Virus record (IMG/VR): IMGVR_UViG_3300047546_001556
DNA from: an uncultured virus (IMG/VR IMGVR_UViG_3300047546_001556)
Lineage: Duplodnaviria > Heunggongvirae > Uroviricota > Caudoviricetes > Autographiviridae
Length of the DNA stretch: 64,000 nucleotides
Direction: 5' to 3' (one strand)
The notes beneath the pieces were generated by a model. The model was given only the letters and a program-made list of their open reading frames with translations, had not been told where the DNA came from and made no database searches. The first letter of the stretch is position 1. Every line of letters starts with the position of its first letter. This document shows positions 1-64,000 of this stretch, piece by piece. Made by a program: the position numbers and the translations under genes.

Positions 1-343
1 CGCGCCCACCTGGGCGGCCTTTGCGTGGGGGTGGGGCGGGTAAGAGGCGGCGGCGCCGAGTGCTGGGGCTGTCCAGCCGGCGCGGCGCGAATCGCTCAGA
101 TCTCTTGCGCTGCAGCGTGTCCAGCCCCGCGTACCTGCACCAATGACAGGTACGCTGGACACAGCGTTAAGAATTATCAACATTTGGCGTGGTGCTGAGC
201 GGCGCTGTCGACTGCTGCACCCTATGTAGGTAGGATTGATTCGAGCGCAACGGAATTCGAGTCAGCGCAGCATCCTGCGCGGCGAAAAATTTCCCGCCCT
301 GCCATAGCGCGGGGCCTGCGTTCTTCACCACTGCTACGGAATC

Positions 344-529
344 ATGCTTTGCACCCTCGCATGGGTAGCCGCTGTGCTGACCCTGCCGCTGATCATTCTT
401 TTTTGGGCGACGGAATCGCGCCCGCAACGGATTCGCCGCTACGCGCGCCGCGGGCTCTCACAACGCGCCATCGCCCGTGAGCTGAACTGCAGCCGCTACG
501 CGGTGCAATCCGCCCTCGCCGGAGCCTGA
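344..529 (+). CDS. Small protein with N-terminal hydrophobic segment and C-terminal helix-turn-helix
   Basis: Hydrophobic N-terminus followed by 'GLSQRAIARELNCSRYAVQSAL', an HTH pattern; first gene of a tightly packed + strand operon. Confidence 0.6.
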   Translation: MLCTLAWVAAVLTLPLIILFWATESRPQRIRRYARRGLSQRAIARELNCSRYAVQSALAGA

Positions 530-533
530 CGCC

Positions 534-740
534 ATGCGCCCCACCACATACGCGGCCTGCGCCTTCGCCGCCCTGGCGCTGTCAGCTGGGGCCTGCGCTG
601 CAGCCGTCGCCACTGCGTCCGCCGCATCGCGCGCCCTCGCTTACCGCGCTTGCGTCACTGACGCCGCGCTGTCGCGCCTGTCGCCCGAGCACTGCTCACA
701 GCGCCCCGCGCCTGTCATCTCCACCGCTCACGGGTTCTGA
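534..740 (+). CDS. Hypothetical protein, Ala-rich signal-like N-terminus
   Basis: ATG start, abuts both neighbours in the + operon. Confidence 0.5.
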   Translation: MRPTTYAACAFAALALSAGACAAAVATASAASRALAYRACVTDAALSRLSPEHCSQRPAPVISTAHGF

Positions 741-742
741 TC

Positions 743-1219
743 ATGCAAACAGCAACCACACACGCCGAGCAGAACGCTAAGGCGCACTTCGACACCATCA
801 GCGCCCTCTGGGAGCTGCACGACTTCCTCGACAATCCGCGCCGCGATGCGGACGGGTTCGCTGAGCTGAGCGACGACGCGCGCGAGCTGCTCGCTGAGAT
901 CGCCGACGCCCGTACCTTTGACGAGCTGGGGCGCGACGACGCCGACGCGGTCGCCGAATACGCGCGCGAACTTGCGCTCAGCGTTTGCGTCCGCAGCGGT
1001 TGGGTGCTCGTTGGTGAGCCGCTCGAACCTGAGGAGTTTGAGCTCCTGTTGAGCACTGGCGGGCCGGCCTGCCGCATCGTTGGCGACCTGCGCGATGAGG
1101 AGCCCTGCCGCGCTGAGGTCCAATGGCAGGACTGGGGCACGCCCTGGACCCCACTCGCTGGGCAGCGCTGTGACGCCCTCGACTGGTTCGCCGGCCTCTT
1201 TTATTTCGGAGCGTGCTGA
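743..1219 (+). CDS. Phage early hypothetical protein (acidic)
   Basis: 158-aa ORF packed between neighbours; contains 'FELLLSTGGPACRIVG...WQDWGTPW'. Confidence 0.7.
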   Translation: MQTATTHAEQNAKAHFDTISALWELHDFLDNPRRDADGFAELSDDARELLAEIADARTFDELGRDDADAVAEYARELALSVCVRSGWVLVGEPLEPEEFELLLSTGGPACRIVGDLRDEEPCRAEVQWQDWGTPWTPLAGQRCDALDWFAGLFYFGAC

Positions 1220-1222
1220 GCG

Positions 1223-1483
1223 ATGGCCTACACCATCCAAACCCACGCCGACTCCGGCAACTGGGCCTGTCCTGATGGCACGCAGTCGCTGTGGCTTGTG
1301 ATGAGCAAGCGCGCGGCGGCCGAGCACTTTCTCGAGTGGGCCAATACGGTCGGCCGCTACGACGACCCGGCCTGCGCTTCGGCGCTGGTGTGGGCTGGCA
1401 ACCACAACGACACCACTGACCTTTACCCGGACTGGCGCCTCTCGCTGGGGCCCCGCGGTGGTGTGCGCTGGGAGGTGTGCTGA
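1223..1483 (+). CDS. Phage early hypothetical protein
   Basis: Ends 'YPDWRLSLGPRGGVRWE'; stop overlaps next start (TGATG). Confidence 0.7.
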   Translation: MAYTIQTHADSGNWACPDGTQSLWLVMSKRAAAEHFLEWANTVGRYDDPACASALVWAGNHNDTTDLYPDWRLSLGPRGGVRWEVC

Positions 1484-1803
1484 TGGCACGCCGCGAACCC
1501 TGGGCGCTGTGGTTCAGCGTCAAACACTGCGGCGGGCGCGAATCGCTCCGCCAACTGCCGCCCGAAGCCATCAGCGATTGCAGCGGGCCGGGACCTGCTG
1601 ATGAGGCCGTTGCCTACTGGGTGCAACGGCTCGAATTCGACGGCCCGCCTTGGCTGTTTCGCGACCACCTGCGCAGCTATGGCGCGTGGGATCGCGCCGA
1701 CCTCACAGATCACAACGCCAACCGTGAGCGGGTGCTCTGGCTCTGGGCGAACGATTGCCGCGAGGAGCCCGGCGATCACGACTTTCTCTGGCTTGGAATC
1801 TGA
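1483..1803 (+). CDS. Phage early hypothetical protein
   Basis: ATG at 1483 coupled to upstream stop; contains 'LRSYGAWD...DHNANRERVLWL'. Confidence 0.7.
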   Translation: MARREPWALWFSVKHCGGRESLRQLPPEAISDCSGPGPADEAVAYWVQRLEFDGPPWLFRDHLRSYGAWDRADLTDHNANRERVLWLWANDCREEPGDHDFLWLGI

Positions 1804-1806
1804 ACA

Positions 1807-2268
1807 ATGACCACTCTCTTTTCGCGCTTGCTCGAGCAGGCGCTCCCGCACTGCACAGCCGCCGAAGCTGGGGCTTGGCCGTGCGAAACGTTCAACAGTC
1901 GCCACTGGGCGACCCTTGCAGCTGAGGGAAGGTGGCGCGTTTGCGTCCGCACCGAACCCGATCAAGACTGCGGCGCCGACTATGAAGAACCGCCAGAGCC
2001 CGGCACCGAATGGGTCGGCCTCGTGGTTCAGCTGCAGGACACCTACGGGCGCCCGTACCGCACCGAAGCGTTGTGGGGGATCGAGACACCGGGGCTGCGC
2101 TCAGTGCCGGCACGCGATTGGCAGGACTGCGAGGGCTTCATCGCTGACACCGCGCGGGAGCTGCTCGCCGAGCTGCTGGGCGATCCCGCGCCGTTGATCA
2201 GCAACCTATTCGGAGAGATCTGTGAGCGCGAGGCCTGTATCCGCGAGCTAAACGAGGTGGCGCCGTGA
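1807..2268 (+). CDS. Phage early hypothetical protein
   Basis: 153-aa ORF in operon; stop overlaps next GTG start. Confidence 0.65.
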   Translation: MTTLFSRLLEQALPHCTAAEAGAWPCETFNSRHWATLAAEGRWRVCVRTEPDQDCGADYEEPPEPGTEWVGLVVQLQDTYGRPYRTEALWGIETPGLRSVPARDWQDCEGFIADTARELLAELLGDPAPLISNLFGEICEREACIRELNEVAP

Positions 2269-2426
2269 TCGGACCCGATACCACGCGCTTAACAATTGTT
2301 CTGCCCCATAGCGTCGACGCGCGATTGCGCGAACTTGCGCAAAGGGAAGGGCGGAGCCTGTCCAACCTCGCGGCGTTACTGCTGCGGGAAGCGCTGGAAT
2401 CGCTGGGGCGCGATGGCCAGCCGTAG
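2265..2426 (+). CDS. Ribbon-helix-helix (CopG/Arc-like) DNA-binding protein, 53 aa, not in ORF track
   Basis: Manual translation: (M)IGPDTTRLTIVLPHSVDARLRELAQREGRSLSNLAALLLREALESLGRDGQP; alternating beta-strand plus the 'EGRSLSNL' turn. Confidence 0.75.
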   Translation: MIGPDTTRLTIVLPHSVDARLRELAQREGRSLSNLAALLLREALESLGRDGQP

Positions 2427-2835
2427 CTCCGACGCCCAATACGCGGCGCGGGTCGCTGATGCTCTTGAGCTTCTCAGCACCGGCGCCGGGTCCGCGTTTG
2501 CCGCGGCTGTGCTGGCGGAGCGGTACGCGGTGAGCCTGCGCCAGGCACGCCGCTATGTCGCCGGGGCATCCTTTGAGCTATGCGATCCGGCCACGCCGGC
2601 AGAACTTGACCGCCAGGCGATGTTGTCGTTGCACCGGCTGGATCTGATCGCCGGCCGGGCGATGGCAGCAGGGGACGACAGCACAGCCGTACGCGCCACA
2701 CGCGCCCACGCCGCGGCGCTTGCGCAGTTCCGGCGCGCTATCACCGCGCCCGCCACGCGCTTCAGGCTCCCCACGGCAACCGATTGCGCCCCGGCGCGCG
2801 ATTCGCCCGATGCACCCGCGGATTGCCCTTTCTGA
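2413..2835 (+). CDS. HTH protein resembling the TerS-like gene at 3308-3730
   Basis: ATG at 2413 (MASRSSDAQY); 'RVADALELL...LAERYAVSLRQARRYV' parallels 'QVRIVQDWL...CADRWGISTRTAEHRM'. Confidence 0.55.
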   Translation: MASRSSDAQYAARVADALELLSTGAGSAFAAAVLAERYAVSLRQARRYVAGASFELCDPATPAELDRQAMLSLHRLDLIAGRAMAAGDDSTAVRATRAHAAALAQFRRAITAPATRFRLPTATDCAPARDSPDAPADCPF

Positions 2836-2860
2836 TCACGTGCGCGCCCTTGCGCCACAC

Positions 2861-2887
2861 GCGCCCCACGCCCGGGGCGCCTTTTTT
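2861..2887 (+). terminator. Rho-independent terminator of the left early operon
   Basis: GCGCCCC-acgccc-GGGGCGC stem followed by C and TTTTTT, shortly after the last stop. Confidence 0.8.
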
Positions 2888-3074
2888 GTGTCCTAATTGC
2901 GTCCGCAGCGCGGTGCGCTAACTGCGCTCAGGATCGCCCACAACGGGCCGGTGTTGGTGGCGCGTGTCTCACAGCGGCCCGCGCCTTGGCGCCCACGGGA
3001 GGCCGGGGCGGCAGGGCTGGGGCGGCGCTACCGGTAGCGTCCCGTCGCGCCCCGGCACACTAGGCGCCCGGGTG

Positions 3075-3089
3075 TGATAATGATTCTCA
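3075..3089. promoter_or_regulatory. Fur-box-like 7-1-7 inverted repeat
   Basis: TGATAAT-G-ATTCTCA, one mismatch from TGATAATnATTATCA, an AT-rich patch in GC-rich non-coding DNA. Confidence 0.4.
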
Positions 3090-3219
3090 TCCTCGGCAGC
3101 AGCAGCGCGGCTGTTCTCGCCCGAGGCGGGAGGAAAGCCGGGCGCCTGGCGTACGCGCGGGCGCCCTTAGTCCACTGCTAGGACCACAACACCTTAGACG
3201 CGGGGAAGCTGGGGGTCAA

Positions 3220-3290
3220 GCAAAATCGCGCCATGAATGCGTCATGAATGCGATTTTGCGCAGTGAATGCGCTGGGGCGCCCTGAATGCG
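3220..3290. repeat. Four TGAATGCG direct repeats with a 9-bp inverted repeat
   Basis: TGAATGCG at 3234, 3245, 3264, 3283; GCAAAATCG (3220) / CGATTTTGC (3251). Confidence 0.85.
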
Positions 3291-3307
3291 TTTTTTCGGC
3301 GCAGCCG

Positions 3308-3730
3308 CTAGCCGATGCCCTTGGGTTTGACCAGCTGGAGTAGGTCCGCCTGGAGCTTCATCGCGCCGATGGCGTTGGCGCCCATGTTGCGCTCGATGCT
3401 CATTTGAATGACCGTCTCGAGCTTCTCGATCATCTCGCTCACCTTCTCGGCGCGATCCATCACGTTGATGTCGCGGATCATTTGCTGACGCGCAGCAGCC
3501 ATCCGGTGCTCGGCCGTGCGGGTGGAGATCCCCCATCGGTCAGCGCAACGCTGTCGGATCTGGTTGGGACGCGTACCTTCCGCCAGCCAATCCTGCACAA
3601 TGCGCACCTGCTCGGCAATCTCAAGCGCAGTGAATGCCTGACGGCGCCGGGGCTCGTCCGCAGGATTAGCGGGGGCGGGGTTGCCGTAGTCCGCGAGCTG
3701 GGCGTCGGTGCTGCCGTCTGACATCGCCAT
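3308..3730 (-). CDS. Putative terminase small subunit-like HTH protein
   Basis: HTH 'RPNQIRQRCADRWGISTRTAEHRMAAARQ' followed by helical C-terminus ('AIGAMKLQADLL'); last gene of the - strand operon. Confidence 0.55.
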   Translation of the reverse strand: MAMSDGSTDAQLADYGNPAPANPADEPRRRQAFTALEIAEQVRIVQDWLAEGTRPNQIRQRCADRWGISTRTAEHRMAAARQQMIRDINVMDRAEKVSEMIEKLETVIQMSIERNMGANAIGAMKLQADLLQLVKPKGIG

Positions 3731-3846
3731 AGGCGCCGGGGGCGCAACAGGGGGTTGTGGCTAAGTTGCCCGGCTACGCCGAAAACGCCCTGGGCGCCTA
3801 GGGCGTAGGTATAAATGCTTAGGTGCGACGGGCTTAGTGGGTCTGA

Positions 3847-4035
3847 CTACTGGGCTTCAAGCTCGGTGGCGATCTCTTCCAGATACCAGGCGCTTTCTTG
3901 TCCAAGCCCTGCCAGTTTGATGACCACCTGATCCGCAGCAGCGCGAAGAACAGCAGCGGCGGTCACTGCATCGTCAATGTCAGCATCGCGGTAAGCATCA
4001 AGCACTGCTTGCACAGCAGGTGAAAGTTCAGACAT
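3847..4035 (-). CDS. Small cassette-borne hypothetical protein ('LRAAADQVV...ELEAQ' family)
   Basis: Homologous to 44689..44907 in protein sequence and in terminal DNA. Confidence 0.8.
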   Translation of the reverse strand: MSELSPAVQAVLDAYRDADIDDAVTAAAVLRAAADQVVIKLAGLGQESAWYLEEIATELEAQ

Positions 4036-4049
4036 AGAAGTGATGTTGA

Positions 4050-4394
4050 CTAATCGGGCAGGGATTCAAGAGCGCGGCGGATTTGGGACAGGTCGCATCC
4101 CAGGCCGTGCATACCCAGATCTGCATTGAGCGTATCTAGCTGCAGTAGCGCCTTTTCCTTTAAGCTCAGCGGCTTTGGGCGTCTGGCGGCGCGGAGCCTG
4201 TCAGCAACGTCGTAAGCAAGGTCATCGTTGACCCACTCACAGCACGCATCAAGTTCCTGAGTGGCACCCCAGCGGGTCGCCTGCAGAGCCACATAGAGAA
4301 CGAGATCAAAATCGTTGTCTTTGGCCTTATGCCAATCATCGCTCCATTGTTTGACTAGGTCGATGAACGGAGTGATTGTGTCGTCTTGAGTCAT
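4050..4394 (-). CDS. Cassette-borne hypothetical protein ('WGATQELDACCEW...RAARRPKP' family)
   Basis: 114-aa ORF bounded by two 15-bp sites; GAGG RBS upstream. Confidence 0.8.
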   Translation of the reverse strand: MTQDDTITPFIDLVKQWSDDWHKAKDNDFDLVLYVALQATRWGATQELDACCEWVNDDLAYDVADRLRAARRPKPLSLKEKALLQLDTLNADLGMHGLGCDLSQIRRALESLPD

Positions 4395-4418
4395 TGTTGA
4401 ACCTCGTAGTGTGTAGAA

Positions 4419-4583
4419 CTAAGTGATCTCAAGTTCGTCTGCTAGAGCGGTTAAGTAGCCGTTGATGAAGTGGTGGGCGACATAGACGCCCGCGTCTGCA
4501 TCTGTGTCGCCGAGGGGCGCGTCCATGCGCACAAACTCAGCCACCCACCGGAGCGTGAATGGGTCGAGGGTGCTGGGCGTCAC
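4419..4583 (-). CDS. Small hypothetical protein, 54 aa
   Basis: GTG start overlapping upstream stop; ends 'ALADELEIT' with its stop inside the site at 4407-4421. Confidence 0.6.
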   Translation of the reverse strand: MTPSTLDPFTLRWVAEFVRMDAPLGDTDADAGVYVAHHFINGYLTALADELEIT

Positions 4584-4822
4584 GAGAACAGCGCGGATTT
4601 GTGCAGCACGAAATCGTGATTGCCGCGGGCTGCGCTGCTCGTCCAGGTGAAGTCCGTGGGCGCAATCTGGCGCTCGGCATCCTGCAGCGTGTACCAGCGG
4701 TGGCGGCACGCTTCGCAATGCCGGCGGCGGAGGATGTGCAAGTAGTCGCGCGTGGGGCGAGTCAACACAACGCGTACTCGCTGGGAGCCGCACTCGGGGC
4801 AGGCGGTGGGGTGGTGCGTCAT
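4580..4822 (-). CDS. NrdR-like zinc-ribbon protein
   Basis: CPECG...ILRRRHCEACRHRWYT matches the NrdR N-terminal CxxC...RRRxCxxCxxRFTT pattern. Confidence 0.7.
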   Translation of the reverse strand: MTHHPTACPECGSQRVRVVLTRPTRDYLHILRRRHCEACRHRWYTLQDAERQIAPTDFTWTSSAARGNHDFVLHKSALFS

Positions 4823-5076
4823 TGGGTGCAGTGGGTGATCTCGGTGGGGATGAAGTCGCCGTTCGGATGGTGGTGCCAGACCTGAATCGTCGCGTCGAGC
4901 GTGTCGTCGCCGTACTCACTCACCAGCAGCTGGATCCACTGCCCAAGCCACTTGCCGGTGCGGAGGCCGCGCACCGTGAAGACCGCGTCGGGCTGGGGCG
5001 GGCATCCATGTACAGGCAGAAACTGCAGGACGGCGGTGGTGGTGTTGCGCGGCGGGAGATGAATGTCGTCGTTCAT
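4819..5076 (-). CDS. Hypothetical protein
   Basis: ATG (MNDDIH) overlaps the exonuclease stop; coupled to the downstream gene. Confidence 0.55.
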   Translation of the reverse strand: MNDDIHLPPRNTTTAVLQFLPVHGCPPQPDAVFTVRGLRTGKWLGQWIQLLVSEYGDDTLDATIQVWHHHPNGDFIPTEITHCTQ

Positions 5077-5798
5077 TGCTCGTAACCGCACTGGGCGGTG
5101 TAGTAGCTGTTGGCGCGGGTGATGAACTTGCGGCCGTAATCGCGCAGTTCGTCGCCTGTCAGTTCCCAGATGTCGGGGAAGTCGCCGTGCGGGCGGGCGA
5201 TCACCAGCAACGCGCGCTCTGGGACAACGCCGTACACGTAATCGATTGCCTTGGCGTATGCGCCGAGCTGGCAGCAGTAGTCCTCAACAAGCGCTGAATC
5301 GCGTTTGTTTTTGGAGGTCTTCCAATCCAAAAGCGTCAGCAGTTCGCTGGCGTCTTCGGGGGTCAGGTCGTCTCGCTGGGTGTAGTTGGTGTAGCCAAGG
5401 GCGTCGAATTGGCCGGCGAAGCGGGTGGGGTGGTACACCGCGCACTCCTGCGCCACCAGCTGGACCCAGTGCTGCTCAAGGAATGGGCGGATGTTGCGCC
5501 AATACGCCCCAAACGCAAAGTGCTTTGGGTCGGGTAGTGGGTCACCGGCGCTGTGGGCTAGGAGCCAGGTCTCGATTTGCTCGTGGGTCCAGGTGCCACG
5601 GGCTTTAGCGGCGTCGCTAATTGCTGCAGCGTCAGGACGCTTTAGCCATTGCTCCAGCCGCTTTTTGCTGGTGCCCGTCTTGCCGAGGATCGACGTAACT
5701 GAATCAAGGCGACCGACTGGTGAGGTGTAGCCGCTCTTGTCGGGGAGCCGAGTGACAACGCCTCGCGGCTTTGGAAGTTCGGTGAGGCGTTGCGGCAT
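5073..5798 (-). CDS. PD-(D/E)XK phage exonuclease
   Basis: 'SVTSIL', 'RGTWTH', 'FAGQFDAL', 'LLDWKTS', 'YCCQLGAY' motifs. Confidence 0.85.
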   Translation of the reverse strand: MPQRLTELPKPRGVVTRLPDKSGYTSPVGRLDSVTSILGKTGTSKKRLEQWLKRPDAAAISDAAKARGTWTHEQIETWLLAHSAGDPLPDPKHFAFGAYWRNIRPFLEQHWVQLVAQECAVYHPTRFAGQFDALGYTNYTQRDDLTPEDASELLTLLDWKTSKNKRDSALVEDYCCQLGAYAKAIDYVYGVVPERALLVIARPHGDFPDIWELTGDELRDYGRKFITRANSYYTAQCGYEQ

Positions 5799-5801
5799 CG
5801 G

Positions 5802-6005
5802 CTACTGGTTGAGCAGGGCGGTGGTAATGGCGTCGATGGAGGCGTCGCTGAGGTACAGCGACTTGGCGATGCTTTGGGACTTGACGGCAGTGCGAAGAGC
5901 CAACGCATTTGCGATGGCCTTCGCGTCTAGTTCGTTGACTGATGCGGCAAGCAGCTCCTCCTCTTCACTCAACCCGTCTTGATAGGTGTCGAGGAGGTGT
6001 TTCAC
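5802..6005 (-). CDS. Hypothetical protein
   Basis: Coupled ORF in the - operon. Confidence 0.55.
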   Translation of the reverse strand: MKHLLDTYQDGLSEEEELLAASVNELDAKAIANALALRTAVKSQSIAKSLYLSDASIDAITTALLNQ

Positions 6006-6244
6006 GCTGGGGTGGGTAGAGCTTTGCCCAAGGTTGCCGATGGGCGGACATGCACCACTACGACTGCACTCTCACCCGTGGTGCGGGTGTAGTTGCGGCA
6101 GGCGGCATGGCAGCTGTCAACGTCTACCCACTGCTCTGCCTCTTCTGGAAAACGAGTCCAGTCGAGGTCCGCGCCAGGGCGTTGATGTGCCAAGGCGCGG
6201 AAGTACCCGCGTGCTGTTTTGATCAGGTAGCGGGTGACGGTCAC
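6002..6244 (-). CDS. Hypothetical protein
   Basis: GTG overlapping the upstream TGA; '(V)TVTRYLIKTARGYF...WTRFPEEAEQW'. Confidence 0.5.
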   Translation of the reverse strand: MTVTRYLIKTARGYFRALAHQRPGADLDWTRFPEEAEQWVDVDSCHAACRNYTRTTGESAVVVVHVRPSATLGKALPTPA

Positions 6245-6879
6245 TTGCTGCTGAACGGGTTGCCGCCGTCGGTCAGGCGCCAGATGTCGGCACCCGCAGC
6301 TTTCGCTGCTTCCCATGCAGCGTTGACCTTCTCGGCCACAGCCTTGTCCTTCTTGCGAAGGGCAGGCTTCATGTCAGCCGCGTAGCTGGTTTTTGGGCTG
6401 GTGACTTTGGTGATCTCCAAATCCCAAGCGGCCAGATCTTCGTAGTCCGGGTCGCCGGTTTTGCGGTCGATGTCACGCAAGAGCGACACCTGGGTGTAGC
6501 TCAGCACCTTCACTGCTTCGGCGTCGTAGTCGTACACGAAGAAAGCCGCGCACTTCTTGATGGCCTTGCGGTCAGTGGGCTGCTTGGTGTCGTAGTCGAC
6601 TTCAAAAGCGACGGTCCCGCCGATCTGTTGCTCGTATTCAGCCAACACAGCGTCTGTCGGGTAATCGCCTGCAGCGATGCGCTTGGTTTTGCCGCCGTCA
6701 GCTTTGTCGAACCAGATTTCGTAACCGGTCAACGGCTCCTCACTAAGGATGGCGCACCTAAAGGGGTTAGGTAGTGTTTTGCCGATTTGAGACGGGTTGA
6801 TGTAGCCATCACGGCTGTTGCCGCTCTCGGTTTCCTTTGGGGCGAGTGAGGCAGAAAAGCTTTGCGAGAAGAAGGGCAC
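6241..6879 (-). CDS. Putative single-stranded DNA-binding/recombination protein
   Basis: 'GYINPSQI...FFVYDY...WDLEITK...GGNPF'; near the exonuclease, as is usual in recombination modules. Confidence 0.55.
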   Translation of the reverse strand: MPFFSQSFSASLAPKETESGNSRDGYINPSQIGKTLPNPFRCAILSEEPLTGYEIWFDKADGGKTKRIAAGDYPTDAVLAEYEQQIGGTVAFEVDYDTKQPTDRKAIKKCAAFFVYDYDAEAVKVLSYTQVSLLRDIDRKTGDPDYEDLAAWDLEITKVTSPKTSYAADMKPALRKKDKAVAEKVNAAWEAAKAAGADIWRLTDGGNPFSSK

Positions 6880-6934
6880 TGTGGAAGGTGTTCGGTGATT
6901 TGGGCCCTACCCTCCCTGGGTAGGTGCGCGTACG

Positions 6935-7150
6935 CTACTGGGGGCGGTTGAGTTCGTCAACGGCTTCTGCCGAAAGTTGGCGCAGGGCTCGCTCGATGTA
7001 CTCGCTTCGGTTGACGCCTTCGCGCCCTGCCAGGTAGGTCAGGATCTCCCAGCCGGTGTCAGTCATGTTCAGGCTGCGGCAACGCTTTAGCTCCCCCCAG
7101 TGAGTGGTGCGGGTGACCTGGGGCTTGGGCTGGACGATGTATTCGGGCAT
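6935..7150 (-). CDS. Ribbon-helix-helix DNA-binding protein
   Basis: 'RSLNMTDTGWEILTYLAGREGVNRSEYIERALR'. Confidence 0.7.
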   Translation of the reverse strand: MPEYIVQPKPQVTRTTHWGELKRCRSLNMTDTGWEILTYLAGREGVNRSEYIERALRQLSAEAVDELNRPQ

Positions 7151-7177
7151 CTCGCGTCTGTTAAGTGCGGTGCGAGT

Positions 7178-7900
7178 CTATCTACCTAGGTGGCTTTCGA
7201 TGTGTTCCCAGAGAGCGTCGCCGCTTAGGCCAATCAGCTTGCCGATTGCGTCCAAATCGTTCAGCAGGCGGTCGCTGCTCACCGTGTGGCTCAGAAGCAA
7301 GGGCTCCATCGTCGGACAGTCGTAGGCGAGCTCGCGGAGCTTGGCGTACCAGTCAATGTCGTGCTTGGCGTAGTAGGCGCGCAGGAAGGCGCCCAGCACC
7401 CGAGAGGCGTCGTCGGCGTCTGCTGGGTCCATGCGGCGGCTTTCGCGCACTGGGAGCTGGCGTAGGCCGCAGAACGCTTCAAACATTCCTACCGGACCAA
7501 GTGCGAAGCCATCGCGGTCGAGCATGGGGATGGTGTGCTGCCACAGCTCCTTGAAGCGTTGCGGCAGTTTCGGTGGGTATCCCAGGGAGCTGGTGTCCTC
7601 AATCAGCTCCTCGGGGTGTCCGATGCTGCGAGCTAGCGCAGCGTTAAAGCAGCCCAGCGCCAGGAAGGTTTTGGGGGCCGGTTCCGTCAGTACGCCGCGG
7701 TTAAAGCCGCCGATGGTGCTGCTGTGGATCGCCTTCGTGCCCAGGTACTCCGTGGCGATCTTCATGAACTCTGTCTGGGTGAACTGCCCGCTCAGCGCCC
7801 GGAACGCACTGGGGAATTGCAGGGCGCCCCGCTCAAGTGCGGTCAGCAGGGGTGGTGCCTGGTTTCCTTCCATCTCGTTGACCCTATGTAGGTAGGCCAA
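7178..7900 (-). CDS. Hypothetical protein, possible XRE-like regulator
   Basis: 240-aa ORF; 'TQTEF...IHSSTIGGFNRG..EPAPKTFLAL' loosely resembles an HTH; start uncertain. Confidence 0.5.
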   Translation of the reverse strand: MAYLHRVNEMEGNQAPPLLTALERGALQFPSAFRALSGQFTQTEFMKIATEYLGTKAIHSSTIGGFNRGVLTEPAPKTFLALGCFNAALARSIGHPEELIEDTSSLGYPPKLPQRFKELWQHTIPMLDRDGFALGPVGMFEAFCGLRQLPVRESRRMDPADADDASRVLGAFLRAYYAKHDIDWYAKLRELAYDCPTMEPLLLSHTVSSDRLLNDLDAIGKLIGLSGDALWEHIESHLGR

Positions 7901-7964
7901 GAGTACAGGTGCGGAGCTGGGGAGGGGCGCATTTCTTTTTCCCCCTTTAATAAGTCACCTCCTT

Positions 7965-8172
7965 TGAGTGTCCGTGTTAGCTGAAACCCCTTGGGGGGTG
8001 AGGAGTTTGAACACGGACAGGTATCACGGTCTTACACGGACACTGTCCGCGCAACAACGATCCTTATTGAGAATGACCCCCAGTTATCACGGTCACTGTC
8101 CGTGTTCTGACCGAGATCATTTGGCCGTGTACTTTCCTTGCGCTGCATGGGATCTCGGCGATCACGGACACA
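7965..8172. repeat. Iteron-like cluster, putative replication origin
   Basis: About ten CACGG(A/T)C(A) or TG(T/A)CCG copies in both orientations, directly downstream of the prim-pol/helicase. Confidence 0.7.
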
Positions 8173-8228
8173 AAAAGAGGGAGACTAATAAGGGCCTCCA
8201 TCAAAAAGTGCGGGTTGTGCTGCCCCAG

Positions 8229-10478
8229 CTACACGACGTTGATGCCGTCGCCTTTGCTGGTGAGCATTTGCCGCGCACTGGTGCGGACTTGCAGCCGGGG
8301 GCGGTAGTGGAGCACCGTTTTGTTTTTGACGCGGGCGTTGGGGAGCGCTTCTGACTCGAGCACAGTCCCCACCAGCCGGTCCATGTACCGCCGCAGGGTG
8401 CGCTCGTTGAACTGAAGGTCCAGCAAGCTCATCCATTCGCTGGGGATGCGCCACTCGTCGTCGGTGACCCGGCGGAACGCGGCGCCAAGGGTTTCAAGTG
8501 GTGAGCTGTCGCCTTCGTTGGGGTTCATCCACTGCCAGATGCCGCTGTAGCCATCGCGGGTGACGTGCAGCTTGCGCCCCGCATAGCCGCCGCGGCTCTT
8601 CTCCACCAGCAGGTGGCGAGTCTTGTTGAACGACGGCGACGTTTTCTTCTGCTTGATGAGTTCGGGGTCGTAGTACACCCACATCTCTTCGCAGCTGGCC
8701 TTGATTTGCTCCGTGCCGCTGAACCGCAGGGGTTCGTCGCGGCTGGTGTGGTGCAGCACCATGAACGCCGCTTTGGGCCAGCTGATGCCGTTGTGGCGTA
8801 CCAGCAGGCGGATGGGGTCGGCGTACGCAGGGTCGCCGATCTTCACGCCATGCACCGCCATGGACGCAAGGCAGTCGCAGATCACCAGATCCGGCGTGAA
8901 CTCGCTCAGCGTCTGGACGATGGGGATCATGTCCTCAAACGTTGAACCAGATGAGATGCGCAGCCGGTCTGCGCACTCCTGAGGCTTGATGCCCTCAAGC
9001 ACGAGGTCGCGCACCATGTCCTCATCGCTGCAATCGCTGGTGAGGATCAGCACGCGGCCGGGGGCATTGATTCCGTGGCGGGTGTTGCCAACGTCCACCG
9101 GCTGGCCGTTGAGGATGCGCCCAGCCAGGAAGCACGCCAGCGTCGTTTTGCCGCTGTGACTGCCACCCGCCAATACATGCACGCGCCGGGGGAGCAAGCC
9201 GTCGAGCACATCTGATGCCACGTTGTCCGTGCGTCGAGCGTTGATGATTTCCTCCATGGTGCGGGGACCGCCGCTGCTCACCACGCCCAGGTACTGCTCC
9301 AGCCGCAGGCGGTACAGGTCCGAAGGGTCGACACCGAACTCCCGACGCGCCCGGCCTTCCCATGCCGCAAGCGCCGCGTGGTCGTGCGAGACCTCGTTCA
9401 TCTTGTGCAGCATCTTTTTGAGCCCATCGACGTGCAGCTGGGCCTGCTCAATCGGAGGCAGCGACCACGTCGGCCACTGGAAGCCGTTGTTGCGGGCAAA
9501 GTGGAACAGCGAACCGATGCGAGCGCGTTGGTCCTCCGCAACGCTGCTGCGCGTCAGCGATGCGATGGTCTTCTCGGCGTTGTTGTTCTGGCCCCAGTCG
9601 TTGCGGGTGTTCCACTCGCTGTCCTCGACGATGGCGGTCGCAATGTCTCCACCGAACTCGTCAATCAGCCCGCAGATGATGCGGCGTACCTTCTCGTAGG
9701 TGCCGCTGCCACGCCCATCGCGATTTGGGCAAAACTCGAGTGCTTCCTTGGCAAGCTGCAACTTCTCGTGCGTCTTTAGGCGCTCCCAGGGCGTGGGGTC
9801 GTCCTCGCCGGAGCGGCGGCGCTCCTCCGGGCTGTCGGGAATTTGTTCGTCGAACTTGGCAATGATCCCCAGCAGTAGCCACTCGGGTGCGTCGGCCCAC
9901 TGCACTTCAGCAGGTGAGTGGGCCTTCATCCACCGGTAGTACAGCGGGTGCTGGTGGGAGCTTTGGGGGTGGTCGCCGCAGATGACGGCATGGCGACCGG
10001 TGCCGGTGCCATTCATCCAGATGGCTTCGAGAACCACCTTGTCGTCGACTTTCCAGCTGGCGCTGCGGTTCTCGAGCTGGGGCCACCAGTGCGGAGGCAC
10101 GCGCAGAAACACCTTGCCGCGGCCTTTCTTGCCGCTCTCGTTGCACAGCGTGGCTGGCAACGTCTTGGGGCTGCGGTGGAAATGGTCGTGGAAGGCGCGT
10201 AGGGCCTGGGAGCCGGTGCCGTCGAAGTCCACGACCAGCAGACCGCCGCTTTCGGGCCCGGTGATGGCGCCTACCCCAATAAGTTTGCTGCTCTTCCACC
10301 GCTCGTACGGGGTAGGGGATTTGTTGACCCGCAACACGTCTTCAAGGGTGCGACCGGAGCCCTTGTGGTTCCAGCCCTCCTCGAAACACACCTTGCTGTC
10401 GTCGTTGCCGCCGGTGAGGGCGTAGCGCCAGTGAGGTGGGAGCCCTTCCAGCAGGGCGGTTTGATCATCGCGGAGCAT
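8229..10478 (-). CDS. Bifunctional primase-polymerase (prim-pol) with PriCT-like region and RecA/AAA helicase
   Basis: 'GVGAITGPESGGLLVVDFDG', 'GSLFHFARNNG', Walker A 'AGGSHSGKTT', 'LVICD', 'VLHHT'; ATG at 10478 preferred over the track start. Confidence 0.85.
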   Translation of the reverse strand: MLRDDQTALLEGLPPHWRYALTGGNDDSKVCFEEGWNHKGSGRTLEDVLRVNKSPTPYERWKSSKLIGVGAITGPESGGLLVVDFDGTGSQALRAFHDHFHRSPKTLPATLCNESGKKGRGKVFLRVPPHWWPQLENRSASWKVDDKVVLEAIWMNGTGTGRHAVICGDHPQSSHQHPLYYRWMKAHSPAEVQWADAPEWLLLGIIAKFDEQIPDSPEERRRSGEDDPTPWERLKTHEKLQLAKEALEFCPNRDGRGSGTYEKVRRIICGLIDEFGGDIATAIVEDSEWNTRNDWGQNNNAEKTIASLTRSSVAEDQRARIGSLFHFARNNGFQWPTWSLPPIEQAQLHVDGLKKMLHKMNEVSHDHAALAAWEGRARREFGVDPSDLYRLRLEQYLGVVSSGGPRTMEEIINARRTDNVASDVLDGLLPRRVHVLAGGSHSGKTTLACFLAGRILNGQPVDVGNTRHGINAPGRVLILTSDCSDEDMVRDLVLEGIKPQECADRLRISSGSTFEDMIPIVQTLSEFTPDLVICDCLASMAVHGVKIGDPAYADPIRLLVRHNGISWPKAAFMVLHHTSRDEPLRFSGTEQIKASCEEMWVYYDPELIKQKKTSPSFNKTRHLLVEKSRGGYAGRKLHVTRDGYSGIWQWMNPNEGDSSPLETLGAAFRRVTDDEWRIPSEWMSLLDLQFNERTLRRYMDRLVGTVLESEALPNARVKNKTVLHYRPRLQVRTSARQMLTSKGDGINVV

Positions 10479-10607
10479 CAGTTTGGTAACGCGGCCAGGG
10501 AGAACGTAGCGGTGCCTGGCCGTGTCCGGTAGGTTTTGCGCACACCTACCCAAACCGGTTTGAAACGCCTACTGTCCCGGTTGCGTTCACTGCTGACTCG
10601 CGCACCA

Positions 10608-10796
10608 ATGTTCAAGCAAACCTTTGCTCTAGCCCCGGAAGAGCGGCGCGATTTGATACACGAGATCCAGCTGGATACGTTCCGGCACTTGGATATGGAT
10701 GAAGTTCGTTGGGTCACGGCTTGGGCCCTGCTGCTGGCGGAGCGCAGCGATGACTGCATCCTGCGCATCTGGGAGGAGATCAATGGCCGACGTTGA
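10608..10796 (+). CDS. Small hypothetical protein
   Basis: ATG (MFKQTF), overlaps PolA start. Confidence 0.55.
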   Translation: MFKQTFALAPEERRDLIHEIQLDTFRHLDMDEVRWVTAWALLLAERSDDCILRIWEEINGRR

Positions 10797-12600
10797 TCTC
10801 GCGCTTCTAAACGACCTGGAGAGGTTCGGTAGTGCGTTTGCGCTCGATATGGAAACGGCGCTGATCCCGCTGTGCTGGCAGGGGCGGGGGCAGCAGCGCC
10901 TGCTCCAGCTGCACAACGATCAGTACAGCAAGTGGTACGACCTGGCGTTGTGGGGCGACCCCCAGTGGGAGGCGCTGCGCATCTTCCTTGAGCAGCCGGG
11001 GCTGGAGGTGTACGGGCACAATCTCGCGTTCGACATCAAGTGCTTGATGGCGTCAGGGGTTGAGGTGCGCGGGAATCTGTACGACACGATGGTTGCCTCG
11101 CGCCTGATCAATCAGGGGCAGGCCAACGTCAAGCACTCGCTCGGCGATGTGGCGCGACGGGTGCTGGGCAAGGTGATGGATAAGTCGCTCCAGGCGCAGG
11201 ATTGGATGGCGGCGGAGCTCAGCGAGGCGGACCTCAAGTACGCCATGGAAGACGTGCGGGTGACGTGGGAATGCGCCCACTCGCTGCACGCACAGATCTA
11301 CGAACAGGGCTTGCTGGAGACGTACCGCCTTGAGACCGCGCTGATTCCGGTGGTGGCGAGGATGGAACTCAAGGGCATGTACGTCGACACCGAGCAGCTC
11401 AAGTCAGCTCGCGAGTTCTACAGCGCCAACAAGACCGAGGGTGTGGCGTTTTATGTGTCCCTGCTGGATGAGCAGCTCAAGGAGCGGGGGCATGAGGGTC
11501 TACCGCGTTTGGCATCCGGTGAGGTGAACCTGAACGCCAAGGCCACCGGCAAAGTGCGCGACGGCACGAAAGTGCCAGCGGGTTTCAACATGGCGTCGCC
11601 CCGGCAACATGCGGCGTTCTGGGGCGAACTCGGAATCATCCCAAAGGACGCTGCCGGGAAGGTTTCGCTCGACAAGAAGAACCTCGCGACGTACCGCCAT
11701 CACGAGATTGTGCGGGCGTATGAGTTCTACAAGAAGGCGGAGAAGCGCTCCACCATGGCAGAGAAACTGCTGGAGCATGTTGGCGCAGATCAGCGCATAC
11801 ATGCACAGTTCATGCCACTCCAGACGGCTACGGGTCGCTTCAGCGCCAGCAATCCCAACTTACAGCAGATACCGCGCGACCCTGAGTTCCGCAACGCATT
11901 CACTGCGCCGGATGGCTATGTGTTGGTGCAGGCGGATTACAGCGCGATGGAACTGCGCTATTTGGCCGCAGTGGCTAAGTGCAAGCCGATGCTGGATGCG
12001 TTTAACAGCGGGGCTGATTTACACACCCGCACCGCTGCGTTGATGTACGGCATCAGCGACGACAAGGTCGAGAAGTCCCAGCGCAGCGCTGCCAAGGCGT
12101 GCAACTTCGGGTTGGCGTATTCGAGTGCGCCGGGCGGGCTGCAGTCTTACTTTGCGACGCTCGGGCTCTACATCTCGATGAAAGAAGCCCGGGAGTTTTA
12201 CAACATGTGGCATACCGCTTACCCAGAAGTGGGTATTTGGCACCGCTGGTGTCAGCAGCAGGTCGACATCGGCAACCCAGTGCGCACCGCGATAGGCAGG
12301 CGCCGAGCGCTATACGGCGACGAGAACCGCGTCCAGATCTACGCCAACAACACGATCCAGGGCGGGTGCGCGGACATCATGAAGGCAGCGCTGATCTCGA
12401 TTCACCAGCAGCTACCCGTCGGCGCGTCGCTGGTGGCCTGCGTTCACGACGAGGTTTTATGCGAATGCTGTATAGACCAGGCGGACGAGGTGCTCGGCCT
12501 CGTAATAGGGGAGATGCAAGATGCTGCTGTGCCCATCGTGTCTGATGCAGTCGTGATGAAGGCCGAAGGTGGAGTCGTGCGCAGCTGGGGCGAAAAGTGA
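10783..12600 (+). CDS. polA: Family A DNA polymerase with 3'-5' exonuclease
   Basis: Exo 'LDMET', 'GHNLAFD', 'YAMED'; 'TATGRFSASNPNLQQIPR', motif A 'ADYSAMELR', motif B 'RSAAKACNFGLAY', motif C 'VHDE'; GGAGG RBS before ATG 10783. Confidence 0.95.
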   Translation: MADVDLALLNDLERFGSAFALDMETALIPLCWQGRGQQRLLQLHNDQYSKWYDLALWGDPQWEALRIFLEQPGLEVYGHNLAFDIKCLMASGVEVRGNLYDTMVASRLINQGQANVKHSLGDVARRVLGKVMDKSLQAQDWMAAELSEADLKYAMEDVRVTWECAHSLHAQIYEQGLLETYRLETALIPVVARMELKGMYVDTEQLKSAREFYSANKTEGVAFYVSLLDEQLKERGHEGLPRLASGEVNLNAKATGKVRDGTKVPAGFNMASPRQHAAFWGELGIIPKDAAGKVSLDKKNLATYRHHEIVRAYEFYKKAEKRSTMAEKLLEHVGADQRIHAQFMPLQTATGRFSASNPNLQQIPRDPEFRNAFTAPDGYVLVQADYSAMELRYLAAVAKCKPMLDAFNSGADLHTRTAALMYGISDDKVEKSQRSAAKACNFGLAYSSAPGGLQSYFATLGLYISMKEAREFYNMWHTAYPEVGIWHRWCQQQVDIGNPVRTAIGRRRALYGDENRVQIYANNTIQGGCADIMKAALISIHQQLPVGASLVACVHDEVLCECCIDQADEVLGLVIGEMQDAAVPIVSDAVVMKAEGGVVRSWGEK

Positions 12601-12648
12601 ACGACGAGCGGCTTCGAGAACTGCTGCAGATTGCAGCAGACCGCTACA

Positions 12649-13944
12649 TCAGAGGCGAAGCACCACGCTCGCCACTGCCTGGTGATCGATACGCACCTGC
12701 TCCACCAGCATCAAATACAGCTCCCGCAGCTGATCGTCGTCCAGCTGGCTCCAAACAGCGGGGTCCGCAAACACGTCCAGCAGCTGAGGGTCAGGGCCGA
12801 CTTGCTGCTGGAGTGCGGCAAGCCGCTCGCGTTTGATCGCGATGGCGGGCTCCAGGTCAGGGTCCGCCAACGCCTCCAGCTCGGCGATCTTGGTGCGCAG
12901 CTCCAGCACCTCCGGCTTCTCGGCGGTCACCCGCTGGGCGAGTGCCTCGTTGCGCTCAGACAGCGCTACGTTAATCGCTTCGCGCACCACATCTTCTCGC
13001 GTGCTTTTGTAGCGCTGCGAACATTCACGGCTCTTACATATAACGCTGGAGATGGTGCGGCTGCCGGCGTAGGTCATCTTGCGGCCGCACCCTGCGCATA
13101 CACAAAGACCTGTAAGTAGGCGCGGCTTGACCTGGGCGCTATGGCCCCAACGCCTGCGGTTGTCCTGGAGTTGCCTCTCCATGATTAAAAAGTTGCTGTG
13201 GGACAGCAGAGGCTGGTGGGTATCCCAGACAATCTCCTTGTAGGTGTTATCGCTGCTCTTCAAATAGCCCAGACCACCTCTTAACACGGGATTTAGCAGC
13301 CATGCCTTAACAGCACGGCAGGAGCTGAGGGGGATTGGCCCCAGTTCCATCGCGTGCCACTTGTCTAGGGCCGTATTCATCCGCCAGTCGCACCTCTTAC
13401 AAAGCTCAAGAAAGCGGCTAGCGCGGGGAAATTCAATGGGGTCTGGCTCCAACGCGCTTTTATCGGCGTTGACGCGGTAGCCCCAGCAGACCTTGCCGCG
13501 CAGCGGGCGGGCGCGTTTGCGGCCCTCGGAGTAGCCGGCACGTACTCGCATCGACAGCATGCGGCTCTCCATCTCCGCCATGGACGTGGCGATGCGCGAG
13601 AGCAGGAAGCCCTGGGGTGTCTGGGCGTCGACGGTGCCGCCGTCTAGGCAGGTGATGGTGACGCCGCGCTTGGCAGCAATGGCGATCAGCGCGTCGGTCG
13701 CAGCCGCGTCCCGGCCCAGGCGGTCGATGCGGGTACAGACCACCTCTGTGATCTGGCGCGTGTCAATGAGATGCAGAAGTTCGAGGTAGCCGGGGCGCTC
13801 CTGTGAGAGCCCGCTCTCCACGTCTTCGATGAGGCGATCAACCCCTGTGCTGGCAATGCGTGAGCGCTGGTTCTGCAGCGCAGAGAGCTGCTCTTCCGTG
13901 TCTGTCGACACCCGCAGGTAGCCAATGCGCAGGGCTTGTCCCAT
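12649..13944 (-). CDS. Large serine recombinase (integrase)
   Basis: 'YLRVST' catalytic Ser, 'RIDRLGRD', recombinase domain, 'LLTGLCVCAGCG...C...C' zinc ribbon, coiled coil. Confidence 0.95.
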   Translation of the reverse strand: MGQALRIGYLRVSTDTEEQLSALQNQRSRIASTGVDRLIEDVESGLSQERPGYLELLHLIDTRQITEVVCTRIDRLGRDAAATDALIAIAAKRGVTITCLDGGTVDAQTPQGFLLSRIATSMAEMESRMLSMRVRAGYSEGRKRARPLRGKVCWGYRVNADKSALEPDPIEFPRASRFLELCKRCDWRMNTALDKWHAMELGPIPLSSCRAVKAWLLNPVLRGGLGYLKSSDNTYKEIVWDTHQPLLSHSNFLIMERQLQDNRRRWGHSAQVKPRLLTGLCVCAGCGRKMTYAGSRTISSVICKSRECSQRYKSTREDVVREAINVALSERNEALAQRVTAEKPEVLELRTKIAELEALADPDLEPAIAIKRERLAALQQQVGPDPQLLDVFADPAVWSQLDDDQLRELYLMLVEQVRIDHQAVASVVLRL

Positions 13945-14017
13945 GGGACTGACGCTATATGGGGTTGACTTCCTGTGGGGAACAGATACTCTCTGCCTGT
14001 CCTTACAGGAACGACCG

Positions 14018-14238
14018 TGACTTCCCTTGCGCCACGGCGCATCTCAGCGTTGGCTGAGGATTGTGTGCAGGAGGCTGCAGCGTTGGTGCAGCTCCTCAAC
14101 CGCATCTCAGATGCGGACCACCAGCTGTCTGATGAGTTCACCCAGCAGGAGCTGACGACCGCGATTCGCGCCACCCGTAATGCCATCAACGGCATCAAGC
14201 AGGTGGTACTCGCGGAGGTTCGGAGGCATGGGCTGTGA
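14018..14238 (+). CDS. Hypothetical protein (helical)
   Basis: GTG after AGGA RBS; overlaps next start. Confidence 0.5.
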
Positions 14239-14477
14239 GCGCCGATCAGATGGTCGACCACCCGCCCCACTACACCCAGGGCGGGATTGAGTGCATCGAG
14301 GCGATCAGGGCAGCGCTGACTCCTGACGAGTACCGGGGCTACCTAAAAGGTCAGATCTTTAAGTACGCCTGGCGTGAGCGCCATCGCAACCGCCTTCAGG
14401 ACGTTCGCAAGCTGACTTGGTACGCCAACGAGCTGATCGCGCACTTGGAGAAGACGCTCAAGGTGCTGGAGAAGTGA
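14235..14477 (+). CDS. DUF3310-family protein
   Basis: 'VDHPPHYTQGGIECIEAI...GYLKGQIFKYAWR...QDVRK'. Confidence 0.85.
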   Translation: MSADQMVDHPPHYTQGGIECIEAIRAALTPDEYRGYLKGQIFKYAWRERHRNRLQDVRKLTWYANELIAHLEKTLKVLEK

Positions 14478-14671
14478 TGAAGGCTTCTCCTTATCAGCAG
14501 CTCTACGCCGCCGGCGACATGAGCCTTCTGGATGTAGTGAACCTCGCCAAGTGCGCAGCAGATCGAGCGCGCTCTTGCGCAGGTCAGCCGGGCCAGCGCT
14601 TCATGCGTGAGTACAAGTCCGCGCTTCTGTGGTCGACTGTGGCCGCAACTTACAAACTCTCCTCTTACTGA
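14477..14671 (+). CDS. Hypothetical protein
   Basis: TGATG coupling at both ends (MKASPY...). Confidence 0.55.
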   Translation: MKASPYQQLYAAGDMSLLDVVNLAKCAADRARSCAGQPGQRFMREYKSALLWSTVAATYKLSSY

Positions 14672-14871
14672 TGTCTAACAATGATTTGCGCCCGTGGAAC
14701 GGGCCGCTTTACGCGGCGGATTGTGACCCCCGCGTGCAGCAAAAAGTCCAGGATCGACTGGATGAGTGGTATGTACGTGATGGCCGGTATCGGCCTGACC
14801 ACCCTTATCACTCGTCTTACACCGGTCTTGCTGCCAAGTACGCCTCTGAGGACACCACCGATGACAACTGA
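14671..14871 (+). CDS. Hypothetical protein
   Basis: 'LDEWYVRDGRYRPDHPYHSSYTGL'; coupled start. Confidence 0.6.
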   Translation: MSNNDLRPWNGPLYAADCDPRVQQKVQDRLDEWYVRDGRYRPDHPYHSSYTGLAAKYASEDTTDDN

Positions 14872-15025
14872 ACAGCTGTTTCTTCAGTGGTGGGCTGAGT
14901 CGTACCCCAATACAAAGGCCGCTCCTCACACCGTGATGAGTCACGTCGCATTTGCTGAGTACGTCGACTCCGTGTGCACAAAAGTTGTGCTGGACGCATT
15001 AAGCCGAGCTGGGGCTGAGCAGTGA
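14861..15025 (+). CDS. Small hypothetical protein
   Basis: GAGGA RBS, 'MTTEQLFLQWWAESYP...HVAFAEY'. Confidence 0.6.
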   Translation: MTTEQLFLQWWAESYPNTKAAPHTVMSHVAFAEYVDSVCTKVVLDALSRAGAEQ

Positions 15026-15036
15026 GGTAGGGCGTC

Positions 15037-15375
15037 GTGATCTGCCCCCAATGCACGGGTAAGTACAGCCGCCCTGGCCAGCCCAAACACGACGCACCGG
15101 ACAGCATCCTCCGCTGGCGGGACTGCAAACACTGCGGTCACCGCTGGTGGACGGTGGAAATTGCGCTCCCGAAAGACGCTATCCAGTGGATTTCGCGTGA
15201 GCAGCCGGTGCGCCGACCCAATTACCAACGTGTCCGCTTCTCCAACAATGAAAGTAACTCTGGTGCATCGAACCGATGGCGCCGAGGCGCTTACGGCCTA
15301 CATGGCACGGGTGAGCAACCCCAGCAATCAGAACAACGACAAGACGGCACCCCGCCTGATCAAGTACCTGATTGA
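15037..15375 (+). CDS. NrdR-like zinc-ribbon protein
   Basis: 'CPQC...ILRWRDCKHCGHRWWTVE'; 3' part overlaps thyX. Confidence 0.65.
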   Translation: MICPQCTGKYSRPGQPKHDAPDSILRWRDCKHCGHRWWTVEIALPKDAIQWISREQPVRRPNYQRVRFSNNESNSGASNRWRRGAYGLHGTGEQPQQSEQRQDGTPPDQVPD

Positions 15376-15874
15376 GCACCAGCACTGGAGCCCATTTGAA
15401 ATGTGCTCAATGTGCGTGAAGATTGAGACCGAGCGCGACATCGCCGCCCAGCTCCTTCGCCACCGCAGCTTCTCGTTCCAGGAGTTCTCAACGCGCTACG
15501 CCCGCACCTCCATCGCTGAGATACCGCACTTCCGGCGCCAAGACGCCAAGAACCGCCAAAACTCCCTCGACGATCTGACGCCCGAGGACCAGGAGCAGCT
15601 GGGGCGGGACGCCGGTGAGGTGATCACCAAGGCGTATGGCCTCTACTACGCAATGGTGGAGCAAGGCATCGCGCGGGAGTGCGCTCGGCGGATCCTGCCG
15701 CTCTGCACGCCAACCGTGCTGTTCATGCACGGCAACTTGCGCTCGTGGATTCACTACATCCAAGTGCGCACTGACCCCGGCACCCAGCTGGAGCACCGCG
15801 AAATTGCTGAGCAGTGCAAGCAGGTGTTCGCAGCGCAGTTCCCTGTGATCGCGGAGGCGGCGTTCGGCGCATGA
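15248..15874 (+). CDS. thyX: Flavin-dependent thymidylate synthase
   Basis: Signature 'RHRSFSFQEFSTRY', 'HWSPFE', 'ECARRILP', 'TQLEHR'; ATG at 15248. Confidence 0.95.
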   Translation: MKVTLVHRTDGAEALTAYMARVSNPSNQNNDKTAPRLIKYLIEHQHWSPFEMCSMCVKIETERDIAAQLLRHRSFSFQEFSTRYARTSIAEIPHFRRQDAKNRQNSLDDLTPEDQEQLGRDAGEVITKAYGLYYAMVEQGIARECARRILPLCTPTVLFMHGNLRSWIHYIQVRTDPGTQLEHREIAEQCKQVFAAQFPVIAEAAFGA

Positions 15875-16074
15875 CGCTATCGCAATACCATAGTGCCTAC
15901 GCGCTTGGGGGAGTTGAGGGCGTTCTGCTGGAGCTGATTGAAGAGGCGCAGCGCTACGCCGCCCAGCAACACCCTGCGGTCGACAACAGATCCCTCTACG
16001 CCTTTGCCGCTGACTTGAAGTACCGCGTCAGAGCGTCGGAAACCTTGACAAACACCAAAAACAATGAAATTTGA
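15871..16074 (+). CDS. Hypothetical protein
   Basis: ATGA overlap with thyX stop. Confidence 0.5.
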   Translation: MTLSQYHSAYALGGVEGVLLELIEEAQRYAAQQHPAVDNRSLYAFAADLKYRVRASETLTNTKNNEI

Positions 16075-17077
16075 TCACAGCTTTGGGGACTTTTTGAACG
16101 AGCTGGGGCGATACCCCCTGCTTACTGTTGATCAGGAGGTGCTGCTGGCGCGGCAGGTGCAGCGGATGATTGAGCTGCAAGAGCAGCAAGCCGAGGGGCG
16201 GGCCCTTACGCCTAAAGAACGCAAGGAGTTGCGTATTGGCATGCGAGCTAAAGAGCAAATGATTAACTGCAACCTACGGATGGTTGTCTCTATCGCCAAA
16301 AAGTACCTCAAGCGTGTGGGGCATTTGACGATGATGGATCTGGTGCAAGAGGGTGTTATCGGTTTAATGCGGGGTGTGGAGAAGTTTGACCCTGCCCGAG
16401 GCTACAAGTTCTCCACCTACGCCTATTGGTGGATTCGGCAGGGGATGAACCGCGCTGTTAATCAGCAGGACCACACGATTCGGATGCCGAACCCTGTCGC
16501 GGAGAAGTACCCGAAGCTCAAAGCAACGACGCAACGGCTGTGTCAGGAGCTGGGGAGGGTGCCGTCGAAACAGGAGCTGGCAGACGCGATGGAGATGAGC
16601 GTTGAGCAGATGTGGCTCATGTTTGAACGTGCGGCTACACCCTGCTCACTCGACGCGATCTACCACGATGAGGGTAGTCCGCTGATTGATCTGATCCCTG
16701 ACACCAGCACCGAAGACGAGGATGGACTGTTCTTTATGGATGATCGCTGGAGGCTTGACATTGCAATGGCCAAGCTTTCGGAGAAGGAGCGCTATGTCGT
16801 CGAGGCGCGGCATGAGCTCACCGGCAAGGCGCCTAAGTCCTACCAATCGTTGGCTGCAGAGATTGGCGTGTCGCGCGAGCGGGTGCGGCAGATAGAAATG
16901 AAGGCTTTGCGCAGGCTGAAGTATTACATGACAAGCATCTCGCCTTTAAGTAATTCCAAGGCTGTCGCAAACCTCGCGGGCCATAGCAAGGAAAGCCTCG
17001 GACTCATGGGCCTCCGCAGTCGCGCCCAGAAAAACAACAAGCTCCAACTCGCTAATGCGGGCAATGGCGTTGCTTAA
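16064..17077 (+). CDS. RpoD/SigA-family (cyanobacterial group 2-like) sigma factor
   Basis: 'GRYPLLT..QE', 'NLRMVVSIAKKY', 'DLVQEG', 'KFDPARGYKFSTYAYWWIRQ', region 4 'GVSRERVRQIE'. Confidence 0.95.
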   Translation: MKFDHSFGDFLNELGRYPLLTVDQEVLLARQVQRMIELQEQQAEGRALTPKERKELRIGMRAKEQMINCNLRMVVSIAKKYLKRVGHLTMMDLVQEGVIGLMRGVEKFDPARGYKFSTYAYWWIRQGMNRAVNQQDHTIRMPNPVAEKYPKLKATTQRLCQELGRVPSKQELADAMEMSVEQMWLMFERAATPCSLDAIYHDEGSPLIDLIPDTSTEDEDGLFFMDDRWRLDIAMAKLSEKERYVVEARHELTGKAPKSYQSLAAEIGVSRERVRQIEMKALRRLKYYMTSISPLSNSKAVANLAGHSKESLGLMGLRSRAQKNNKLQLANAGNGVA

Positions 17078-17248
17078 GAGTTGTTGCTGGTGGTAGTTCT
17101 GCCGCATCAGCCCCGCGCACAAATCGCGCACTCTGGATACATCGGGGTGCGCGGCGACTTCTCGGATCGCCCTCTCTAGCTTGAGTTCTTCGTTTAAAGG
17201 TATTTCGTAGACCATCCAGCTGGAAGGTCTGTGGTCGCTGGTGCTCAT
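16946..17248 (-). CDS. Hypothetical protein
   Basis: 'WMVYEIPLNEELKLE...LMRQNYHQQQLLSNAIARISELE'; convergent with and overlapping the sigma gene tail. Confidence 0.6.
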   Translation of the reverse strand: MSTSDHRPSSWMVYEIPLNEELKLERAIREVAAHPDVSRVRDLCAGLMRQNYHQQQLLSNAIARISELELVVFLGATAEAHESEAFLAMAREVCDSLGIT

Positions 17249-17269
17249 AGCAACCTAGGCGTACAGACC

Positions 17270-17491
17270 ATGCTAGTGACCCTATCTATGGAACCCTCGA
17301 TGCGCCGGGTTGCTGATGGCAGGGGTGGGGAGTTTTGGGTGGTTGAAGGGCTTGGGATGACCTTTATCCATCGTCAACAGTGGCAAGCAGAAGTGAAGCT
17401 GCACTATCTGCAAAGCAGTGTTGGTGTATCCATAGAAGAAGGTCTGCCTCGCGGTCTGGACTCCACTGGGGCTGCAGACGAAACCAGCTGA
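17270..17491 (+). CDS. Hypothetical protein
   Basis: ATG downstream of a GCAACCTAG motif; 'FWVVEGLGMTFIHRQQWQA'. Confidence 0.45.
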   Translation: MLVTLSMEPSMRRVADGRGGEFWVVEGLGMTFIHRQQWQAEVKLHYLQSSVGVSIEEGLPRGLDSTGAADETS

Positions 17492-17720
17492 ACACTTCGT
17501 TGCTGCCTTTAAGGCGGTTGCAGTCAGGGCACGCCGGCGCCAGGTTCGCGGTTGTAGTGTTGCCTCCGCGGGAACGCGGTTTGATGTGATCCAGCGTGGT
17601 GGCGTTCGCTGAGCCGCAATATGCGCAGCGGTGATGCCACGCTTGGAAGATGTGGTCGCGGAAACGCCGTTTAGCGTCACGCTTGTGCAACAGGTGGGTG
17701 TCCGCTATCCGGTGATCCAC
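17364..17720 (-). CDS. HNH endonuclease
   Basis: 'CAYCG...TLDHIKPRSRGG..NLAPACPDCNRLK'; likely GTG start (VDHRI). Confidence 0.85.
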   Translation of the reverse strand: MDHRIADTHLLHKRDAKRRFRDHIFQAWHHRCAYCGSANATTLDHIKPRSRGGNTTTANLAPACPDCNRLKGSNEVFSWFRLQPQWSPDREADLLLWIHQHCFADSAASLLLATVDDG

Positions 17721-17892
17721 TTGATGACGAGGGCGGCAAGGGGCAGGGCATGACCTCAAGCCGTAGGAGGTGGTCTTCCGAATAGGCCAGCTCTGCGCAT
17801 TGGGCGTAGATGTTCTCGGCGACGTTCTGGGGGTCTTCGGTGGACTCGACGACGATCTGCATCCGGATGTCGACGATGTACTGCGTCTTCAT
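17677..17892 (-). CDS. Hypothetical protein
   Basis: ATGA overlap with the endolysin stop (MKTQYIVDIR...). Confidence 0.55.
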   Translation of the reverse strand: MKTQYIVDIRMQIVVESTEDPQNVAENIYAQCAELAYSEDHLLRLEVMPCPLPPSSSSGSPDSGHPPVAQA

Positions 17893-19031
17893 GGGTCGGC
17901 AAGGATGGCCCACCCGCTGCTGGGTCCCTCCACCAGCCAACGGGGCCCCCAGTTTTTGCGGCTGTACGCGAGCCCCGCACCTTTGCTGCTCAGGTACACG
18001 CCGTTGACTACGTCCATTTCGCCGAAGGGGTCGTTGACGATCACCGCTGTTTTGGTGAAGCCGATCACGGTGAGCCAGTGCCCCCCGCCGGTGGGGGCGG
18101 AGCTGGGCCCGTGATGCAAGAACCCGCACGGCACGGGCACGCCGCGGGCGATCTGGCGCTCAAGGTCGCTCCAAGTTGCGTTTTGGGTGAACCGAGCGTT
18201 GATGCCAAAGCTGCGCAGCGCACGGAGCTGGGCGGTGGCATCGGTCGTGTCGCCGAACTCCAGCACTTTCTTGAGGTATTGGTCGTCCGCCGCAGGGCCA
18301 GTGATCGCGCCGGGGCGGAGTGCCGAAACAAGCATTGCGCAGGAGCTGCTAAAGCACATACGCATGGCTTGCCCAGCCATTGTGCTGTCGCGCTGGGAAT
18401 AGAACGGCACCCGCAGGGGGTTGGGGAACGGTGTCGGGCCGGGGAGTTTGCTGACTGGCGCGTTCTCGTTCATCAGCGCAATTAGGCGCTCTGCATACAA
18501 AGGATCGGTGGCGTATTTTTCTCGCACCAGCGCGCGGGCAGCATCGTTTCGGGTGCGCTCGCGGTTAATACCCTTGAAGCTTTTGTAATCCTTGTACCAA
18601 CGGTCAACCAAATACTGAACCGCTGTGGCCAGGTTGGGGAAGTTCAGGAATGAGTCTGTGATCGTGATCCACTCACCGTTCACAAACTCGCGTGTCTCGC
18701 TGCTGGTGCCAGAGCCCTTAAGGCCAAATGGGTTGTTGGACCCGCCGCCAGGCATGTGTTTGCCCCAGCCGGACTCAAGCGCCCACTGGGCAGCAACAAG
18801 TTCTGGGTACGCTGCTCCTGCTGCTTTTGCGGCTGCGGTGATGCCGTCCCAGCTGTTTTCGACGGAGATGCCTGGCTTAGGGCCGGGGGTGGCGCGGAAC
18901 AGCAACGCAAATTCGTTAAGTTGCTCCGGCGTCAATACGCTCTCCAGCCAGTTCCACGCCGCAAGCTGGTGAGGCTCGCTCTTGGTGAACTTGACCGCGT
19001 CAACGAGGCGGATGCTGCGCTGGGGGCTCAT
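17889..19031 (-). CDS. Endolysin: GH73/glucosaminidase-like domain plus C39-like cysteine peptidase
   Basis: 'AAQWALESGWG..NNPFGLKG...YATDPLY' and 'VPFYSQRD...MCFSSSCAM...GGHWLTVIG...VNDPFG'. Confidence 0.85.
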   Translation of the reverse strand: MSPQRSIRLVDAVKFTKSEPHQLAAWNWLESVLTPEQLNEFALLFRATPGPKPGISVENSWDGITAAAKAAGAAYPELVAAQWALESGWGKHMPGGGSNNPFGLKGSGTSSETREFVNGEWITITDSFLNFPNLATAVQYLVDRWYKDYKSFKGINRERTRNDAARALVREKYATDPLYAERLIALMNENAPVSKLPGPTPFPNPLRVPFYSQRDSTMAGQAMRMCFSSSCAMLVSALRPGAITGPAADDQYLKKVLEFGDTTDATAQLRALRSFGINARFTQNATWSDLERQIARGVPVPCGFLHHGPSSAPTGGGHWLTVIGFTKTAVIVNDPFGEMDVVNGVYLSSKGAGLAYSRKNWGPRWLVEGPSSGWAILADP

Positions 19032-19091
19032 GCGTGTCCCTTGCGAAGAGATGTTGTGACATCAAACGGAGCCCCGGCAGTTTGAGTTGAG

Positions 19092-19334
19092 TCAAACCTT
19101 GGTCTCCAGAACAGTGAGACGTTGCTCAATCGAGTTGAGCCTTGGGAACAGCTCTTGGCGGTCGTCCTTGATCTCCTGGCGCAGGAGTGACACCTCACCG
19201 GCGATGTGCTCCACCGCCACGGTCAAGCGGATGACGGCGCGGGCCGCTTCATCGTCTTTCCGCATGAAGTTGCCAATACCGCTGGCACCAATGCCAACAG
19301 CAGCACCGATGACGGCGGCCAAGACTTCAACCAC
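19092..19334 (-). CDS. Lysis-region membrane protein with coiled coil
   Basis: N-terminal TM segment, coiled-coil C-terminus, directly upstream of the endolysin. Confidence 0.6.
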   Translation of the reverse strand: MVEVLAAVIGAAVGIGASGIGNFMRKDDEAARAVIRLTVAVEHIAGEVSLLRQEIKDDRQELFPRLNSIEQRLTVLETKV

Positions 19335-19336
19335 GA

Positions 19337-19510
19337 TCAGCGACGGCGCCTTTTGGTGTTTTGCTCAGCCTGAGCTGCAGCAGCGATGCCGCGCAGTGCC
19401 GCAAGGATCAACTGCACCCAGCCGTTGGCTTTGACGCCGGGGATGTAGCTCAGCAGTTCACTGCCCGCTAGCAACGCAATGGCCAAACCTGCAAGTTCTT
19501 CTGGGGTCAT
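19337..19510 (-). CDS. Putative holin-like small membrane protein, 57 aa, not in ORF track
   Basis: Manual translation MTPEELAGLAIALLAGSELLSYIPGVKANGWVQLILAALRGIAAAAQAEQNTKRRRR; hydrophobic segments and basic tail. Confidence 0.65.
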   Translation of the reverse strand: MTPEELAGLAIALLAGSELLSYIPGVKANGWVQLILAALRGIAAAAQAEQNTKRRRR

Positions 19511-19542
19511 GGCCAGCAGGGCTGCTCTGTCTAAGTTGCCCG

Positions 19543-19782
19543 CTACTTGCTCTTCTGCAGCTCCTGCAGCAGGTACTGGCGCATCGCGCGATCTGCCGGC
19601 GTGGGATCAGCCTTGAGATCTAGCTCCAACACCTTGAGCTTGAGCTGTTTGGCATACAGCTCGTTGAGCTGCTCCTTCACATCCGCAGCTTTGGCGTAGC
19701 GGCTTTCAACAGCGACAGTGGTGCCCACGATGGCCGTGAGCACCGCGATCACTGCACCCGCTGTAGCGAGATGACGTTCCAC
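19543..19782 (-). CDS. Small membrane-anchored hypothetical protein
   Basis: N-terminal hydrophobic helix followed by coiled coil. Confidence 0.55.
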   Translation of the reverse strand: MERHLATAGAVIAVLTAIVGTTVAVESRYAKAADVKEQLNELYAKQLKLKVLELDLKADPTPADRAMRQYLLQELQKSK

Positions 19783-19799
19783 GCTCTTAATGCGCTGTC

Positions 19800-20120
19800 T
19801 TAAGCAGCAGCCGGTGGGTCTTGAGCAGGTTCCTGCACATCCTCAGGAGTGGGTTCCGGCAGCGGGGTCAGATCCGGCGGAGGTGCCACGAACACGTCGT
19901 TTGCCTCGTCGTAGGTATCGCCGGGTCCAGCGTACTTGCCACGGATGCGGCCGTTGTAGCTGGTCTGTACCCATCGACTATCGGCACCGTACAGCGATTT
20001 GCAGAAGGCAATACCCGCTGCTTCGGATTCATTGCCGTCTGGATCAAGGCACTCGGCGTTGTTGATGACAATCACCTGAGTCACCATGTTGGATTCGTTG
20101 AGCTTTGCGAAGTGTGCCAT
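19800..20120 (-). CDS. Tail-fibre-associated small protein
   Basis: 'MAHFAKLNE.N.VTQVIV...WVQTSYN...YAGPGDTYD...F'; coupled to the Gly-rich gene. Confidence 0.7.
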   Translation of the reverse strand: MAHFAKLNESNMVTQVIVINNAECLDPDGNESEAAGIAFCKSLYGADSRWVQTSYNGRIRGKYAGPGDTYDEANDVFVAPPPDLTPLPEPTPEDVQEPAQDPPAAA

Positions 20121-21058
20121 CAGACTGTTACCAAGAATGTGCCGGAGCTGTTGAAGGTGTAGATGCGATAGCCAGGGCGTGAGGTTGTATCGACTGAGGG
20201 GCTACCTGTGACGGTAGCGGCGGGGAATGAATCGGGGTAAGCAATAATCACTACACCGCTACCACCATTGGCGCCGGATGTATTCACGGTGCCAGCGCCA
20301 CCACCGCCACCATGGCCTCTGTTTGCAGTGCCAGCGACTGCAGCGGTAGTTGTACTTGCTCCGTTGTTGCCAACAGCAACGGAGCCGGAACCAACATTAG
20401 TGTTAGTACTACCGCCACCACCTCCGCCACCGTATCGGACCACGGCTCCTGTATTTAGAATATCAAGCCCTGCTCGAGGGCCACCGCCAGTGCCACCAGT
20501 TAAGGTGCTGTTAGAACCGCCAACACCACCAACACCACCACCACCACCGCCGCCACCAGGAGGACTTGCAGCAGCTCCGGAATATCCACCTCTTGCATAG
20601 AAGCTACCGCTGAAATTTGAATTGAGGAACGAAGTGCTAAACCAAGTATTTTGATCGAAAATGGTTGTGCCCCAGAAAGGCACACCACTGGCGGCGTTAC
20701 CGGACCCACCTGTATTGCCAAGGCAAGCAACGCCATTATTAATAACAGCTGCAGCAGCGTTAGATCCGGCGCCACCGCCGCCACCACCAAATGCACTGGC
20801 TTGCCCAACGAAAGATGTGGTGCCATTGGTGCCTTTGGCGCCTGCACTACCACCGGAACCGCCTGCTCCTACAGTGACGGTGTAAGTGAAATTCGGGTCA
20901 AGCGGCATCACTCCTTCGGAAACATTTCCACCACCGCCACCTCCACCGCCATTGGTACTACCGCCGCCTCCACCGCCGCCGCCACCAACAATGCTGACGA
21001 TGGCCGGAATAGCAGAGGCGGCGTTGCTACCGCCAAAGAATTGAGAAAGTGTAGACAT
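20120..21058 (-). CDS. Glycine-rich tail/receptor-binding protein
   Basis: Poly-Gly blocks, 'YTVTVGAGG', 'NGGSGVVIIAYP'. Confidence 0.8.
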   Translation of the reverse strand: MSTLSQFFGGSNAASAIPAIVSIVGGGGGGGGGSTNGGGGGGGGNVSEGVMPLDPNFTYTVTVGAGGSGGSAGAKGTNGTTSFVGQASAFGGGGGGAGSNAAAAVINNGVACLGNTGGSGNAASGVPFWGTTIFDQNTWFSTSFLNSNFSGSFYARGGYSGAAASPPGGGGGGGGVGGVGGSNSTLTGGTGGGPRAGLDILNTGAVVRYGGGGGGGSTNTNVGSGSVAVGNNGASTTTAAVAGTANRGHGGGGGAGTVNTSGANGGSGVVIIAYPDSFPAATVTGSPSVDTTSRPGYRIYTFNSSGTFLVTV

Positions 21059-22857
21059 CAGATCACCCTCCAGCCACGAGTGGCATCAACGTAGTAAAGA
21101 GTGACAGTGATGTCACCCTTGTCAATGGTCATGTTTTCCGCGAGAGACATAATGTTTGTGCCGTTCCTGGCGATGGTTGTATCAGTAAACGTTCCTGCAA
21201 CAGTGATGGACACTTCCCACCCAGCGGATGGTGATGCAGGAAGCGTAATAGTCAAGCCAGATGCCGTAACTGTGCAGCGTTCTCGGTTGGCAAGCGTCTT
21301 GCTGATGCCGGTTGTTGTAACGGTGTAGGCAGAAAGCTTGCTGTTTGCTGTTGTTTGAGCTGATGTTGCCGTGTCAAATGCGGTTTTAACAGCGTTAGGA
21401 GTAGCCGCAGTAGTGGTGCTTGTGCTGCTGGTCGAATCAGTCAGTTGAACAGCGCCTGCATTGCTTGTAGTTGCAGCCTGAATCTTGCTGCCTTCAATGC
21501 CAGCACCAGCCGCAACCTTGGCATTGGTAACGCTGCCATCGGTGGGCGTGCGAGTGTTGGATAAGCGTGCGTCGTTGGTAACCACAGCTGCCTGACCACC
21601 AACGCTCAGGCTGCCGCCAATCGCTACAGCGCCTGCAGGATCAACAGTGAGGCGTGCCGTACCGCCAGTAACCAGGGCAAGTTCGTCAGCTCCTGTATGA
21701 GCAATACCGGTATTGGTGTCACCGTCAAAGGCGTAGACAGGTGAAGCCGTTGAGGTGCTGTCATCAGCTTTCAGCTGGCCCGTAAGGGTGCCACCAGATG
21801 TTTTGAGGTATCGAGCGTCTGAATTGGTTGCAAAGTATCCAAACCAGTTCCACGTCCCACCGCTGTATTGGATTCGCGCTGCAATGCCGCTGTCGCCAAC
21901 AAACCCAACAGGCAGGCCAGCTAAAGGCGTGAAGCTTTCAATGCCAGTGGAGTCTGTGACTTGGATGTTCTGGCCATTGGTCGGGCTACCTGGGATCGCA
22001 GCGACATTGGCAACAGGCGTAAATACAGCAGACGAACTGATCGCCGCAATCGCAGCATCAGCCTTGGTGTTTGCCGTGTTCGCTGTGTTGACGGCAGATG
22101 TGGCATTGCTCGATGCCGTGTTTGCAGTTGTTACTGCATTTGAGGCATTAGTTGCAGCCGTATTAGCAGTTGAGACAGCAGAGTTTGCGGTCGACGTTGC
22201 TGAGTTTGCCGTGCTTAGTGCAGTGCTGGCAGTTGATGATGCAGCATTCGCGGTGCTAACTGCAGAGTTGGCAGTGCTGATAGCAGTGGCAGCGTCTGAT
22301 GCAGCTGATGCCGCAGTAGCGGATGCAGCATTGGCAGTATTAACAGCAGACGTTGCATTCGTGCTAGCAGTATTTGCCGTCGAAACAGCTGCACTAGCAT
22401 TTGTACTGGCTGTATTAGCTGTAGATACAGCAGCAGAGGCATTGCTCGATGCAGTGTTAGCAGTACTAAGAGCAGTGTTAGCTGTACTAATAGCAGTGTT
22501 GGAGTTCGTCAGCGCAGTGTTTGCCGTGGTGGTAGCAGATGCTGCGTTATTAGACGACTCTTGGGTTACGTACAGGTTCTGCGTGAAGTTCTCATTCAGA
22601 TCCTGAGCGCGAATAGACGAGCCCGGATAGAAGGTAGCTGCTGTAGCGGCATCATCGGTCTGACGATAAATACGAATCGCAGCACCATTGGCGGGAGCAG
22701 CGTTAAACTGTACCGTTGTTGGGTTGGCTAGGGTGTATGCAGTTGTATTTGTACCATTGACACTTACCTTGATGTCAGTGGTCTCAAGATATGGAAAGGT
22801 AAAAGAAAAGAGAACGGTAGAACCGTTCCCTGTATACGTATTCTGAGTGACAGCCAT
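21058..22857 (-). CDS. Tail fibre (T7 gp17-like N-terminus)
   Basis: 'YTGNGSTVLFSFTFPYL...IRAQDLNENFTQNLYVTQE' anchor domain followed by Ala/Ser/Thr/Asn repeats. Confidence 0.9.
   Translation of the reverse strand: MAVTQNTYTGNGSTVLFSFTFPYLETTDIKVSVNGTNTTAYTLANPTTVQFNAAPANGAAIRIYRQTDDAATAATFYPGSSIRAQDLNENFTQNLYVTQESSNNAASATTTANTALTNSNTAISTANTALSTANTASSNASAAVSTANTASTNASAAVSTANTASTNATSAVNTANAASATAASAASDAATAISTANSAVSTANAASSTASTALSTANSATSTANSAVSTANTAATNASNAVTTANTASSNATSAVNTANTANTKADAAIAAISSSAVFTPVANVAAIPGSPTNGQNIQVTDSTGIESFTPLAGLPVGFVGDSGIAARIQYSGGTWNWFGYFATNSDARYLKTSGGTLTGQLKADDSTSTASPVYAFDGDTNTGIAHTGADELALVTGGTARLTVDPAGAVAIGGSLSVGGQAAVVTNDARLSNTRTPTDGSVTNAKVAAGAGIEGSKIQAATTSNAGAVQLTDSTSSTSTTTAATPNAVKTAFDTATSAQTTANSKLSAYTVTTTGISKTLANRERCTVTASGLTITLPASPSAGWEVSITVAGTFTDTTIARNGTNIMSLAENMTIDKGDITVTLYYVDATRGWRVI
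22060..22545 (-). repeat. Coding tandem repeat (about 14-aa 'ANTASTNASAAVST' units) in the tail fibre
   Basis: Heptad-periodic repeats visible in both translation and DNA. Confidence 0.8.
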
Positions 22858-22862
22858 TTGCC

Positions 22863-25800
22863 CTAGTAGGGATAGTTGTTAATGATTTCCGCCGGCTTCA
22901 ATACATCAGCTGTACGGTTCAATCGCTGTTCCTGCTTAAAGGATTCCTTAATAGCCAATTGGCGACGTTGGGAGAAACCTTGACTTACATCAGTCAATCC
23001 GAGCTCCATCGTTGCAACAGCACGGTCGTGGTGCATACGAACGATGCTCATGATGTTCTGATGAGCAGGGGTCTTATCAATATCAACGCCTTCATTTCGT
23101 TGGCGTTCAGATTCAACCTTATCAACCTTCAGATACTGAGGGCTGTTGAAGTACTCCAGAAGATCCTTCTTCAGCTGACCGTCACCTGCCCGAAGGCGGG
23201 TGTATTCGACCATCTCCTCATTGGTGAGGTCTTGAATATTCAGCTTGCGTTGGTCATTATCAATATCAACCCCCTCGGCTGCAAGCATCTTGTGGATGGG
23301 CTCAAAACGTGTCTTGGAGAACCGCAGACCGAAGGTAAATGGAGATATTGCACCCATTAAGCCACCTGCAAACCCTGGTACACCATCACGCTCTATCGGT
23401 TTACCGGTAATCGGATCAAGCTGCTGAGGGAAGGCTTTTGTGCTGCCAAGGCCGGTTTGCTTCTTGATAAACCAATCCCAGGTCGGCTCGATCTGGCTAC
23501 GCATCTCGCGGATGGCAGTATCAATCCACTGACCAACCTGATTACGGAAGCCGGAATAAGGGACAAGGCCACGAGTAATATTCTCTCCGATACGCTTCAC
23601 ATCCGAAGGACTAGAAGCATTGATCAGCTGAGCAAGAGTCGAGATCTGAGTGAGGTAAGACTTGTTGACCACGTTAGACATGATCGTTGGCAGGATTGCC
23701 AACCAAGCATTTTCAGTCTCGCTACGACCACCAAAGAACAACGAGCCCATATCAGCCATCGTGCCCAGCACAGCAGTAGCCGGCTCAAGGCCTTGATAGT
23801 TAATTTCCATACCACCGATGCGAATGGTATAGGGCTTGTTGTAAGTCAGCCAAGTGTCGCGGTTTTCACCACGTAGTGGTCCAGCTCCGGTGATAGACCC
23901 AGAAGCTCCTCCAATAAAACCACTGACAGCAATAACATAGGACATTGCCTCAGCACCATCCCGCATTGCCCGGTAGTAATCAGACCCATTCTTGTACTGC
24001 TTGTCGGCGTACTTAAGCAGGGTGCTAAGGCCAGGAGTCAAGTTGGCAGATGCCTTAAGGATTGCAGACGGCGTCTTCACGAAGGTAACGCCCAGGGTCT
24101 TCATAAACGGGATGGAAGACAGGTCGTTTAGCTTGCGAGTAAGGATGTCAGCTTCACCAATTGGAGTTTGGAAGGTGAAGGTATTGCCGAGATGGATTGC
24201 CTCCTCATCAATAATTTTGAGGCCGTCGTCGCTGAAGATACGCTGGAGATGGTAATCCTTAAGCTGTTGAGTAAGCTCGGAGAATTTCTCCGCTCGCTTA
24301 CCAGTGAGAGGGGCATCACCAAGATCGACCAGCGCATCCTCTACAGCACGCCGAGCGGCAACCTGACGGGCAGCAACAATCTTGAAGAAGTTATCGGTAG
24401 ACCCCATCAGCGCCATCATTGGACGCATAAAGGGGGAATCCAGGAACTTACGCCAAGTAATCGCAAGCGCGTAGGCAGACTGTTGAGCCCAATGGAGCTC
24501 TCCTGCCTCAGCCATCGCCTTGACCCTTGTCATGTTGTTTTCAAGGGTCTCGTCCCAGACGTTGTATTCCTTGATGTCAGCATCCAAAGCCTGCCACTGC
24601 TGTTTGTAGAGGCGGCTCATAAGGTTGCTGAATTCCATCCAGGAATCCCAGGTAGCTCCAATAGCAGCTACGGCCTGGCGACGAACAGGCTCATTGCTCT
24701 TACCAGGAAGATGTGTTCCCAGGTAGGCAAGGAGGGGGTGTCCCGTGGACTGGTAGAAGTTACCCCAAAGGTTACGACCTTGAGTAGTAGGGCCAGAAAG
24801 AATGGAGTTAACGTACAGAGCATCCGTGTTCTTACCCATTGCAGCCAGTACGGTCTGCATTACCTTGATGTTCTTAGGCTCAGGAACAGCAACGGCCAGG
24901 CCTGTGGCAACACGTTCTAGGTGCTTGAAGGCTTGGGGATTTCCAGCACGGATTTCCTTCTGTAGCTCGGAGAAAGCACGATACATGTTTTCATCACGAG
25001 CAATCTCATCCGCACGTCTTGCCTGTAGTTCCTCAAAAAGTTTACCTGCTTCTTTACGGGTAGCAGGCGAATCAGCGAGAAACTGCCCAACGTAGTCCAT
25101 TTCACGCAGCTTTCCAGACGCAACCTGTTTGTGCACAGTGCGAATCTGGAGCATTGCCTTCATCCGTTCAATGAGGCGATTAGCATCACTGAACGCTTCA
25201 GGCGATCCGTCTTTAATACCGTTCAGGACGCTGTAGCTGAGATCCTGTGCCTGACGCTGGAGCTCTTTAAGAACAAGTCCGTTAGCTGCAAGACCCTTGG
25301 TCGAGAGCTGTACGTACTTTCCGTCAACGACAGACGCAACCTCTGGGTTGCTTAGGGATTGCTGTACCTGATCATCACTCATCTCCAACCAATCTTTGGC
25401 CAGAGCTTCTGCATCCTCAATCTTGCGGAGAGTATCAGCAGGTGTATAGATGAGCTCCCGATCAATCTCATTAACGACCTTATCGAGCAACATGTAGCCC
25501 TTAGGGTCATTAGCAAGGCTATGGACATCCATATCAGTGAGGGATGCCTTACCAGGCTTAGCGGTATTGACAACGCTCTGATCAAGAGGCTCATCAAAAG
25601 TCTCAAGAACGCTGTTACGCGGGCGGGCATTGACCAGCTCATCCACCTCGTAGCCGTTCTGTACGGCTTCTTTACGGGTAGTGGTGGGGACAATATCCTC
25701 AGCCTGCTTAGCAGCAGCTTCTACGGCCTCAGGGGGCACGCTGGGGAGCTTCCTACCTACCTGAGATGGCTGTACGGATCCCTTCTGGATGTTGGAAGAG

Positions 25801-28292
25801 ATTTCGTCAACAAGCTGGCTCCAACGGGCATAAGGGGCCATAGACCCTGAACCCTTAGGAGCAGGGGCCAGGAAGTCCACAGAGGCGATGGTCCCGTCAA
25901 CAGAGCGGACATTGCCCGTACCGCCTTGGGTGGCGATCTGTTGTCCAGTGCCTACAAGGTCGCCTTCCTTGACCTTGATGCTTCCATCAGCCAGGTGGCC
26001 GTACAGAACATCAACGGACTGGCCGGTCTTGGGATCGATGGACTCGACCACGACATAGTTGCCATAACCCTTCTCCCTGCCAATCTGCTTGACCTTTCCG
26101 TCCAACAGGGCCGGGAAACGCTTGTCCTCGAAGTAGAGGTCAAAGCCCGGCTGACCGCCAGAGCGCTCCTTGACGATGGAGGTGACGTTCTTAGCCGACA
26201 TATCCACAGGGACAAAGTCAGCAACGAACTGGTCGGTAGCACCACTAGCCCGAGCAACGATGGCCTCACGCTGGACCTGGAGCTGCTGGAGCTGGGCTTG
26301 CATTTCCCTGTACTGGCTATCGAGACCTGCTGTTGCCTGTCGGGTCTCCACAGAACCCTTAAACAGGTCCATACGCTCCTGCTTGAGCTGCTGGAGCATC
26401 TCGCTGACACTCTCCTGGGAGCGAAAGTCAGCAGGGATTGGCTCAGGGCGTTCGACATTGTCGAGACGGGCTGCAAGGTTGGCGGCAACCTGATCGCCTG
26501 TAGCGCCCAGATCTGACAGAGCGGCCTTTACTTCGTCGATGTTGTCTGCCGTAAGACCTTGAACCCTGCGGCCAGGCGTGATTGTGACCCCCTCAGGGAG
26601 CTGAACCTGTTGGATACGAGCAACCTGCGCCTTGGAAAGGCTGAGGGGGATGGCCTGGGAGGCCTGGGCATCAGCAAGACGGGGAAGGGTTGGAAGCTCA
26701 GCCTGGAGCTGTGCAATTTCAAAGCTCTTGGCTCCGCCTTGTTGGGTGACCTGAGCGACCTGGGTCTGGTTAATCAGACGTTGGTTCTCGATTTGGCGGA
26801 GCTTGGAGTTGATTTCACCAATTTGACTGTCGAAATTGCCTACATAGTCAGAGATCTGAGGCAGCCGCATACCTTCAAAGACCACCTCCTCAGGAGGGCC
26901 CCCGTACTGGACGGTGTTGGCTAGGTCATCAAGTTGTTTGGCAGCTGGATAGGACTCAATACGTTGACGCAGGTAGTCATAAACAGGGTCCTTCTCATCA
27001 ATAGTCCCTGCTGCCTCAGTGATGAGAGCGTTCAACTTCAGCCGCTGCGGATCCTCTTGGATTAATCGCAGCGCAAGATCACGCTCGGTAGCACGAGTGT
27101 AATCGAGCGTCGAGCCGAAATTATCATCTGCGAAGTTCTTGGCCAGAAGTGTGCGAAGACGCTGGTTAGCCTCCTTGGCTAGTCTTGGAGCAGCGGCTTC
27201 ACGGACGGCCTTCTGGTACTCGGCTACAAGCTTGAACTTCCTTTGATCTCGAAGCACCTTCGGATCAGACATCATCTGACGTGTCTGATCGAGGAGGGAG
27301 CGGATTTGGTCCTCAGTGCTGGCTGGGGTAATCGGATCGAGCTTGACACCAAGCTGCGACTCAACTTGACCTAGAAGGTCTGTCAGTTTCTGCCGGTTCT
27401 TCCCTTTGAAATAGCTATCACTGACTTCACCAAGGCGGCGCAGAGCTTTACCAGCACCGGTTACCTGCCAGAGAGCCTTGGCAGCAGGCACACCGGCCGC
27501 CTCGAAGAGCGCACCTTCCAGTCCCACAAGGGCGCGGTTCTGGATGGGATTGTTGGTGTCCTGTGTCTGGAGCCACCGAGTGAAGGGGGTGGAACCAATC
27601 AGGGTCTGGTCTTCAGCAGAGCCATCAGCACCGATAAAGTCTTCGATGAATCCCTGGGCAGCACGGCCACCAGCAAGGGCAGCACCGGTCTGACCAGCAG
27701 TGAGAGCGCCACGGGTGGCAGCACTACCGACAAAACCACCAGTGACATAGCGCGTGAGGGTACGGAGGCCATCACCAGCGACGGTGTTGTTCTCCTTGAC
27801 CAAGCCAAAGCGGACAGGTTTGTAGTTATATCCGAAGAGAGTAGTGGCCTGACCAGGGAGGTTTACAACACCTTCCCAGAAGTCCTCAACACCACCAGCA
27901 ACACCTCTGATGATCTCGGCAGTTGGATCCTTGGCAGTGAAATCCTCGATGGCCCGCATCTTCTCTTGGAAGACACCACGTTGGTTAGCGCGCTCCCGAG
28001 CAATCTGATCTGGTGTCTTCTTGTCTCCCTGAAAAGTATTGTCGATAAAGTCGGCTGCAGGAATAGCAACCTTCTCTTCAATGAATTTACCAACACCCTG
28101 GAGAGGTTGAGACACATAGGGCCCCTGCTGCTCGGGTTTCTTAGCCTTGGCAGGCTGCTGAGCAGAGGGCTTAGCCTGTCCTTGAGGGGCCGCTTGCGTC
28201 GCCTGCTGCTGCTTTTGTTGGAGCTTTTTAAGCTCATCAAGATCGTATTGAGCTTCAGGGGGCAAGCTCACCCCATCAAGAGAATAAGGCAT
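22863..28292 (-). CDS. Internal virion protein (T7 gp16 position) with M23-peptidase-like domain
   Basis: 1809 aa, syntenic; internal 'PGFDL...GYGNYVVVE...LYGHLADGSIKVKEGDLV'. Confidence 0.8.
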   Translation of the reverse strand: MPYSLDGVSLPPEAQYDLDELKKLQQKQQQATQAAPQGQAKPSAQQPAKAKKPEQQGPYVSQPLQGVGKFIEEKVAIPAADFIDNTFQGDKKTPDQIARERANQRGVFQEKMRAIEDFTAKDPTAEIIRGVAGGVEDFWEGVVNLPGQATTLFGYNYKPVRFGLVKENNTVAGDGLRTLTRYVTGGFVGSAATRGALTAGQTGAALAGGRAAQGFIEDFIGADGSAEDQTLIGSTPFTRWLQTQDTNNPIQNRALVGLEGALFEAAGVPAAKALWQVTGAGKALRRLGEVSDSYFKGKNRQKLTDLLGQVESQLGVKLDPITPASTEDQIRSLLDQTRQMMSDPKVLRDQRKFKLVAEYQKAVREAAAPRLAKEANQRLRTLLAKNFADDNFGSTLDYTRATERDLALRLIQEDPQRLKLNALITEAAGTIDEKDPVYDYLRQRIESYPAAKQLDDLANTVQYGGPPEEVVFEGMRLPQISDYVGNFDSQIGEINSKLRQIENQRLINQTQVAQVTQQGGAKSFEIAQLQAELPTLPRLADAQASQAIPLSLSKAQVARIQQVQLPEGVTITPGRRVQGLTADNIDEVKAALSDLGATGDQVAANLAARLDNVERPEPIPADFRSQESVSEMLQQLKQERMDLFKGSVETRQATAGLDSQYREMQAQLQQLQVQREAIVARASGATDQFVADFVPVDMSAKNVTSIVKERSGGQPGFDLYFEDKRFPALLDGKVKQIGREKGYGNYVVVESIDPKTGQSVDVLYGHLADGSIKVKEGDLVGTGQQIATQGGTGNVRSVDGTIASVDFLAPAPKGSGSMAPYARWSQLVDEISSNIQKGSVQPSQVGRKLPSVPPEAVEAAAKQAEDIVPTTTRKEAVQNGYEVDELVNARPRNSVLETFDEPLDQSVVNTAKPGKASLTDMDVHSLANDPKGYMLLDKVVNEIDRELIYTPADTLRKIEDAEALAKDWLEMSDDQVQQSLSNPEVASVVDGKYVQLSTKGLAANGLVLKELQRQAQDLSYSVLNGIKDGSPEAFSDANRLIERMKAMLQIRTVHKQVASGKLREMDYVGQFLADSPATRKEAGKLFEELQARRADEIARDENMYRAFSELQKEIRAGNPQAFKHLERVATGLAVAVPEPKNIKVMQTVLAAMGKNTDALYVNSILSGPTTQGRNLWGNFYQSTGHPLLAYLGTHLPGKSNEPVRRQAVAAIGATWDSWMEFSNLMSRLYKQQWQALDADIKEYNVWDETLENNMTRVKAMAEAGELHWAQQSAYALAITWRKFLDSPFMRPMMALMGSTDNFFKIVAARQVAARRAVEDALVDLGDAPLTGKRAEKFSELTQQLKDYHLQRIFSDDGLKIIDEEAIHLGNTFTFQTPIGEADILTRKLNDLSSIPFMKTLGVTFVKTPSAILKASANLTPGLSTLLKYADKQYKNGSDYYRAMRDGAEAMSYVIAVSGFIGGASGSITGAGPLRGENRDTWLTYNKPYTIRIGGMEINYQGLEPATAVLGTMADMGSLFFGGRSETENAWLAILPTIMSNVVNKSYLTQISTLAQLINASSPSDVKRIGENITRGLVPYSGFRNQVGQWIDTAIREMRSQIEPTWDWFIKKQTGLGSTKAFPQQLDPITGKPIERDGVPGFAGGLMGAISPFTFGLRFSKTRFEPIHKMLAAEGVDIDNDQRKLNIQDLTNEEMVEYTRLRAGDGQLKKDLLEYFNSPQYLKVDKVESERQRNEGVDIDKTPAHQNIMSIVRMHHDRAVATMELGLTDVSQGFSQRRQLAIKESFKQEQRLNRTADVLKPAEIINNYPY

Positions 28293-28294
28293 AG

Positions 28295-30949
28295 TTACTG
28301 TTCGCCTAATGCGTTAAGAAGTGAGTTGTATCGTTGCGTATGGACCGTCTCGCTAAACCGAAGCCAGTCCTTCATAGCGGTCCAGAGTTGATTGGTAGTC
28401 GGGTTGGGTGCAGTGATCTTTGCCCAAACACTTGGATAGCTGGTCTTGATCTCACTGATGGCAAACTCCATCTGTGTCAGTGGATCATTAGGTGGCATCC
28501 CACGTTGCTTAGCGAATGCAAAGAGTGCCTGACGACGGCTATTGCGATGTCCAAAGAGGCCAAAGCCTGTTGGATTACCCTGAGCATCACTGTCGTGTAG
28601 GGCGTTTGGATTACCGCCAGACTCATCCTTAATAACGGTTGCAAACCAAGTAGCACCACGCTGGGAAAGACCAGATGACAAGGCAAAAGACCGTGCATAG
28701 TCGGGCTTGACCTGCTGACCGTTACTGGTTCCTCTTTGATAAGCAGGGGTATTACGTGGCTCCTTAGGAGGTTCCAGGCGACCAGGCATACCGTGAAGCG
28801 CAGCCTGATTCATAATCAGGGCCTCAGGAGTCATTCCAACACGAGCTGCTACCTGCTTCACAAGGGGCAGGTGGCCATTGCCAGCTTCATAGCTAGAGGC
28901 AGCGGCTTGCACCTCGTTAGGGGTCAAGACAATGGCCTTAGTGGCGTTGACACGTCCGTAATGCCCTTGGATGAGCTTATTGCGCTCATTCTGGGTTACA
29001 AAGAAAGTAACCTGACGATTACGATAAGGAGTGACAGGTACTGGGGCCGCAGTTGAGGTTGGTGTTGGCTTAGCCCGCAAACCAAGCTCAGGGAAGTTAC
29101 CATTGCCATCAGCAGCAATAGGCTTCTTAACCAGGTCCTGGTTATTCTGCTGAAGCCAGTTGCGGAAACCATCAACAGAAGCTCCAGGACGCTGAAAATA
29201 GACCTTGGCACGCCTTTCCAGTTCAGCTTGACGCGCCTTGACAATGGCGTTGATCTGCTGATCAGCAGTAGGATTGATCTTCCGCAGGGCAGAGGAGTTC
29301 TTGTCTATAGTTCCAAGAACAAGAGATTTAGCCTCATCTAGCGCCTGTTGGGCGTCAGGAGACATCGCCTTCTCAAAAGCCTTAATGGCTTTATCGGCCT
29401 TCTGGAGGACACTGTTAGGAAGAGTTGGATTATCAGCCTTAAACCTGGCAATAGCAGCAGGTAGCTGAGCAGGAGGAGTCAGCTCAATAATGTCATCGAG
29501 AGCTGTAGTGGCTGAGGCGGCATCAGCGACAGTGGTCTTACCAATTTTCTCAAGTAGTGGGCCGGCTAGCTCGATTGGGAGAGTACGGGCTAAGTCGGAG
29601 AACTCCTTACGAAGTGCTGGAACATCTGCAGGACTGGCTTCACTAAGACGAGCCAGGAAGGATCCCTCAATCCTGGATGCATACTCCTTGTTAGCTTTGT
29701 CAGCATTACGAGCAGCGGTCTCCTGCCACTGTTGCTGGAATTGAGAGTAGTCCCCAACCTTGTATGCCATCCGAGGATCAAGCATCAGGTTGTCGAGAGG
29801 TGCCCGATTTCCTGTCAGATTTGCCTGTGCGGCATATCCCTTAAATAGTTTGTCAAGACCCTCTACGCCTGAGGCATTAACAACCTGGGAGATGACCTTA
29901 GAACCCTCCGTGGGATTCTGACCAACAGAATCGAATGCAAGCTGTCCCTGTCCAAGGGCCACAGCCTCTTGGGCTTCTTTGACGAAGGCTCTGTTTTCAG
30001 AGTTAAACGCCTTTGTGAGCTGTGCCTGTGTACGAATGAGAGTGTCTCCCATGTACTTGGCAACAACTGCGGGAGCAATGCCGGTAAGCCCTTTCTCGAT
30101 GAAGAACTTACGGGCTGCGGTATTTAGGACAACACCAAGCGCAACGTCTGCATTAGGGTCTCCTTTAACGAGCATCCCGCTGTCCTGGGCTTGCTCAACA
30201 ACCTTCGTCAGATACGCTGGTAATTCACCCTGAGCCTTTAGGACCTGACCTTCAGAACGACCATAGAGGTAGAAGGGGTTATCAGACCTGATCCTGGTGG
30301 CATCCACTGGGCGACCATTCTGATCAAGCTGGTTCGCAACAATTGCACTCTCGCCTTGCCGAGCTAGTCGCTGGTACTGGGATACATCAACCTTGGATAG
30401 ATCCTCAATAGTAGTAGAACCAAAGCCAAGCAACTCATCCATCAGGCCTTGAGCTTGGACCTCTTGGTTACGCTTATTGATGCCCTCAGCCTGCTGCTTC
30501 CAAAGTGTCGTTGAGAATTGAGCGATATTGGCACCAAGCTGGGTTAAGGCGTTGGTATCCTGTGACTGGAGACGGATATTGAACTCATCCCGCATCGTCT
30601 GGTGTGTAAGACGAATGCGCTCTATCTCAGACTGCCAGTTGTCACGCAGCTGCATGTTGCGGAGACGCTGCTCCCCAAGCATCTGGGTGGAACGAAGAAC
30701 AGCTTCGTTTTTTGCAGAAGACTGGGCAGCTACTAGGCGTTGATTATCGAGAGCTACTGCATCAAGACGCTCGTTGTTACGTAGCGCCATCTGATTGGTT
30801 TGGTTAACTCCCTCCTGTGCTCTCACAAGCTGGCGTTGCTGGAATTCAGCATTGGCATCCAGGGCAGGTTGGCCGCTGGGAGCTGCAATGTACCCCTGAC
30901 GTTCAGCCCGCTGGCCCTGGTATTCGACTGTTCTAAATTGTTGGGCCAT
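28295..30949 (-). CDS. Internal virion protein (T7 gp15 position) with C-terminal phage tail lysozyme-like domain
   Basis: Syntenic; 'IKDESGGNP...GFGLFG...TQMEFAISEI'. Confidence 0.8.
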   Translation of the reverse strand: MAQQFRTVEYQGQRAERQGYIAAPSGQPALDANAEFQQRQLVRAQEGVNQTNQMALRNNERLDAVALDNQRLVAAQSSAKNEAVLRSTQMLGEQRLRNMQLRDNWQSEIERIRLTHQTMRDEFNIRLQSQDTNALTQLGANIAQFSTTLWKQQAEGINKRNQEVQAQGLMDELLGFGSTTIEDLSKVDVSQYQRLARQGESAIVANQLDQNGRPVDATRIRSDNPFYLYGRSEGQVLKAQGELPAYLTKVVEQAQDSGMLVKGDPNADVALGVVLNTAARKFFIEKGLTGIAPAVVAKYMGDTLIRTQAQLTKAFNSENRAFVKEAQEAVALGQGQLAFDSVGQNPTEGSKVISQVVNASGVEGLDKLFKGYAAQANLTGNRAPLDNLMLDPRMAYKVGDYSQFQQQWQETAARNADKANKEYASRIEGSFLARLSEASPADVPALRKEFSDLARTLPIELAGPLLEKIGKTTVADAASATTALDDIIELTPPAQLPAAIARFKADNPTLPNSVLQKADKAIKAFEKAMSPDAQQALDEAKSLVLGTIDKNSSALRKINPTADQQINAIVKARQAELERRAKVYFQRPGASVDGFRNWLQQNNQDLVKKPIAADGNGNFPELGLRAKPTPTSTAAPVPVTPYRNRQVTFFVTQNERNKLIQGHYGRVNATKAIVLTPNEVQAAASSYEAGNGHLPLVKQVAARVGMTPEALIMNQAALHGMPGRLEPPKEPRNTPAYQRGTSNGQQVKPDYARSFALSSGLSQRGATWFATVIKDESGGNPNALHDSDAQGNPTGFGLFGHRNSRRQALFAFAKQRGMPPNDPLTQMEFAISEIKTSYPSVWAKITAPNPTTNQLWTAMKDWLRFSETVHTQRYNSLLNALGEQ

Positions 30950-30954
30950 AGGGA

Positions 30955-31956
30955 CTATCCTTTAGGAGGTGGGGATACTCCAGGCTTACTGATCATTGAA
31001 TGAGCAGACAAGCCAGAAGAAACGCCACCAATAATTGAACTACCAATTCCAGCAACCAACCCAATACCACTAGGTCCAGGCGTCTTAACAGGAGCCGGGG
31101 CAAACGGTGTCTTACCCATAGGAGCAAGTTTCGTTTGCATCGGAGCAAAGATGGGAGCCTCTGGCATTGAGGCATAGACTGGTGCTGGAGCTGAGGGTAT
31201 ATCGATTGGCTTGACTGGCTCAGGCATGATCCTGGAAACAGCTTCCCAGTCAGACTGAACCTTCTTCATAAAGGCGTTGGTCGTTTCTGAGTAGAAGTCG
31301 TCCAACTTATTCTGGAAGTTAGTTCCAACCATACTCAGGTCTCTGCCATAAGCAGCATCGACACTTTGGGCTGCAAGTCCAATAGAGCCACCAGATTTGC
31401 CAGATGCAAGAACAGAGCCAGTAGCTTGAAGGTTAGAGACCATAAGACGCTCTCCTTCATAAGCAGCAACTGCCTGAGCATCTCGAAGTCTGCGCTGAGC
31501 ATCCTCAAGTTCAACACCAAGACCACGCTGGTTCATCGCCTGCTGAATATCAGCAACCTGCTTGGAAAGGTTAGAGCGGTTTAGCTGCTGAGTATAGTCA
31601 AGCTGCTGGTTTAGATTCTGATATTGGTTAGCAACCAAGGAGTTCTGCCACTCCTGGTGAGCTCTAAGATTACTGCGAGTAACCTGATCCATCTGGATCT
31701 GAGATTGCTGCAGAATATTCTGATTCTGGAATTCAACAGCTCTGTTATTTTGCTGGAGCTGGAAGATATTTTGACGCAGGCTGGTCTGAGCCTGGTTCTC
31801 AATGTTCCTGTTCTGGAAGACTGTCTGCTGCCAGGCGGCATTATTAGCCGCTGTAACCTGGGCCTGTTGTTGCTGGTAACCGGCAATACTGCCAACTGTA
31901 CCAACAGCAGCAGATACAACACCCAGAACTATAGGAGTTACGACGGGGTCGCACAT
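30955..31956 (-). CDS. Internal virion protein (T7 gp14-like)
   Basis: 'MCDP' start, hydrophobic Gly/Ala N-terminus, Gln-rich; syntenic. Confidence 0.8.
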   Translation of the reverse strand: MCDPVVTPIVLGVVSAAVGTVGSIAGYQQQQAQVTAANNAAWQQTVFQNRNIENQAQTSLRQNIFQLQQNNRAVEFQNQNILQQSQIQMDQVTRSNLRAHQEWQNSLVANQYQNLNQQLDYTQQLNRSNLSKQVADIQQAMNQRGLGVELEDAQRRLRDAQAVAAYEGERLMVSNLQATGSVLASGKSGGSIGLAAQSVDAAYGRDLSMVGTNFQNKLDDFYSETTNAFMKKVQSDWEAVSRIMPEPVKPIDIPSAPAPVYASMPEAPIFAPMQTKLAPMGKTPFAPAPVKTPGPSGIGLVAGIGSSIIGGVSSGLSAHSMISKPGVSPPPKG

Positions 31957-32426
31957 AGCTTTGCGAACTCTACATAGGTAAGATGTTTGGGACCTACGGG
32001 AACGTAGGAAAGCCTCTTGAATCCCAGCATGTGCAAAAGCTTTAGGTGAATGCGGTTGCGTGGGTCGGCTATGTTATGGAGCATTGAATATGGTTGAGAG
32101 TCAAGCCAATGCTTAGCTTCTCTCACCAAAGTGAATGGCATCTTGTCAACAGCCGGGGTACATAGCATCCACACACGTCCGATTCCTTGACCTTCATCAA
32201 CGACACCGGCTAGGCCAGCCACTTCGTGATCTTGGTTGAAGAACTTGATTGGGTTAGTTGACAGACCAACAGAGAGCGGAAGAGCAGCCATCGGATGATG
32301 ACCAACTCCCATGAGCTCTCTGCGATCTTCGTGCCTGAGAAGGGGTGAAAGACGAAAGGCTTCTCTGACAGTGACAGGCTCTATGTACTTAGACAGCCGA
32401 GATGCCTCGGTTGGAGAACACTCCAT
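31938..32426 (-). CDS. T7 gp13-like protein (acetyltransferase-like fold)
   Basis: 'LRHEDRRE...VWMLCT...LHNIADPRNRIHLKLLHMLGF'; follows tail tube B. Confidence 0.8.
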   Translation of the reverse strand: MECSPTEASRLSKYIEPVTVREAFRLSPLLRHEDRRELMGVGHHPMAALPLSVGLSTNPIKFFNQDHEVAGLAGVVDEGQGIGRVWMLCTPAVDKMPFTLVREAKHWLDSQPYSMLHNIADPRNRIHLKLLHMLGFKRLSYVPVGPKHLTYVEFAKLCATPS

Positions 32427-34803
32427 ACCAAGTGGCGGCTACAAGAGAAAGTGGGAAAGGAGTATCACTAAACAAGCTCACACTCGCATCTGTACCCTTG
32501 CCGTAGACGGGGACAGAGTTGTCAACGATGGCCGGGAGTGGGGCCGTATTGGCAAGGTACTGGTTGGCTATACGTTGAGGATATACGTAAGTCTTAGGCG
32601 TCCGGCCTAACAACTTAACTTCGGCGTTGTAAGGACCGGAGTCGTTAGATTGGATAACAAGGCGATGTACTCTGGGGATGTTGATCACATCCGATTGAGC
32701 ACGACCGTCACTAAAAGACTGCTTACGGTAAAATACAGGAAGGTCAAGACGATACTCGTACGGGTATCCAATAACGACCTGTAGCGCTGTGGTGCGGTTG
32801 CCAGGAATCTCAACGTAGTACGAACCATCATTCAGGATAGTTAGATCGGTATAGACGGTGCCTTTCTGTGTCGATGAGTCATCAACTACGACAACAGGCT
32901 TCTGGCCACCGATATAAGAACCAGGCTTGAGATAAACCTTAGTCTTGTCAGTACCAGACACATAGGACATGGTTGGGGCCTTTACGAATAGGTCAAGCCT
33001 GTATTCGTAAGAGATGCCACTCTGATTGATGGCAGTACCTTCTACGTCATTTAGCAGGGAGACAGTGCTAAGGCTGATACCGTCAGACTGCTGAGTGACA
33101 AGGTAAAGAACGTCTGAGTCAATGGATTGGTGAAGGCAGTTAGTGGGCAGCTCCCATTGCATCCAGGATGCGAGTACCCGTTCACCAGAGTTATTGAAGA
33201 ACTTAAAGATCTTTAGCTTGTTGAGATCAGCTGTGCCTTGGAAGGAAATGAAACTAGCACTCTGGCTGGCCACCATTGATGAGAGGCTAGCGGGTACGTA
33301 GTTGGGTGCAGTCCTGGAAAGGTCGGCAATGGAAGGCCGGTTATCAGCTGATGTGGCCACCATCTCAGTGATTTGAGAGTAGCCCTGGTTGTCATCAACA
33401 AAGACAAAGGAAATCCCTGTCTCAACAGGCCGAACCTTAGTGTTGATATTGAAGGAACTAAACTGTTTAACCTGTGCAGATACAGGACCAAACTGGTCAG
33501 TATCAGAGGTCAACATAAACTGTGTGGTAGCTGAGAAGACTACCAGACCCATCTGATCGCCTAAAGCGTGACGCAGGTCAACAGGCTTAAGAGATCCCGT
33601 TGAAAGATCAACGGCATCAGCATCGGTCTGAGCAAGAGCAGAGAGCCTGAAGAGATTGAAGTAACTACCAGGCTGGGAGCAGATAACATTACTGCCAGAC
33701 AGCAATACTAAGCGGTTGCGGAAGAAGCTGATGCCAGTAATCTTCTTACCAACAAAGGATGGAAAGGGGTTGGTTTCGTCATCACCTACACGACGCTCAA
33801 CCCAGTAGAGGTCATCACCTGCCTTTTGTGCTTCGTTAAGGGAACGGAAGGTAAACGTACCATTGCTCTCACGAATAATGACGTGAGGCATCGTGTCAGG
33901 ATCGATGTATGGCTTAATCCCAGGAGCTAAGCACTCTTCCCATACGCCAGCACCAACGTTGCTACCACCCTGGGTGACGGCAAACTTCACGTAGTAATCA
34001 TCACCATTGTCATCCTCCAGATTGGAGACCTTAAGAATTAGGCCGTTCTGGCAGGTGCTGGGAAGGCGGCTGACATTAGGGACGGCATCCTTATAGACCA
34101 ACAGAGCTTGGGAGTTCGTACCGCCCTCTCCGTTGATTCTAAAGTCAGCATTGTTGGCGCGACGAACGATAATTGTGTTGCCGGCGATGATTGTGGTATA
34201 GACACCGCCACCAGAAAGGGCCGCGATATTGGTAGCGAGACTGCTGACAACAGTTGCTACATCAAGAGTGCCAGTGGTCGGTGTGGTATAGGTTGCAGTA
34301 TTACCATCGACAGAAACCTTGTAGGTTGAGTCGTAACCAATTAGGTTAACAGTGACAATACCGACAGGAGCCTGAGCAGTACTAAGAGTAGCCAGTGTCC
34401 CGACAGTCTTTGATCGATTAAGAACAAAGTTGTAGTCATTGATCTGTAGCATCTCAAAGTCAGAGGTGCTGCAGTTGGCAATGTAGTTTTTAGCGGATGT
34501 AGCAATACTATTAACCGTCTTTGATGCTCCAGTAATGGCGTCCCATATCAGCAGAGTCCCGTCTGCTTTGAACTGACCGACATAACGCTCGGTCTCGTCA
34601 CGAAAGATGCTGAACCAACGACCTTCGTTCAGAGCGCCGGAGAGGTTGGATACATACTTAAGACCAGGACGCTTAAGCATCCCATAGGTTGGATCGGGGA
34701 CGCAGTTCTTAGCAGCCTTGACCTGGCCAGGAAGTTTTAGCGAATCAGGCTGCTGGGAGACACCACCAAGTAGGTTGGGGATCCTTTGAGAAATAGCAGT
34801 CAT
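32389..34803 (-). CDS. Tail tubular protein B (T7 gp12-like)
   Basis: 'MTAISQRIPNLLGGVSQQPD...KRPG...GDDETNPFPSFVG...FFRNRL'; ATG at 34803. Confidence 0.95.
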   Translation of the reverse strand: MTAISQRIPNLLGGVSQQPDSLKLPGQVKAAKNCVPDPTYGMLKRPGLKYVSNLSGALNEGRWFSIFRDETERYVGQFKADGTLLIWDAITGASKTVNSIATSAKNYIANCSTSDFEMLQINDYNFVLNRSKTVGTLATLSTAQAPVGIVTVNLIGYDSTYKVSVDGNTATYTTPTTGTLDVATVVSSLATNIAALSGGGVYTTIIAGNTIIVRRANNADFRINGEGGTNSQALLVYKDAVPNVSRLPSTCQNGLILKVSNLEDDNGDDYYVKFAVTQGGSNVGAGVWEECLAPGIKPYIDPDTMPHVIIRESNGTFTFRSLNEAQKAGDDLYWVERRVGDDETNPFPSFVGKKITGISFFRNRLVLLSGSNVICSQPGSYFNLFRLSALAQTDADAVDLSTGSLKPVDLRHALGDQMGLVVFSATTQFMLTSDTDQFGPVSAQVKQFSSFNINTKVRPVETGISFVFVDDNQGYSQITEMVATSADNRPSIADLSRTAPNYVPASLSSMVASQSASFISFQGTADLNKLKIFKFFNNSGERVLASWMQWELPTNCLHQSIDSDVLYLVTQQSDGISLSTVSLLNDVEGTAINQSGISYEYRLDLFVKAPTMSYVSGTDKTKVYLKPGSYIGGQKPVVVVDDSSTQKGTVYTDLTILNDGSYYVEIPGNRTTALQVVIGYPYEYRLDLPVFYRKQSFSDGRAQSDVINIPRVHRLVIQSNDSGPYNAEVKLLGRTPKTYVYPQRIANQYLANTAPLPAIVDNSVPVYGKGTDASVSLFSDTPFPLSLVAATWYGVFSNRGISAV

Positions 34804-34805
34804 AA

Positions 34806-35408
34806 CTATCGAACCAACGTCCTGAATGGCATGTACGAGATGTACTCGCTTTGACCGTTCTGAAGGCCAAACATCGTCGGTCGTGAGGTCTCGGTGTCGT
34901 AAGCCACGCACAAGGCCCTACAAGCAGCTTCATCCTGAGCAATTAGCTCTACCTGCTCCTTAGAAGCCACAAGGCGGCTGGCGTAGGCCCTTGAGGCTCT
35001 AGCTGTTATGTATTCCTTGAAAGGTTGGGGGCACTTGTCAAACTCAAAGCCCCAGACCACATCACAGTAGATAGTCTCTGTGAAGGTATAGGAGTGCTTA
35101 ATCTTATCGTAGAGCTTACCTTCGCGCTCAACGATGTCGTAGTCAGCACCGTGCTTATAGAAAGCAGGCGTGAAGGAAGTGAGATTAGAAGGCACGAGGA
35201 TCTGTCCGTTGTTGTCAGGAACGAACGGATACTCTTGTTCAGTATTGAAGTTCCACCCTTCTGCCAGGACGGTTCTCGTAGTCTCCTTCAGGATGGCTAC
35301 AGCCGACGTGACCTCGGGGTTATCAGTATCAAGGGAAACGACAGCCGCGCCACCAATGCAAGAAAGCATCTGGTTGACGGCATCAAGGAGAGTAGTACGA
35401 GTTGCCAT
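34806..35408 (-). CDS. Tail tubular protein A (T7 gp11-like)
   Basis: 'LDAVNQML..IG...EGWNFNTE...YITARASR'. Confidence 0.95.
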   Translation of the reverse strand: MATRTTLLDAVNQMLSCIGGAAVVSLDTDNPEVTSAVAILKETTRTVLAEGWNFNTEQEYPFVPDNNGQILVPSNLTSFTPAFYKHGADYDIVEREGKLYDKIKHSYTFTETIYCDVVWGFEFDKCPQPFKEYITARASRAYASRLVASKEQVELIAQDEAACRALCVAYDTETSRPTMFGLQNGQSEYISYMPFRTLVR

Positions 35409-35444
35409 AGGTCATAGGGTGAGATCCAGTCTTGGATCTAGATA

Positions 35445-35472
35445 AAAAAAAGGGGCCCCATAAGGGACCCCC
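35445..35472 (-). terminator. T-phi-like terminator after the capsid gene
   Basis: Minus strand GGGGGTCCC-TTAT-GGGGCCCC followed by T8. Confidence 0.85.
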
Positions 35473-35479
35473 AAAGGAA

Positions 35480-36499
35480 TCAGGCAATGTTGCGGAAAGC
35501 ACCAGCCACAGACACGCGCACAGCGCCAGCGCCCATAGCGAGCTTACCGACAACCAGATCGCCCTGGTACATGATGGACACGTCGCCAGAGGTGGTCTCG
35601 ACGCTGGGGCCGAGGGTTTCGACCACAGCAGCAGCATCGCGGTGGAAGATAAGGCCGCAGCTGTTAGTGAAGTCGGTGGTGTTGCCGTAGCTGTTCTTCT
35701 CGTTGGTAGCGTCGGTGTTCTCGATGGCGGGGCCAGTCGAGGTGCCGTACTTACCGAGGAAAGGAACGTTGTTGGACTTGTAGATCTTGATACCGGCGAT
35801 CTCGTAGAGACCAGCACCGCTATTCAGATTACCTTGAGTATTTCCAATCTCGCGATTGAGAATATTCGTGTCCACAGAGGAAATAAGACTGTAATACTGC
35901 CGAGGAGACAGTACAGCCACACGACCATCACGAGGTGCAGAGCGCTCATCAAGAACAGCAGCGGCCTCGAAGAAGCCGTCAACAAGTGCTTGAGCGTTGT
36001 ACTCGTTGTTGGCACCCAGCTTCACAGTGAAACCACCAGGCTCACCAGTCACAGGGCTAGCAGCAGCAGCTGCACGATCCAGCACACGGAATACGCGGCG
36101 ATCATAGTGCTCACTGAGAGCCTGGCCGATTTGACGGGCAATGGGGCCGCGCAGATCGTAGTGGGCCAGCACCTCATCAAGCTCGTACAGGAATGCAGAG
36201 CTGATCAGCAGCTGGTCAACAGTGATTGTGGTTTCTGCTTGTGCAGGAGCACCATTAGTGCCACCACCATTACCCAGAATAGGGGTGCCAGGAGTATGGA
36301 AACCGGCCGTCATCTTGCCGGTGTGAATGAACTGTGCCTCTTTGCCGTTGCGAAGAGTACGGTTCTGAACCAGATCCTTTGCGATCAGGTTATTACGGAA
36401 CGATTCATACACTTCTCCAGTAAAGAGTTTAAGGAGAAGAGCACGAGAGTCACCAGCCTGGTTAATTTGACCAGGACGGGTAAGAAGGGTGTTAGCCAT
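35480..36499 (-). CDS. Major capsid protein (T7 gp10-like)
   Basis: 'ALLLKLFTGEV...RTLRNGKEAQF...HTPG...YQGDLVVGKLAMG'. Confidence 0.97.
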   Translation of the reverse strand: MANTLLTRPGQINQAGDSRALLLKLFTGEVYESFRNNLIAKDLVQNRTLRNGKEAQFIHTGKMTAGFHTPGTPILGNGGGTNGAPAQAETTITVDQLLISSAFLYELDEVLAHYDLRGPIARQIGQALSEHYDRRVFRVLDRAAAAASPVTGEPGGFTVKLGANNEYNAQALVDGFFEAAAVLDERSAPRDGRVAVLSPRQYYSLISSVDTNILNREIGNTQGNLNSGAGLYEIAGIKIYKSNNVPFLGKYGTSTGPAIENTDATNEKNSYGNTTDFTNSCGLIFHRDAAAVVETLGPSVETTSGDVSIMYQGDLVVGKLAMGAGAVRVSVAGAFRNIA

Positions 36500-36746
36500 T
36501 GTTATTTAAGGAAGTTGGTGTTTGCTTTAATTGCGCCAGTTCCTATTTAAGATCGATCTATTGTCTAAATGTTATTCAATTGGTAATTACCGTCGTGGGG
36601 TATCCATTGCGGGCCCACTGCAGCGGGCTGGGTTTTAACGTGGTCCAAAGCTTCCACAAGAAGAGCAGGGTCCGACTCTGAGGTGCCCTGCTCCAACCAC
36701 ACGTCTGTGGATTTCAGCCCGATGCCGAAGCAGAGCGGGAACTAGA

Positions 36747-37613
36747 TCAAAGTAGGTTTCCGCTACGAGCGAGCTTCTCCTGCACATCAATTCGATACGC
36801 AGGGTCGTCCTTGTAACGAGGATCAGCAATGGCTCGGGCCAGCTCAGCTTGGCTGCGGAAGCCAGGCTCAGCCTTGGGAGCACGAGCCCCGGTGTACCGA
36901 GCGCCTTCGTAGCCAGCCTCTGAGGCAAAGCGGGCCTTGAGACCCTGGGCTGCCCAGTACATGGCTCCGTAGTCACCACCGTTCATCACGCCGTCATAGG
37001 CGGCGATTTCGTCTGGGCTTAGGTTCTCAGCTGCCCAGCCCAACATCTCCTGGTAATTCTCTGCACCACCGACAGCATCACGAATGGAGGCTGCCTGCTC
37101 CTCAGTCAGCTGGGCCTGCTGGGCCTGCTCACGTTGAGACTTGATGTAGTCAGCCCAGGTCTCAACAAGAGTGCGGCTATCTAGCTGAGCAAGCTTCTCA
37201 ATGGTGTCGTCGCTAAGACCACCCTCGTCAAACTCAGTACTGGCTGCCACAAGGGCCTGTAGAGCCTCTGAGATCTCCTCATCGGACTCTTCTGCCTCTG
37301 CACTTTCAGAAGCCTCTTCGTCAGCCTCCTGCGACTCTTCAGAGGCTTCCTCTTGCTCGTCAGTGGCTCCCTTCTCGCCTAGCTTGCGCTGTAGCTCCAG
37401 GTAGGCCTTCTCAAGTTCCTCAGCAGACTTGTACTTACCAGCAAACCTGGCTTCGTTCTCATCAAGCTGAGATGCCTTTGCAAAGCGCTCTTGAGCAGCA
37501 TCCTCCTGGGCATCAACAAGGCGAGCTCCAACCTCCAGGGCGCGTGCCTCAGCGGCTTCTCGCTCGCTTGTGTCGGCCCCGTCCTGAGGGTCAAATGTAT
37601 TGGTAATTGCCAT
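36747..37613 (-). CDS. Capsid assembly scaffold protein (T7 gp9-like)
   Basis: 'AGKYKSAEELEKAYLELQRKLG', 'VGGAENY..M..WA', 'DPRYKDDPAYR'. Confidence 0.95.
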   Translation of the reverse strand: MAITNTFDPQDGADTSEREAAEARALEVGARLVDAQEDAAQERFAKASQLDENEARFAGKYKSAEELEKAYLELQRKLGEKGATDEQEEASEESQEADEEASESAEAEESDEEISEALQALVAASTEFDEGGLSDDTIEKLAQLDSRTLVETWADYIKSQREQAQQAQLTEEQAASIRDAVGGAENYQEMLGWAAENLSPDEIAAYDGVMNGGDYGAMYWAAQGLKARFASEAGYEGARYTGARAPKAEPGFRSQAELARAIADPRYKDDPAYRIDVQEKLARSGNLL

Positions 37614-37828
37614 TAGTTAAGAACTGTAGATACAGAATTAAAACGTGGAGTCACTCGTTGCTTAGGGCCACCGATTTGGTCCTTCCCAATCATTGGACGT
37701 ACACGCGGCTGTGGAGCGTATTTGTTAGAGCTGGGTTCCGGCGTCGGGGAGTTGGGCTCCTGGAGGGCTTTGTCCTTGACTGAATCCAAGGCCTCCGGGG
37801 ACTTCTCCTTCTTGTTGTTGCTGGGCAT
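37613..37828 (-). CDS. Small hypothetical protein between portal and scaffold
   Basis: MPSNNKKEK...NKYAPQPRV; stop overlaps scaffold start. Confidence 0.5.
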   Translation of the reverse strand: MPSNNKKEKSPEALDSVKDKALQEPNSPTPEPSSNKYAPQPRVRPMIGKDQIGGPKQRVTPRFNSVSTVLN

Positions 37829-39449
37829 TGATAGTATCGAGAATAGCTGGGTTCTTAGATGGATCCATAATCGGAGCACCAGCAAGTTGGCCCATCTGAT
37901 CCAACATTGATTGCTGTTGTTGTGCCTGCTGTTGCGCCTGGGACTCCTGCGCGAGCTCCTCTTCAGTCTTGATTAGACCTAGGTAGTCAATACCTGCAGA
38001 TGCAGCAAGACGTTTTATGGCCTCTGTTGGGTTCAGGAAGTTAGCCATCACCTCAGGACCAAGGGTCTGGGCAATTGTCTGCATAAACAGCATCAGGGCT
38101 TCACGGTCCTGACCACGACCCACCCCTTCAAGACCTGCTACCACAGTGGGGAAGACCATGTCTTTAGGGAACTTAGGCAGCATCCGTTGACGCTGTAGCT
38201 CCACAAGCTTGCGGTTGATATACGGACGAAGAAGGTCTGTGGTCAGACTTCCATAGATTCCACCAAGCTGCTCGTTGAGCTCTTGCTGGGTAGCACGTAT
38301 CTCTTCAGCGGTAGTGCGTTCAGATTGGCGCACTGTCAAGACAAGGAACGCCTCAGACAAACGCTGGGTTAGCAGCGTGATCATGTCATAGGCAGTCTTG
38401 AAGTCGGCAGTCTTACCAACCTGGATCACACCGACATCGTCAGGGCGGCCTTGGATGATGGCTCCTGAGCCAGCCTGAGCAAGTTGGTTGGGCTTGGTGG
38501 TAGCAGAGGGAGATACGGTGAAGATCACCTTTGCTGCAGCTGCAGAGCCCTCGACAATGGCTTGGCTAAGGGATTCAAGAGACTTCAGGTCTCCCAGATA
38601 CTCCTCAATTCGGCCACGGCCCCAATCTTCCCCATCCACAACATTGAAGCGGAGGGGGAGCCACTGAGGTGTGTTCTTAGGGCAGACAGACTCCGTACCG
38701 GGGATGAGGCGATCATCGGCCTCCTGATGCCAACGCCACTGGCCATCCTGGAGCTTTGCCCAGGTATAGACAGCGACCTCGTTGTTCATCGGGTCAAGCT
38801 TGAGGTCGGCAATACTGCCGGCTCCCTCGTCCCCAGTTGCGTTGTCTGGTTCTGGCACACCAGTCTTACGCTCCTTCAACCATTGTTCAGGAGTCTTCTT
38901 AAAGAAGCTCTTTGGCAGGAACTGACGGTCAATAGCCTCTACGGTGACGATCTCAGTAACAGAACCTTCTCCGTCCCTAACGACCACATAGCGATCCATC
39001 GGGTAGAGCTTGATCCCCTTCTTACCCATATAGAGCAAGACGTTACCGGTAACCACCAAGTGCTTCATTGCCTGGTGGAGCACGGTCCGGTCTGTCGACT
39101 CGTTGACGTGCTGCATAACGACGCGCTCCATCTTGGAGAGCACCAGATCAATTTCGGAGCGAGCCTGAGCATCCACATCTGGATCCTTTGCAAGCGCGCC
39201 GTCACTGATTTGAAGCTTAAAGAACTTTGTACTAACAGGGAATAGGGACAGCATCAGCTTGGATGCCATCACATTCACGCCTTTTGCGCCTACTGCTTGC
39301 CAGGGTGTCCACAGTTTGCTTCCGCTGTAGTGCCCACTAGGGGGCATAATGTACGGAACACTGAGCCTGGCACACTCTCGGGCTGCATCGAGAAACTGTG
39401 TACGATTGCTTGTCAGGCGGGCGTAGCGCTCTGCTGCAGTCTTTTCCAT
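37725..39449 (-). CDS. Portal / head-tail connector (T7 gp8-like)
   Basis: 'PWQAVGAKGVN..ASKLML', 'GEDWGRG..EEYLGDLKSL', 'ERTTAEEIR'. Confidence 0.97.
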   Translation of the reverse strand: MEKTAAERYARLTSNRTQFLDAARECARLSVPYIMPPSGHYSGSKLWTPWQAVGAKGVNVMASKLMLSLFPVSTKFFKLQISDGALAKDPDVDAQARSEIDLVLSKMERVVMQHVNESTDRTVLHQAMKHLVVTGNVLLYMGKKGIKLYPMDRYVVVRDGEGSVTEIVTVEAIDRQFLPKSFFKKTPEQWLKERKTGVPEPDNATGDEGAGSIADLKLDPMNNEVAVYTWAKLQDGQWRWHQEADDRLIPGTESVCPKNTPQWLPLRFNVVDGEDWGRGRIEEYLGDLKSLESLSQAIVEGSAAAAKVIFTVSPSATTKPNQLAQAGSGAIIQGRPDDVGVIQVGKTADFKTAYDMITLLTQRLSEAFLVLTVRQSERTTAEEIRATQQELNEQLGGIYGSLTTDLLRPYINRKLVELQRQRMLPKFPKDMVFPTVVAGLEGVGRGQDREALMLFMQTIAQTLGPEVMANFLNPTEAIKRLAASAGIDYLGLIKTEEELAQESQAQQQAQQQQSMLDQMGQLAGAPIMDPSKNPAILDTINAQQQQEGEVPGGLGFSQGQSPPGAQLPDAGTQL

Positions 39450-40222
39450 TAACCTTTACCGATTGACAAACCACCAGCATTCGATGAAGCACCACCTAAA
39501 CTCAGGTTTCCAGTTGAGGGTGCAGTATTTAGTCCAGTCCTTGTGGTTGAAGACTGTCGTGCTCGTTTCTGACGCTTAACCTGTGCCTTGTCTGCTGGAA
39601 TTAGATTATTGAATGCTGAGCCGCTACGGAACTGGGTCTGCGGAGTTCTATCCATTTGAGCAAGCCAATCCTGCTGACGCTGCATAAACTCAGCATTCAT
39701 TGCGTCCATTGACTCCCAGATCGCAGCCTGTTGAGCCATCATTTCAGCATTCCAGGCTTCCCAGTCAAATTCAGGAAGATATCCGTCCTGAGTCCCATCA
39801 GGGTTGATGCTAGTTCCTGCCGCAGCAGCAGCATCAAGTCGTGCCTGTGCATTGGCCGCAACTTGTTGGGCGTACCTGGCAGTAATAGGCGAATTAACTT
39901 TCAGCTGACTGGAAGGCACATAGCCAGCGTTAGCAGCAGCCGCACCAGCCCTAGCAGTTTGACCAGTTCTTGCTGTTTGATTAAAGACACGATCAACACT
40001 AACACCAAGCTTCTGTGCTACCGAAGCTGCTTCCTTGTAATTGACGCCTGAGCCGGCCGAAGCGAGCTGTTTTTGAATAGCTTGGTTAGTACTATTTCCA
40101 CCCCCACCGCTTCTTGCAGCAGGCGCTGGAGCAGCTGCCCTTGCCGGCGCAGAGGGAGCTGCCTTAGGCGCGGGCGCAGAAGCGCTGGGAGCAGGTGCTC
40201 CTCCTCCTTTAATTTTAGCCAC
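39449..40222 (-). CDS. Hypothetical low-complexity virion-associated protein
   Basis: Ala/Gly-rich; lies just upstream of portal (T7 gp6.7/7.3 region). Confidence 0.65.
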   Translation of the reverse strand: MAKIKGGGAPAPSASAPAPKAAPSAPARAAAPAPAARSGGGGNSTNQAIQKQLASAGSGVNYKEAASVAQKLGVSVDRVFNQTARTGQTARAGAAAANAGYVPSSQLKVNSPITARYAQQVAANAQARLDAAAAAGTSINPDGTQDGYLPEFDWEAWNAEMMAQQAAIWESMDAMNAEFMQRQQDWLAQMDRTPQTQFRSGSAFNNLIPADKAQVKRQKRARQSSTTRTGLNTAPSTGNLSLGGASSNAGGLSIGKG

Positions 40223-40224
40223 TA

Positions 40225-40725
40225 TTAGGATCCTCCTCCCATAGAAATAGTGAGTGGGTTAGAGAGTTGTGACGTACCTAGAACCGCCTTTTTACGAGCC
40301 TTCTTACGTACAGACGACTTGATCTTTGCTGCGTCTGGGTCTTGCCCAACCAGCTTCATACCCATTGCACGGTTAGCAGCCTCTTCAGAACGACGAGCCA
40401 TTTCCTCGTTTTGAGCAAGCTGCTGCTGTAAAGCCGCCTCCTGAGCTGCCTGGGCAGCGGCAAACTGTGCCTCCTGACTAGCCATCTGCATCTCAGCCTG
40501 GGACATCTGCCAGGCCAGAGTCGCATTAAACTGATCAAGAGAGTCTTGCCTAGACTGCTCATATTGAGCTTTGTTTTGTGCAAGGCTTGCGTTAGCTTGT
40601 TCGGCCGCCGCACGCTGCGACTTCTTAACAAGCTTGTTTTGCTGCCTCTGGAATCGCTGCTGACGCTGGCGTTCCTTTTTAATCTGTGAACTGGAGGGGC
40701 CACCCCCTCCGCCTCCTCCACACAT
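40225..40725 (-). CDS. Hypothetical virion-associated protein
   Basis: 'MCGGG' start, Gln-rich; T7 gp6.7-like position. Confidence 0.65.
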   Translation of the reverse strand: MCGGGGGGGPSSSQIKKERQRQQRFQRQQNKLVKKSQRAAAEQANASLAQNKAQYEQSRQDSLDQFNATLAWQMSQAEMQMASQEAQFAAAQAAQEAALQQQLAQNEEMARRSEEAANRAMGMKLVGQDPDAAKIKSSVRKKARKKAVLGTSQLSNPLTISMGGGS

Positions 40726-40925
40726 TAGAGTTCTCCTTTTAACTCAGATAACTTGTGCTTAAGTTGTCTGACAACAGAAACCTGACCAGCCCTATAGGCA
40801 ATCTCAGTGAGGCCTAAGCTTGGTTCTGGCATCTGATCTGGGTACAGACTTTCCAGCTCGGCAATCAGCCGAGAAAGGGCCCCTGCAGATACATCCGAGA
40901 GGCCCAGTTGTTCAGTGATAATCAT
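40725..40925 (-). CDS. Small hypothetical protein
   Basis: 'LIAELESLYP...IAYRAGQVSVV'; coupled to neighbours. Confidence 0.7.
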   Translation of the reverse strand: MIITEQLGLSDVSAGALSRLIAELESLYPDQMPEPSLGLTEIAYRAGQVSVVRQLKHKLSELKGEL

Positions 40926-43165
40926 TCAGGCTTGGTTTCAGCAAAGAGACACTTGTCTGAATCGCAAGCAGCAGGGCCGGAAGCTTCAGATCCAGCCCCA
41001 AAGGCAGACATCGCAAGGGAGAAGTCTCCTGTCAACCGACGAGCCTCCACATCAGCAGAGAGCTGTTCATAGGTCTGCCGATCAATCGGCTCAAACGGAA
41101 GACGAGGGAACGTCTCATTGGCATCAAAGCGAGCCAACAAGGCTGCTGAGATGTAACCATTGCCAATGTTGTCGTAGATCAGCTGCGACAAGGGCTCGAT
41201 TTCATTCTCTCGGAACTCAAGAGTTGCCGAGGTGTTATGCGTGGTGTAGTGCTGCTGCACCTGCATATAGAAATCAAACTGAGCTGCAACGCTGAACTGG
41301 TTCGGGTCGAACTTGTCGCAACCCTCCAGGTTGGCCCACACGGCCTCAGTTGGAATCTCTACCAGCCACTCAGTACAGAGAGGATCACGAGGGTCGTCCA
41401 ACAGGGCACCATCTGGCCCGCGATCAGACTGGCTGGGGATGATCCGATAGCCGTAAGCCTCACACGCCAGAGCGACAGGGTCGTTCTTGGCAAAGGTGAT
41501 GCGACGGATAAACCGAGCAGCCTTGGGAGGATGCCAACCAGGGGAAGCCCCAGTCAGGAGGCTCTTGGTGCCGGCGGGCTGGACCGTAGTAGTTCGGTTG
41601 GGAACACGGAGGCCGTGCCGCTCGCAGTAATCCTTGACAGTGGTCTCGACAATGTCGCGCCAGAACTTGAGGTAAAGGGCCTCAGTGTCGTGGTAGTACT
41701 CATTGCGGGGACGGCCCTTGGCCCACCACTCCAGCCAGGGAGCGCCAAAGCGCTTCACAAAGAAGTCGAACAGGCCGGTAAAGGAGACGCCGATGATCGG
41801 GTCCACAGCACGGCTGTACTGGTAACGCTCTTCCTTAAATTGGTGGTGGAGCAGAGCACACGCGCTAAGAGCAGCGGCCTGGAAGGCGGCTACCTGAGCC
41901 TGCTTGTCGGCAGGGTCAATCGTGTTGAGATGAACTTCCGACAGGTTGCAGTGGAAATCCTTACCGAGGATCTCGCCACAGGGATTGAGGCCGTAGCGAC
42001 CCAGGCGGTGCTCCAGCTCACGCTCGTCGAGCAGAGGCTCACACTTCAGCAGATACTTACGTGCTGCCTCTTTACCCTCATTCTCATAGATGTCAATGAA
42101 CTTGTCCTGTTGCTCACGGAAGAACAACAGGTCAGCATTGGAACGAGCGATAGCTTCCGGTGCATATTGGATAGCACCCTCGCCTGAATAAAACTGTTTG
42201 GTTACCGAAGCCTTAACCTCATCAAAGGACGGCTTGGTGTGATACACCCGAGTGTGATTAGCCATTCGCAGGGCATCACGCTCAGGATCGATACGCCACT
42301 TTCCATCTTCGCCTTGCTGCCAAAGGTTATCCTTTGCTACTGCAGCATCCTCGTCAGCGCAATCGAACTGACGCATACCAGCACTTCGGCGCACGTTGCC
42401 TGCGACGACAGCCAGTGACGACTCGTCTAGCAACAGACAGCATTCAACAGAAGTCAGTTTCCTTCCGTATGCTTTATGGAGAATCTCGCCAGCACGGCGA
42501 TAGAAGTGGGCAAGTTTAACGGGGTTAGCCACACCCCCGAAGCCCTGAATCGGACTTCCTGGGGGCCGAACACTACTCAAGTCGACCGTAACACTAGCAA
42601 CACTAAGGTTCGCATCGGTAGCTAACTCCAGGAGCGCGAGAAAGGCGTCTGTCCAACCTTCGCGTGAATCGCCCACATAGATTGTGGCGCTTTCTCCTTC
42701 TATAATGGATCGCCTGGTATTAGGATCCCTAATCTCAGCTTCACCGATATTCTCCAGTACGGTGAGGTTAAATTGATTGCAGATCGGAGGCAGCTGATCA
42801 ATACAACGAGGCTCAAGAATTGCGCCTGTACCTGAGCCCATCATCAACAGCTCCATTTGGAGCGGGAAGGCTTTCAGGTCGCAGGTGTCTGTGCTGGTGC
42901 AGTTGTAAGCGCCTGAGAAGTTCTTGCGCTCTTCTACCCAGGGAGTGCCTCCAACCCACAGCCATCGGCCGGAGGGCAGGGAGTGAAGCTTAGTCATCTG
43001 GTCCCGGACCAGGGCTTCCTCTTCAGCGTTGAACTTACCGACCTTGCTCAGTCCAAAGACGCAGCGGTCAACAACATCGGACCAATTCTCTTTACCGCCT
43101 TCTGTACGGCGGCTGTACGTGCGGTAGAAGACGGGGTTTGCGGAGGGGGCGTTGTCAGGAAACAT
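40922..43165 (-). CDS. nrdJ: Class II (B12-dependent) ribonucleoside-triphosphate reductase
   Basis: 'PSGRWLWVGG', 'VVAGNVRRSA', catalytic 'NPCGE', 'TTVQPAGTKSLL', C-terminal 'ACDSDKC'; no small subunit nearby. Confidence 0.95.
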   Translation of the reverse strand: MFPDNAPSANPVFYRTYSRRTEGGKENWSDVVDRCVFGLSKVGKFNAEEEALVRDQMTKLHSLPSGRWLWVGGTPWVEERKNFSGAYNCTSTDTCDLKAFPLQMELLMMGSGTGAILEPRCIDQLPPICNQFNLTVLENIGEAEIRDPNTRRSIIEGESATIYVGDSREGWTDAFLALLELATDANLSVASVTVDLSSVRPPGSPIQGFGGVANPVKLAHFYRRAGEILHKAYGRKLTSVECCLLLDESSLAVVAGNVRRSAGMRQFDCADEDAAVAKDNLWQQGEDGKWRIDPERDALRMANHTRVYHTKPSFDEVKASVTKQFYSGEGAIQYAPEAIARSNADLLFFREQQDKFIDIYENEGKEAARKYLLKCEPLLDERELEHRLGRYGLNPCGEILGKDFHCNLSEVHLNTIDPADKQAQVAAFQAAALSACALLHHQFKEERYQYSRAVDPIIGVSFTGLFDFFVKRFGAPWLEWWAKGRPRNEYYHDTEALYLKFWRDIVETTVKDYCERHGLRVPNRTTTVQPAGTKSLLTGASPGWHPPKAARFIRRITFAKNDPVALACEAYGYRIIPSQSDRGPDGALLDDPRDPLCTEWLVEIPTEAVWANLEGCDKFDPNQFSVAAQFDFYMQVQQHYTTHNTSATLEFRENEIEPLSQLIYDNIGNGYISAALLARFDANETFPRLPFEPIDRQTYEQLSADVEARRLTGDFSLAMSAFGAGSEASGPAACDSDKCLFAETKPE

Positions 43166-43343
43166 TCTTGAGATATGCTTGATTCAGTTGGTTTACTTTT
43201 GCGTCGATGAGGTGAAAGGAAGTCACCCATCCTTTTTCTGTCCCTACGACGATCTCTACGTCACCGTTAGGAAGGGACGTAATTAACGGCTCGGGCGGTG
43301 TCAGGGAACTCTCTGATGAAGACATGCTTGATTTGCTCTGCAA
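43155..43343 (-). CDS. Small hypothetical protein
   Basis: 'GWVTSFHLIDAKVNQL'; fills the gap between thyX and RNR; start uncertain. Confidence 0.55.
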   Translation of the reverse strand: MQSKSSMSSSESSLTPPEPLITSLPNGDVEIVVGTEKGWVTSFHLIDAKVNQLNQAYLKNVS

Positions 43344-43905
43344 CGTGTCTGTGCTCCTTCTGAGTTGCAGGATCTGTACGCAGCTGAAGGTAATGGATCC
43401 AAGAACGGAGCGTGCCGTTCATATACATACGGGTTGTCGTGGCTAGAGGGAGCACCTCTCTGGCACACTCCTTAGCAACACCAACATCAAGCAGACGGCG
43501 ATAGAGACGATACGAATCGGCGTAATGCTTAGCAATGTCGTATTGCAGTAGATCGACTAGACCAGGGTCTAAGTCGTCGATACTGTTCTGCCTATTCTTG
43601 GTGTCTTGCCTACGCAGCTCAGGCAGCTCAGGAGGTGCGTCAACCTCTGCATAGCGTTGACTAAATTCCTGATATGAAAACGACCTATGCCGAAGCACCT
43701 GTTGGGCGATACTTCTGGTCGTCTCAATCTCAACGCACATGTTTACCATTTCAAATGGAGACCAGTGCTTGTTCTTGATTAGATAGCTGATAAGCCTAGG
43801 AGCTGTCTCCTTGTTGTTTTCATTAGCGGGATTTGAAACACGGGCCATCTTGGCGATGAGTTCGTCACCACCCTCAGTGGCCCAGACAAGCTTGACTGAG
43901 CTCAT
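43267..43905 (-). CDS. thyX: Flavin-dependent thymidylate synthase
   Basis: Signature 'RHRSFSYQEFSQRY', 'HWSPFE', 'ECAREVLP'. Confidence 0.95.
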   Translation of the reverse strand: MSSVKLVWATEGGDELIAKMARVSNPANENNKETAPRLISYLIKNKHWSPFEMVNMCVEIETTRSIAQQVLRHRSFSYQEFSQRYAEVDAPPELPELRRQDTKNRQNSIDDLDPGLVDLLQYDIAKHYADSYRLYRRLLDVGVAKECAREVLPLATTTRMYMNGTLRSWIHYLQLRTDPATQKEHRHVAEQIKHVFIREFPDTARAVNYVPS

Positions 43906-44279
43906 ACAAGATCAATTAATTGAGGTGGTTTATAGTTGGGGCCTTTGAGAACCTTGCCATCGTCTCGGCGTAACGGCTTGCCATCCACTAACTTGCTGAG
44001 GTTGGATTGATGAACTCGCTCAAGAGCTTCATCAAGGTCCCAACCCGCAGCTGCTGCAAACTGGTACACCACATAAGCTAGATCTGCTAACTCCTTAAGT
44101 AGGCCCTCACGCGATCTCTTACAGGTGATCAGCTTGCTAACAGTGTCAGCAGATTCCAGCACCTCCTTAAACTCCTCTACGATGAGACGGAGTTGAAGAT
44201 CAATCTGTTCCTTGTTAAGGGCACCTGTGGGCTGGCCCATCAGGCTACGAAATTCAACGGCTTCTGCGTAATGACTCAT
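43902..44279 (-). CDS. MazG-like / PRA-PH family NTP pyrophosphohydrolase
   Basis: 'LIVEEFKE', 'KELADLAYV', 'VHQSNLSK...DGKVLKGPNY'. Confidence 0.85.
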   Translation of the reverse strand: MSHYAEAVEFRSLMGQPTGALNKEQIDLQLRLIVEEFKEVLESADTVSKLITCKRSREGLLKELADLAYVVYQFAAAAGWDLDEALERVHQSNLSKLVDGKPLRRDDGKVLKGPNYKPPQLIDLV

Positions 44280-44491
44280 CGGTTACGGCTAGCGGAAACG
44301 AGATAGATCTTTTTGTCGATGTAGGCTTTTGCCTTGAGTAGGTCATCAAGCTCTTCCTCGTATTGCTTATGGCCAGCACGACATACGTACTTGACCACAT
44401 TGCCAAGGAAGTAATCCAGCTTCTGGTCCGCAATAAAGTCCCAGACCTCAATGGCCCCACGCTGGTAGTGGGAAGGCGAGTATTTGGACAT
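44276..44491 (-). CDS. DUF3310-family protein
   Basis: 'PSHYQRGAIEVWDFI...GNVVKYVCRAG.K...DLLKA..Y'. Confidence 0.85.
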   Translation of the reverse strand: MSKYSPSHYQRGAIEVWDFIADQKLDYFLGNVVKYVCRAGHKQYEEELDDLLKAKAYIDKKIYLVSASRNR

Positions 44492-44502
44492 ATGTATATT
44501 GT

Positions 44503-44924
44503 TAGTGGGTTTGACTACTCGGATGGGTTGAACTGTCAGGAAATTCCTGAATATTTGACACGTCTGGGCAACGTGTAAGGCCGCCTTACAAATTGCTTAA
44601 TTGCTGGGGCGGTGGGTTAAAAATAAGCTCGGCTGACAAAGAATGCGCTCACCAAGCCCCCGCCGCACAAAAACAGAAGGGGGTCTGACTACTGGGCTTC
44701 AAGCTCATCAGCGATTCTGAGCAGCTCATAGCGGATGCCGTAGCTCTCAAGTTTTTCTGGCACCACCTGATCGGCAGCAGTGCGAAGGGCGGCGGCAAGA
44801 GATACTCGTTCCTCCTCGCACATCTTCATCCGATCAGGATCATTCGTAAAAGCAACTACCACTGCTTTAGTTGCAGAGGAAAGGTTGCGCGAAACAAGGT
44901 CAGCCATAGAAGTGTGTAGATCTA
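44503..44924 (-). mobile_element. Putative gene-cassette array 2 (three 15-bp sites, two cassettes)
   Basis: TAGT-GGGTTTG-ACTA (44503), AAGG-GGGTCTG-ACTA (44677), AAGT-GTGTAGA-TCTA (44910). Confidence 0.6.
44689..44907 (-). CDS. Small cassette-borne hypothetical protein ('LRTAADQVV...ELEAQ' family)
   Basis: Homologous to 3847..4035. Confidence 0.8.
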   Translation of the reverse strand: MADLVSRNLSSATKAVVVAFTNDPDRMKMCEEERVSLAAALRTAADQVVPEKLESYGIRYELLRIADELEAQ

Positions 44925-45137
44925 CTTTTCCAAATCCTTGAGTATGTCTTTTGCCATCTTGAGGTACTTGCGCTTGTTGTATCTAATAAGGAGGATATCC
45001 TTCTCTAGCTTGAGTCGAAACAAAAAACGCTCAACATTGAGCACGAGCTCTTGCCACTTCAACCAGAGGTAACGAATGACGTTGAAGTCAACGATCGCCA
45101 ATGCTGCCAAGAAGGCAAAGAAGTAGATGTAGTTCAT
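44922..45137 (-). CDS. Small membrane protein
   Basis: Hydrophobic N-terminus, basic C-terminus; stop lies inside the site at 44910-44924. Confidence 0.7.
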   Translation of the reverse strand: MNYIYFFAFLAALAIVDFNVIRYLWLKWQELVLNVERFLFRLKLEKDILLIRYNKRKYLKMAKDILKDLEK

Positions 45138-45865
45138 TAGGGAGAGAAGAGAATGACGGCTTGCCCTTCCTCATCCCAGAGATCATTTGTGAGGATCGTT
45201 GCAAGACGAATGTTTCTAATAGCGTCGGCTTCAGTTAGGCCGGCAGAGATATAGGTGTCGCGAACCTTCTCGTAGTATTTGCCGTCCTTTACCTTGCCCA
45301 GGATTGCGTCTGCTTTCTTAGGGCCTACACCAGGAACTCCGATGTACCCATCCGTCTGATCGCCAGTCAGGGCTTGATGCCAACGCTTGTAGGCTGCCTT
45401 CTCAGGGGTCTGTAGGAACTCCTGCTTTCCGTTCCAAATACGACAAGCGAATTGCTCCATATCCTTGTCAGGGGAGCACAGGATGAAATTGTCGTACTTA
45501 CCAGAGGTGACTACAATGCCAATAGCATCATCTGCCTCTAGCAGCGGCATCTGTACGGACTCCCACTGGGATTTAGACCACTCCTTGAGCTTCTTGTACC
45601 CAGCCGGCTTTCTCTTAATTCGATTCCCCTTATAGGTAGGGTCTACTCCCTTACGGAAGTTCAGCTCATCAGTAAAGAAAAGAATAAACTGATCAGTATC
45701 AAACCTAGTACAGAGATTGTTGATGTCTTGCTGAACAATCTGACGACCCCTTGCAAAGTTGCCAATGACAACAGTGAGTTCAGGCTCAAATTCAAGCTCT
45801 TCTTCAGCAGCGGAAGCGGCACGGTAGACAATCGGATCAGCATCAATCAGCAGCAGTGGTTGCAT
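45137..45865 (-). CDS. 5'-3' exonuclease (T7 gp6-like)
   Basis: 'LLIDAD', 'NFRK...YKGNR', 'LEADD', 'DKD', 'LTGDQTDGYIGVPGVG'. Confidence 0.92.
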   Translation of the reverse strand: MQPLLLIDADPIVYRAASAAEEELEFEPELTVVIGNFARGRQIVQQDINNLCTRFDTDQFILFFTDELNFRKGVDPTYKGNRIKRKPAGYKKLKEWSKSQWESVQMPLLEADDAIGIVVTSGKYDNFILCSPDKDMEQFACRIWNGKQEFLQTPEKAAYKRWHQALTGDQTDGYIGVPGVGPKKADAILGKVKDGKYYEKVRDTYISAGLTEADAIRNIRLATILTNDLWDEEGQAVILFSP

Positions 45866-46262
45866 TAGTGTAATCGAGAAGATAAAAGTAGGCGCGTTTA
45901 ATCACGTCAGGGTCATCGTTGAACTTGCCAAACCCAAGGTTGCAACTATTGCAGATGTAACCTCGAAAGCTTTCTGTTAGATGATTGTGATCAAGCACCC
46001 AGGCATCAGTATGGGAGAGGCAGACAGGGCATATACCTGGAGGCGGTGGTGGGTGGAGCTTGCGAAGTCTGTTACGGACTTTGGCCAGCTCACTTCCACA
46101 CGCCTTACAGGTATTCCGTCTTCCAGAACCAGGGACAGAGAACAAGTGGAACTCGTCTAACGTCCTGAGCTCACCACACTTTCGACACCGCTTAGTGTGT
46201 ATCTCCCCAGTTGAGTCCTGACTGAACCTCGCAGTCAAGGGGAGTTCTAAACTTAATTGCAT
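45843..46262 (-). CDS. Endonuclease VII-like (His-Me finger) free-standing endonuclease
   Basis: 'CRKC...CKAC...CPVC...LDHNH...RGYICNSCNLGFGKFNDD'. Confidence 0.85.
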   Translation of the reverse strand: MQLSLELPLTARFSQDSTGEIHTKRCRKCGELRTLDEFHLFSVPGSGRRNTCKACGSELAKVRNRLRKLHPPPPPGICPVCLSHTDAWVLDHNHLTESFRGYICNSCNLGFGKFNDDPDVIKRAYFYLLDYTNATTAAD

Positions 46263-47958
46263 ACTCTACGTCTTTCATAGCAAGCGGTATAAGGGTCTTG
46301 ACCATCTCTACGTGCTCAGGTGCAACGGAGAGCTGCATCTCGTCGTGGACGAAAGCAAGCGGTGTGTAATCGACACCGGCCTCTTTGAGCAGTTCATTAG
46401 TACGTACAACCCACATCTTGCAGATTGACGCTCCACATGACTGGAGGAGGTAGTTCAAAGAGGCATGTGACTTCTTGATCCGAATAGGTCTTCCATCGAT
46501 GCCATAGATGACACCGGACTCAGCACGCTTTTGAACAGCGGTGACAAGATCACGGAATCCTTCGATACCGTCTAGCAGTTTTGCTCTGAGCTCTTTACCT
46601 CTGGCAGAAGCTTCCTTCTTTGAAGCGCCGGCAGACAATCCAAGCTTAACATCGCCCCCTCCGTAGATCATACAGTAGGTTATAACTTTCTGAGTTCTCC
46701 GATCTACTCCAGAAATGTCCGCCATTGCTTGGTGGATATCGCCTTCAACGACTGTCTTTCCGAAGGAGCCACCGTCGTATCGTGCCAGATAATGAGCAAG
46801 GCAACGAAGTTCGAGGCCAGAAGCGTCAGCGCCAACTTGAATACGATCCTTGCCGGCATAAAACAACTCACGGCATTCGTGACTACTCGGAACCTGGGCA
46901 AGATTTGGACGTAGGTGAACATTTCTTCCGGTGGCAGTGTTGAGAAGACAGCTGTGATGAATGCAGCCATCCTTCTCCACCATTTGCAGCCAGCTGTTCT
47001 TGCCTTCAGACAAAAGTCCTAAGGCTTTCTGCAGCTCCAGAATCCGAGCAAACTGCTTGCTCTCTTCTGTACCTATTGCAAGGAGAACATCTTCATCGAT
47101 CTTGGGCTTGCCAGTATCGGTGAAGTCTGTGGGCTCCCATCCACGGTGCTTCTGGAAAGCCCAGGCGATGTGATCACGGCTGGTAGGACTGAATTCGGTA
47201 AGGCGCGTCATCGGAGCCCCGGTGACATACCCACGTGTGGCGTCATTACGTCGGGGAACAAACTCCTTGCCTGCCACAAATGTGAATGTGGCTCGCATCT
47301 GGTCTGAGAGCGTTTCGATTTCAGTCCGTAGCCGACTCTCTAAGGCGTGAGCCTTGTAGACATCGAATGGATATCCAGCCTGCTCTTGCCAAGCCATGAT
47401 CTCTGCACACTTGTGCTCAAGATCAATAGCCCGCTGATATTCCTCAAGCTTAGGCTCGAACATCTTGACGAGAGGATAGTTAGCCTCAACGTCTTGTGTG
47501 CAGTAATCCAGCATCTCTGGTGTGTAAACACTCCAGTCGCCGTGCAACTGCTTGCCGTACTCGCTCTTTAGGACACCAAGGCGGTAGCCCCAAGACTCTA
47601 GGGAGTGACGACCGTACAAGTTACCCGGCATGTTGGCCGGTTTAGCTCGTAAGTCTCGATCCAGCATGTCAGTAAAGAACATGCGAGACAGAATTAGAGT
47701 GTCATACAGCTTCCCGTTCCAGGGCTTGAAGAACGGATATATTTCCTGGATCGCTGGTACATCAAAACCTAAGATATTATGCCCCCATAATTCATCAGCT
47801 TCCATCAACAAGGTAAGGCCGTTCGTTACAGAACTGTTCCTGCCGCTGTCGTCGAACCTGTAAACCTCTTGGGTATCTAGGTCCTTGGCCACGACACAGT
47901 GAACCGTTGTGAGCTTGCGGAGAAGCCCATCGGTCTCAATATCAAAGACATATCTCAT
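46192..47958 (-). CDS. polA: T7-like family A DNA polymerase
   Basis: 'FDIETDGL', 'GHNILGFD', 'GRHSLESWGYRLG', 'DASGLELR', 'RTQKVITYCMIYGG', 'LNYLLQS', 'FVHDE'. Confidence 0.97.
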   Translation of the reverse strand: MRYVFDIETDGLLRKLTTVHCVVAKDLDTQEVYRFDDSGRNSSVTNGLTLLMEADELWGHNILGFDVPAIQEIYPFFKPWNGKLYDTLILSRMFFTDMLDRDLRAKPANMPGNLYGRHSLESWGYRLGVLKSEYGKQLHGDWSVYTPEMLDYCTQDVEANYPLVKMFEPKLEEYQRAIDLEHKCAEIMAWQEQAGYPFDVYKAHALESRLRTEIETLSDQMRATFTFVAGKEFVPRRNDATRGYVTGAPMTRLTEFSPTSRDHIAWAFQKHRGWEPTDFTDTGKPKIDEDVLLAIGTEESKQFARILELQKALGLLSEGKNSWLQMVEKDGCIHHSCLLNTATGRNVHLRPNLAQVPSSHECRELFYAGKDRIQVGADASGLELRCLAHYLARYDGGSFGKTVVEGDIHQAMADISGVDRRTQKVITYCMIYGGGDVKLGLSAGASKKEASARGKELRAKLLDGIEGFRDLVTAVQKRAESGVIYGIDGRPIRIKKSHASLNYLLQSCGASICKMWVVRTNELLKEAGVDYTPLAFVHDEMQLSVAPEHVEMVKTLIPLAMKDVEYAIKFRTPLDCEVQSGLNWGDTH

Positions 47959-48239
47959 CGGCCATTTGCTCGGTAGAAATCAATAACCTGCATAAGTGCT
48001 CGCAAGTGTTCTTCGTGCATCTTCCGCACCTGTGTCTCTCTCCTCAGGACATTGGCCTGGTGGTCGAGAACGAGCAGGGTTGGAAACTCTGTAATCGAAT
48101 AAGAGATACAAACAGCCTTGTGGTATTGCCTCTCCAGGACTGCTGTGTAGCAGCGGTAGTTCGTACCGTCTAAAGCACTCTCTAGGTTGTCCAGAGCCAC
48201 CTGAGAGGGCAGGTGATCGTTCTCTGTGAATAGAACCAA
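47955..48239 (-). CDS. Putative thioredoxin-fold protein lacking CxxC
   Basis: 'LVLFTENDHLPS...YSITEFPTLLVLD' resembles the Trx beta1/cis-Pro pattern; start uncertain (TTG about 48239). Confidence 0.5.
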   Translation of the reverse strand: MVLFTENDHLPSQVALDNLESALDGTNYRCYTAVLERQYHKAVCISYSITEFPTLLVLDHQANVLRRETQVRKMHEEHLRALMQVIDFYRANGR

Positions 48240-48249
48240 GTGATGCGGC

Positions 48250-49848
48250 TTAGAAGTCCGTGTAAGCGGCGGAACCGGCTCCTTCTCCTGCTCCTGACGG
48301 GCCGAGCATTTGGAGCAGCCTTCCGCGTTCCTTGTCGTACCGAAGCATTCCAGCTTCGCCCGTTGTCCCGTTGAAACGGTTTTTAAGAACCCGGAGAAGT
48401 GAGGTGTCATCTCCAGCCGCCATGTTCCGCTCAAGACAGACGACGAGGTCGCTGAGCTGCTGGATTCCTTGCGACCCCCGAAGATGTGAGAGAGAAATCT
48501 GGCCACCGTCTTCGTGACCTTTGTCATTGTGTAACCTCCTTAGGTGAGAGACGAGAATCAAACCAATACGTGTTTCTTCAACAAACGACCTGAGTTTTGT
48601 CATCGTTACATCGATCATCTGCCTCTCGTTATCTGTTGCATTACCGGACAACAGAATTGAAAGGTGATCGAGGATGACCCATTTGACATCCCTTGCTTTA
48701 ACCATAAAGCGGATGTCGTTGAGGATTACATCTGGATCGACGCTACCGAAACCATCTCGAAGAAAGACCCTGCCAGAACCAACGCTCTTGTTGAAAGCTT
48801 CTTCAAAGAGCTGGTCGTCGATTTGATTGTCTAGATGTAGCGGCTTGTTGGCCACAACAGACATCAGTCGGAGACCGGTCCTTTGGATAGATTCCTCAAG
48901 GGCGATGTAGCCAACATTGAACCCCTGATCGACGAGGTGTTGGGCCGTTTCTCCACAGAGGAGGCTTTTCCCGACGCCTGATCCAGCGGTAATCGTGCAG
49001 AGCTCCCCCAGTCGCAGACCACCAGTAACGGAATTAAGACCGTCGAAAGGCCAATCAGCGTCCCTACCAACCATTGGCCGGCGGAGTAGATCAAGTAGAT
49101 TTCGTCCATCAATAATCGTCTTGGGCGAATAGGGAGCGGCATTCCAAATGGCCTGCCTGATTGCTTCCCCATCGCGTGCCTGTAAAGCCTCTGAGGCGTC
49201 CTTGTAGGCCCCCATAGAGGCGATCTTCACCTTGTCAGGGGGGAAGAGCTGGGCACACTTAACGGCTGCCTCCTGGCCCGGAGAATCGTTATCAAAGAGA
49301 ATTATGATTTCCTCGAAGCTAAGGCAAAAGGAGAGCTGATTCTGGAGATCTTTATAGGCACCAGCAGCACCGCTATAGATCGAGACAACTGGCCACTTTG
49401 GCTGGGCCTCCCAGACGCTCAGGGCGTCCATTTCGCCCTCGACAATGACAAGGCGCTTACCACCTCCGAAGAGGTGCTGTCCGAACAACCGTTTCTCGAC
49501 ATTCTTGCCGATCCACCTGAAGTTCTTCTCCTTGTCTCTCTCCTTAGCCCCTACGACCCTGCCTGATTGATCTGTGTAGGGGAACCGGATCACTGGACCC
49601 GCGTCCACCCTGACATTGAACTTGCGGCACGTCTGCTCGGTAATGCGCCTGGAGCGAATCTCGGCAAAGTCGCCGTGATAGTGAAAAGTCCCTACTGATT
49701 TGGTAGGGACATCCTCAGTTCCAGGCACATAGTGCTGACAGGAGTAGCAATAGGTGTGGCCATCTGAATACAGACTGTTGGCATCACTACTCCCACAGTT
49801 CGGGCAGGGCTCGTGTCGAATGAACTCCGAGTCCTCACTCATAGTCAA
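48250..49848 (-). CDS. Primase-helicase (T7 gp4-like)
   Basis: Zn finger 'HEPCPNCGSSDA...CYSC', TOPRIM 'EGEMDA', Walker A 'AGSGVGKS', 'ILDHLS', 'VLKNRF'. Confidence 0.97.
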   Translation of the reverse strand: MTMSEDSEFIRHEPCPNCGSSDANSLYSDGHTYCYSCQHYVPGTEDVPTKSVGTFHYHGDFAEIRSRRITEQTCRKFNVRVDAGPVIRFPYTDQSGRVVGAKERDKEKNFRWIGKNVEKRLFGQHLFGGGKRLVIVEGEMDALSVWEAQPKWPVVSIYSGAAGAYKDLQNQLSFCLSFEEIIILFDNDSPGQEAAVKCAQLFPPDKVKIASMGAYKDASEALQARDGEAIRQAIWNAAPYSPKTIIDGRNLLDLLRRPMVGRDADWPFDGLNSVTGGLRLGELCTITAGSGVGKSLLCGETAQHLVDQGFNVGYIALEESIQRTGLRLMSVVANKPLHLDNQIDDQLFEEAFNKSVGSGRVFLRDGFGSVDPDVILNDIRFMVKARDVKWVILDHLSILLSGNATDNERQMIDVTMTKLRSFVEETRIGLILVSHLRRLHNDKGHEDGGQISLSHLRGSQGIQQLSDLVVCLERNMAAGDDTSLLRVLKNRFNGTTGEAGMLRYDKERGRLLQMLGPSGAGEGAGSAAYTDF

Positions 49849-49978
49849 ACACTAAAGTTTCAAAGCGGTCAAGTTCGTTCTCAAAGCCCTCGATGATGTC
49901 TTGAGGGCTAGAGCCTTCTTCGAGCAGAGACAGTATCAGCCTCTTCACTACACCCTGGATGTGCGCGATATCACTCAT
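49835..49978 (-). CDS. Small acidic hypothetical protein, 47 aa
   Basis: Manual translation MSDIAHIQGVVKRL...FDYE; ATGA-coupled. Confidence 0.55.
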   Translation of the reverse strand: MSDIAHIQGVVKRLILSLLEEGSSPQDIIEGFENELDRFETLVFDYE

Positions 49979-50118
49979 GAGAGGAAATCCTGAGCGACAT
50001 CTACATACTCATCGAGAGCGCCAACAACATCAGCAAACTCAAAGCCAGCGTCTTCAAGACTCGATACAAAGGCATCGATCTTGTCGAAGAGGTGTGAGAC
50101 TTCAACAGAAGGGGTCAT
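49975..50118 (-). CDS. Small acidic hypothetical protein, 47 aa
   Basis: Manual translation MTPSVEVSHLFDKID...QDFLS; ATGA-coupled at both ends. Confidence 0.55.
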   Translation of the reverse strand: MTPSVEVSHLFDKIDAFVSSLEDAGFEFADVVGALDEYVDVAQDFLS

Positions 50119-50465
50119 TCAAACCATTGCGGTGGAACATTTGGCCATACACACGCAGGAAAGCCGTGCTTCTCAGCCCAGCTCAGGTACGTGTGCTTTG
50201 AACCCTTGGCCAACGGGTTGTTTCGTTGAAATACGAAGCGAATATCGAGATCGGGATTGCACTTCTTCACAGCAATCATCTTGCGGCGGTCAGCAGGCTT
50301 GAGGAAGCCCTTCGCCTCAATGATGACGTTATTCGGAAGATGGAAATCCGGGGTATAAGAACAGTCTAGCTGGTAATTTAGTTTGGAGGACTCATACTTA
50401 AAGTCGAGCCCTACCGATGTAAACGCTTTGGCTATCTGCTCCTCGAATTTGGAGCGAAAAGCCAT
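50115..50465 (-). CDS. Endonuclease I (T7 gp3-like Holliday junction resolvase)
   Basis: 'FRSKFE...YE...YTPDF...IIEAKG...DRRKM...DIRFVF'. Confidence 0.95.
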   Translation of the reverse strand: MAFRSKFEEQIAKAFTSVGLDFKYESSKLNYQLDCSYTPDFHLPNNVIIEAKGFLKPADRRKMIAVKKCNPDLDIRFVFQRNNPLAKGSKHTYLSWAEKHGFPACVWPNVPPQWFE

Positions 50466-51034
50466 CAGAAGTCGTAAGTGTCTTCGTCAACAGCTTCAGC
50501 CTCCGCTTTGCGAGGAGCAGGGGAGGATTGCTTGAAGCCTGCACTCTTCTGGAACAGAGAAATAATCTCGTCTTCAGAGAGCTCACCTGAATCAGCAACC
50601 GCACCGCTGTTGAGCTCCAGCACCTGGACACCGAGGAGCTGAAACTTGGTGCCAACCTTATTGCCGTAGGGGTAGCCCGTCTGATTGACAATGACGCGGG
50701 CCTTAGTCCCTTTACGGATTGAGGCTCTCACCTCATCAGACAAGACGGAACCCTCAGCGTCAATGAACACCGGCTTGGGTTTGTTGTCCGTCTCACCACC
50801 GTAGGTGTACTTAACAAGACCTTCTTCGTCCCATTTCTGGATGGCGACTTCACAGCGCTTGGGGTTAGCCAGCTTGGTCTTAGCCCAGGCCAGGCCTTCC
50901 TCCCGATCAGCTTCCATCTCCCCCAGCACATCGCTGGGGATACGGAACGACAAGGTGCAGTTGTTGTACTTGCCGGACGGCTGCCCGACGTTAATGAAGC
51001 CTTCGAGCGTGGTCTCAAACGTGAATCGAGCCAT
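50465..51034 (-). CDS. Single-stranded DNA-binding protein (T7 gp2.5-like)
   Basis: Between RNAP and endonuclease; 'LLGVQVLEL'; acidic tail ending in F. Confidence 0.9.
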   Translation of the reverse strand: MARFTFETTLEGFINVGQPSGKYNNCTLSFRIPSDVLGEMEADREEGLAWAKTKLANPKRCEVAIQKWDEEGLVKYTYGGETDNKPKPVFIDAEGSVLSDEVRASIRKGTKARVIVNQTGYPYGNKVGTKFQLLGVQVLELNSGAVADSGELSEDEIISLFQKSAGFKQSSPAPRKAEAEAVDEDTYDF

Positions 51035-51059
51035 AGGTTACAGGTGTGTAAGTGAAAGG

Positions 51060-53411
51060 TCAGCAGAAGAAATAGGTGGACTGGTTGACCTGATCGATGT
51101 CCAGGTCGCCTTTGATCAGGCCATCAGGAACAATTGCTCCGACCTGTTTGGCCCAGTCCTGAAGCACGTCGCCCTTGTACATCTCCGCAAAATGCAGGCG
51201 AAGCTGGCGTCCCATCTCGTCCATATCGCAGGATCGACCCATTGCACAGTCATGGATGACCGTGAAGGGTTTATCCCATTCAGAGAAGACGAAATGTAAG
51301 AGGCTGGCATCGGCGCTATGCACCAGATTTGGAGCTGTGCAGGCTTTGTGCTTATCAACGTCCACAGGGCCAGGACCCTTGTAGACCGAGGAACGCAGGG
51401 TTCCAACACCCATGAGCTGAGTCTTTACTCGCTCAGTGGTGGGTTTGTTGGCCATCTGGCGCACGACAAATCCAGAAGGTGTTGTCCATTGGATATATTC
51501 AGCGCCCTCGCGGATGATGCGAGCAGCACTCTCTTGAATCCAATTCATCACCCGTACAGGGCCACCAAAGACTTCAGGCATAGCCTTGTCGTAGATGGCC
51601 TTGGTGATTGTGGACACATCGCCGTCCTCTAAGGGACAGCCCGCTTCCTTCAAGGCTCCCAGGATGTAGCCACGAGCGCTATGCCTTGTGACCCCATAGG
51701 GCGTACACATGACGGTTCGCTTGGTCACTTTCCTGGTCATCCAGTCGTGATACTTAGCGTCCAGATGCTTCTTGGCCTGTTCAGCCACGGTCTTATAACC
51801 GTCAGCTGGAACATCCGTAGGCAGGACATTCACCAGAGCAGCAGCCGTTGCATCTTCTGTCATTGCGGACAAATGCTGGAGGCCACTGCAGGTGGCGTCC
51901 ACGCCCACGGGGTAGCCACTGGTTGCACGAGTGCAAGCGATACAGCAATCGAAATACTCGAAGCAGCTAGCAAGGAAGCACCAGGGCTCTTCAGCCTGAC
52001 GCCACTCTGCAATCGTGTCCAGAGGGTTTTGTGCAATACGGGAGATCAGCTCCGTATTTGCACGAGTCCAAGCGACCCGATCAGCCATCGTCGCTTTGTC
52101 GTGCCCGAAGCACGTGGCGACAGAGAAGGCAAGCCAATATTCATTGACTGGACCTTCATCCACAAAATAGAACAGACTTTTATGGAAGTCTGACCCTTGT
52201 GGTGTGAGGCTGGTCACAAGCGGGTAGAGACGGCCGCGATAGTCGGCACTCCAGGGAATCCAGAAGGCCTCTTCATTGACATACTTCCGAGCGACATACA
52301 TCGTCTCAGTCGTCAGCCAATTGTCTCGCTCAAGCTGAGCATTGACATCCTCCAGAACGCGGCGAGCCCGTTTGTACTCCTTGATCACCTCTTCACTTGC
52401 GCCCTCAACGGGCCTGGTGGGTGGTTCGTGGCGCTCTTCACGCTTGAACTTGCCAACCGAGATGAAGTTCTCAAAGCAGTGCTCCGCCACATCAAACACC
52501 TGTCGGTTGATCCGATAGGCCTGACGCTGCAGGTTGTTCAGCATCTGAATGAACAGGTCTCCCTGCTCTAATGGTTCCCCTGCCAGATGAGCCCGCACCA
52601 TTGGGTAACCGCGCTCTTCAGCCGTTAAGTAACCACCAGGAGACTCGTTAGACCAGTCCCGAGGTGGACAAACCATCGGCCAGAGACAACAGGCGATCTC
52701 GCCGGCCCGCTGCATTATTTGATCCTTCAGCTTGAGAAACTCATCGCTGTAACGGATCAGCAGCACCCGGCTGCGATAGCCGGTCCCGGTGAGCTCGGTC
52801 TCAATCCAGCCAGCCCCTCGCTGAAGGCAATCCAGCAGGTAGCCGCCGATCTGGGTGTTGATCCTGGAGCTCCAGGTCTTCCACTCAATACCCTCACGGT
52901 TGAACTGCAGCTTGTAGACCGTGGCCTTTTGCTGCGTGCCCGTAGAGGCGTGGAAGCGTTTGGTGATCTTCTTAAAGAGCTCTGGGTCCTGCTCCTGATA
53001 CCAGTTCAGCCGCAGCTCGGTTTGAACGGCCTTGCCCACGGCCGAGGCGACATTGAGATAGGTGAGCGGCTTGGCTCGCTCGTGACCTTTGCCGGCCCCA
53101 AGCGTGTCCAGACACACCTTCATCGTCAGCAAGGCCAAGACCTTGGGGTCAGCCTGTGCGAGGCGTTCAGCAATCAAGCGATGCTCCGGGCCCGGTTGAC
53201 CGTTGGAGATGCGTCCGAGGCGCTCGCTGACTACAGCGGCCACAGCGGCCAGATGGCCATTCAGCAGTTGCTTGCCATAGACCGTGGCTGAGGCGTACTT
53301 ACGTTGTTCGGCCTCCAGGGTGCGGCTGTCAAGTCGGGTCTCCGCTTCCTGCTTCTGAGCAGTCTCACGGGCCAGCTGACGTGCGATGCGATCAACTGTG
53401 TCCAATTGCAT
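51060..53411 (-). CDS. Single-subunit T7-like RNA polymerase
   Basis: 'DYRGRLYP', motif A 'DATCSGLQH', motif B 'RKVTKRTVMCTPYG', 'PNLVHSADA', motif C 'IHDC'. Confidence 0.98.
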   Translation of the reverse strand: MQLDTVDRIARQLARETAQKQEAETRLDSRTLEAEQRKYASATVYGKQLLNGHLAAVAAVVSERLGRISNGQPGPEHRLIAERLAQADPKVLALLTMKVCLDTLGAGKGHERAKPLTYLNVASAVGKAVQTELRLNWYQEQDPELFKKITKRFHASTGTQQKATVYKLQFNREGIEWKTWSSRINTQIGGYLLDCLQRGAGWIETELTGTGYRSRVLLIRYSDEFLKLKDQIMQRAGEIACCLWPMVCPPRDWSNESPGGYLTAEERGYPMVRAHLAGEPLEQGDLFIQMLNNLQRQAYRINRQVFDVAEHCFENFISVGKFKREERHEPPTRPVEGASEEVIKEYKRARRVLEDVNAQLERDNWLTTETMYVARKYVNEEAFWIPWSADYRGRLYPLVTSLTPQGSDFHKSLFYFVDEGPVNEYWLAFSVATCFGHDKATMADRVAWTRANTELISRIAQNPLDTIAEWRQAEEPWCFLASCFEYFDCCIACTRATSGYPVGVDATCSGLQHLSAMTEDATAAALVNVLPTDVPADGYKTVAEQAKKHLDAKYHDWMTRKVTKRTVMCTPYGVTRHSARGYILGALKEAGCPLEDGDVSTITKAIYDKAMPEVFGGPVRVMNWIQESAARIIREGAEYIQWTTPSGFVVRQMANKPTTERVKTQLMGVGTLRSSVYKGPGPVDVDKHKACTAPNLVHSADASLLHFVFSEWDKPFTVIHDCAMGRSCDMDEMGRQLRLHFAEMYKGDVLQDWAKQVGAIVPDGLIKGDLDIDQVNQSTYFFC

Positions 53412-53420
53412 GTGTGTAAA

Positions 53421-53573
53421 TCAGAGATCAAAGACAAGAAAGTGCCGGAGGATCCGGTGGTACTCGTCGCTGAACTCGTCGTCGTCGAAGAGTGCGATGT
53501 CCCCGTAGGCCAGCAGTCGGCAGTAGGCCTCAGGGCTCAAAGACTCGATCTGTTCTTGGGTCAGATACGTCAT
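53421..53573 (-). CDS. Small acidic hypothetical protein, 50 aa
   Basis: Manual translation MTYLTQEQIESLSPEAYCRLLAYGD...FLVFDL. Confidence 0.6.
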   Translation of the reverse strand: MTYLTQEQIESLSPEAYCRLLAYGDIALFDDDEFSDEYHRILRHFLVFDL

Positions 53574-53617
53574 TAGAACCAGCGTTTAGTCGGTTACATG
53601 GGTGGAATTGAGCGAGC

Positions 53618-53646
53618 AAAAGGAAAGCCGGGCGTTTTACCCGGCT
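53618..53646 (-). terminator. Putative terminator between attP and the RNAP region
   Basis: Minus strand AGCCGGG-taaaacg-CCCGGCT followed by TTCCTTTT. Confidence 0.6.
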
Positions 53647-53677
53647 ATTTCCACTAATGCAATGTCGACGGCTTGGA

Positions 53678-53716
53678 ACCTGAAACTAGCGCGTCTACCA
53701 ATTCCGCCACATCCGC
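53678..53716 (-). other. Putative attP core: 5' half of tRNA-Leu(CAG)
   Basis: Minus strand GCGGATGTGGCGGAATTGGTAGACGCGCTAGTTTCAGGT: acceptor 5' strand, D arm and anticodon loop, after which the tRNA structure stops; 85 bp downstream of the integrase. Confidence 0.9.
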
Positions 53717-53800
53717 GTGGGGATCTCAGGGATTGACCTGATGATGGTGAACGTAGCAGATGGCCGGAAACAGGCCGTTTTCGGGCTCCATTAGTCGCGC

Positions 53801-54670
53801 CTAGATGCCCGCAATCGCGGTTCTAAGCGCTGCGTCAGTGGCCTTCACGTAGCGGAGGGAGGTCTCCACTTGGCGGTGTCCCATCAGGGCCATGATCTGG
53901 CGAGGGTGTGCCACTTCCCCCACCCAGGTGCCGAAGCTGTGCCGCAAGGAATGCCACACATGGTCATCGGTGATGCCGCAGTAATCCCGCACCTTCTTGA
54001 AGAGGCGGTATAACTCATCCTTATTGCTCCAGTCGCAACCGAACACTAAGGCTGATGGCATTGCTTGCTCGCAGCGCTTTTGAAGCACCGGAGCCACCTT
54101 TTCGTGGATGGGCACGGCCCGCACATTTTTACCTTTCGTAATACGACCGGGCTTGCCGCCGAACCAAACATTGCCGGTGCCCCAGTCCACATCCTCCACG
54201 CGCAGCTTGAGCAGCTCCGCTTGGCGTGCGCCTGTGTACGCTGCAAACAGGAGTGCATCGGCTAGGTCTGCTCGATCGAATACGTCGACAGCCGCGAACG
54301 CCAAGGCATCCACCTGCTCCTTTGTGAACCAGGTGAGCCGGTGCTCTCCCTCCTTTAAGCGATCAAAGCTGGGCACCGTCACGGTGGTGAGCTGGGCCTT
54401 ATGACACATCCGCAGCACGGTGGTGCCGGCGGAGATGACGCGGTTGACCGTGCTGGTGGACCACTCAGGGTGGTCATCCTGCAGGGCGGTGATCAGTTCC
54501 ATCCACCAGACGGGCTTGCCCATTCGGGTGAGCGGTAGGGAGCGGCCGCAGTAGGCGGTCACATGACCAGCGTTGATCTGGTTGGTGCGGGCGCTGTTGA
54601 GACGCCGCCAGTGGTTCTTCCAGACCCAGTCCAGGGCCTGGCCCCAGGTCTTGACTTGTTCCATCGACAA
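53801..54670 (-). CDS. int: Tyrosine integrase
   Basis: 'YTGARQAELL' (R), 'TKGK' (K), 'HSLRHSF' (HxxR), 'MGH', 'RYV' (Y). Confidence 0.95.
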   Translation of the reverse strand: MSMEQVKTWGQALDWVWKNHWRRLNSARTNQINAGHVTAYCGRSLPLTRMGKPVWWMELITALQDDHPEWSTSTVNRVISAGTTVLRMCHKAQLTTVTVPSFDRLKEGEHRLTWFTKEQVDALAFAAVDVFDRADLADALLFAAYTGARQAELLKLRVEDVDWGTGNVWFGGKPGRITKGKNVRAVPIHEKVAPVLQKRCEQAMPSALVFGCDWSNKDELYRLFKKVRDYCGITDDHVWHSLRHSFGTWVGEVAHPRQIMALMGHRQVETSLRYVKATDAALRTAIAGI

Positions 54671-55003
54671 TTAATCCTCCAGGTGAGAGCGGATGCTGTT
54701 GGCAAGGAGCTCACCACGCTTGGTCAGATACAACCGAAACCGCTTGTAGTAGTCCGGGTCCTGCTCGCGCTTGATGAGCCTGAGGCCTGGATTGCCGAAG
54801 CGATCGGTGTCGCCCAGCTTGTCCAAGGTCCGTGAGATCGAAGCAGCAGACATTCCTGTGGCTGTTTCAAGGACTTGCTGCAGGCAGCCTGGTTCCAGGA
54901 CCACATACAGAAAGACAGCAAGATGCTGTACCGGAATGTCTTTCACCGTCGCAGCCCGGAAGGCTTCGATGGCGGAGTACAGCTTCTTAAACTCAGGATC
55001 CAT
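54671..55003 (-). CDS. MarR-like winged-helix regulator
   Basis: 'GMSAASISRTLDKL...LIKREQDP...RFRLYLTKRGE'. Confidence 0.85.
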   Translation of the reverse strand: MDPEFKKLYSAIEAFRAATVKDIPVQHLAVFLYVVLEPGCLQQVLETATGMSAASISRTLDKLGDTDRFGNPGLRLIKREQDPDYYKRFRLYLTKRGELLANSIRSHLED

Positions 55004-55022
55004 TGTTTAGACCTCAGTTCCC

Positions 55023-55319
55023 CTAGTGTAAGCCATTTCGTGGCCTGTTATCTAGGGGGCATTCCCGGAGCATTTGTGCTGAAGACTTAGTAAAGCTTTC
55101 AGCCTCGCTCGGAATGTCGATATCCAGCAGATCCCTAGCCGTAAGCTTGGCGACGATGCGCTTGAGCTCGGTGGCCTGGGCTTCATCGGACGCGCCATAC
55201 CGTCTGAGCGAGCACAGCACTTCTCCTGCAATGATTCCACCAAGGGAGCCATAGAGCTCACTGGCCCCAGCTGGCGCTGGAATTAAGGCTAAAGCAAGAC
55301 CGACAATTAAGGATTTCAA
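55023..55319 (-). CDS. Hypothetical protein with signal peptide
   Basis: 'MKSLIVGLALALIPAPAGA' (TTG start). Confidence 0.55.
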   Translation of the reverse strand: MKSLIVGLALALIPAPAGASELYGSLGGIIAGEVLCSLRRYGASDEAQATELKRIVAKLTARDLLDIDIPSEAESFTKSSAQMLRECPLDNRPRNGLH

Positions 55320-55516
55320 GGTAGATGAAGCGATGGGTTTAGGCTAGCGCCCTTGACCGCGATAGGCCTTCTTTCCCTTTCTTGGAAGTGATCGAAGACC
55401 GGAACCTTGGTGGGTACGCTTAGGTGGTCCAGGCACGAATTCAGACCGTGCTGTTTTAGACGGAGAGGATTTGGCCTTCATAGGCGACGATTAACGTGAT
55501 TGTGAAAAGGGGTTAT

Positions 55517-55675
55517 TTATTCGCCTGGGTGGAATTCGATTTCCCACTTAAAGCACTCTTCTAGGTAATCGGCCAGCTTGGCTAGCGCTTTACCCTCCGT
55601 GTGCAGACTGTGGCGGCTATACCACTCCAGACGTTCGAGAATCGTTGCATTCTCGGGATAGCGTTCAGCCATCAT
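55517..55675 (-). CDS. Small early hypothetical protein, 52 aa
   Basis: Manual translation MMAERYPENATIL...EFHPGE; abuts upstream stop. Confidence 0.5.
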   Translation of the reverse strand: MMAERYPENATILERLEWYSRHSLHTEGKALAKLADYLEECFKWEIEFHPGE

Positions 55676-55861
55676 TCACCACTCCTCCTTAAGATACACA
55701 TTCATGATCTTGAAGTAGGTGGGTAGCAGCTCTTGGGCAGATTGGAGAGCATGTGCTTTATCTCGTGCCCAAAAGTCCCAGTGCCCTGGGTTATCGTTCA
55801 CATCTGTGTAAGTGACACGATACAGCGAATGATGGCTGTGCGATATAGGTACGTTTGGCAT
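55676..55861 (-). CDS. Small early hypothetical protein
   Basis: 'YRVTY...WARDKAHALQSAQELLP...EW'. Confidence 0.6.
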   Translation of the reverse strand: MPNVPISHSHHSLYRVTYTDVNDNPGHWDFWARDKAHALQSAQELLPTYFKIMNVYLKEEW

Positions 55862-55866
55862 AAGTG

Positions 55867-56064
55867 TTAGTCATCCTCATCAAGGATCGTGTTGATGAGA
55901 TCATTGAGCAGATCAGCGATTAGCCTTTCCTTTTGCAGGCGACTATCAAGATAGTCATAACGCCGGCTGTCAGGATCACAGCTATTAAGCTGATGAACTA
56001 TTTCGTAGATCTGGTCATGTTGATAACGAACCAGGCGGCCAAGCTCAGAAACAATACAGGTCAT
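55867..56064 (-). CDS. Small early hypothetical protein
   Basis: ATG ORF in the early gene cluster. Confidence 0.5.
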   Translation of the reverse strand: MTCIVSELGRLVRYQHDQIYEIVHQLNSCDPDSRRYDYLDSRLQKERLIADLLNDLINTILDEDD

Positions 56065-56449
56065 CGTTCAAGCAAATCGATTGGACGCTACAAAGCGTCT
56101 ATAGCTGATGAGTACACCTGTATTATTCCTTATCATTGCGTATCCAGCGACCGTTTTGGCAGTCCCAGACACGCACAGGAGCAGGTGGCTCCACCGTTGG
56201 TTTTATGCAGTTTCTGCATTGTGTAGCCAACTCATCGATATCGATGGCTGGCTGGCTGTAAGGGTCGTAAAGCATTGTTCCCATAGCGATTAAAAGCGAC
56301 GATTGAACGGAGGCTGAACATCCTTATGCTTCCGCTTACACAATGGGGCGACAATCGCCGTCATCATGATGAGAGGAAGAAGAATGGGCAATAGACTAAC
56401 GATCATGACCACATAGAAAGGATTATCAATGCGGGCATAGTCAAACCGC

Positions 56450-56632
56450 TTAGTCATCATCCTGCCCATAGTCATTGAGCTGATTAATGGGCCAGACGCC
56501 TTGTACAACCTCATAGGGTTCGCACATCATTTCCGCACGAATCCAGGCGTCATTAAAAGATTCGGCGTGGATGTACTCAGTAGCCGTGGCGTATTTGTTT
56601 AAACCAGGGCCCAGGTTGGCTTGGTAAAGCAT
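56450..56632 (-). CDS. Small early hypothetical protein
   Basis: ATG at 56632 (MLYQANLGP), directly after a structured intergenic element. Confidence 0.6.
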   Translation of the reverse strand: MLYQANLGPGLNKYATATEYIHAESFNDAWIRAEMMCEPYEVVQGVWPINQLNDYGQDDD

Positions 56633-56748
56633 AGAAACGCGACGATTAAGTGATGGTGAACTAGGCCACAGAAGTGTGGTTTGTGGCCAGAGGGTGCAAG
56701 GGGATTCGATCCCCCGCATCACGCATTATTGCACCCCGTTGAAATACA

Positions 56749-56892
56749 CTACTGGGCTGGATGATCAATAGCTTTCTCAAGCAGATGTGCAATGAGATTA
56801 CTAAGGCTTCTCCCTTCCTCTATTGAACGATCTAGGAGTGCTTTATGCACTCGATAGTTGATCGTAATAGTGACACGCTGGGGCTTACGCAT
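56749..56892 (-). CDS. Ribbon-helix-helix (CopG/Arc-like) protein, 47 aa, not in ORF track
   Basis: Manual translation MRKPQRVTITINYRVHKALLDRSIEEGRSLSNLIAHLLEKAIDHPAQ. Confidence 0.8.
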   Translation of the reverse strand: MRKPQRVTITINYRVHKALLDRSIEEGRSLSNLIAHLLEKAIDHPAQ

Positions 56893-57028
56893 TGAATAAC
56901 GAAGCCCGGTGACTGTGGTTGCTTCCATTGGTGTAAGTGATCAGAGAAAGTTAGGTCGATTGATGCATCCAAACAATGCAAGCAATAAGACAAACAATCG
57001 GAGGGACTGGAAGAAGAAGAATCATTGA

Positions 57029-57643
57029 TCACACGTTATGAATACGCTTGTGACAAACCCAGGTAATAGCCTGTATTTGGGCAGGAGAATAGCGGTCATC
57101 ACTATTGTCGTTTATGAAACGTGTGGCTGCCATATAATCATCCTTGATTGTCTGGCGTAGCTTTTTACCAATGGAAGGAACTTCTTTCATTGTTAGTCGC
57201 TCACCAAACCACACGGAATAAGCGTGGCCATCGATGCAAACATCGTTATAACCAACGATGCAATGGTAGAACTCAGTTACCTTTGGGCCATTTAATAGTT
57301 GCTCGGGTGACTCGAATGCATAATCAAGAATGTTAACAGCCTTAGCAAGGTTCTTTCTATAGGTGCAGACCTTAACGGCCATAGCATCCTCTCGTGAACC
57401 GTTAACGTAGGCGGCTATTACATTCTCAGCATCCTTGAGATTCCTCTCCCATTTGTTATTGGGAGACAATGCTGCAATAACACCGGCAGCCTTGTGAGCA
57501 TCGATGCCATAAGACTTGGCCATCCTCATGGCAGCCTTAAAAGCGATCGTATACCAGGCACAACCCTCCTCTATTTCAAGGCTGGTAGCATCCATAAATC
57601 GAGCGACAATGTGCCGCTGATTAATTGTTAAATTTGGGGTCAT
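57029..57643 (-). CDS. Early protein, possibly HhH-glycosylase-like fold
   Basis: 'EGCAWY', 'AGVIAALSPNNKWERN', 'GPKV..F', 'VCIDGHA', 'QIQAITW'; ATG at 57643 preferred. Confidence 0.6.
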   Translation of the reverse strand: MTPNLTINQRHIVARFMDATSLEIEEGCAWYTIAFKAAMRMAKSYGIDAHKAAGVIAALSPNNKWERNLKDAENVIAAYVNGSREDAMAVKVCTYRKNLAKAVNILDYAFESPEQLLNGPKVTEFYHCIVGYNDVCIDGHAYSVWFGERLTMKEVPSIGKKLRQTIKDDYMAATRFINDNSDDRYSPAQIQAITWVCHKRIHNV

Positions 57644-57737
57644 CGTGAATACAAATGACAGGAAGATCACCCATTAGCGGGTGAGACAGGAGTGAGGGAT
57701 TCGATCCCAAGCCTCTCGCTTACACTCCTGCAATTGA

Positions 57738-58196
57738 TCAGACAAAATAAGCATTAACTAGCTTTTGTGCCTGAAATTTGCCAGTGTGAACAGTGGCAGC
57801 CGCTTGTAATGCGATCTCACTCCAAATCATCCAATGGATAGATTTAGGTGCAGTCGACATTGCATAACGGGCACTTGCGATCTCACCGGCAGCATCAAAC
57901 CCAAACCCTTGGCTTACGTGGTGATAATCATGAATCGCTCGAAACATCCAGTTCTGCATTTGTGTAAGCATTGGATGCTCACTATGCAATGTTGAGATGT
58001 AGAGGATGTGATTCCATTTGTGATGGTGAAGCATAGCCTCAGGCGATACATCAGAATCAACAAACTTCACGCGAACCGGAAGATTAAAATACTGAGTGAG
58101 AATCCAATCAGTAAATTCTTTCTTCTCTGCTGGGGTTGGTTCACAGTGGCTGCCCATTGTGTAGGTATCAGCCAAGACGGAGACAATCGTTGACAT
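57738..58196 (-). CDS. Early hypothetical protein with His-rich putative metal-binding motif
   Basis: 'NWMFRAIHDYHH...FDAAGE'. Confidence 0.65.
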   Translation of the reverse strand: MSTIVSVLADTYTMGSHCEPTPAEKKEFTDWILTQYFNLPVRVKFVDSDVSPEAMLHHHKWNHILYISTLHSEHPMLTQMQNWMFRAIHDYHHVSQGFGFDAAGEIASARYAMSTAPKSIHWMIWSEIALQAAATVHTGKFQAQKLVNAYFV

Positions 58197-58226
58197 AGCT
58201 TGCACCAGTGGAAGTGAACGGGCAAA

Positions 58227-58361
58227 TTAACGGGCGTGATGACTGAGCCTGTCCAACCGATGAACAATTGCCATCAGCTGAGATCGGGTAATCAGTCCCC
58301 GTTGATAATCCGCCACAGCCTGAGAATGCAGCTTGGCCAGTCTCTCTGTGGTTTGTGTCAT
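58227..58361 (-). CDS. Small early protein, 44 aa, not in ORF track
   Basis: Manual translation MTQTTERLAKLHSQAVADYQRGLITRSQLMAIVHRLDRLSHHAR. Confidence 0.55.
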   Translation of the reverse strand: MTQTTERLAKLHSQAVADYQRGLITRSQLMAIVHRLDRLSHHAR

Positions 58362-58441
58362 TTGTTAGGTGACAATTAGCCTCTCTCTGTGAGAGGCAAT
58401 AACTGCCGGAGGGTTTGCACCTCCGGGCCCGCTTTTACGGA

Positions 58442-58573
58442 TCAGTAGGCTTCGTCATCGTTTGCATCGATGTAAGAGAGCAAGCAATAGAAAGTAGGAA
58501 GATCACGGCAAATAGCAGCGGCCAATTCCTCATACGAGAAATCAGTGATGATCTGCTCAATAGTCGTTTGCAT
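58442..58573 (-). CDS. Small acidic early protein, 43 aa, not in ORF track
   Basis: Manual translation MQTTIEQIITDFSYEELAAAICRDLPTFYCLLSYIDANDDEAY. Confidence 0.5.
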   Translation of the reverse strand: MQTTIEQIITDFSYEELAAAICRDLPTFYCLLSYIDANDDEAY

Positions 58574-58738
58574 TTGACTGATCAGCCCCTCGCAGTGAGA
58601 GGCAATGGGACAGGCAACCACCGATGGTTGCTATCAAGGCCTGGATACCCTGCCTGTCCCGTGTCCACGTCTTAAGCGTGGGATTCGGTTGTCTAGGTGC
58701 AAGTGACCGAGCGGCAGTTCTGCCTCCGATCTGCACCA

Positions 58739-58767
58739 ATGATGGCCTCTCGATTGCAGCCGTGCAA
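58739..58767 (-). promoter_or_regulatory. Putative sigma70-type early promoter
   Basis: Minus strand TTGCAC-N17-CATCAT upstream of the early gene cluster. Confidence 0.4.
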
Positions 58768-58864
58768 GTGAATGGAGGGTGAACCACTTAGACAACCGTC
58801 CACACACTAGTGTTTGCAATGGGTTTGGCCCCTAAACACGTTGTAATGTGTTCGTTACAAACGA

Positions 58865-59062
58865 CTAATCACGTGGTGCTCGCATACTTGGTTCGATGAT
58901 CCATTCTTCCTCTATTGCTTCGCAGGCTTTCTTTATTGCTTGCTTCTTATCATCGCTGATCTTGATATATGGATCTTGATAGACTGTTGCTAGCCTATTG
59001 ATTCGATCACACATTGATAGGTATGCGTGTTCGATTGGCGTGATTTGATTGTGCTTTGTCAT
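58865..59062 (-). CDS. Small hypothetical protein
   Basis: ATG ORF near the genome terminus; start uncertain. Confidence 0.4.
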   Translation of the reverse strand: MTKHNQITPIEHAYLSMCDRINRLATVYQDPYIKISDDKKQAIKKACEAIEEEWIIEPSMRAPRD

Positions 59063-59312
59063 AAAGAACTGTACGGAATTAATGTACATAATTGATGCGA
59101 CAGATAAATTTAGATAAATATGTACAAGATAACGATAGTGTTATATCATATCGATCGTTCAATGCCCTATTTCCTGCCGCATTAGTTCTTCTCTCTAATG
59201 AGATCCCTGCCGCTGCAGTGGATCTGAAGCTAGTGATACCTAACCTCGCTTAAGTTGGGCAGGGTAGGAGTAACTTAGGGGGCCTATGGGGGGATTCCCG
59301 CAGGCGATAGCG

Positions 59313-59663
59313 CTACGTACTCTCTTCAGATTTTTCTGTCGAAATACTCCAAGGAGCAGACAACCTCATCTCAGGCAGACCATCCACCTCAGATGACTTC
59401 TCTGAATAGACAGGATCAACATACAACACATCATCCTCCCTCTTCCACTCCTCCTGCAACACCTCAACCTGTCTATCAACAGACTCCAGGGTAGACAGAG
59501 TCTTCCATTCCACCCAATACGGCTTACAGTAATCAATCAGCATCCGATACCAATTCCGTAGTCTTACGGAAGGCTGTTTATCCGAATACCAGATTGCTAC
59601 TTCATAGCATATAGCCAATAGCCGTTTCTCATAATCCATAGCGGATACTTCATACAACAGCAT
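59313..59663 (-). CDS. Hypothetical protein downstream of terminase
   Basis: 116-aa ORF in the T7 gp19.5 position. Confidence 0.6.
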   Translation of the reverse strand: MLLYEVSAMDYEKRLLAICYEVAIWYSDKQPSVRLRNWYRMLIDYCKPYWVEWKTLSTLESVDRQVEVLQEEWKREDDVLYVDPVYSEKSSEVDGLPEMRLSAPWSISTEKSEEST

Positions 59664-59926
59664 ATAACGTGCATTAACACGTTAAGGTGAATGTATTCTC
59701 TTGACTAGTAAGGTAGGAAAGTGAGTTAGTGGTTAAAAACTACCCCCCTTACCCCCCACAGGAGGGGGTATGAGAGGTCTTGACTGAGCAAGGTGAGGTT
59801 GCTGTTACTTCATTCAGGAACTACCAAAACCTGATGAAGCGGGTATGTATGACCCATCCCTTTGGACCCGCTAGGGGACGGAGGGATGGGGGTGGGGACC
59901 GGTATGGTCTCTCTGTAATGGTCCCC

Positions 59927-61660
59927 CTACTCAGTCCAGGCGTAAACCTTGTTGGTGGAACGCTTCTGGAGCTCAAAGAAGGGGAGGCCTAAGGCCAGGG
60001 CATCGACAGCTCGTTTGGGGTCGTCTTGGATCATCTGTTGCATTGCGGACCACTCGTCGTTACGCCGTTGGGCTTGCTGCTTAGCGGCGGAGAGAGCCAG
60101 AGCATCGGTGAACCACTGAACACCCTGAGCAATTGCATCGACACGGTCATCGTGTTTGACGGCACCCTTCTCCCGGCACATGCGGGAGAGCTGGTACATG
60201 AGCATGTACTCCAACCGCTTTTCAGGTGCCTCGTTGGGATTGGAGCGGTAGTCCCACTCGATGATCTTGGGGTCGATGATGACCTTGTGCTGGTTCAGGA
60301 CCGGCTCCAGGGTGGCGATAATGCGCTCCTCCTTACGGACTGAGGCACGCACCTCCTCCACATGGGCATTGGTCTGCTGTTGGATCAGGTGTCGTTTGAG
60401 GAGCTCACACACCATCCCGTCACCAAAGTTCGATTCAACGAGGAGGGTGCCTGCCTGGTACTTCTTAGCAACACGAACGATCTCAGAGAGGGTCTGATCG
60501 CTGTAGCCATCCCTGAAGGCCACCATGTCTCGAATGAAGATGTACCCATTGGCTTGGGACATCACCACGGCCACGGTCTCGTCAAGGCCACGACCAGAGG
60601 GGTCTATGGAAACGATGGTCTCTGAGTAGTCACAGCAAGCGGCATCGATGAACATTGGGGAATACCAACGATCGCCAGGGAGGCCGACTGCAGGGAGGTC
60701 TTTGAGCACATAACGTGGATCAGAGCTCCAGGAGTACTTCTCGGCACATTCAGACCCGAGAGGAGTGACAATGAAATCAGCAAACCGAAGGGGAAACTTA
60801 TCTGCATCAGAGAGGGTGGTATTGAGCTGGAACTGCAGCTCAAAATTGGAGCGACCCATCGAGGCCTCTCGTTCCATCAGCTCGATGTCTGAGAAGCGAG
60901 TGTCTGTAGGGGAGCCAGGTTCACAACCCGCCTCAAGGTCCTCCAGGATCATGGGGGCCAGGAGGCCTTCATAAAGGGAAGTGTCCTTGGGATAGCGGGA
61001 GGGCCAGACGAAAGGCTTATAACCGCGTTCAGCCAGCTTCCTGTAGCACGTGAAGGTGGTCTGAGGAGTACCAAGAAAAATAATGCGAGAGGTAGGCTTA
61101 GGCATCAGAATTGCCTCAGCCTCAGAGATCAGCTGAAGAAGCTTCTCTCGCTGCATATCTGTGGCACTGTTGTTTGGAACCTCAACGTCGTCAAACAACA
61201 TAATGTCGGCACGAGATCCGGTCATGTTGCCGGTGATGCCGACTGACTTCACAGAGGGAGCCTGAGTCGGAACACAACCACCGATATCGAAGGAGATCCG
61301 CGACCACCGAGCCTCATCTGAGGAGGGCCTCATATGCTTGAGCCAGGGGATGGTCAGGATCAGCTTTTGGAGGAAGATTGAGTTGTTATCTGCCCGCTCC
61401 TTAGAAGCGGAGATACACATGATCTTCTTGTTAGGGTCTTTGTAAAGCTCCCAGAGAACATAAGCCGCAGTCACGTAAGACTTTCCAATCCCTCGAAAAG
61501 CCTGGACCTGAAGACGTTTAGGGCCGAACTGAAGGTAGTCAGCGATAGCGTATTGGGCTCGTGTTGGAGCAGGCAGGCCAAGCTCATGCCAGACTGCCGT
61601 CAGGAAGTTTCTAAAAGATCCCTTCAGACGCGCCTCTAAGGCGTCTGTTTTAGGGCTCAT
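59927..61660 (-). CDS. terL: Terminase large subunit (T7 gp19-like)
   Basis: Walker A 'AFRGIGKS', 'GSRADIMLFDDVE', 'FLGTPQ', nuclease 'IDPSGRGLDET', 'ESNFGDG', 'HDDRVDA'. Confidence 0.97.
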   Translation of the reverse strand: MSPKTDALEARLKGSFRNFLTAVWHELGLPAPTRAQYAIADYLQFGPKRLQVQAFRGIGKSYVTAAYVLWELYKDPNKKIMCISASKERADNNSIFLQKLILTIPWLKHMRPSSDEARWSRISFDIGGCVPTQAPSVKSVGITGNMTGSRADIMLFDDVEVPNNSATDMQREKLLQLISEAEAILMPKPTSRIIFLGTPQTTFTCYRKLAERGYKPFVWPSRYPKDTSLYEGLLAPMILEDLEAGCEPGSPTDTRFSDIELMEREASMGRSNFELQFQLNTTLSDADKFPLRFADFIVTPLGSECAEKYSWSSDPRYVLKDLPAVGLPGDRWYSPMFIDAACCDYSETIVSIDPSGRGLDETVAVVMSQANGYIFIRDMVAFRDGYSDQTLSEIVRVAKKYQAGTLLVESNFGDGMVCELLKRHLIQQQTNAHVEEVRASVRKEERIIATLEPVLNQHKVIIDPKIIEWDYRSNPNEAPEKRLEYMLMYQLSRMCREKGAVKHDDRVDAIAQGVQWFTDALALSAAKQQAQRRNDEWSAMQQMIQDDPKRAVDALALGLPFFELQKRSTNKVYAWTE

Positions 61661-61726
61661 AATAGTTTGTACTTAGGAAAGAGAGAAGGGGTCTTCCCGA
61701 GGCTTCTAGACCCCTCTCCGTGAGTT

Positions 61727-63028
61727 CTATTTGGAATAGCCGTAGCTACCTTGCCAGGAATTACCAGCCGACGCCGTAGAAGCCCAGGTGTAACCACCAG
61801 AAGCAGCAGCGGAAGCAGCAGATCCAGCACCGCCACGGATGCCAAGGCTTTGCCCTAGATCCATCGAGGTTCCATAGGAGCGGCTGTTGATACCGCCAAT
61901 GGTGCTGTTGGTCATCCCGTAAGCAGCGGCTCCATAACCAGCGCTGCGGTTTGTGAAGTCCTTATAGTTAGCAATGCCTGCCTGCGCGATCTCTTTTAGT
62001 CCAGGAAGACCGCCTCGGTAGGTTTGGTTAGCAGTCGAAGCCTGATAACCGTGGTCCTGAAGGAAGTCGGGGGTCTCAAAGCTAGTGGTCTTAGGGGCTA
62101 CAGGCGACTGCGGCTTATAGCTGCTGACACCAGAACCAATCGACAAGCTCTTAGGCATCTGGTATGTCGTTCCCTTCTGGAAGATCTGATTGGTAATGCC
62201 AAGGCTTTGGCCAACGGAGTTCCAGGCGGAGCGCTGTGACGCACCCATCGACTTCCACTTCTTGGCGTAATCAGCCAATGCTTCAAAATTCGGAGCCCTG
62301 GACGCAAAGATGGCGAGTCCGACATCCGACTTGACAGCCTTCGAGTCGGCAATCAGGCCAGCCACATACTGGATCTTGTCCGTATTGAAGCTCTGAGGAC
62401 CTCCTTTGATCCCCAGCTTCTTCAGGATCCCATCGAGAGGGTTCGTTCCACTCTGAGTAGAAGCCGCTGGGGTCGTCGGCTTTGGGGCAGCAGTGGCCTG
62501 ACCGGTGTAGTGCCTAAACACCTCCGTCGCAGCTTGCATCCGCCTGTCCCAATGGGGGACACCAGGACGGAAATAGCCTGTACCTTGTTGAGCAGAGCCA
62601 GTGTAGTACTTGGCATAGTCAGCAGGACTACCGGACTTTGGGGCATTTTCAAACACCCTGGTCCAACCAATCAGGTCTTTGTTCAAGTACTCCTTCGCAA
62701 AGTACTCCAGCTGCCATTGAGCACTGTTGGGATCCTTACCGGCTGCTCTAGCGGCAGCAACAGCTTGGTCATAAGGGCCACGACGTACTCCTGTGTATTG
62801 AGAAAGGCCCCGGCCACGACCGGAGCCCTGTTCAACTACATCAAGGTTCTGCAGCCCAGGACGGCCTGTCTCGATGATCCAAGAACCAACAAGACCAGCA
62901 GCCTGAGCAGGCGTCATCTTGGGAATACGGTTTGCTGTCAACTGTTGGACAGTACCGTCTGTAAGAGCCTTGAAGATGTAGTCAGTGTTAGGAGTAGCCG
63001 CAAACCATCTTCCGGTTTTTGGCGACAT
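61727..63028 (-). CDS. Protein with N-terminal phage tail lysozyme-like domain and low-complexity C-terminus
   Basis: 'QAAGLVGSWIIETG...GRGLSQYTGVRR...QLEYFAKE...RPG.PH..RR'. Confidence 0.7.
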   Translation of the reverse strand: MSPKTGRWFAATPNTDYIFKALTDGTVQQLTANRIPKMTPAQAAGLVGSWIIETGRPGLQNLDVVEQGSGRGRGLSQYTGVRRGPYDQAVAAARAAGKDPNSAQWQLEYFAKEYLNKDLIGWTRVFENAPKSGSPADYAKYYTGSAQQGTGYFRPGVPHWDRRMQAATEVFRHYTGQATAAPKPTTPAASTQSGTNPLDGILKKLGIKGGPQSFNTDKIQYVAGLIADSKAVKSDVGLAIFASRAPNFEALADYAKKWKSMGASQRSAWNSVGQSLGITNQIFQKGTTYQMPKSLSIGSGVSSYKPQSPVAPKTTSFETPDFLQDHGYQASTANQTYRGGLPGLKEIAQAGIANYKDFTNRSAGYGAAAYGMTNSTIGGINSRSYGTSMDLGQSLGIRGGAGSAASAAASGGYTWASTASAGNSWQGSYGYSK

Positions 63029-63033
63029 AACAA

Positions 63034-63258
63034 TCAGTTCTTAACAGAGGTGGCGTAGCCAGTAGAAGCAACAGCAGTCACGCGGTTGCGACCAACCACG
63101 GCGCTAAGAATGTCGAGGACATCGCCGATGGTGCTAGCAGTGGTGATGGCTGCAAGAGCCGTATCACCAGTTGCGTCGATTTTGATGCCACGATATTCGG
63201 TCTCATCGGCAAAAGCGCCACGGGGCTTAACGGTGGCAGCAAAGACTTGTGCGGTCAT
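63034..63258 (-). CDS. Small hypothetical (possibly virion) protein
   Basis: ATG ORF in the late cluster. Confidence 0.6.
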   Translation of the reverse strand: MTAQVFAATVKPRGAFADETEYRGIKIDATGDTALAAITTASTIGDVLDILSAVVGRNRVTAVASTGYATSVKN

Positions 63259-63260
63259 GA

Positions 63261-63416
63261 TTAGTTAGAAACAACGGTTACAGAGGTAGTGCCGTTATGG
63301 CGGTAAATCCGTCCCTTGGAATTGCGTGCAGCAAATCGAGAGGCGAAAGTTTTGAGAAGATTAGTCTTTGGCAGAAACGTAGTCTGCACAGAAGGGCTAA
63401 AGACTTGCGCTGTCAT
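63261..63416 (-). CDS. Small basic hypothetical protein, 51 aa, not in ORF track
   Basis: Manual translation MTAQVFSPSVQTTFLPK...TVVSN; fills the gap between neighbours. Confidence 0.5.
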   Translation of the reverse strand: MTAQVFSPSVQTTFLPKTNLLKTFASRFAARNSKGRIYRHNGTTSVTVVSN

Positions 63417-63420
63417 AAGC

Positions 63421-63687
63421 TTAGGCAAGCTTGGCTTGGATAAATTGATCTACCTGCATTGAGCCCTTTGCAAGATTGCACTCACGGCAGGCTGTAACGC
63501 AGTTAGAGTCAGATGTAGAACCACCCCGTGATCGAGGGCGGACATGGTCGATTGTCAGATTGCTTGTGCTACCGCAGTAGACACATTGATTCCCGTCTCT
63601 GAGCATAATTTGCTGTCTCCATAATCGCTTCGCATCGCTGCTGCGAAACGTAAGGAGCTCGTGCATCAGGGATCGGGGGGTCTCCAT
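63421..63687 (-). CDS. HNH endonuclease
   Basis: 'CVYCG...LTIDHVRPRSRGG...NCVTACRECNLAKG'. Confidence 0.9.
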   Translation of the reverse strand: METPRSLMHELLTFRSSDAKRLWRQQIMLRDGNQCVYCGSTSNLTIDHVRPRSRGGSTSDSNCVTACRECNLAKGSMQVDQFIQAKLA

Positions 63688-63702
63688 GATGAAGAAACAT
63701 GG

Positions 63703-63981
63703 TTACTTTTTGGTTGACTTACCGTTTGCCCCGTTGCGAGCACGGTTCTTCTTCGGGGATTCGGCGACGAGCCTTCCGCTCTTTGTGTGCGACATATCAG
63801 GGCCGCCTCGACCGTAGATGCCACGCTTACGGCGCTCCGCATTTAGTTCAGAGCGATATTCGCGATTGGCAGCAGACTTGTTACGCTTACGTTGGGCGGC
63901 GTTCTTCTTTGCTCTGGCTTCTGGATTGGCTGCGTAATAGCGAGCACTGCGTCCAGGATTCTTAGCTCGCTGCGGTGCCAT
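63703..63981 (-). CDS. Basic protein, degenerate HNH-like
   Basis: Arg/Lys-rich; 'GPDMSHTKSGRLVAESPKKNRARN'. Confidence 0.7.
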   Translation of the reverse strand: MAPQRAKNPGRSARYYAANPEARAKKNAAQRKRNKSAANREYRSELNAERRKRGIYGRGGPDMSHTKSGRLVAESPKKNRARNGANGKSTKK

Positions 63982-64000
63982 CAGGAGATCTCCTCTTGGA

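What the first reader, a model, noticed from the sequence alone, without database searches (positions are those of the whole stretch)
3835..44924. Candidate undescribed phage gene-cassette system: 15-bp (T/A)AG(T/G)-N7-(A/T)CTA sites bounding small genes in two separate arrays
Seen: six sites, + strand: TAGT-GGGTCTG-ACTA (3835), AAGT-GATGTTG-ACTA (4038), TAGT-GTGTAGA-ACTA (4407), TAGT-GGGTTTG-ACTA (44503), AAGG-GGGTCTG-ACTA (44677), AAGT-GTGTAGA-TCTA (44910). All are in the same orientation, with inverted 4-bp arms and an exactly 7-bp asymmetric spacer. In five sites the arm is the TAG stop of the upstream ORF. The first site of both arrays has the same spacer (GTGTAGA). The site after the homologous 'ELEAQ' gene has the same spacer (GGGTCTG) in both arrays, although the neighbouring genes are unrelated. 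Established: inverted arms around a 6-8 bp spacer is the core-site geometry of tyrosine recombinases, and genes with no obvious promoter separated by recombination sites is the logic of integrons and pdif modules. These sites have no attC hairpin and are shorter than dif. Inference: small genes are captured and exchanged as site-bounded cassettes (ACTT/ACTA..ATG..TAGT-spacer), with crossover next to the conserved C|(A/C)CT on the coding strand. No dedicated recombinase is adjacent, so the enzyme would act in trans (phage Int at 53801, a host Xer-like enzyme, or something else).
Basis: partly seen in the sequence, partly recalled or inferred. Interest (0 to 1): 0.9.

Follow-up and report, generated by a model that had tools for sequence, protein, structure and literature searches.

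The report
Conserved linker between small cyanophage genes
A fixed 15-base linker that starts with the stop codon TAG separates small accessory genes in a group of Synechococcus phages and marks the points where these genes have been swapped, but nothing shows a dedicated cut-and-paste enzyme behind it.

Summary
All six sites exist as described. The genes lie on the minus strand. There the sites read TAG-TC-N5-(C/A)ACT(A/T), running from the stop codon of one small gene towards the next ATG.

The refined motif is real:
- Window: 3 hits against 0.3 expected.
- 74 related viral loci: 27 hits on the gene strand, 0 on the other; 0-1 hits at every other spacing tried.

The motif is confined to arrays of two virus-only small-gene families in S-CBS2-like Synechococcus phages. 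About ten 5-base "core" variants recur with different genes on either side. Homology breaks fall at the site edges.

The two "arrays" lie in two different phage genomes joined in one contig. The second is a three-site insert in a T7-like phage. Close relatives have an empty junction with no site.

Best reading: a conserved intercistronic linker, probably for coupled translation, that also serves as a boundary for modular exchange by general recombination. The nearest analogue is the PeSLs of T4-like phages. An integron-like or Xer-like system is not supported. A T7-type promoter is rejected.

The parts
3835..3849 (-). Site 1: TAGTCAGACCCACTA. Its TAG is the stop of ELEAQ copy 1. It is the last site of array A and no gene starts within 40 nt.
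3847..4035 (-). Family 1 ('ELEAQ') gene, copy 1, 62 aa. No Pfam or PHROG match.
4038..4052 (-). Site 2: TAGTCAACATCACTT. Its TAG is the stop of the family 2 gene. The ATG of ELEAQ copy 1 follows 2 nt after the site.
   Evidence: Metagenome contigs diverge at 4039.
4050..4394 (-). Family 2 gene, 114 aa (MTQDDTIT...IRRALESLPD). Matches phrog_32006, function unknown.
4407..4421 (-). Site 3: TAGTTCTACACACTA. Its TAG ends an open frame whose tail (...ADELEIT) resembles family 1. The leader carries GAGG, then the ATG of family 2.
   Evidence: A contig diverges exactly at 4421.
4580..4822 (-). NrdR-type zinc-ribbon protein, 80 aa, just upstream of array A. It is not specifically associated with the motif.
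5073..5798 (-). Exonuclease (phrog_298), part of the general recombination module upstream of the array.
12649..13944 (-). Large serine recombinase (integrase type) of the part-A phage, 8 kb from the array.
19850..20056 (.). 207-bp stretch, 97% identical to the end of the contig. This is where the GC-rich part A is joined to the T7-like genome.
44276..44491 (-). DUF3310 gene of the T7-like phage, downstream of the insert.
44503..44517 (-). Site 4: TAGTCAAACCCACTA. It ends no gene. An 11-nt leader follows, then the ATG of DUF3310.
44518..44676 (-). Non-coding stretch between sites 5 and 4. It has no homolog in the fetched loci, no Rfam family and no significant fold.
44677..44691 (-). Site 5: TAGTCAGACCCCCTT. 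Its TAG is the stop of ELEAQ copy 2. The right arm is degenerate.
44689..44907 (-). Family 1 ('ELEAQ') gene, copy 2, 72 aa.
44910..44924 (-). Site 6: TAGATCTACACACTT. Its TAG is the stop of the 71-aa gene. The left arm is degenerate.
44922..45137 (-). 71-aa membrane-like gene (phrog_3344). In relative L090 it overlaps the DUF3310 start directly, which is the empty junction.
51060..53411 (-). T7-type single-subunit RNA polymerase of the podovirus part.
53801..54670 (-). Tyrosine integrase of the T7-like phage, 9 kb from the insert.

Best explanation
The sites are copies of a conserved 15-nt intercistronic linker. On the coding strand it reads TAG-TC, then five variable bases, then (C/A)ACT(A/T). 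It closes one small ORF with its TAG and leads, after 0-14 further G-poor bases that mostly lack a Shine-Dalgarno sequence, into the next ATG.

The linker is native to arrays of small accessory genes. These comprise two virus-only families with conserved ends and variable middles, plus a few other genes. The arrays sit next to the exonuclease/recombination module of S-CBS2-like Synechococcus phages.

Inferred function: the linker supports termination-coupled re-initiation, so that promoterless and SD-less genes are translated as a chain.

Shown consequence: because the same short sequence recurs at every boundary, it is where modules have been exchanged between genomes. The exchange most likely runs by short-homology or general recombination (phage exonuclease and annealing functions, or the host's) followed by selection, not by a dedicated site-specific recombinase.

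The 'array' at 44.5-44.9 kb is a piece of such an array (site, ELEAQ gene, site, 159-nt remnant, site) that was inserted by illegitimate recombination into a T7-like podovirus infecting the same kind of host.
For: Motif is real, oriented and of fixed spacing:
- 27 hits on the gene strand against 0 opposite. Spacings N3, N4, N6 and N7 give 0-1.
- In the window, 3 hits against 0.30 expected.

Localised to arrays:
- G002 has 5 sites within 1.1 kb and G003 has 4 within 2 kb.
- In 12 whole records there are 25 hits against 5 for the reversed-pattern control.

Anchored on the stop codon:
- In 47 of 74 distinct relaxed matches the TAG ends an open frame of at least 35 codons or directly follows a stop.
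- The distance to the next ATG varies from 0 to 13 nt, while the inner spacing never varies.

Module boundary:
- The same core occurs with unrelated left or right flanks. GCTTC, for example, has 8 different contexts.
- There are hybrid junctions such as the one in L033.
- Contigs from public runs diverge at 4039 (inside site 2, giving another downstream gene) and at 4421 (edge of site 3).
- BLAST segment ends pile up at positions 0, 6, 10 and 14-15 of the site.

Insert in the T7-like phage:
- L090 and L091 have the 71-aa gene abutting DUF3310 with no motif.
- L096 has ELEAQ, one site, then DUF3310.
- Only 1 of 43 other relatives examined carries the gene and motif there.

Host and lineage:
- Family 2 occurs in Synechococcus phages S-CBS2, S-H1 and S-RIP1.

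Two replicons:
- Depth of part A against the T7-like part is 40-67 against 440-915 in X1, and 5-15 against 0-2.8 in X4.
- The T7-like genome closes on itself.
Against: - No experiment or RNA data bear on translation coupling. That step is inference from position, strand and missing SD sequences.
- The linker also follows the last gene of arrays, where no ATG follows (site 1; L029, L046, L070). It is therefore tied to the 3' end of a gene rather than to a downstream start.
- Some junctions inside arrays are plain overlaps without the motif (G003).
- 49 of 66 distinct family 1 genes elsewhere do without it, so it is not required for expression of these genes.
- Arms conserved around a variable centre of fixed length fit a protein-binding or recombination site at least as well as a ribosomal signal.
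- Most homology breakpoints lie elsewhere. Only about 7-11% of BLAST segment ends are within the sites, and many lie at the conserved/variable borders inside the genes (for example 4082).
- Genome-wide the strict motif is barely above the control: 36 against 28 in 50 records.
Confidence: 0.5

Rival explanations
1. A true site-specific cassette system. A recombinase binds the 4-5-bp arms and exchanges strands at the edges of the 5-7-bp centre. The core variants act as compatibility classes, so cassettes move between genomes at sites of like core, while unlike cores within one array prevent deletion.
For: - Fixed geometry with conserved arms and a variable centre.
- A limited set of about ten cores recurs across genomes with different genes on both sides. 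Within one array the cores are mostly different: G002 has five different ones.
- All sites are in one orientation.
- A site follows the last gene of an array, as attC does.
- In G005, G013 and G050 a tyrosine integrase lies directly beside the array end. In G013 the integrase stops on the TAG that the terminal site shows on the other strand.
Against: - The arms are far shorter than any known recombinase core site.
- There is no hairpin.
- The empty junction in T7-like relatives has no site.
- Recombinases are not consistently present. A tyrosine type occurs in 6 of 38 records and a serine type in 1 of 38. Complete motif-bearing records G008 and G012 have neither.
- Hybrid junctions join unlike cores (L033).
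- No site-to-site deletion appears among the listed joints.
- No case of a single site against site-cassette-site was found among the fetched loci.
- Int sits at the downstream, convergent end, as in lambda-like synteny, not as in integrons.
Confidence: 0.12
2. The linker has no function of its own. It is the junction of an ancestral gene unit that was multiplied by tandem duplication and inherited. Exchange at gene borders is the usual outcome of illegitimate recombination plus selection for intact genes.
For: - Arrays contain tandem paralogs of family 1 and family 2, with conserved coding ends on both sides of the linker.
- The motif is restricted to a sub-lineage. The same gene pair is joined by plain overlaps in S-CBS2 and in many loci.
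- Many breakpoints lie inside the genes.
Against: - The centre is saturated with substitutions while the arms and the exact spacing are kept: 27 hits against 0-1. Yet the stretch right after the motif varies in length from 0 to 13 nt. That is a pattern of constraint, not of neutral descent.
- The motif also bounds genes unrelated to the two families.
Confidence: 0.2
3. A recognition site for a phage or host factor other than the ribosome. Either an operator for a small dimeric DNA-binding protein (TAGT and ACTA are inverted, 11 bp centre to centre), or an RNA site for an endoribonuclease or translational repressor that cuts or controls the polycistronic message between cistrons.
For: - Bipartite shape and strict spacing.
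- Ribbon-helix-helix and zinc-ribbon proteins are encoded near the arrays.
- Strict strand bias fits an RNA site.
Against: - Symmetry holds for only four bases, and the fifth and eleventh positions are both C.
- Variants of position 4 are not compensated, so there is no support for a helix.
- The NrdR-type zinc ribbon occurs in motif-bearing and motif-lacking records alike and is missing from complete motif-bearing G005 and G008.
- The sites survive, partly decayed, in a T7-like phage that lacks those proteins.
Confidence: 0.15
4. Promoters for a T7-type single-subunit RNA polymerase.
For: - The right arm and its spacing loosely resemble the core of the T7 promoter printed in PMC3950665.
- The second locus lies in a T7-like phage with its own RNA polymerase.
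Against: - PF00940 is absent from 20 of 20 motif-bearing records, 4 of them at least 90% complete. The positive control G001 scores 1.3e-74.
- The motif is not spread over the T7-like genome.
- The Syn5 promoter has no good match in the window: 2 hits with 3 mismatches against 1.24 expected.
Confidence: 0.02

Closest known systems
PeSLs (promoter-early stem-loops) of T4-like phages (PMC2839356 and PMC4122927; abstracts and outlines read)
   Same: - Short conserved sequences repeated between small non-essential genes in variable regions.
- All in the gene orientation.
- Points of exchange between otherwise unrelated sequences.
- A regulatory element whose repetition drives modular shuffling by homologous recombination.
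   Different: - PeSLs are a sigma-70-type promoter plus a terminator stem-loop, and they make mini-circles.
- The present linker is only 15 nt. It has no room for a promoter and no stem-loop. It starts with the stop codon and has a variable 5-nt centre with recurrent variants.
- No circles have been seen.
Integron gene cassettes with attC sites and IntI (recalled general knowledge, no paper read here)
   Same: - Promoterless small ORFs in one orientation.
- Each is followed by a site at its 3' end, and the site often overlaps the stop codon.
- Different genes lie between like sites.
   Different: - attC sites are long imperfect palindromes that fold as single strands. Here the site is 15 nt without a fold.
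- There is no intI-attI-Pc platform at the upstream end.
- The empty junction carries no site.
- Most homologous genes elsewhere have no site.
Xer/dif-type sites and pdif modules (recalled general knowledge)
   Same: Inverted arms around a short central region. Modules are bounded by sites, and the enzyme is supplied in trans.
   Different: - dif-type sites have two 11-bp arms and a 6-bp centre and alternate in orientation around modules.
- Here the arms are 4-5 bp and all sites are direct.
Linker sequences of the modular theory of phage evolution, and morons of lambdoid phages (recalled: Botstein 1980; Hendrix and colleagues)
   Same: - Conserved short sequences at module borders are proposed as crossover points.
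- Single accessory genes are inserted between two genes that abut in relatives, as at 44.5-44.9 kb.
   Different: - Morons usually carry their own promoter and terminator.
- The linker here is a defined motif of fixed geometry, documented in many genomes.

Membership tests
Integron (IntI / attC cassettes) | attC site: an imperfect palindrome of roughly 57-141 bp with paired R and L boxes that folds as a single strand. | tested here: not met
   - The conserved element is 15 nt.
- Only a 3-4-bp stem is possible.
- Variants are not compensated.
- The 221-nt region around sites 4-5 folds no better than shuffles, z = -1.05.
Integron (IntI / attC cassettes) | An integron integrase gene with attI and a promoter at the upstream end of the array, divergent from the cassettes. 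| tested here: not met
   - PF00589 is found in 6 of 38 records.
- Where it is adjacent (G005, G013, G050) it sits at the downstream end and is convergent.
- Whether these integrases carry the IntI-specific insertion was not tested.
Integron (IntI / attC cassettes) | An empty or recipient site keeps one copy of the recombination site. | tested here: not met
   L090 and L091: the 71-aa gene overlaps the DUF3310 start and no motif is present.
Xer/dif-like sites (pdif modules) | A 28-bp site: two 11-bp arms around a 6-bp centre. | tested here: not met
   Conservation is limited to TAGTC and (C/A)ACT(A/T). Flanking positions follow the neighbouring genes.
PeSL-type regulatory cassettes | A sigma-70-type promoter followed or preceded by a terminator stem-loop. 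| tested here: not met
   - Junctions are 15-30 nt from stop to ATG, so there is no room for -35 and -10 boxes. I judged this by eye; the promoter and terminator scan tool was not run.
- No hairpin was seen by eye at the junctions listed. Only the region around sites 4-5 was folded.
PeSL-type regulatory cassettes | Exchange points between unrelated sequences in variable regions. | tested here: met
   Discordant flanks appear at identical sites, and breakpoints fall at site edges.
T7-type (single-subunit RNAP) promoter | A cognate single-subunit RNA polymerase is encoded by the same genome. | tested here: not met
   PF00940 is found in 0 of 20 motif-bearing records. The control G001 is positive.
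T7-type (single-subunit RNAP) promoter | Several near-identical copies are spread over the genome ahead of gene blocks. | tested here: not met
   In the T7-like part only the three sites of the insert are found.

The most novel reading that the evidence does not exclude
Phages of picocyanobacteria carry an integron-like exchange platform of their own kind. It would consist of 15-bp sites whose 5-nt cores act as compatibility classes. These would be cut and rejoined by a phage recombinase, for instance the tyrosine integrase that abuts the terminal site in G005, G013 and G050 and that in G013 ends on the site's opposite-strand TAG. Small accessory genes would then circulate as cassettes among siphoviruses and even into T7-like podoviruses.
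Probability: 0.1. Interest if true: 0.9.

Novelty: new variant of a known kind. Interest (0 to 1): 0.55.

Why it matters
How phages gain and swap small accessory genes is mostly explained by random illegitimate recombination plus selection. Defined boundary elements are known for T4-like phages only (PeSLs).

This finding offers a second, much smaller and differently built boundary element, in temperate-type cyanophages of fresh and estuarine waters. It has a fixed geometry and a small alphabet of core variants, and it was carried across phage families with one gene.

It gives a concrete sequence handle for three things:
- finding accessory-gene arrays in metagenomes;
- following gene flow between co-infecting cyanophages;
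- testing by simple reporter and co-infection experiments whether a regulatory linker doubles as a recombination hotspot.

My two literature searches for such a motif found nothing. The supplement of PMC11880802, which may list repeated motifs predicted for Syn5-like phages, was not looked at.

Tried and rejected
- **T7-type promoter.** Rejected: polymerase absent in 20 of 20 records, control positive. No Syn5-like promoter in the window.
- **Short core AMCCACTMA as a genome-wide signal.** Not enriched: 42 against 38.5.
- **Strict motif across whole records.** 36 hits against 28 for the reversed control in 50 records, so it is not a genome-wide signal.
- **Rfam.** No family in the window.
- **Fold of the region between sites 5 and 4.** Not significant. 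That stretch and the stretch after site 1 have no homolog among the fetched loci.
- **NrdR-type zinc ribbon as the cognate binder.** No association.
- **Isolates by DNA and protein.**
  - Part A has no DNA match in the phage collection.
  - ELEAQ has no tblastn match there.
  - Its PolA is under 30% identical to anything.
- **Bacterial genomes.** No relative of ELEAQ by protein. The 20-nt pattern found one phage-like MAG contig with an array (L178) and one chance match (L179), so no host could be named this way.
- **Protein atlas.** Both families are virus-only with no named family.
- **RNA evidence.** No RNA holder is listed among the runs, so expression, transcript ends and processing could not be examined.
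- **Site-to-site deletions or circles.** None among the 15 joints listed (19 more were not shown). All runs were contigs, which cannot show rare forms.
- **Single site against site-cassette-site among fetched loci.** None found with ungapped 50-nt flanks at 80% identity or more.


Full report
**1. The observation**

The local genes are on the minus strand. On that strand the sites read as follows:

| Site | Sequence on the coding strand |
|---|---|
| 1 | TAGTCAGACCCACTA |
| 2 | TAGTCAACATCACTT |
| 3 | TAGTTCTACACACTA |
| 4 | TAGTCAAACCCACTA |
| 5 | TAGTCAGACCCCCTT |
| 6 | TAGATCTACACACTT |

At five of the six sites the TAG is the in-frame stop of an open frame of 72-166 codons. Site 4 ends no gene.

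The tighter form TAGTC-N5-MACTW is enriched: 3 against 0.30, with 0 of 100 shuffles reaching 3.

**2. Two genomes, not one**

The window comes from a contig of 65,670 bases.

- Bases 1 to about 19,850 have 57-67% G+C. They carry a family A DNA polymerase, a primase-helicase-like protein, a large serine recombinase, thyX, a sigma-70 factor and a lysin.
- The rest has 46-57% G+C. It is a T7-like cyanopodovirus related to S-CBP2.

The public viral record G001 equals window 21,063-65,670. Its last 207 bases match window 19,850-20,056 at 97%.

Contigs of four public runs were laid on 2,000-21,999:

| Run | Depth on part A | Depth on T7-like part |
|---|---|---|
| X1 | 40-67 | 440-915 |
| X4 | 5-15 | 0-2.8 |
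| X2 | about 55 | 53-112 |

An X1 contig leaves the window at 19,850 with the letters that precede the repeat in G001, so the podovirus genome closes on itself. The two 'arrays' therefore sit in two replicons. These are joined through a shared 207-bp stretch, either by assembly or by a real but unproven junction.

**3. The motif outside the window**

The ELEAQ protein has 93 relatives. They share a conserved N-terminus, a very conserved C-terminal third and a variable middle.

In 79 viral loci that encode relatives, many genes end with GAGCTTGAAGCCCAG-TAG followed by TC, five bases and CACTA or CAACT.

In 74 non-redundant loci (220 kb), TAGTC-N5-MACTW occurs 27 times on the gene strand and never on the other. 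With 3, 4, 6 or 7 bases in the middle it occurs 0-1 times.

The matches cluster:
- five within 1.1 kb in G002;
- four within 2 kb in G003;
- three in G006;
- in 12 whole records, 25 hits against 5 for the reversed pattern.

Over 50 whole records the excess is small, 36 against 28. The motif is therefore a local feature of arrays, not a genome-wide signal.

**4. What the arrays are**

Maps show chains of 50-120-aa genes. The main members are:
- family 1: MSELSPAAQAVL...ELEAQ;
- family 2: MTQQHPITPPPEL...IRRALESLPD. Window 4050-4394 belongs here and matches phrog_32006.

A few unrelated genes also occur. The arrays lie downstream of an exonuclease and other early genes.

Neither family has a Pfam family or a named relative. 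Family 2 occurs in Synechococcus phages S-CBS2, S-H1 and S-RIP1. In S-CBS2 it is followed by a family 1-like gene with overlapping junctions and no motif. After family 2, S-H1 has a weak form of the linker: the same centre and right arm as site 2, with a different left arm.

Of 66 distinct family 1 genes, 33 end in TGA, 21 in TAG and 12 in TAA. Only 17 have the motif on either side. The motif thus belongs to a sub-lineage, not to the gene family.

**5. Anatomy**

- The left arm is the stop codon plus TC.
- The centre is five G-poor bases.
- The right arm is (C/A)ACT(A/T).
- After it come 0-13 bases before the ATG, mostly without a Shine-Dalgarno sequence. The first gene of an array does have GAGG.
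- The inner spacing never changes, although the centre is saturated with changes and the following leader varies in length. That argues for constraint.
- Only four bases of the arms are inverted repeats. Variants at position 4 are not compensated, so a helix is not supported.
- The motif also follows the last gene of arrays.

**6. Mosaicism**

About ten centres recur across genomes: AGACC, ACCTT, ATTAC, GCTTC, CGATC, AACAT, CACCT, CTACA, ATTCC and AAGCC.

- The same centre is found with unrelated genes on the left or on the right.
- Some centres go with the upstream gene. AGACC and ACCTT always follow family 1.
- The right arm plus leader goes with the downstream gene.
- Hybrids exist.

In metagenome contigs the same family 2 gene and site 2 are followed, from within the right arm, by another gene. 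Another contig replaces everything to the left of site 3 exactly at the TAG. BLAST segment ends pile up at positions 0, 6, 10 and 14-15 of the site. Yet only about 7-11% of all ends lie there; many lie at conserved/variable borders inside the genes.

**7. The podovirus locus**

In relatives L090 and L091 the 71-aa gene directly abuts or overlaps DUF3310, and no motif is present. L096 has a family 1 gene, one site and DUF3310. The window has site 6, ELEAQ, site 5, 159 non-coding bases, site 4 and DUF3310.

Of 43 other relatives inspected, one (L096) has the gene and motif there. The insert thus brought its own sites into a junction that had none.

**8. Mechanisms weighed**

- **T7-type promoter: excluded.** The polymerase is absent from 20 of 20 motif-bearing records, with a positive control. 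The Syn5 promoter, printed in PMC3950665 (passages read), has no good match.
- **Dedicated recombinase: not supported.** The evidence is given in the rival-explanation and membership-test sections. It rests.
- **One point in favour of a recombinase.** In G005, G013 and G050 a tyrosine integrase abuts the array end. In G013 it stops on the opposite-strand TAG of the terminal site.
- **NrdR-type zinc ribbon near the arrays: no association**.

**9. Verdict**

The sites are a real, previously unreported 15-nt linker of small-gene arrays in S-CBS2-like Synechococcus phages.

- Shown: its geometry, strand, anchoring on the stop codon, localisation, lineage restriction, role as a frequent module boundary, and transfer with one gene into a podovirus.
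- Inferred: that it serves termination-coupled translation, and that exchange runs through general or short-homology recombination.

The closest analogue is the PeSL of T4-like phages (abstracts of PMC2839356 and PMC4122927). The linker fails the PeSL definition (no promoter, no stem-loop) but works alike as an exchange point.

Noticed in passing
window 1-21062 versus 21063-64000; junction at 19850-20056: The contig joins a GC-rich siphovirus-like genome piece to a complete, circularly closing T7-like cyanopodovirus. The join runs through a 207-bp stretch, 97% identical in both, that lies inside a small minus-strand ORF. Depths differ more than 10-fold in X1, differ in X4, and are equal in X2. 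It could be a chimeric assembly or a real co-integrate.
   Followed up: partly
G013 (locus L172, 3597-4463); G005 (L173); G050: A tyrosine integrase lies convergent to the array and directly beside its last site. In G013 the integrase's stop codon is the TAG that the 15-bp site shows on the opposite strand, so two convergent genes end on one site.
   Followed up: partly
window 3847-4035, 4050-4394 and 44689-44907; alignment A1: Both small-gene families have near-invariant N- and C-terminal ends and a hypervariable middle. Family 2 followed by family 1 is a recurrent gene pair in many phages, including S-CBS2 gp065 and gp066. Their function is unknown; they might form a complex.
   Followed up: partly
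window 51033-51055, 53589-53611, 55793-55815, 58195-58217 (minus strand): A 23-nt repeated leader-like sequence (TCACTT.CAC... on the coding strand) occurs four times in the early region of the T7-like phage, mostly just upstream of start codons. It could be an early promoter or leader element.
   Followed up: no
window 40245-40265 (minus strand): A stretch ending in CCCACTCACTAT lies at the end of the 166-aa gene, just ahead of the gene that precedes the portal gene. It loosely resembles the core of the T7 promoter printed in PMC3950665.
   Followed up: no
window 15161-15874 (+) and 43267-43905 (-): There are two thyX genes, one in each of the two joined genomes.
   Followed up: no
window 17274-17288 (minus strand): A seventh match to the relaxed pattern (TAGATAGGGTCACTA) overlaps the stop of the 132-aa gene, but in another frame. 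It is probably chance.
   Followed up: partly
locus L178 (MAG contig labelled Gammaproteobacteria), 1969-3030: A 44.8-kb contig binned as a gammaproteobacterial MAG carries a typical array (family 1, family 2 and two canonical sites). It is probably a phage contig placed in the wrong bin.
   Followed up: no
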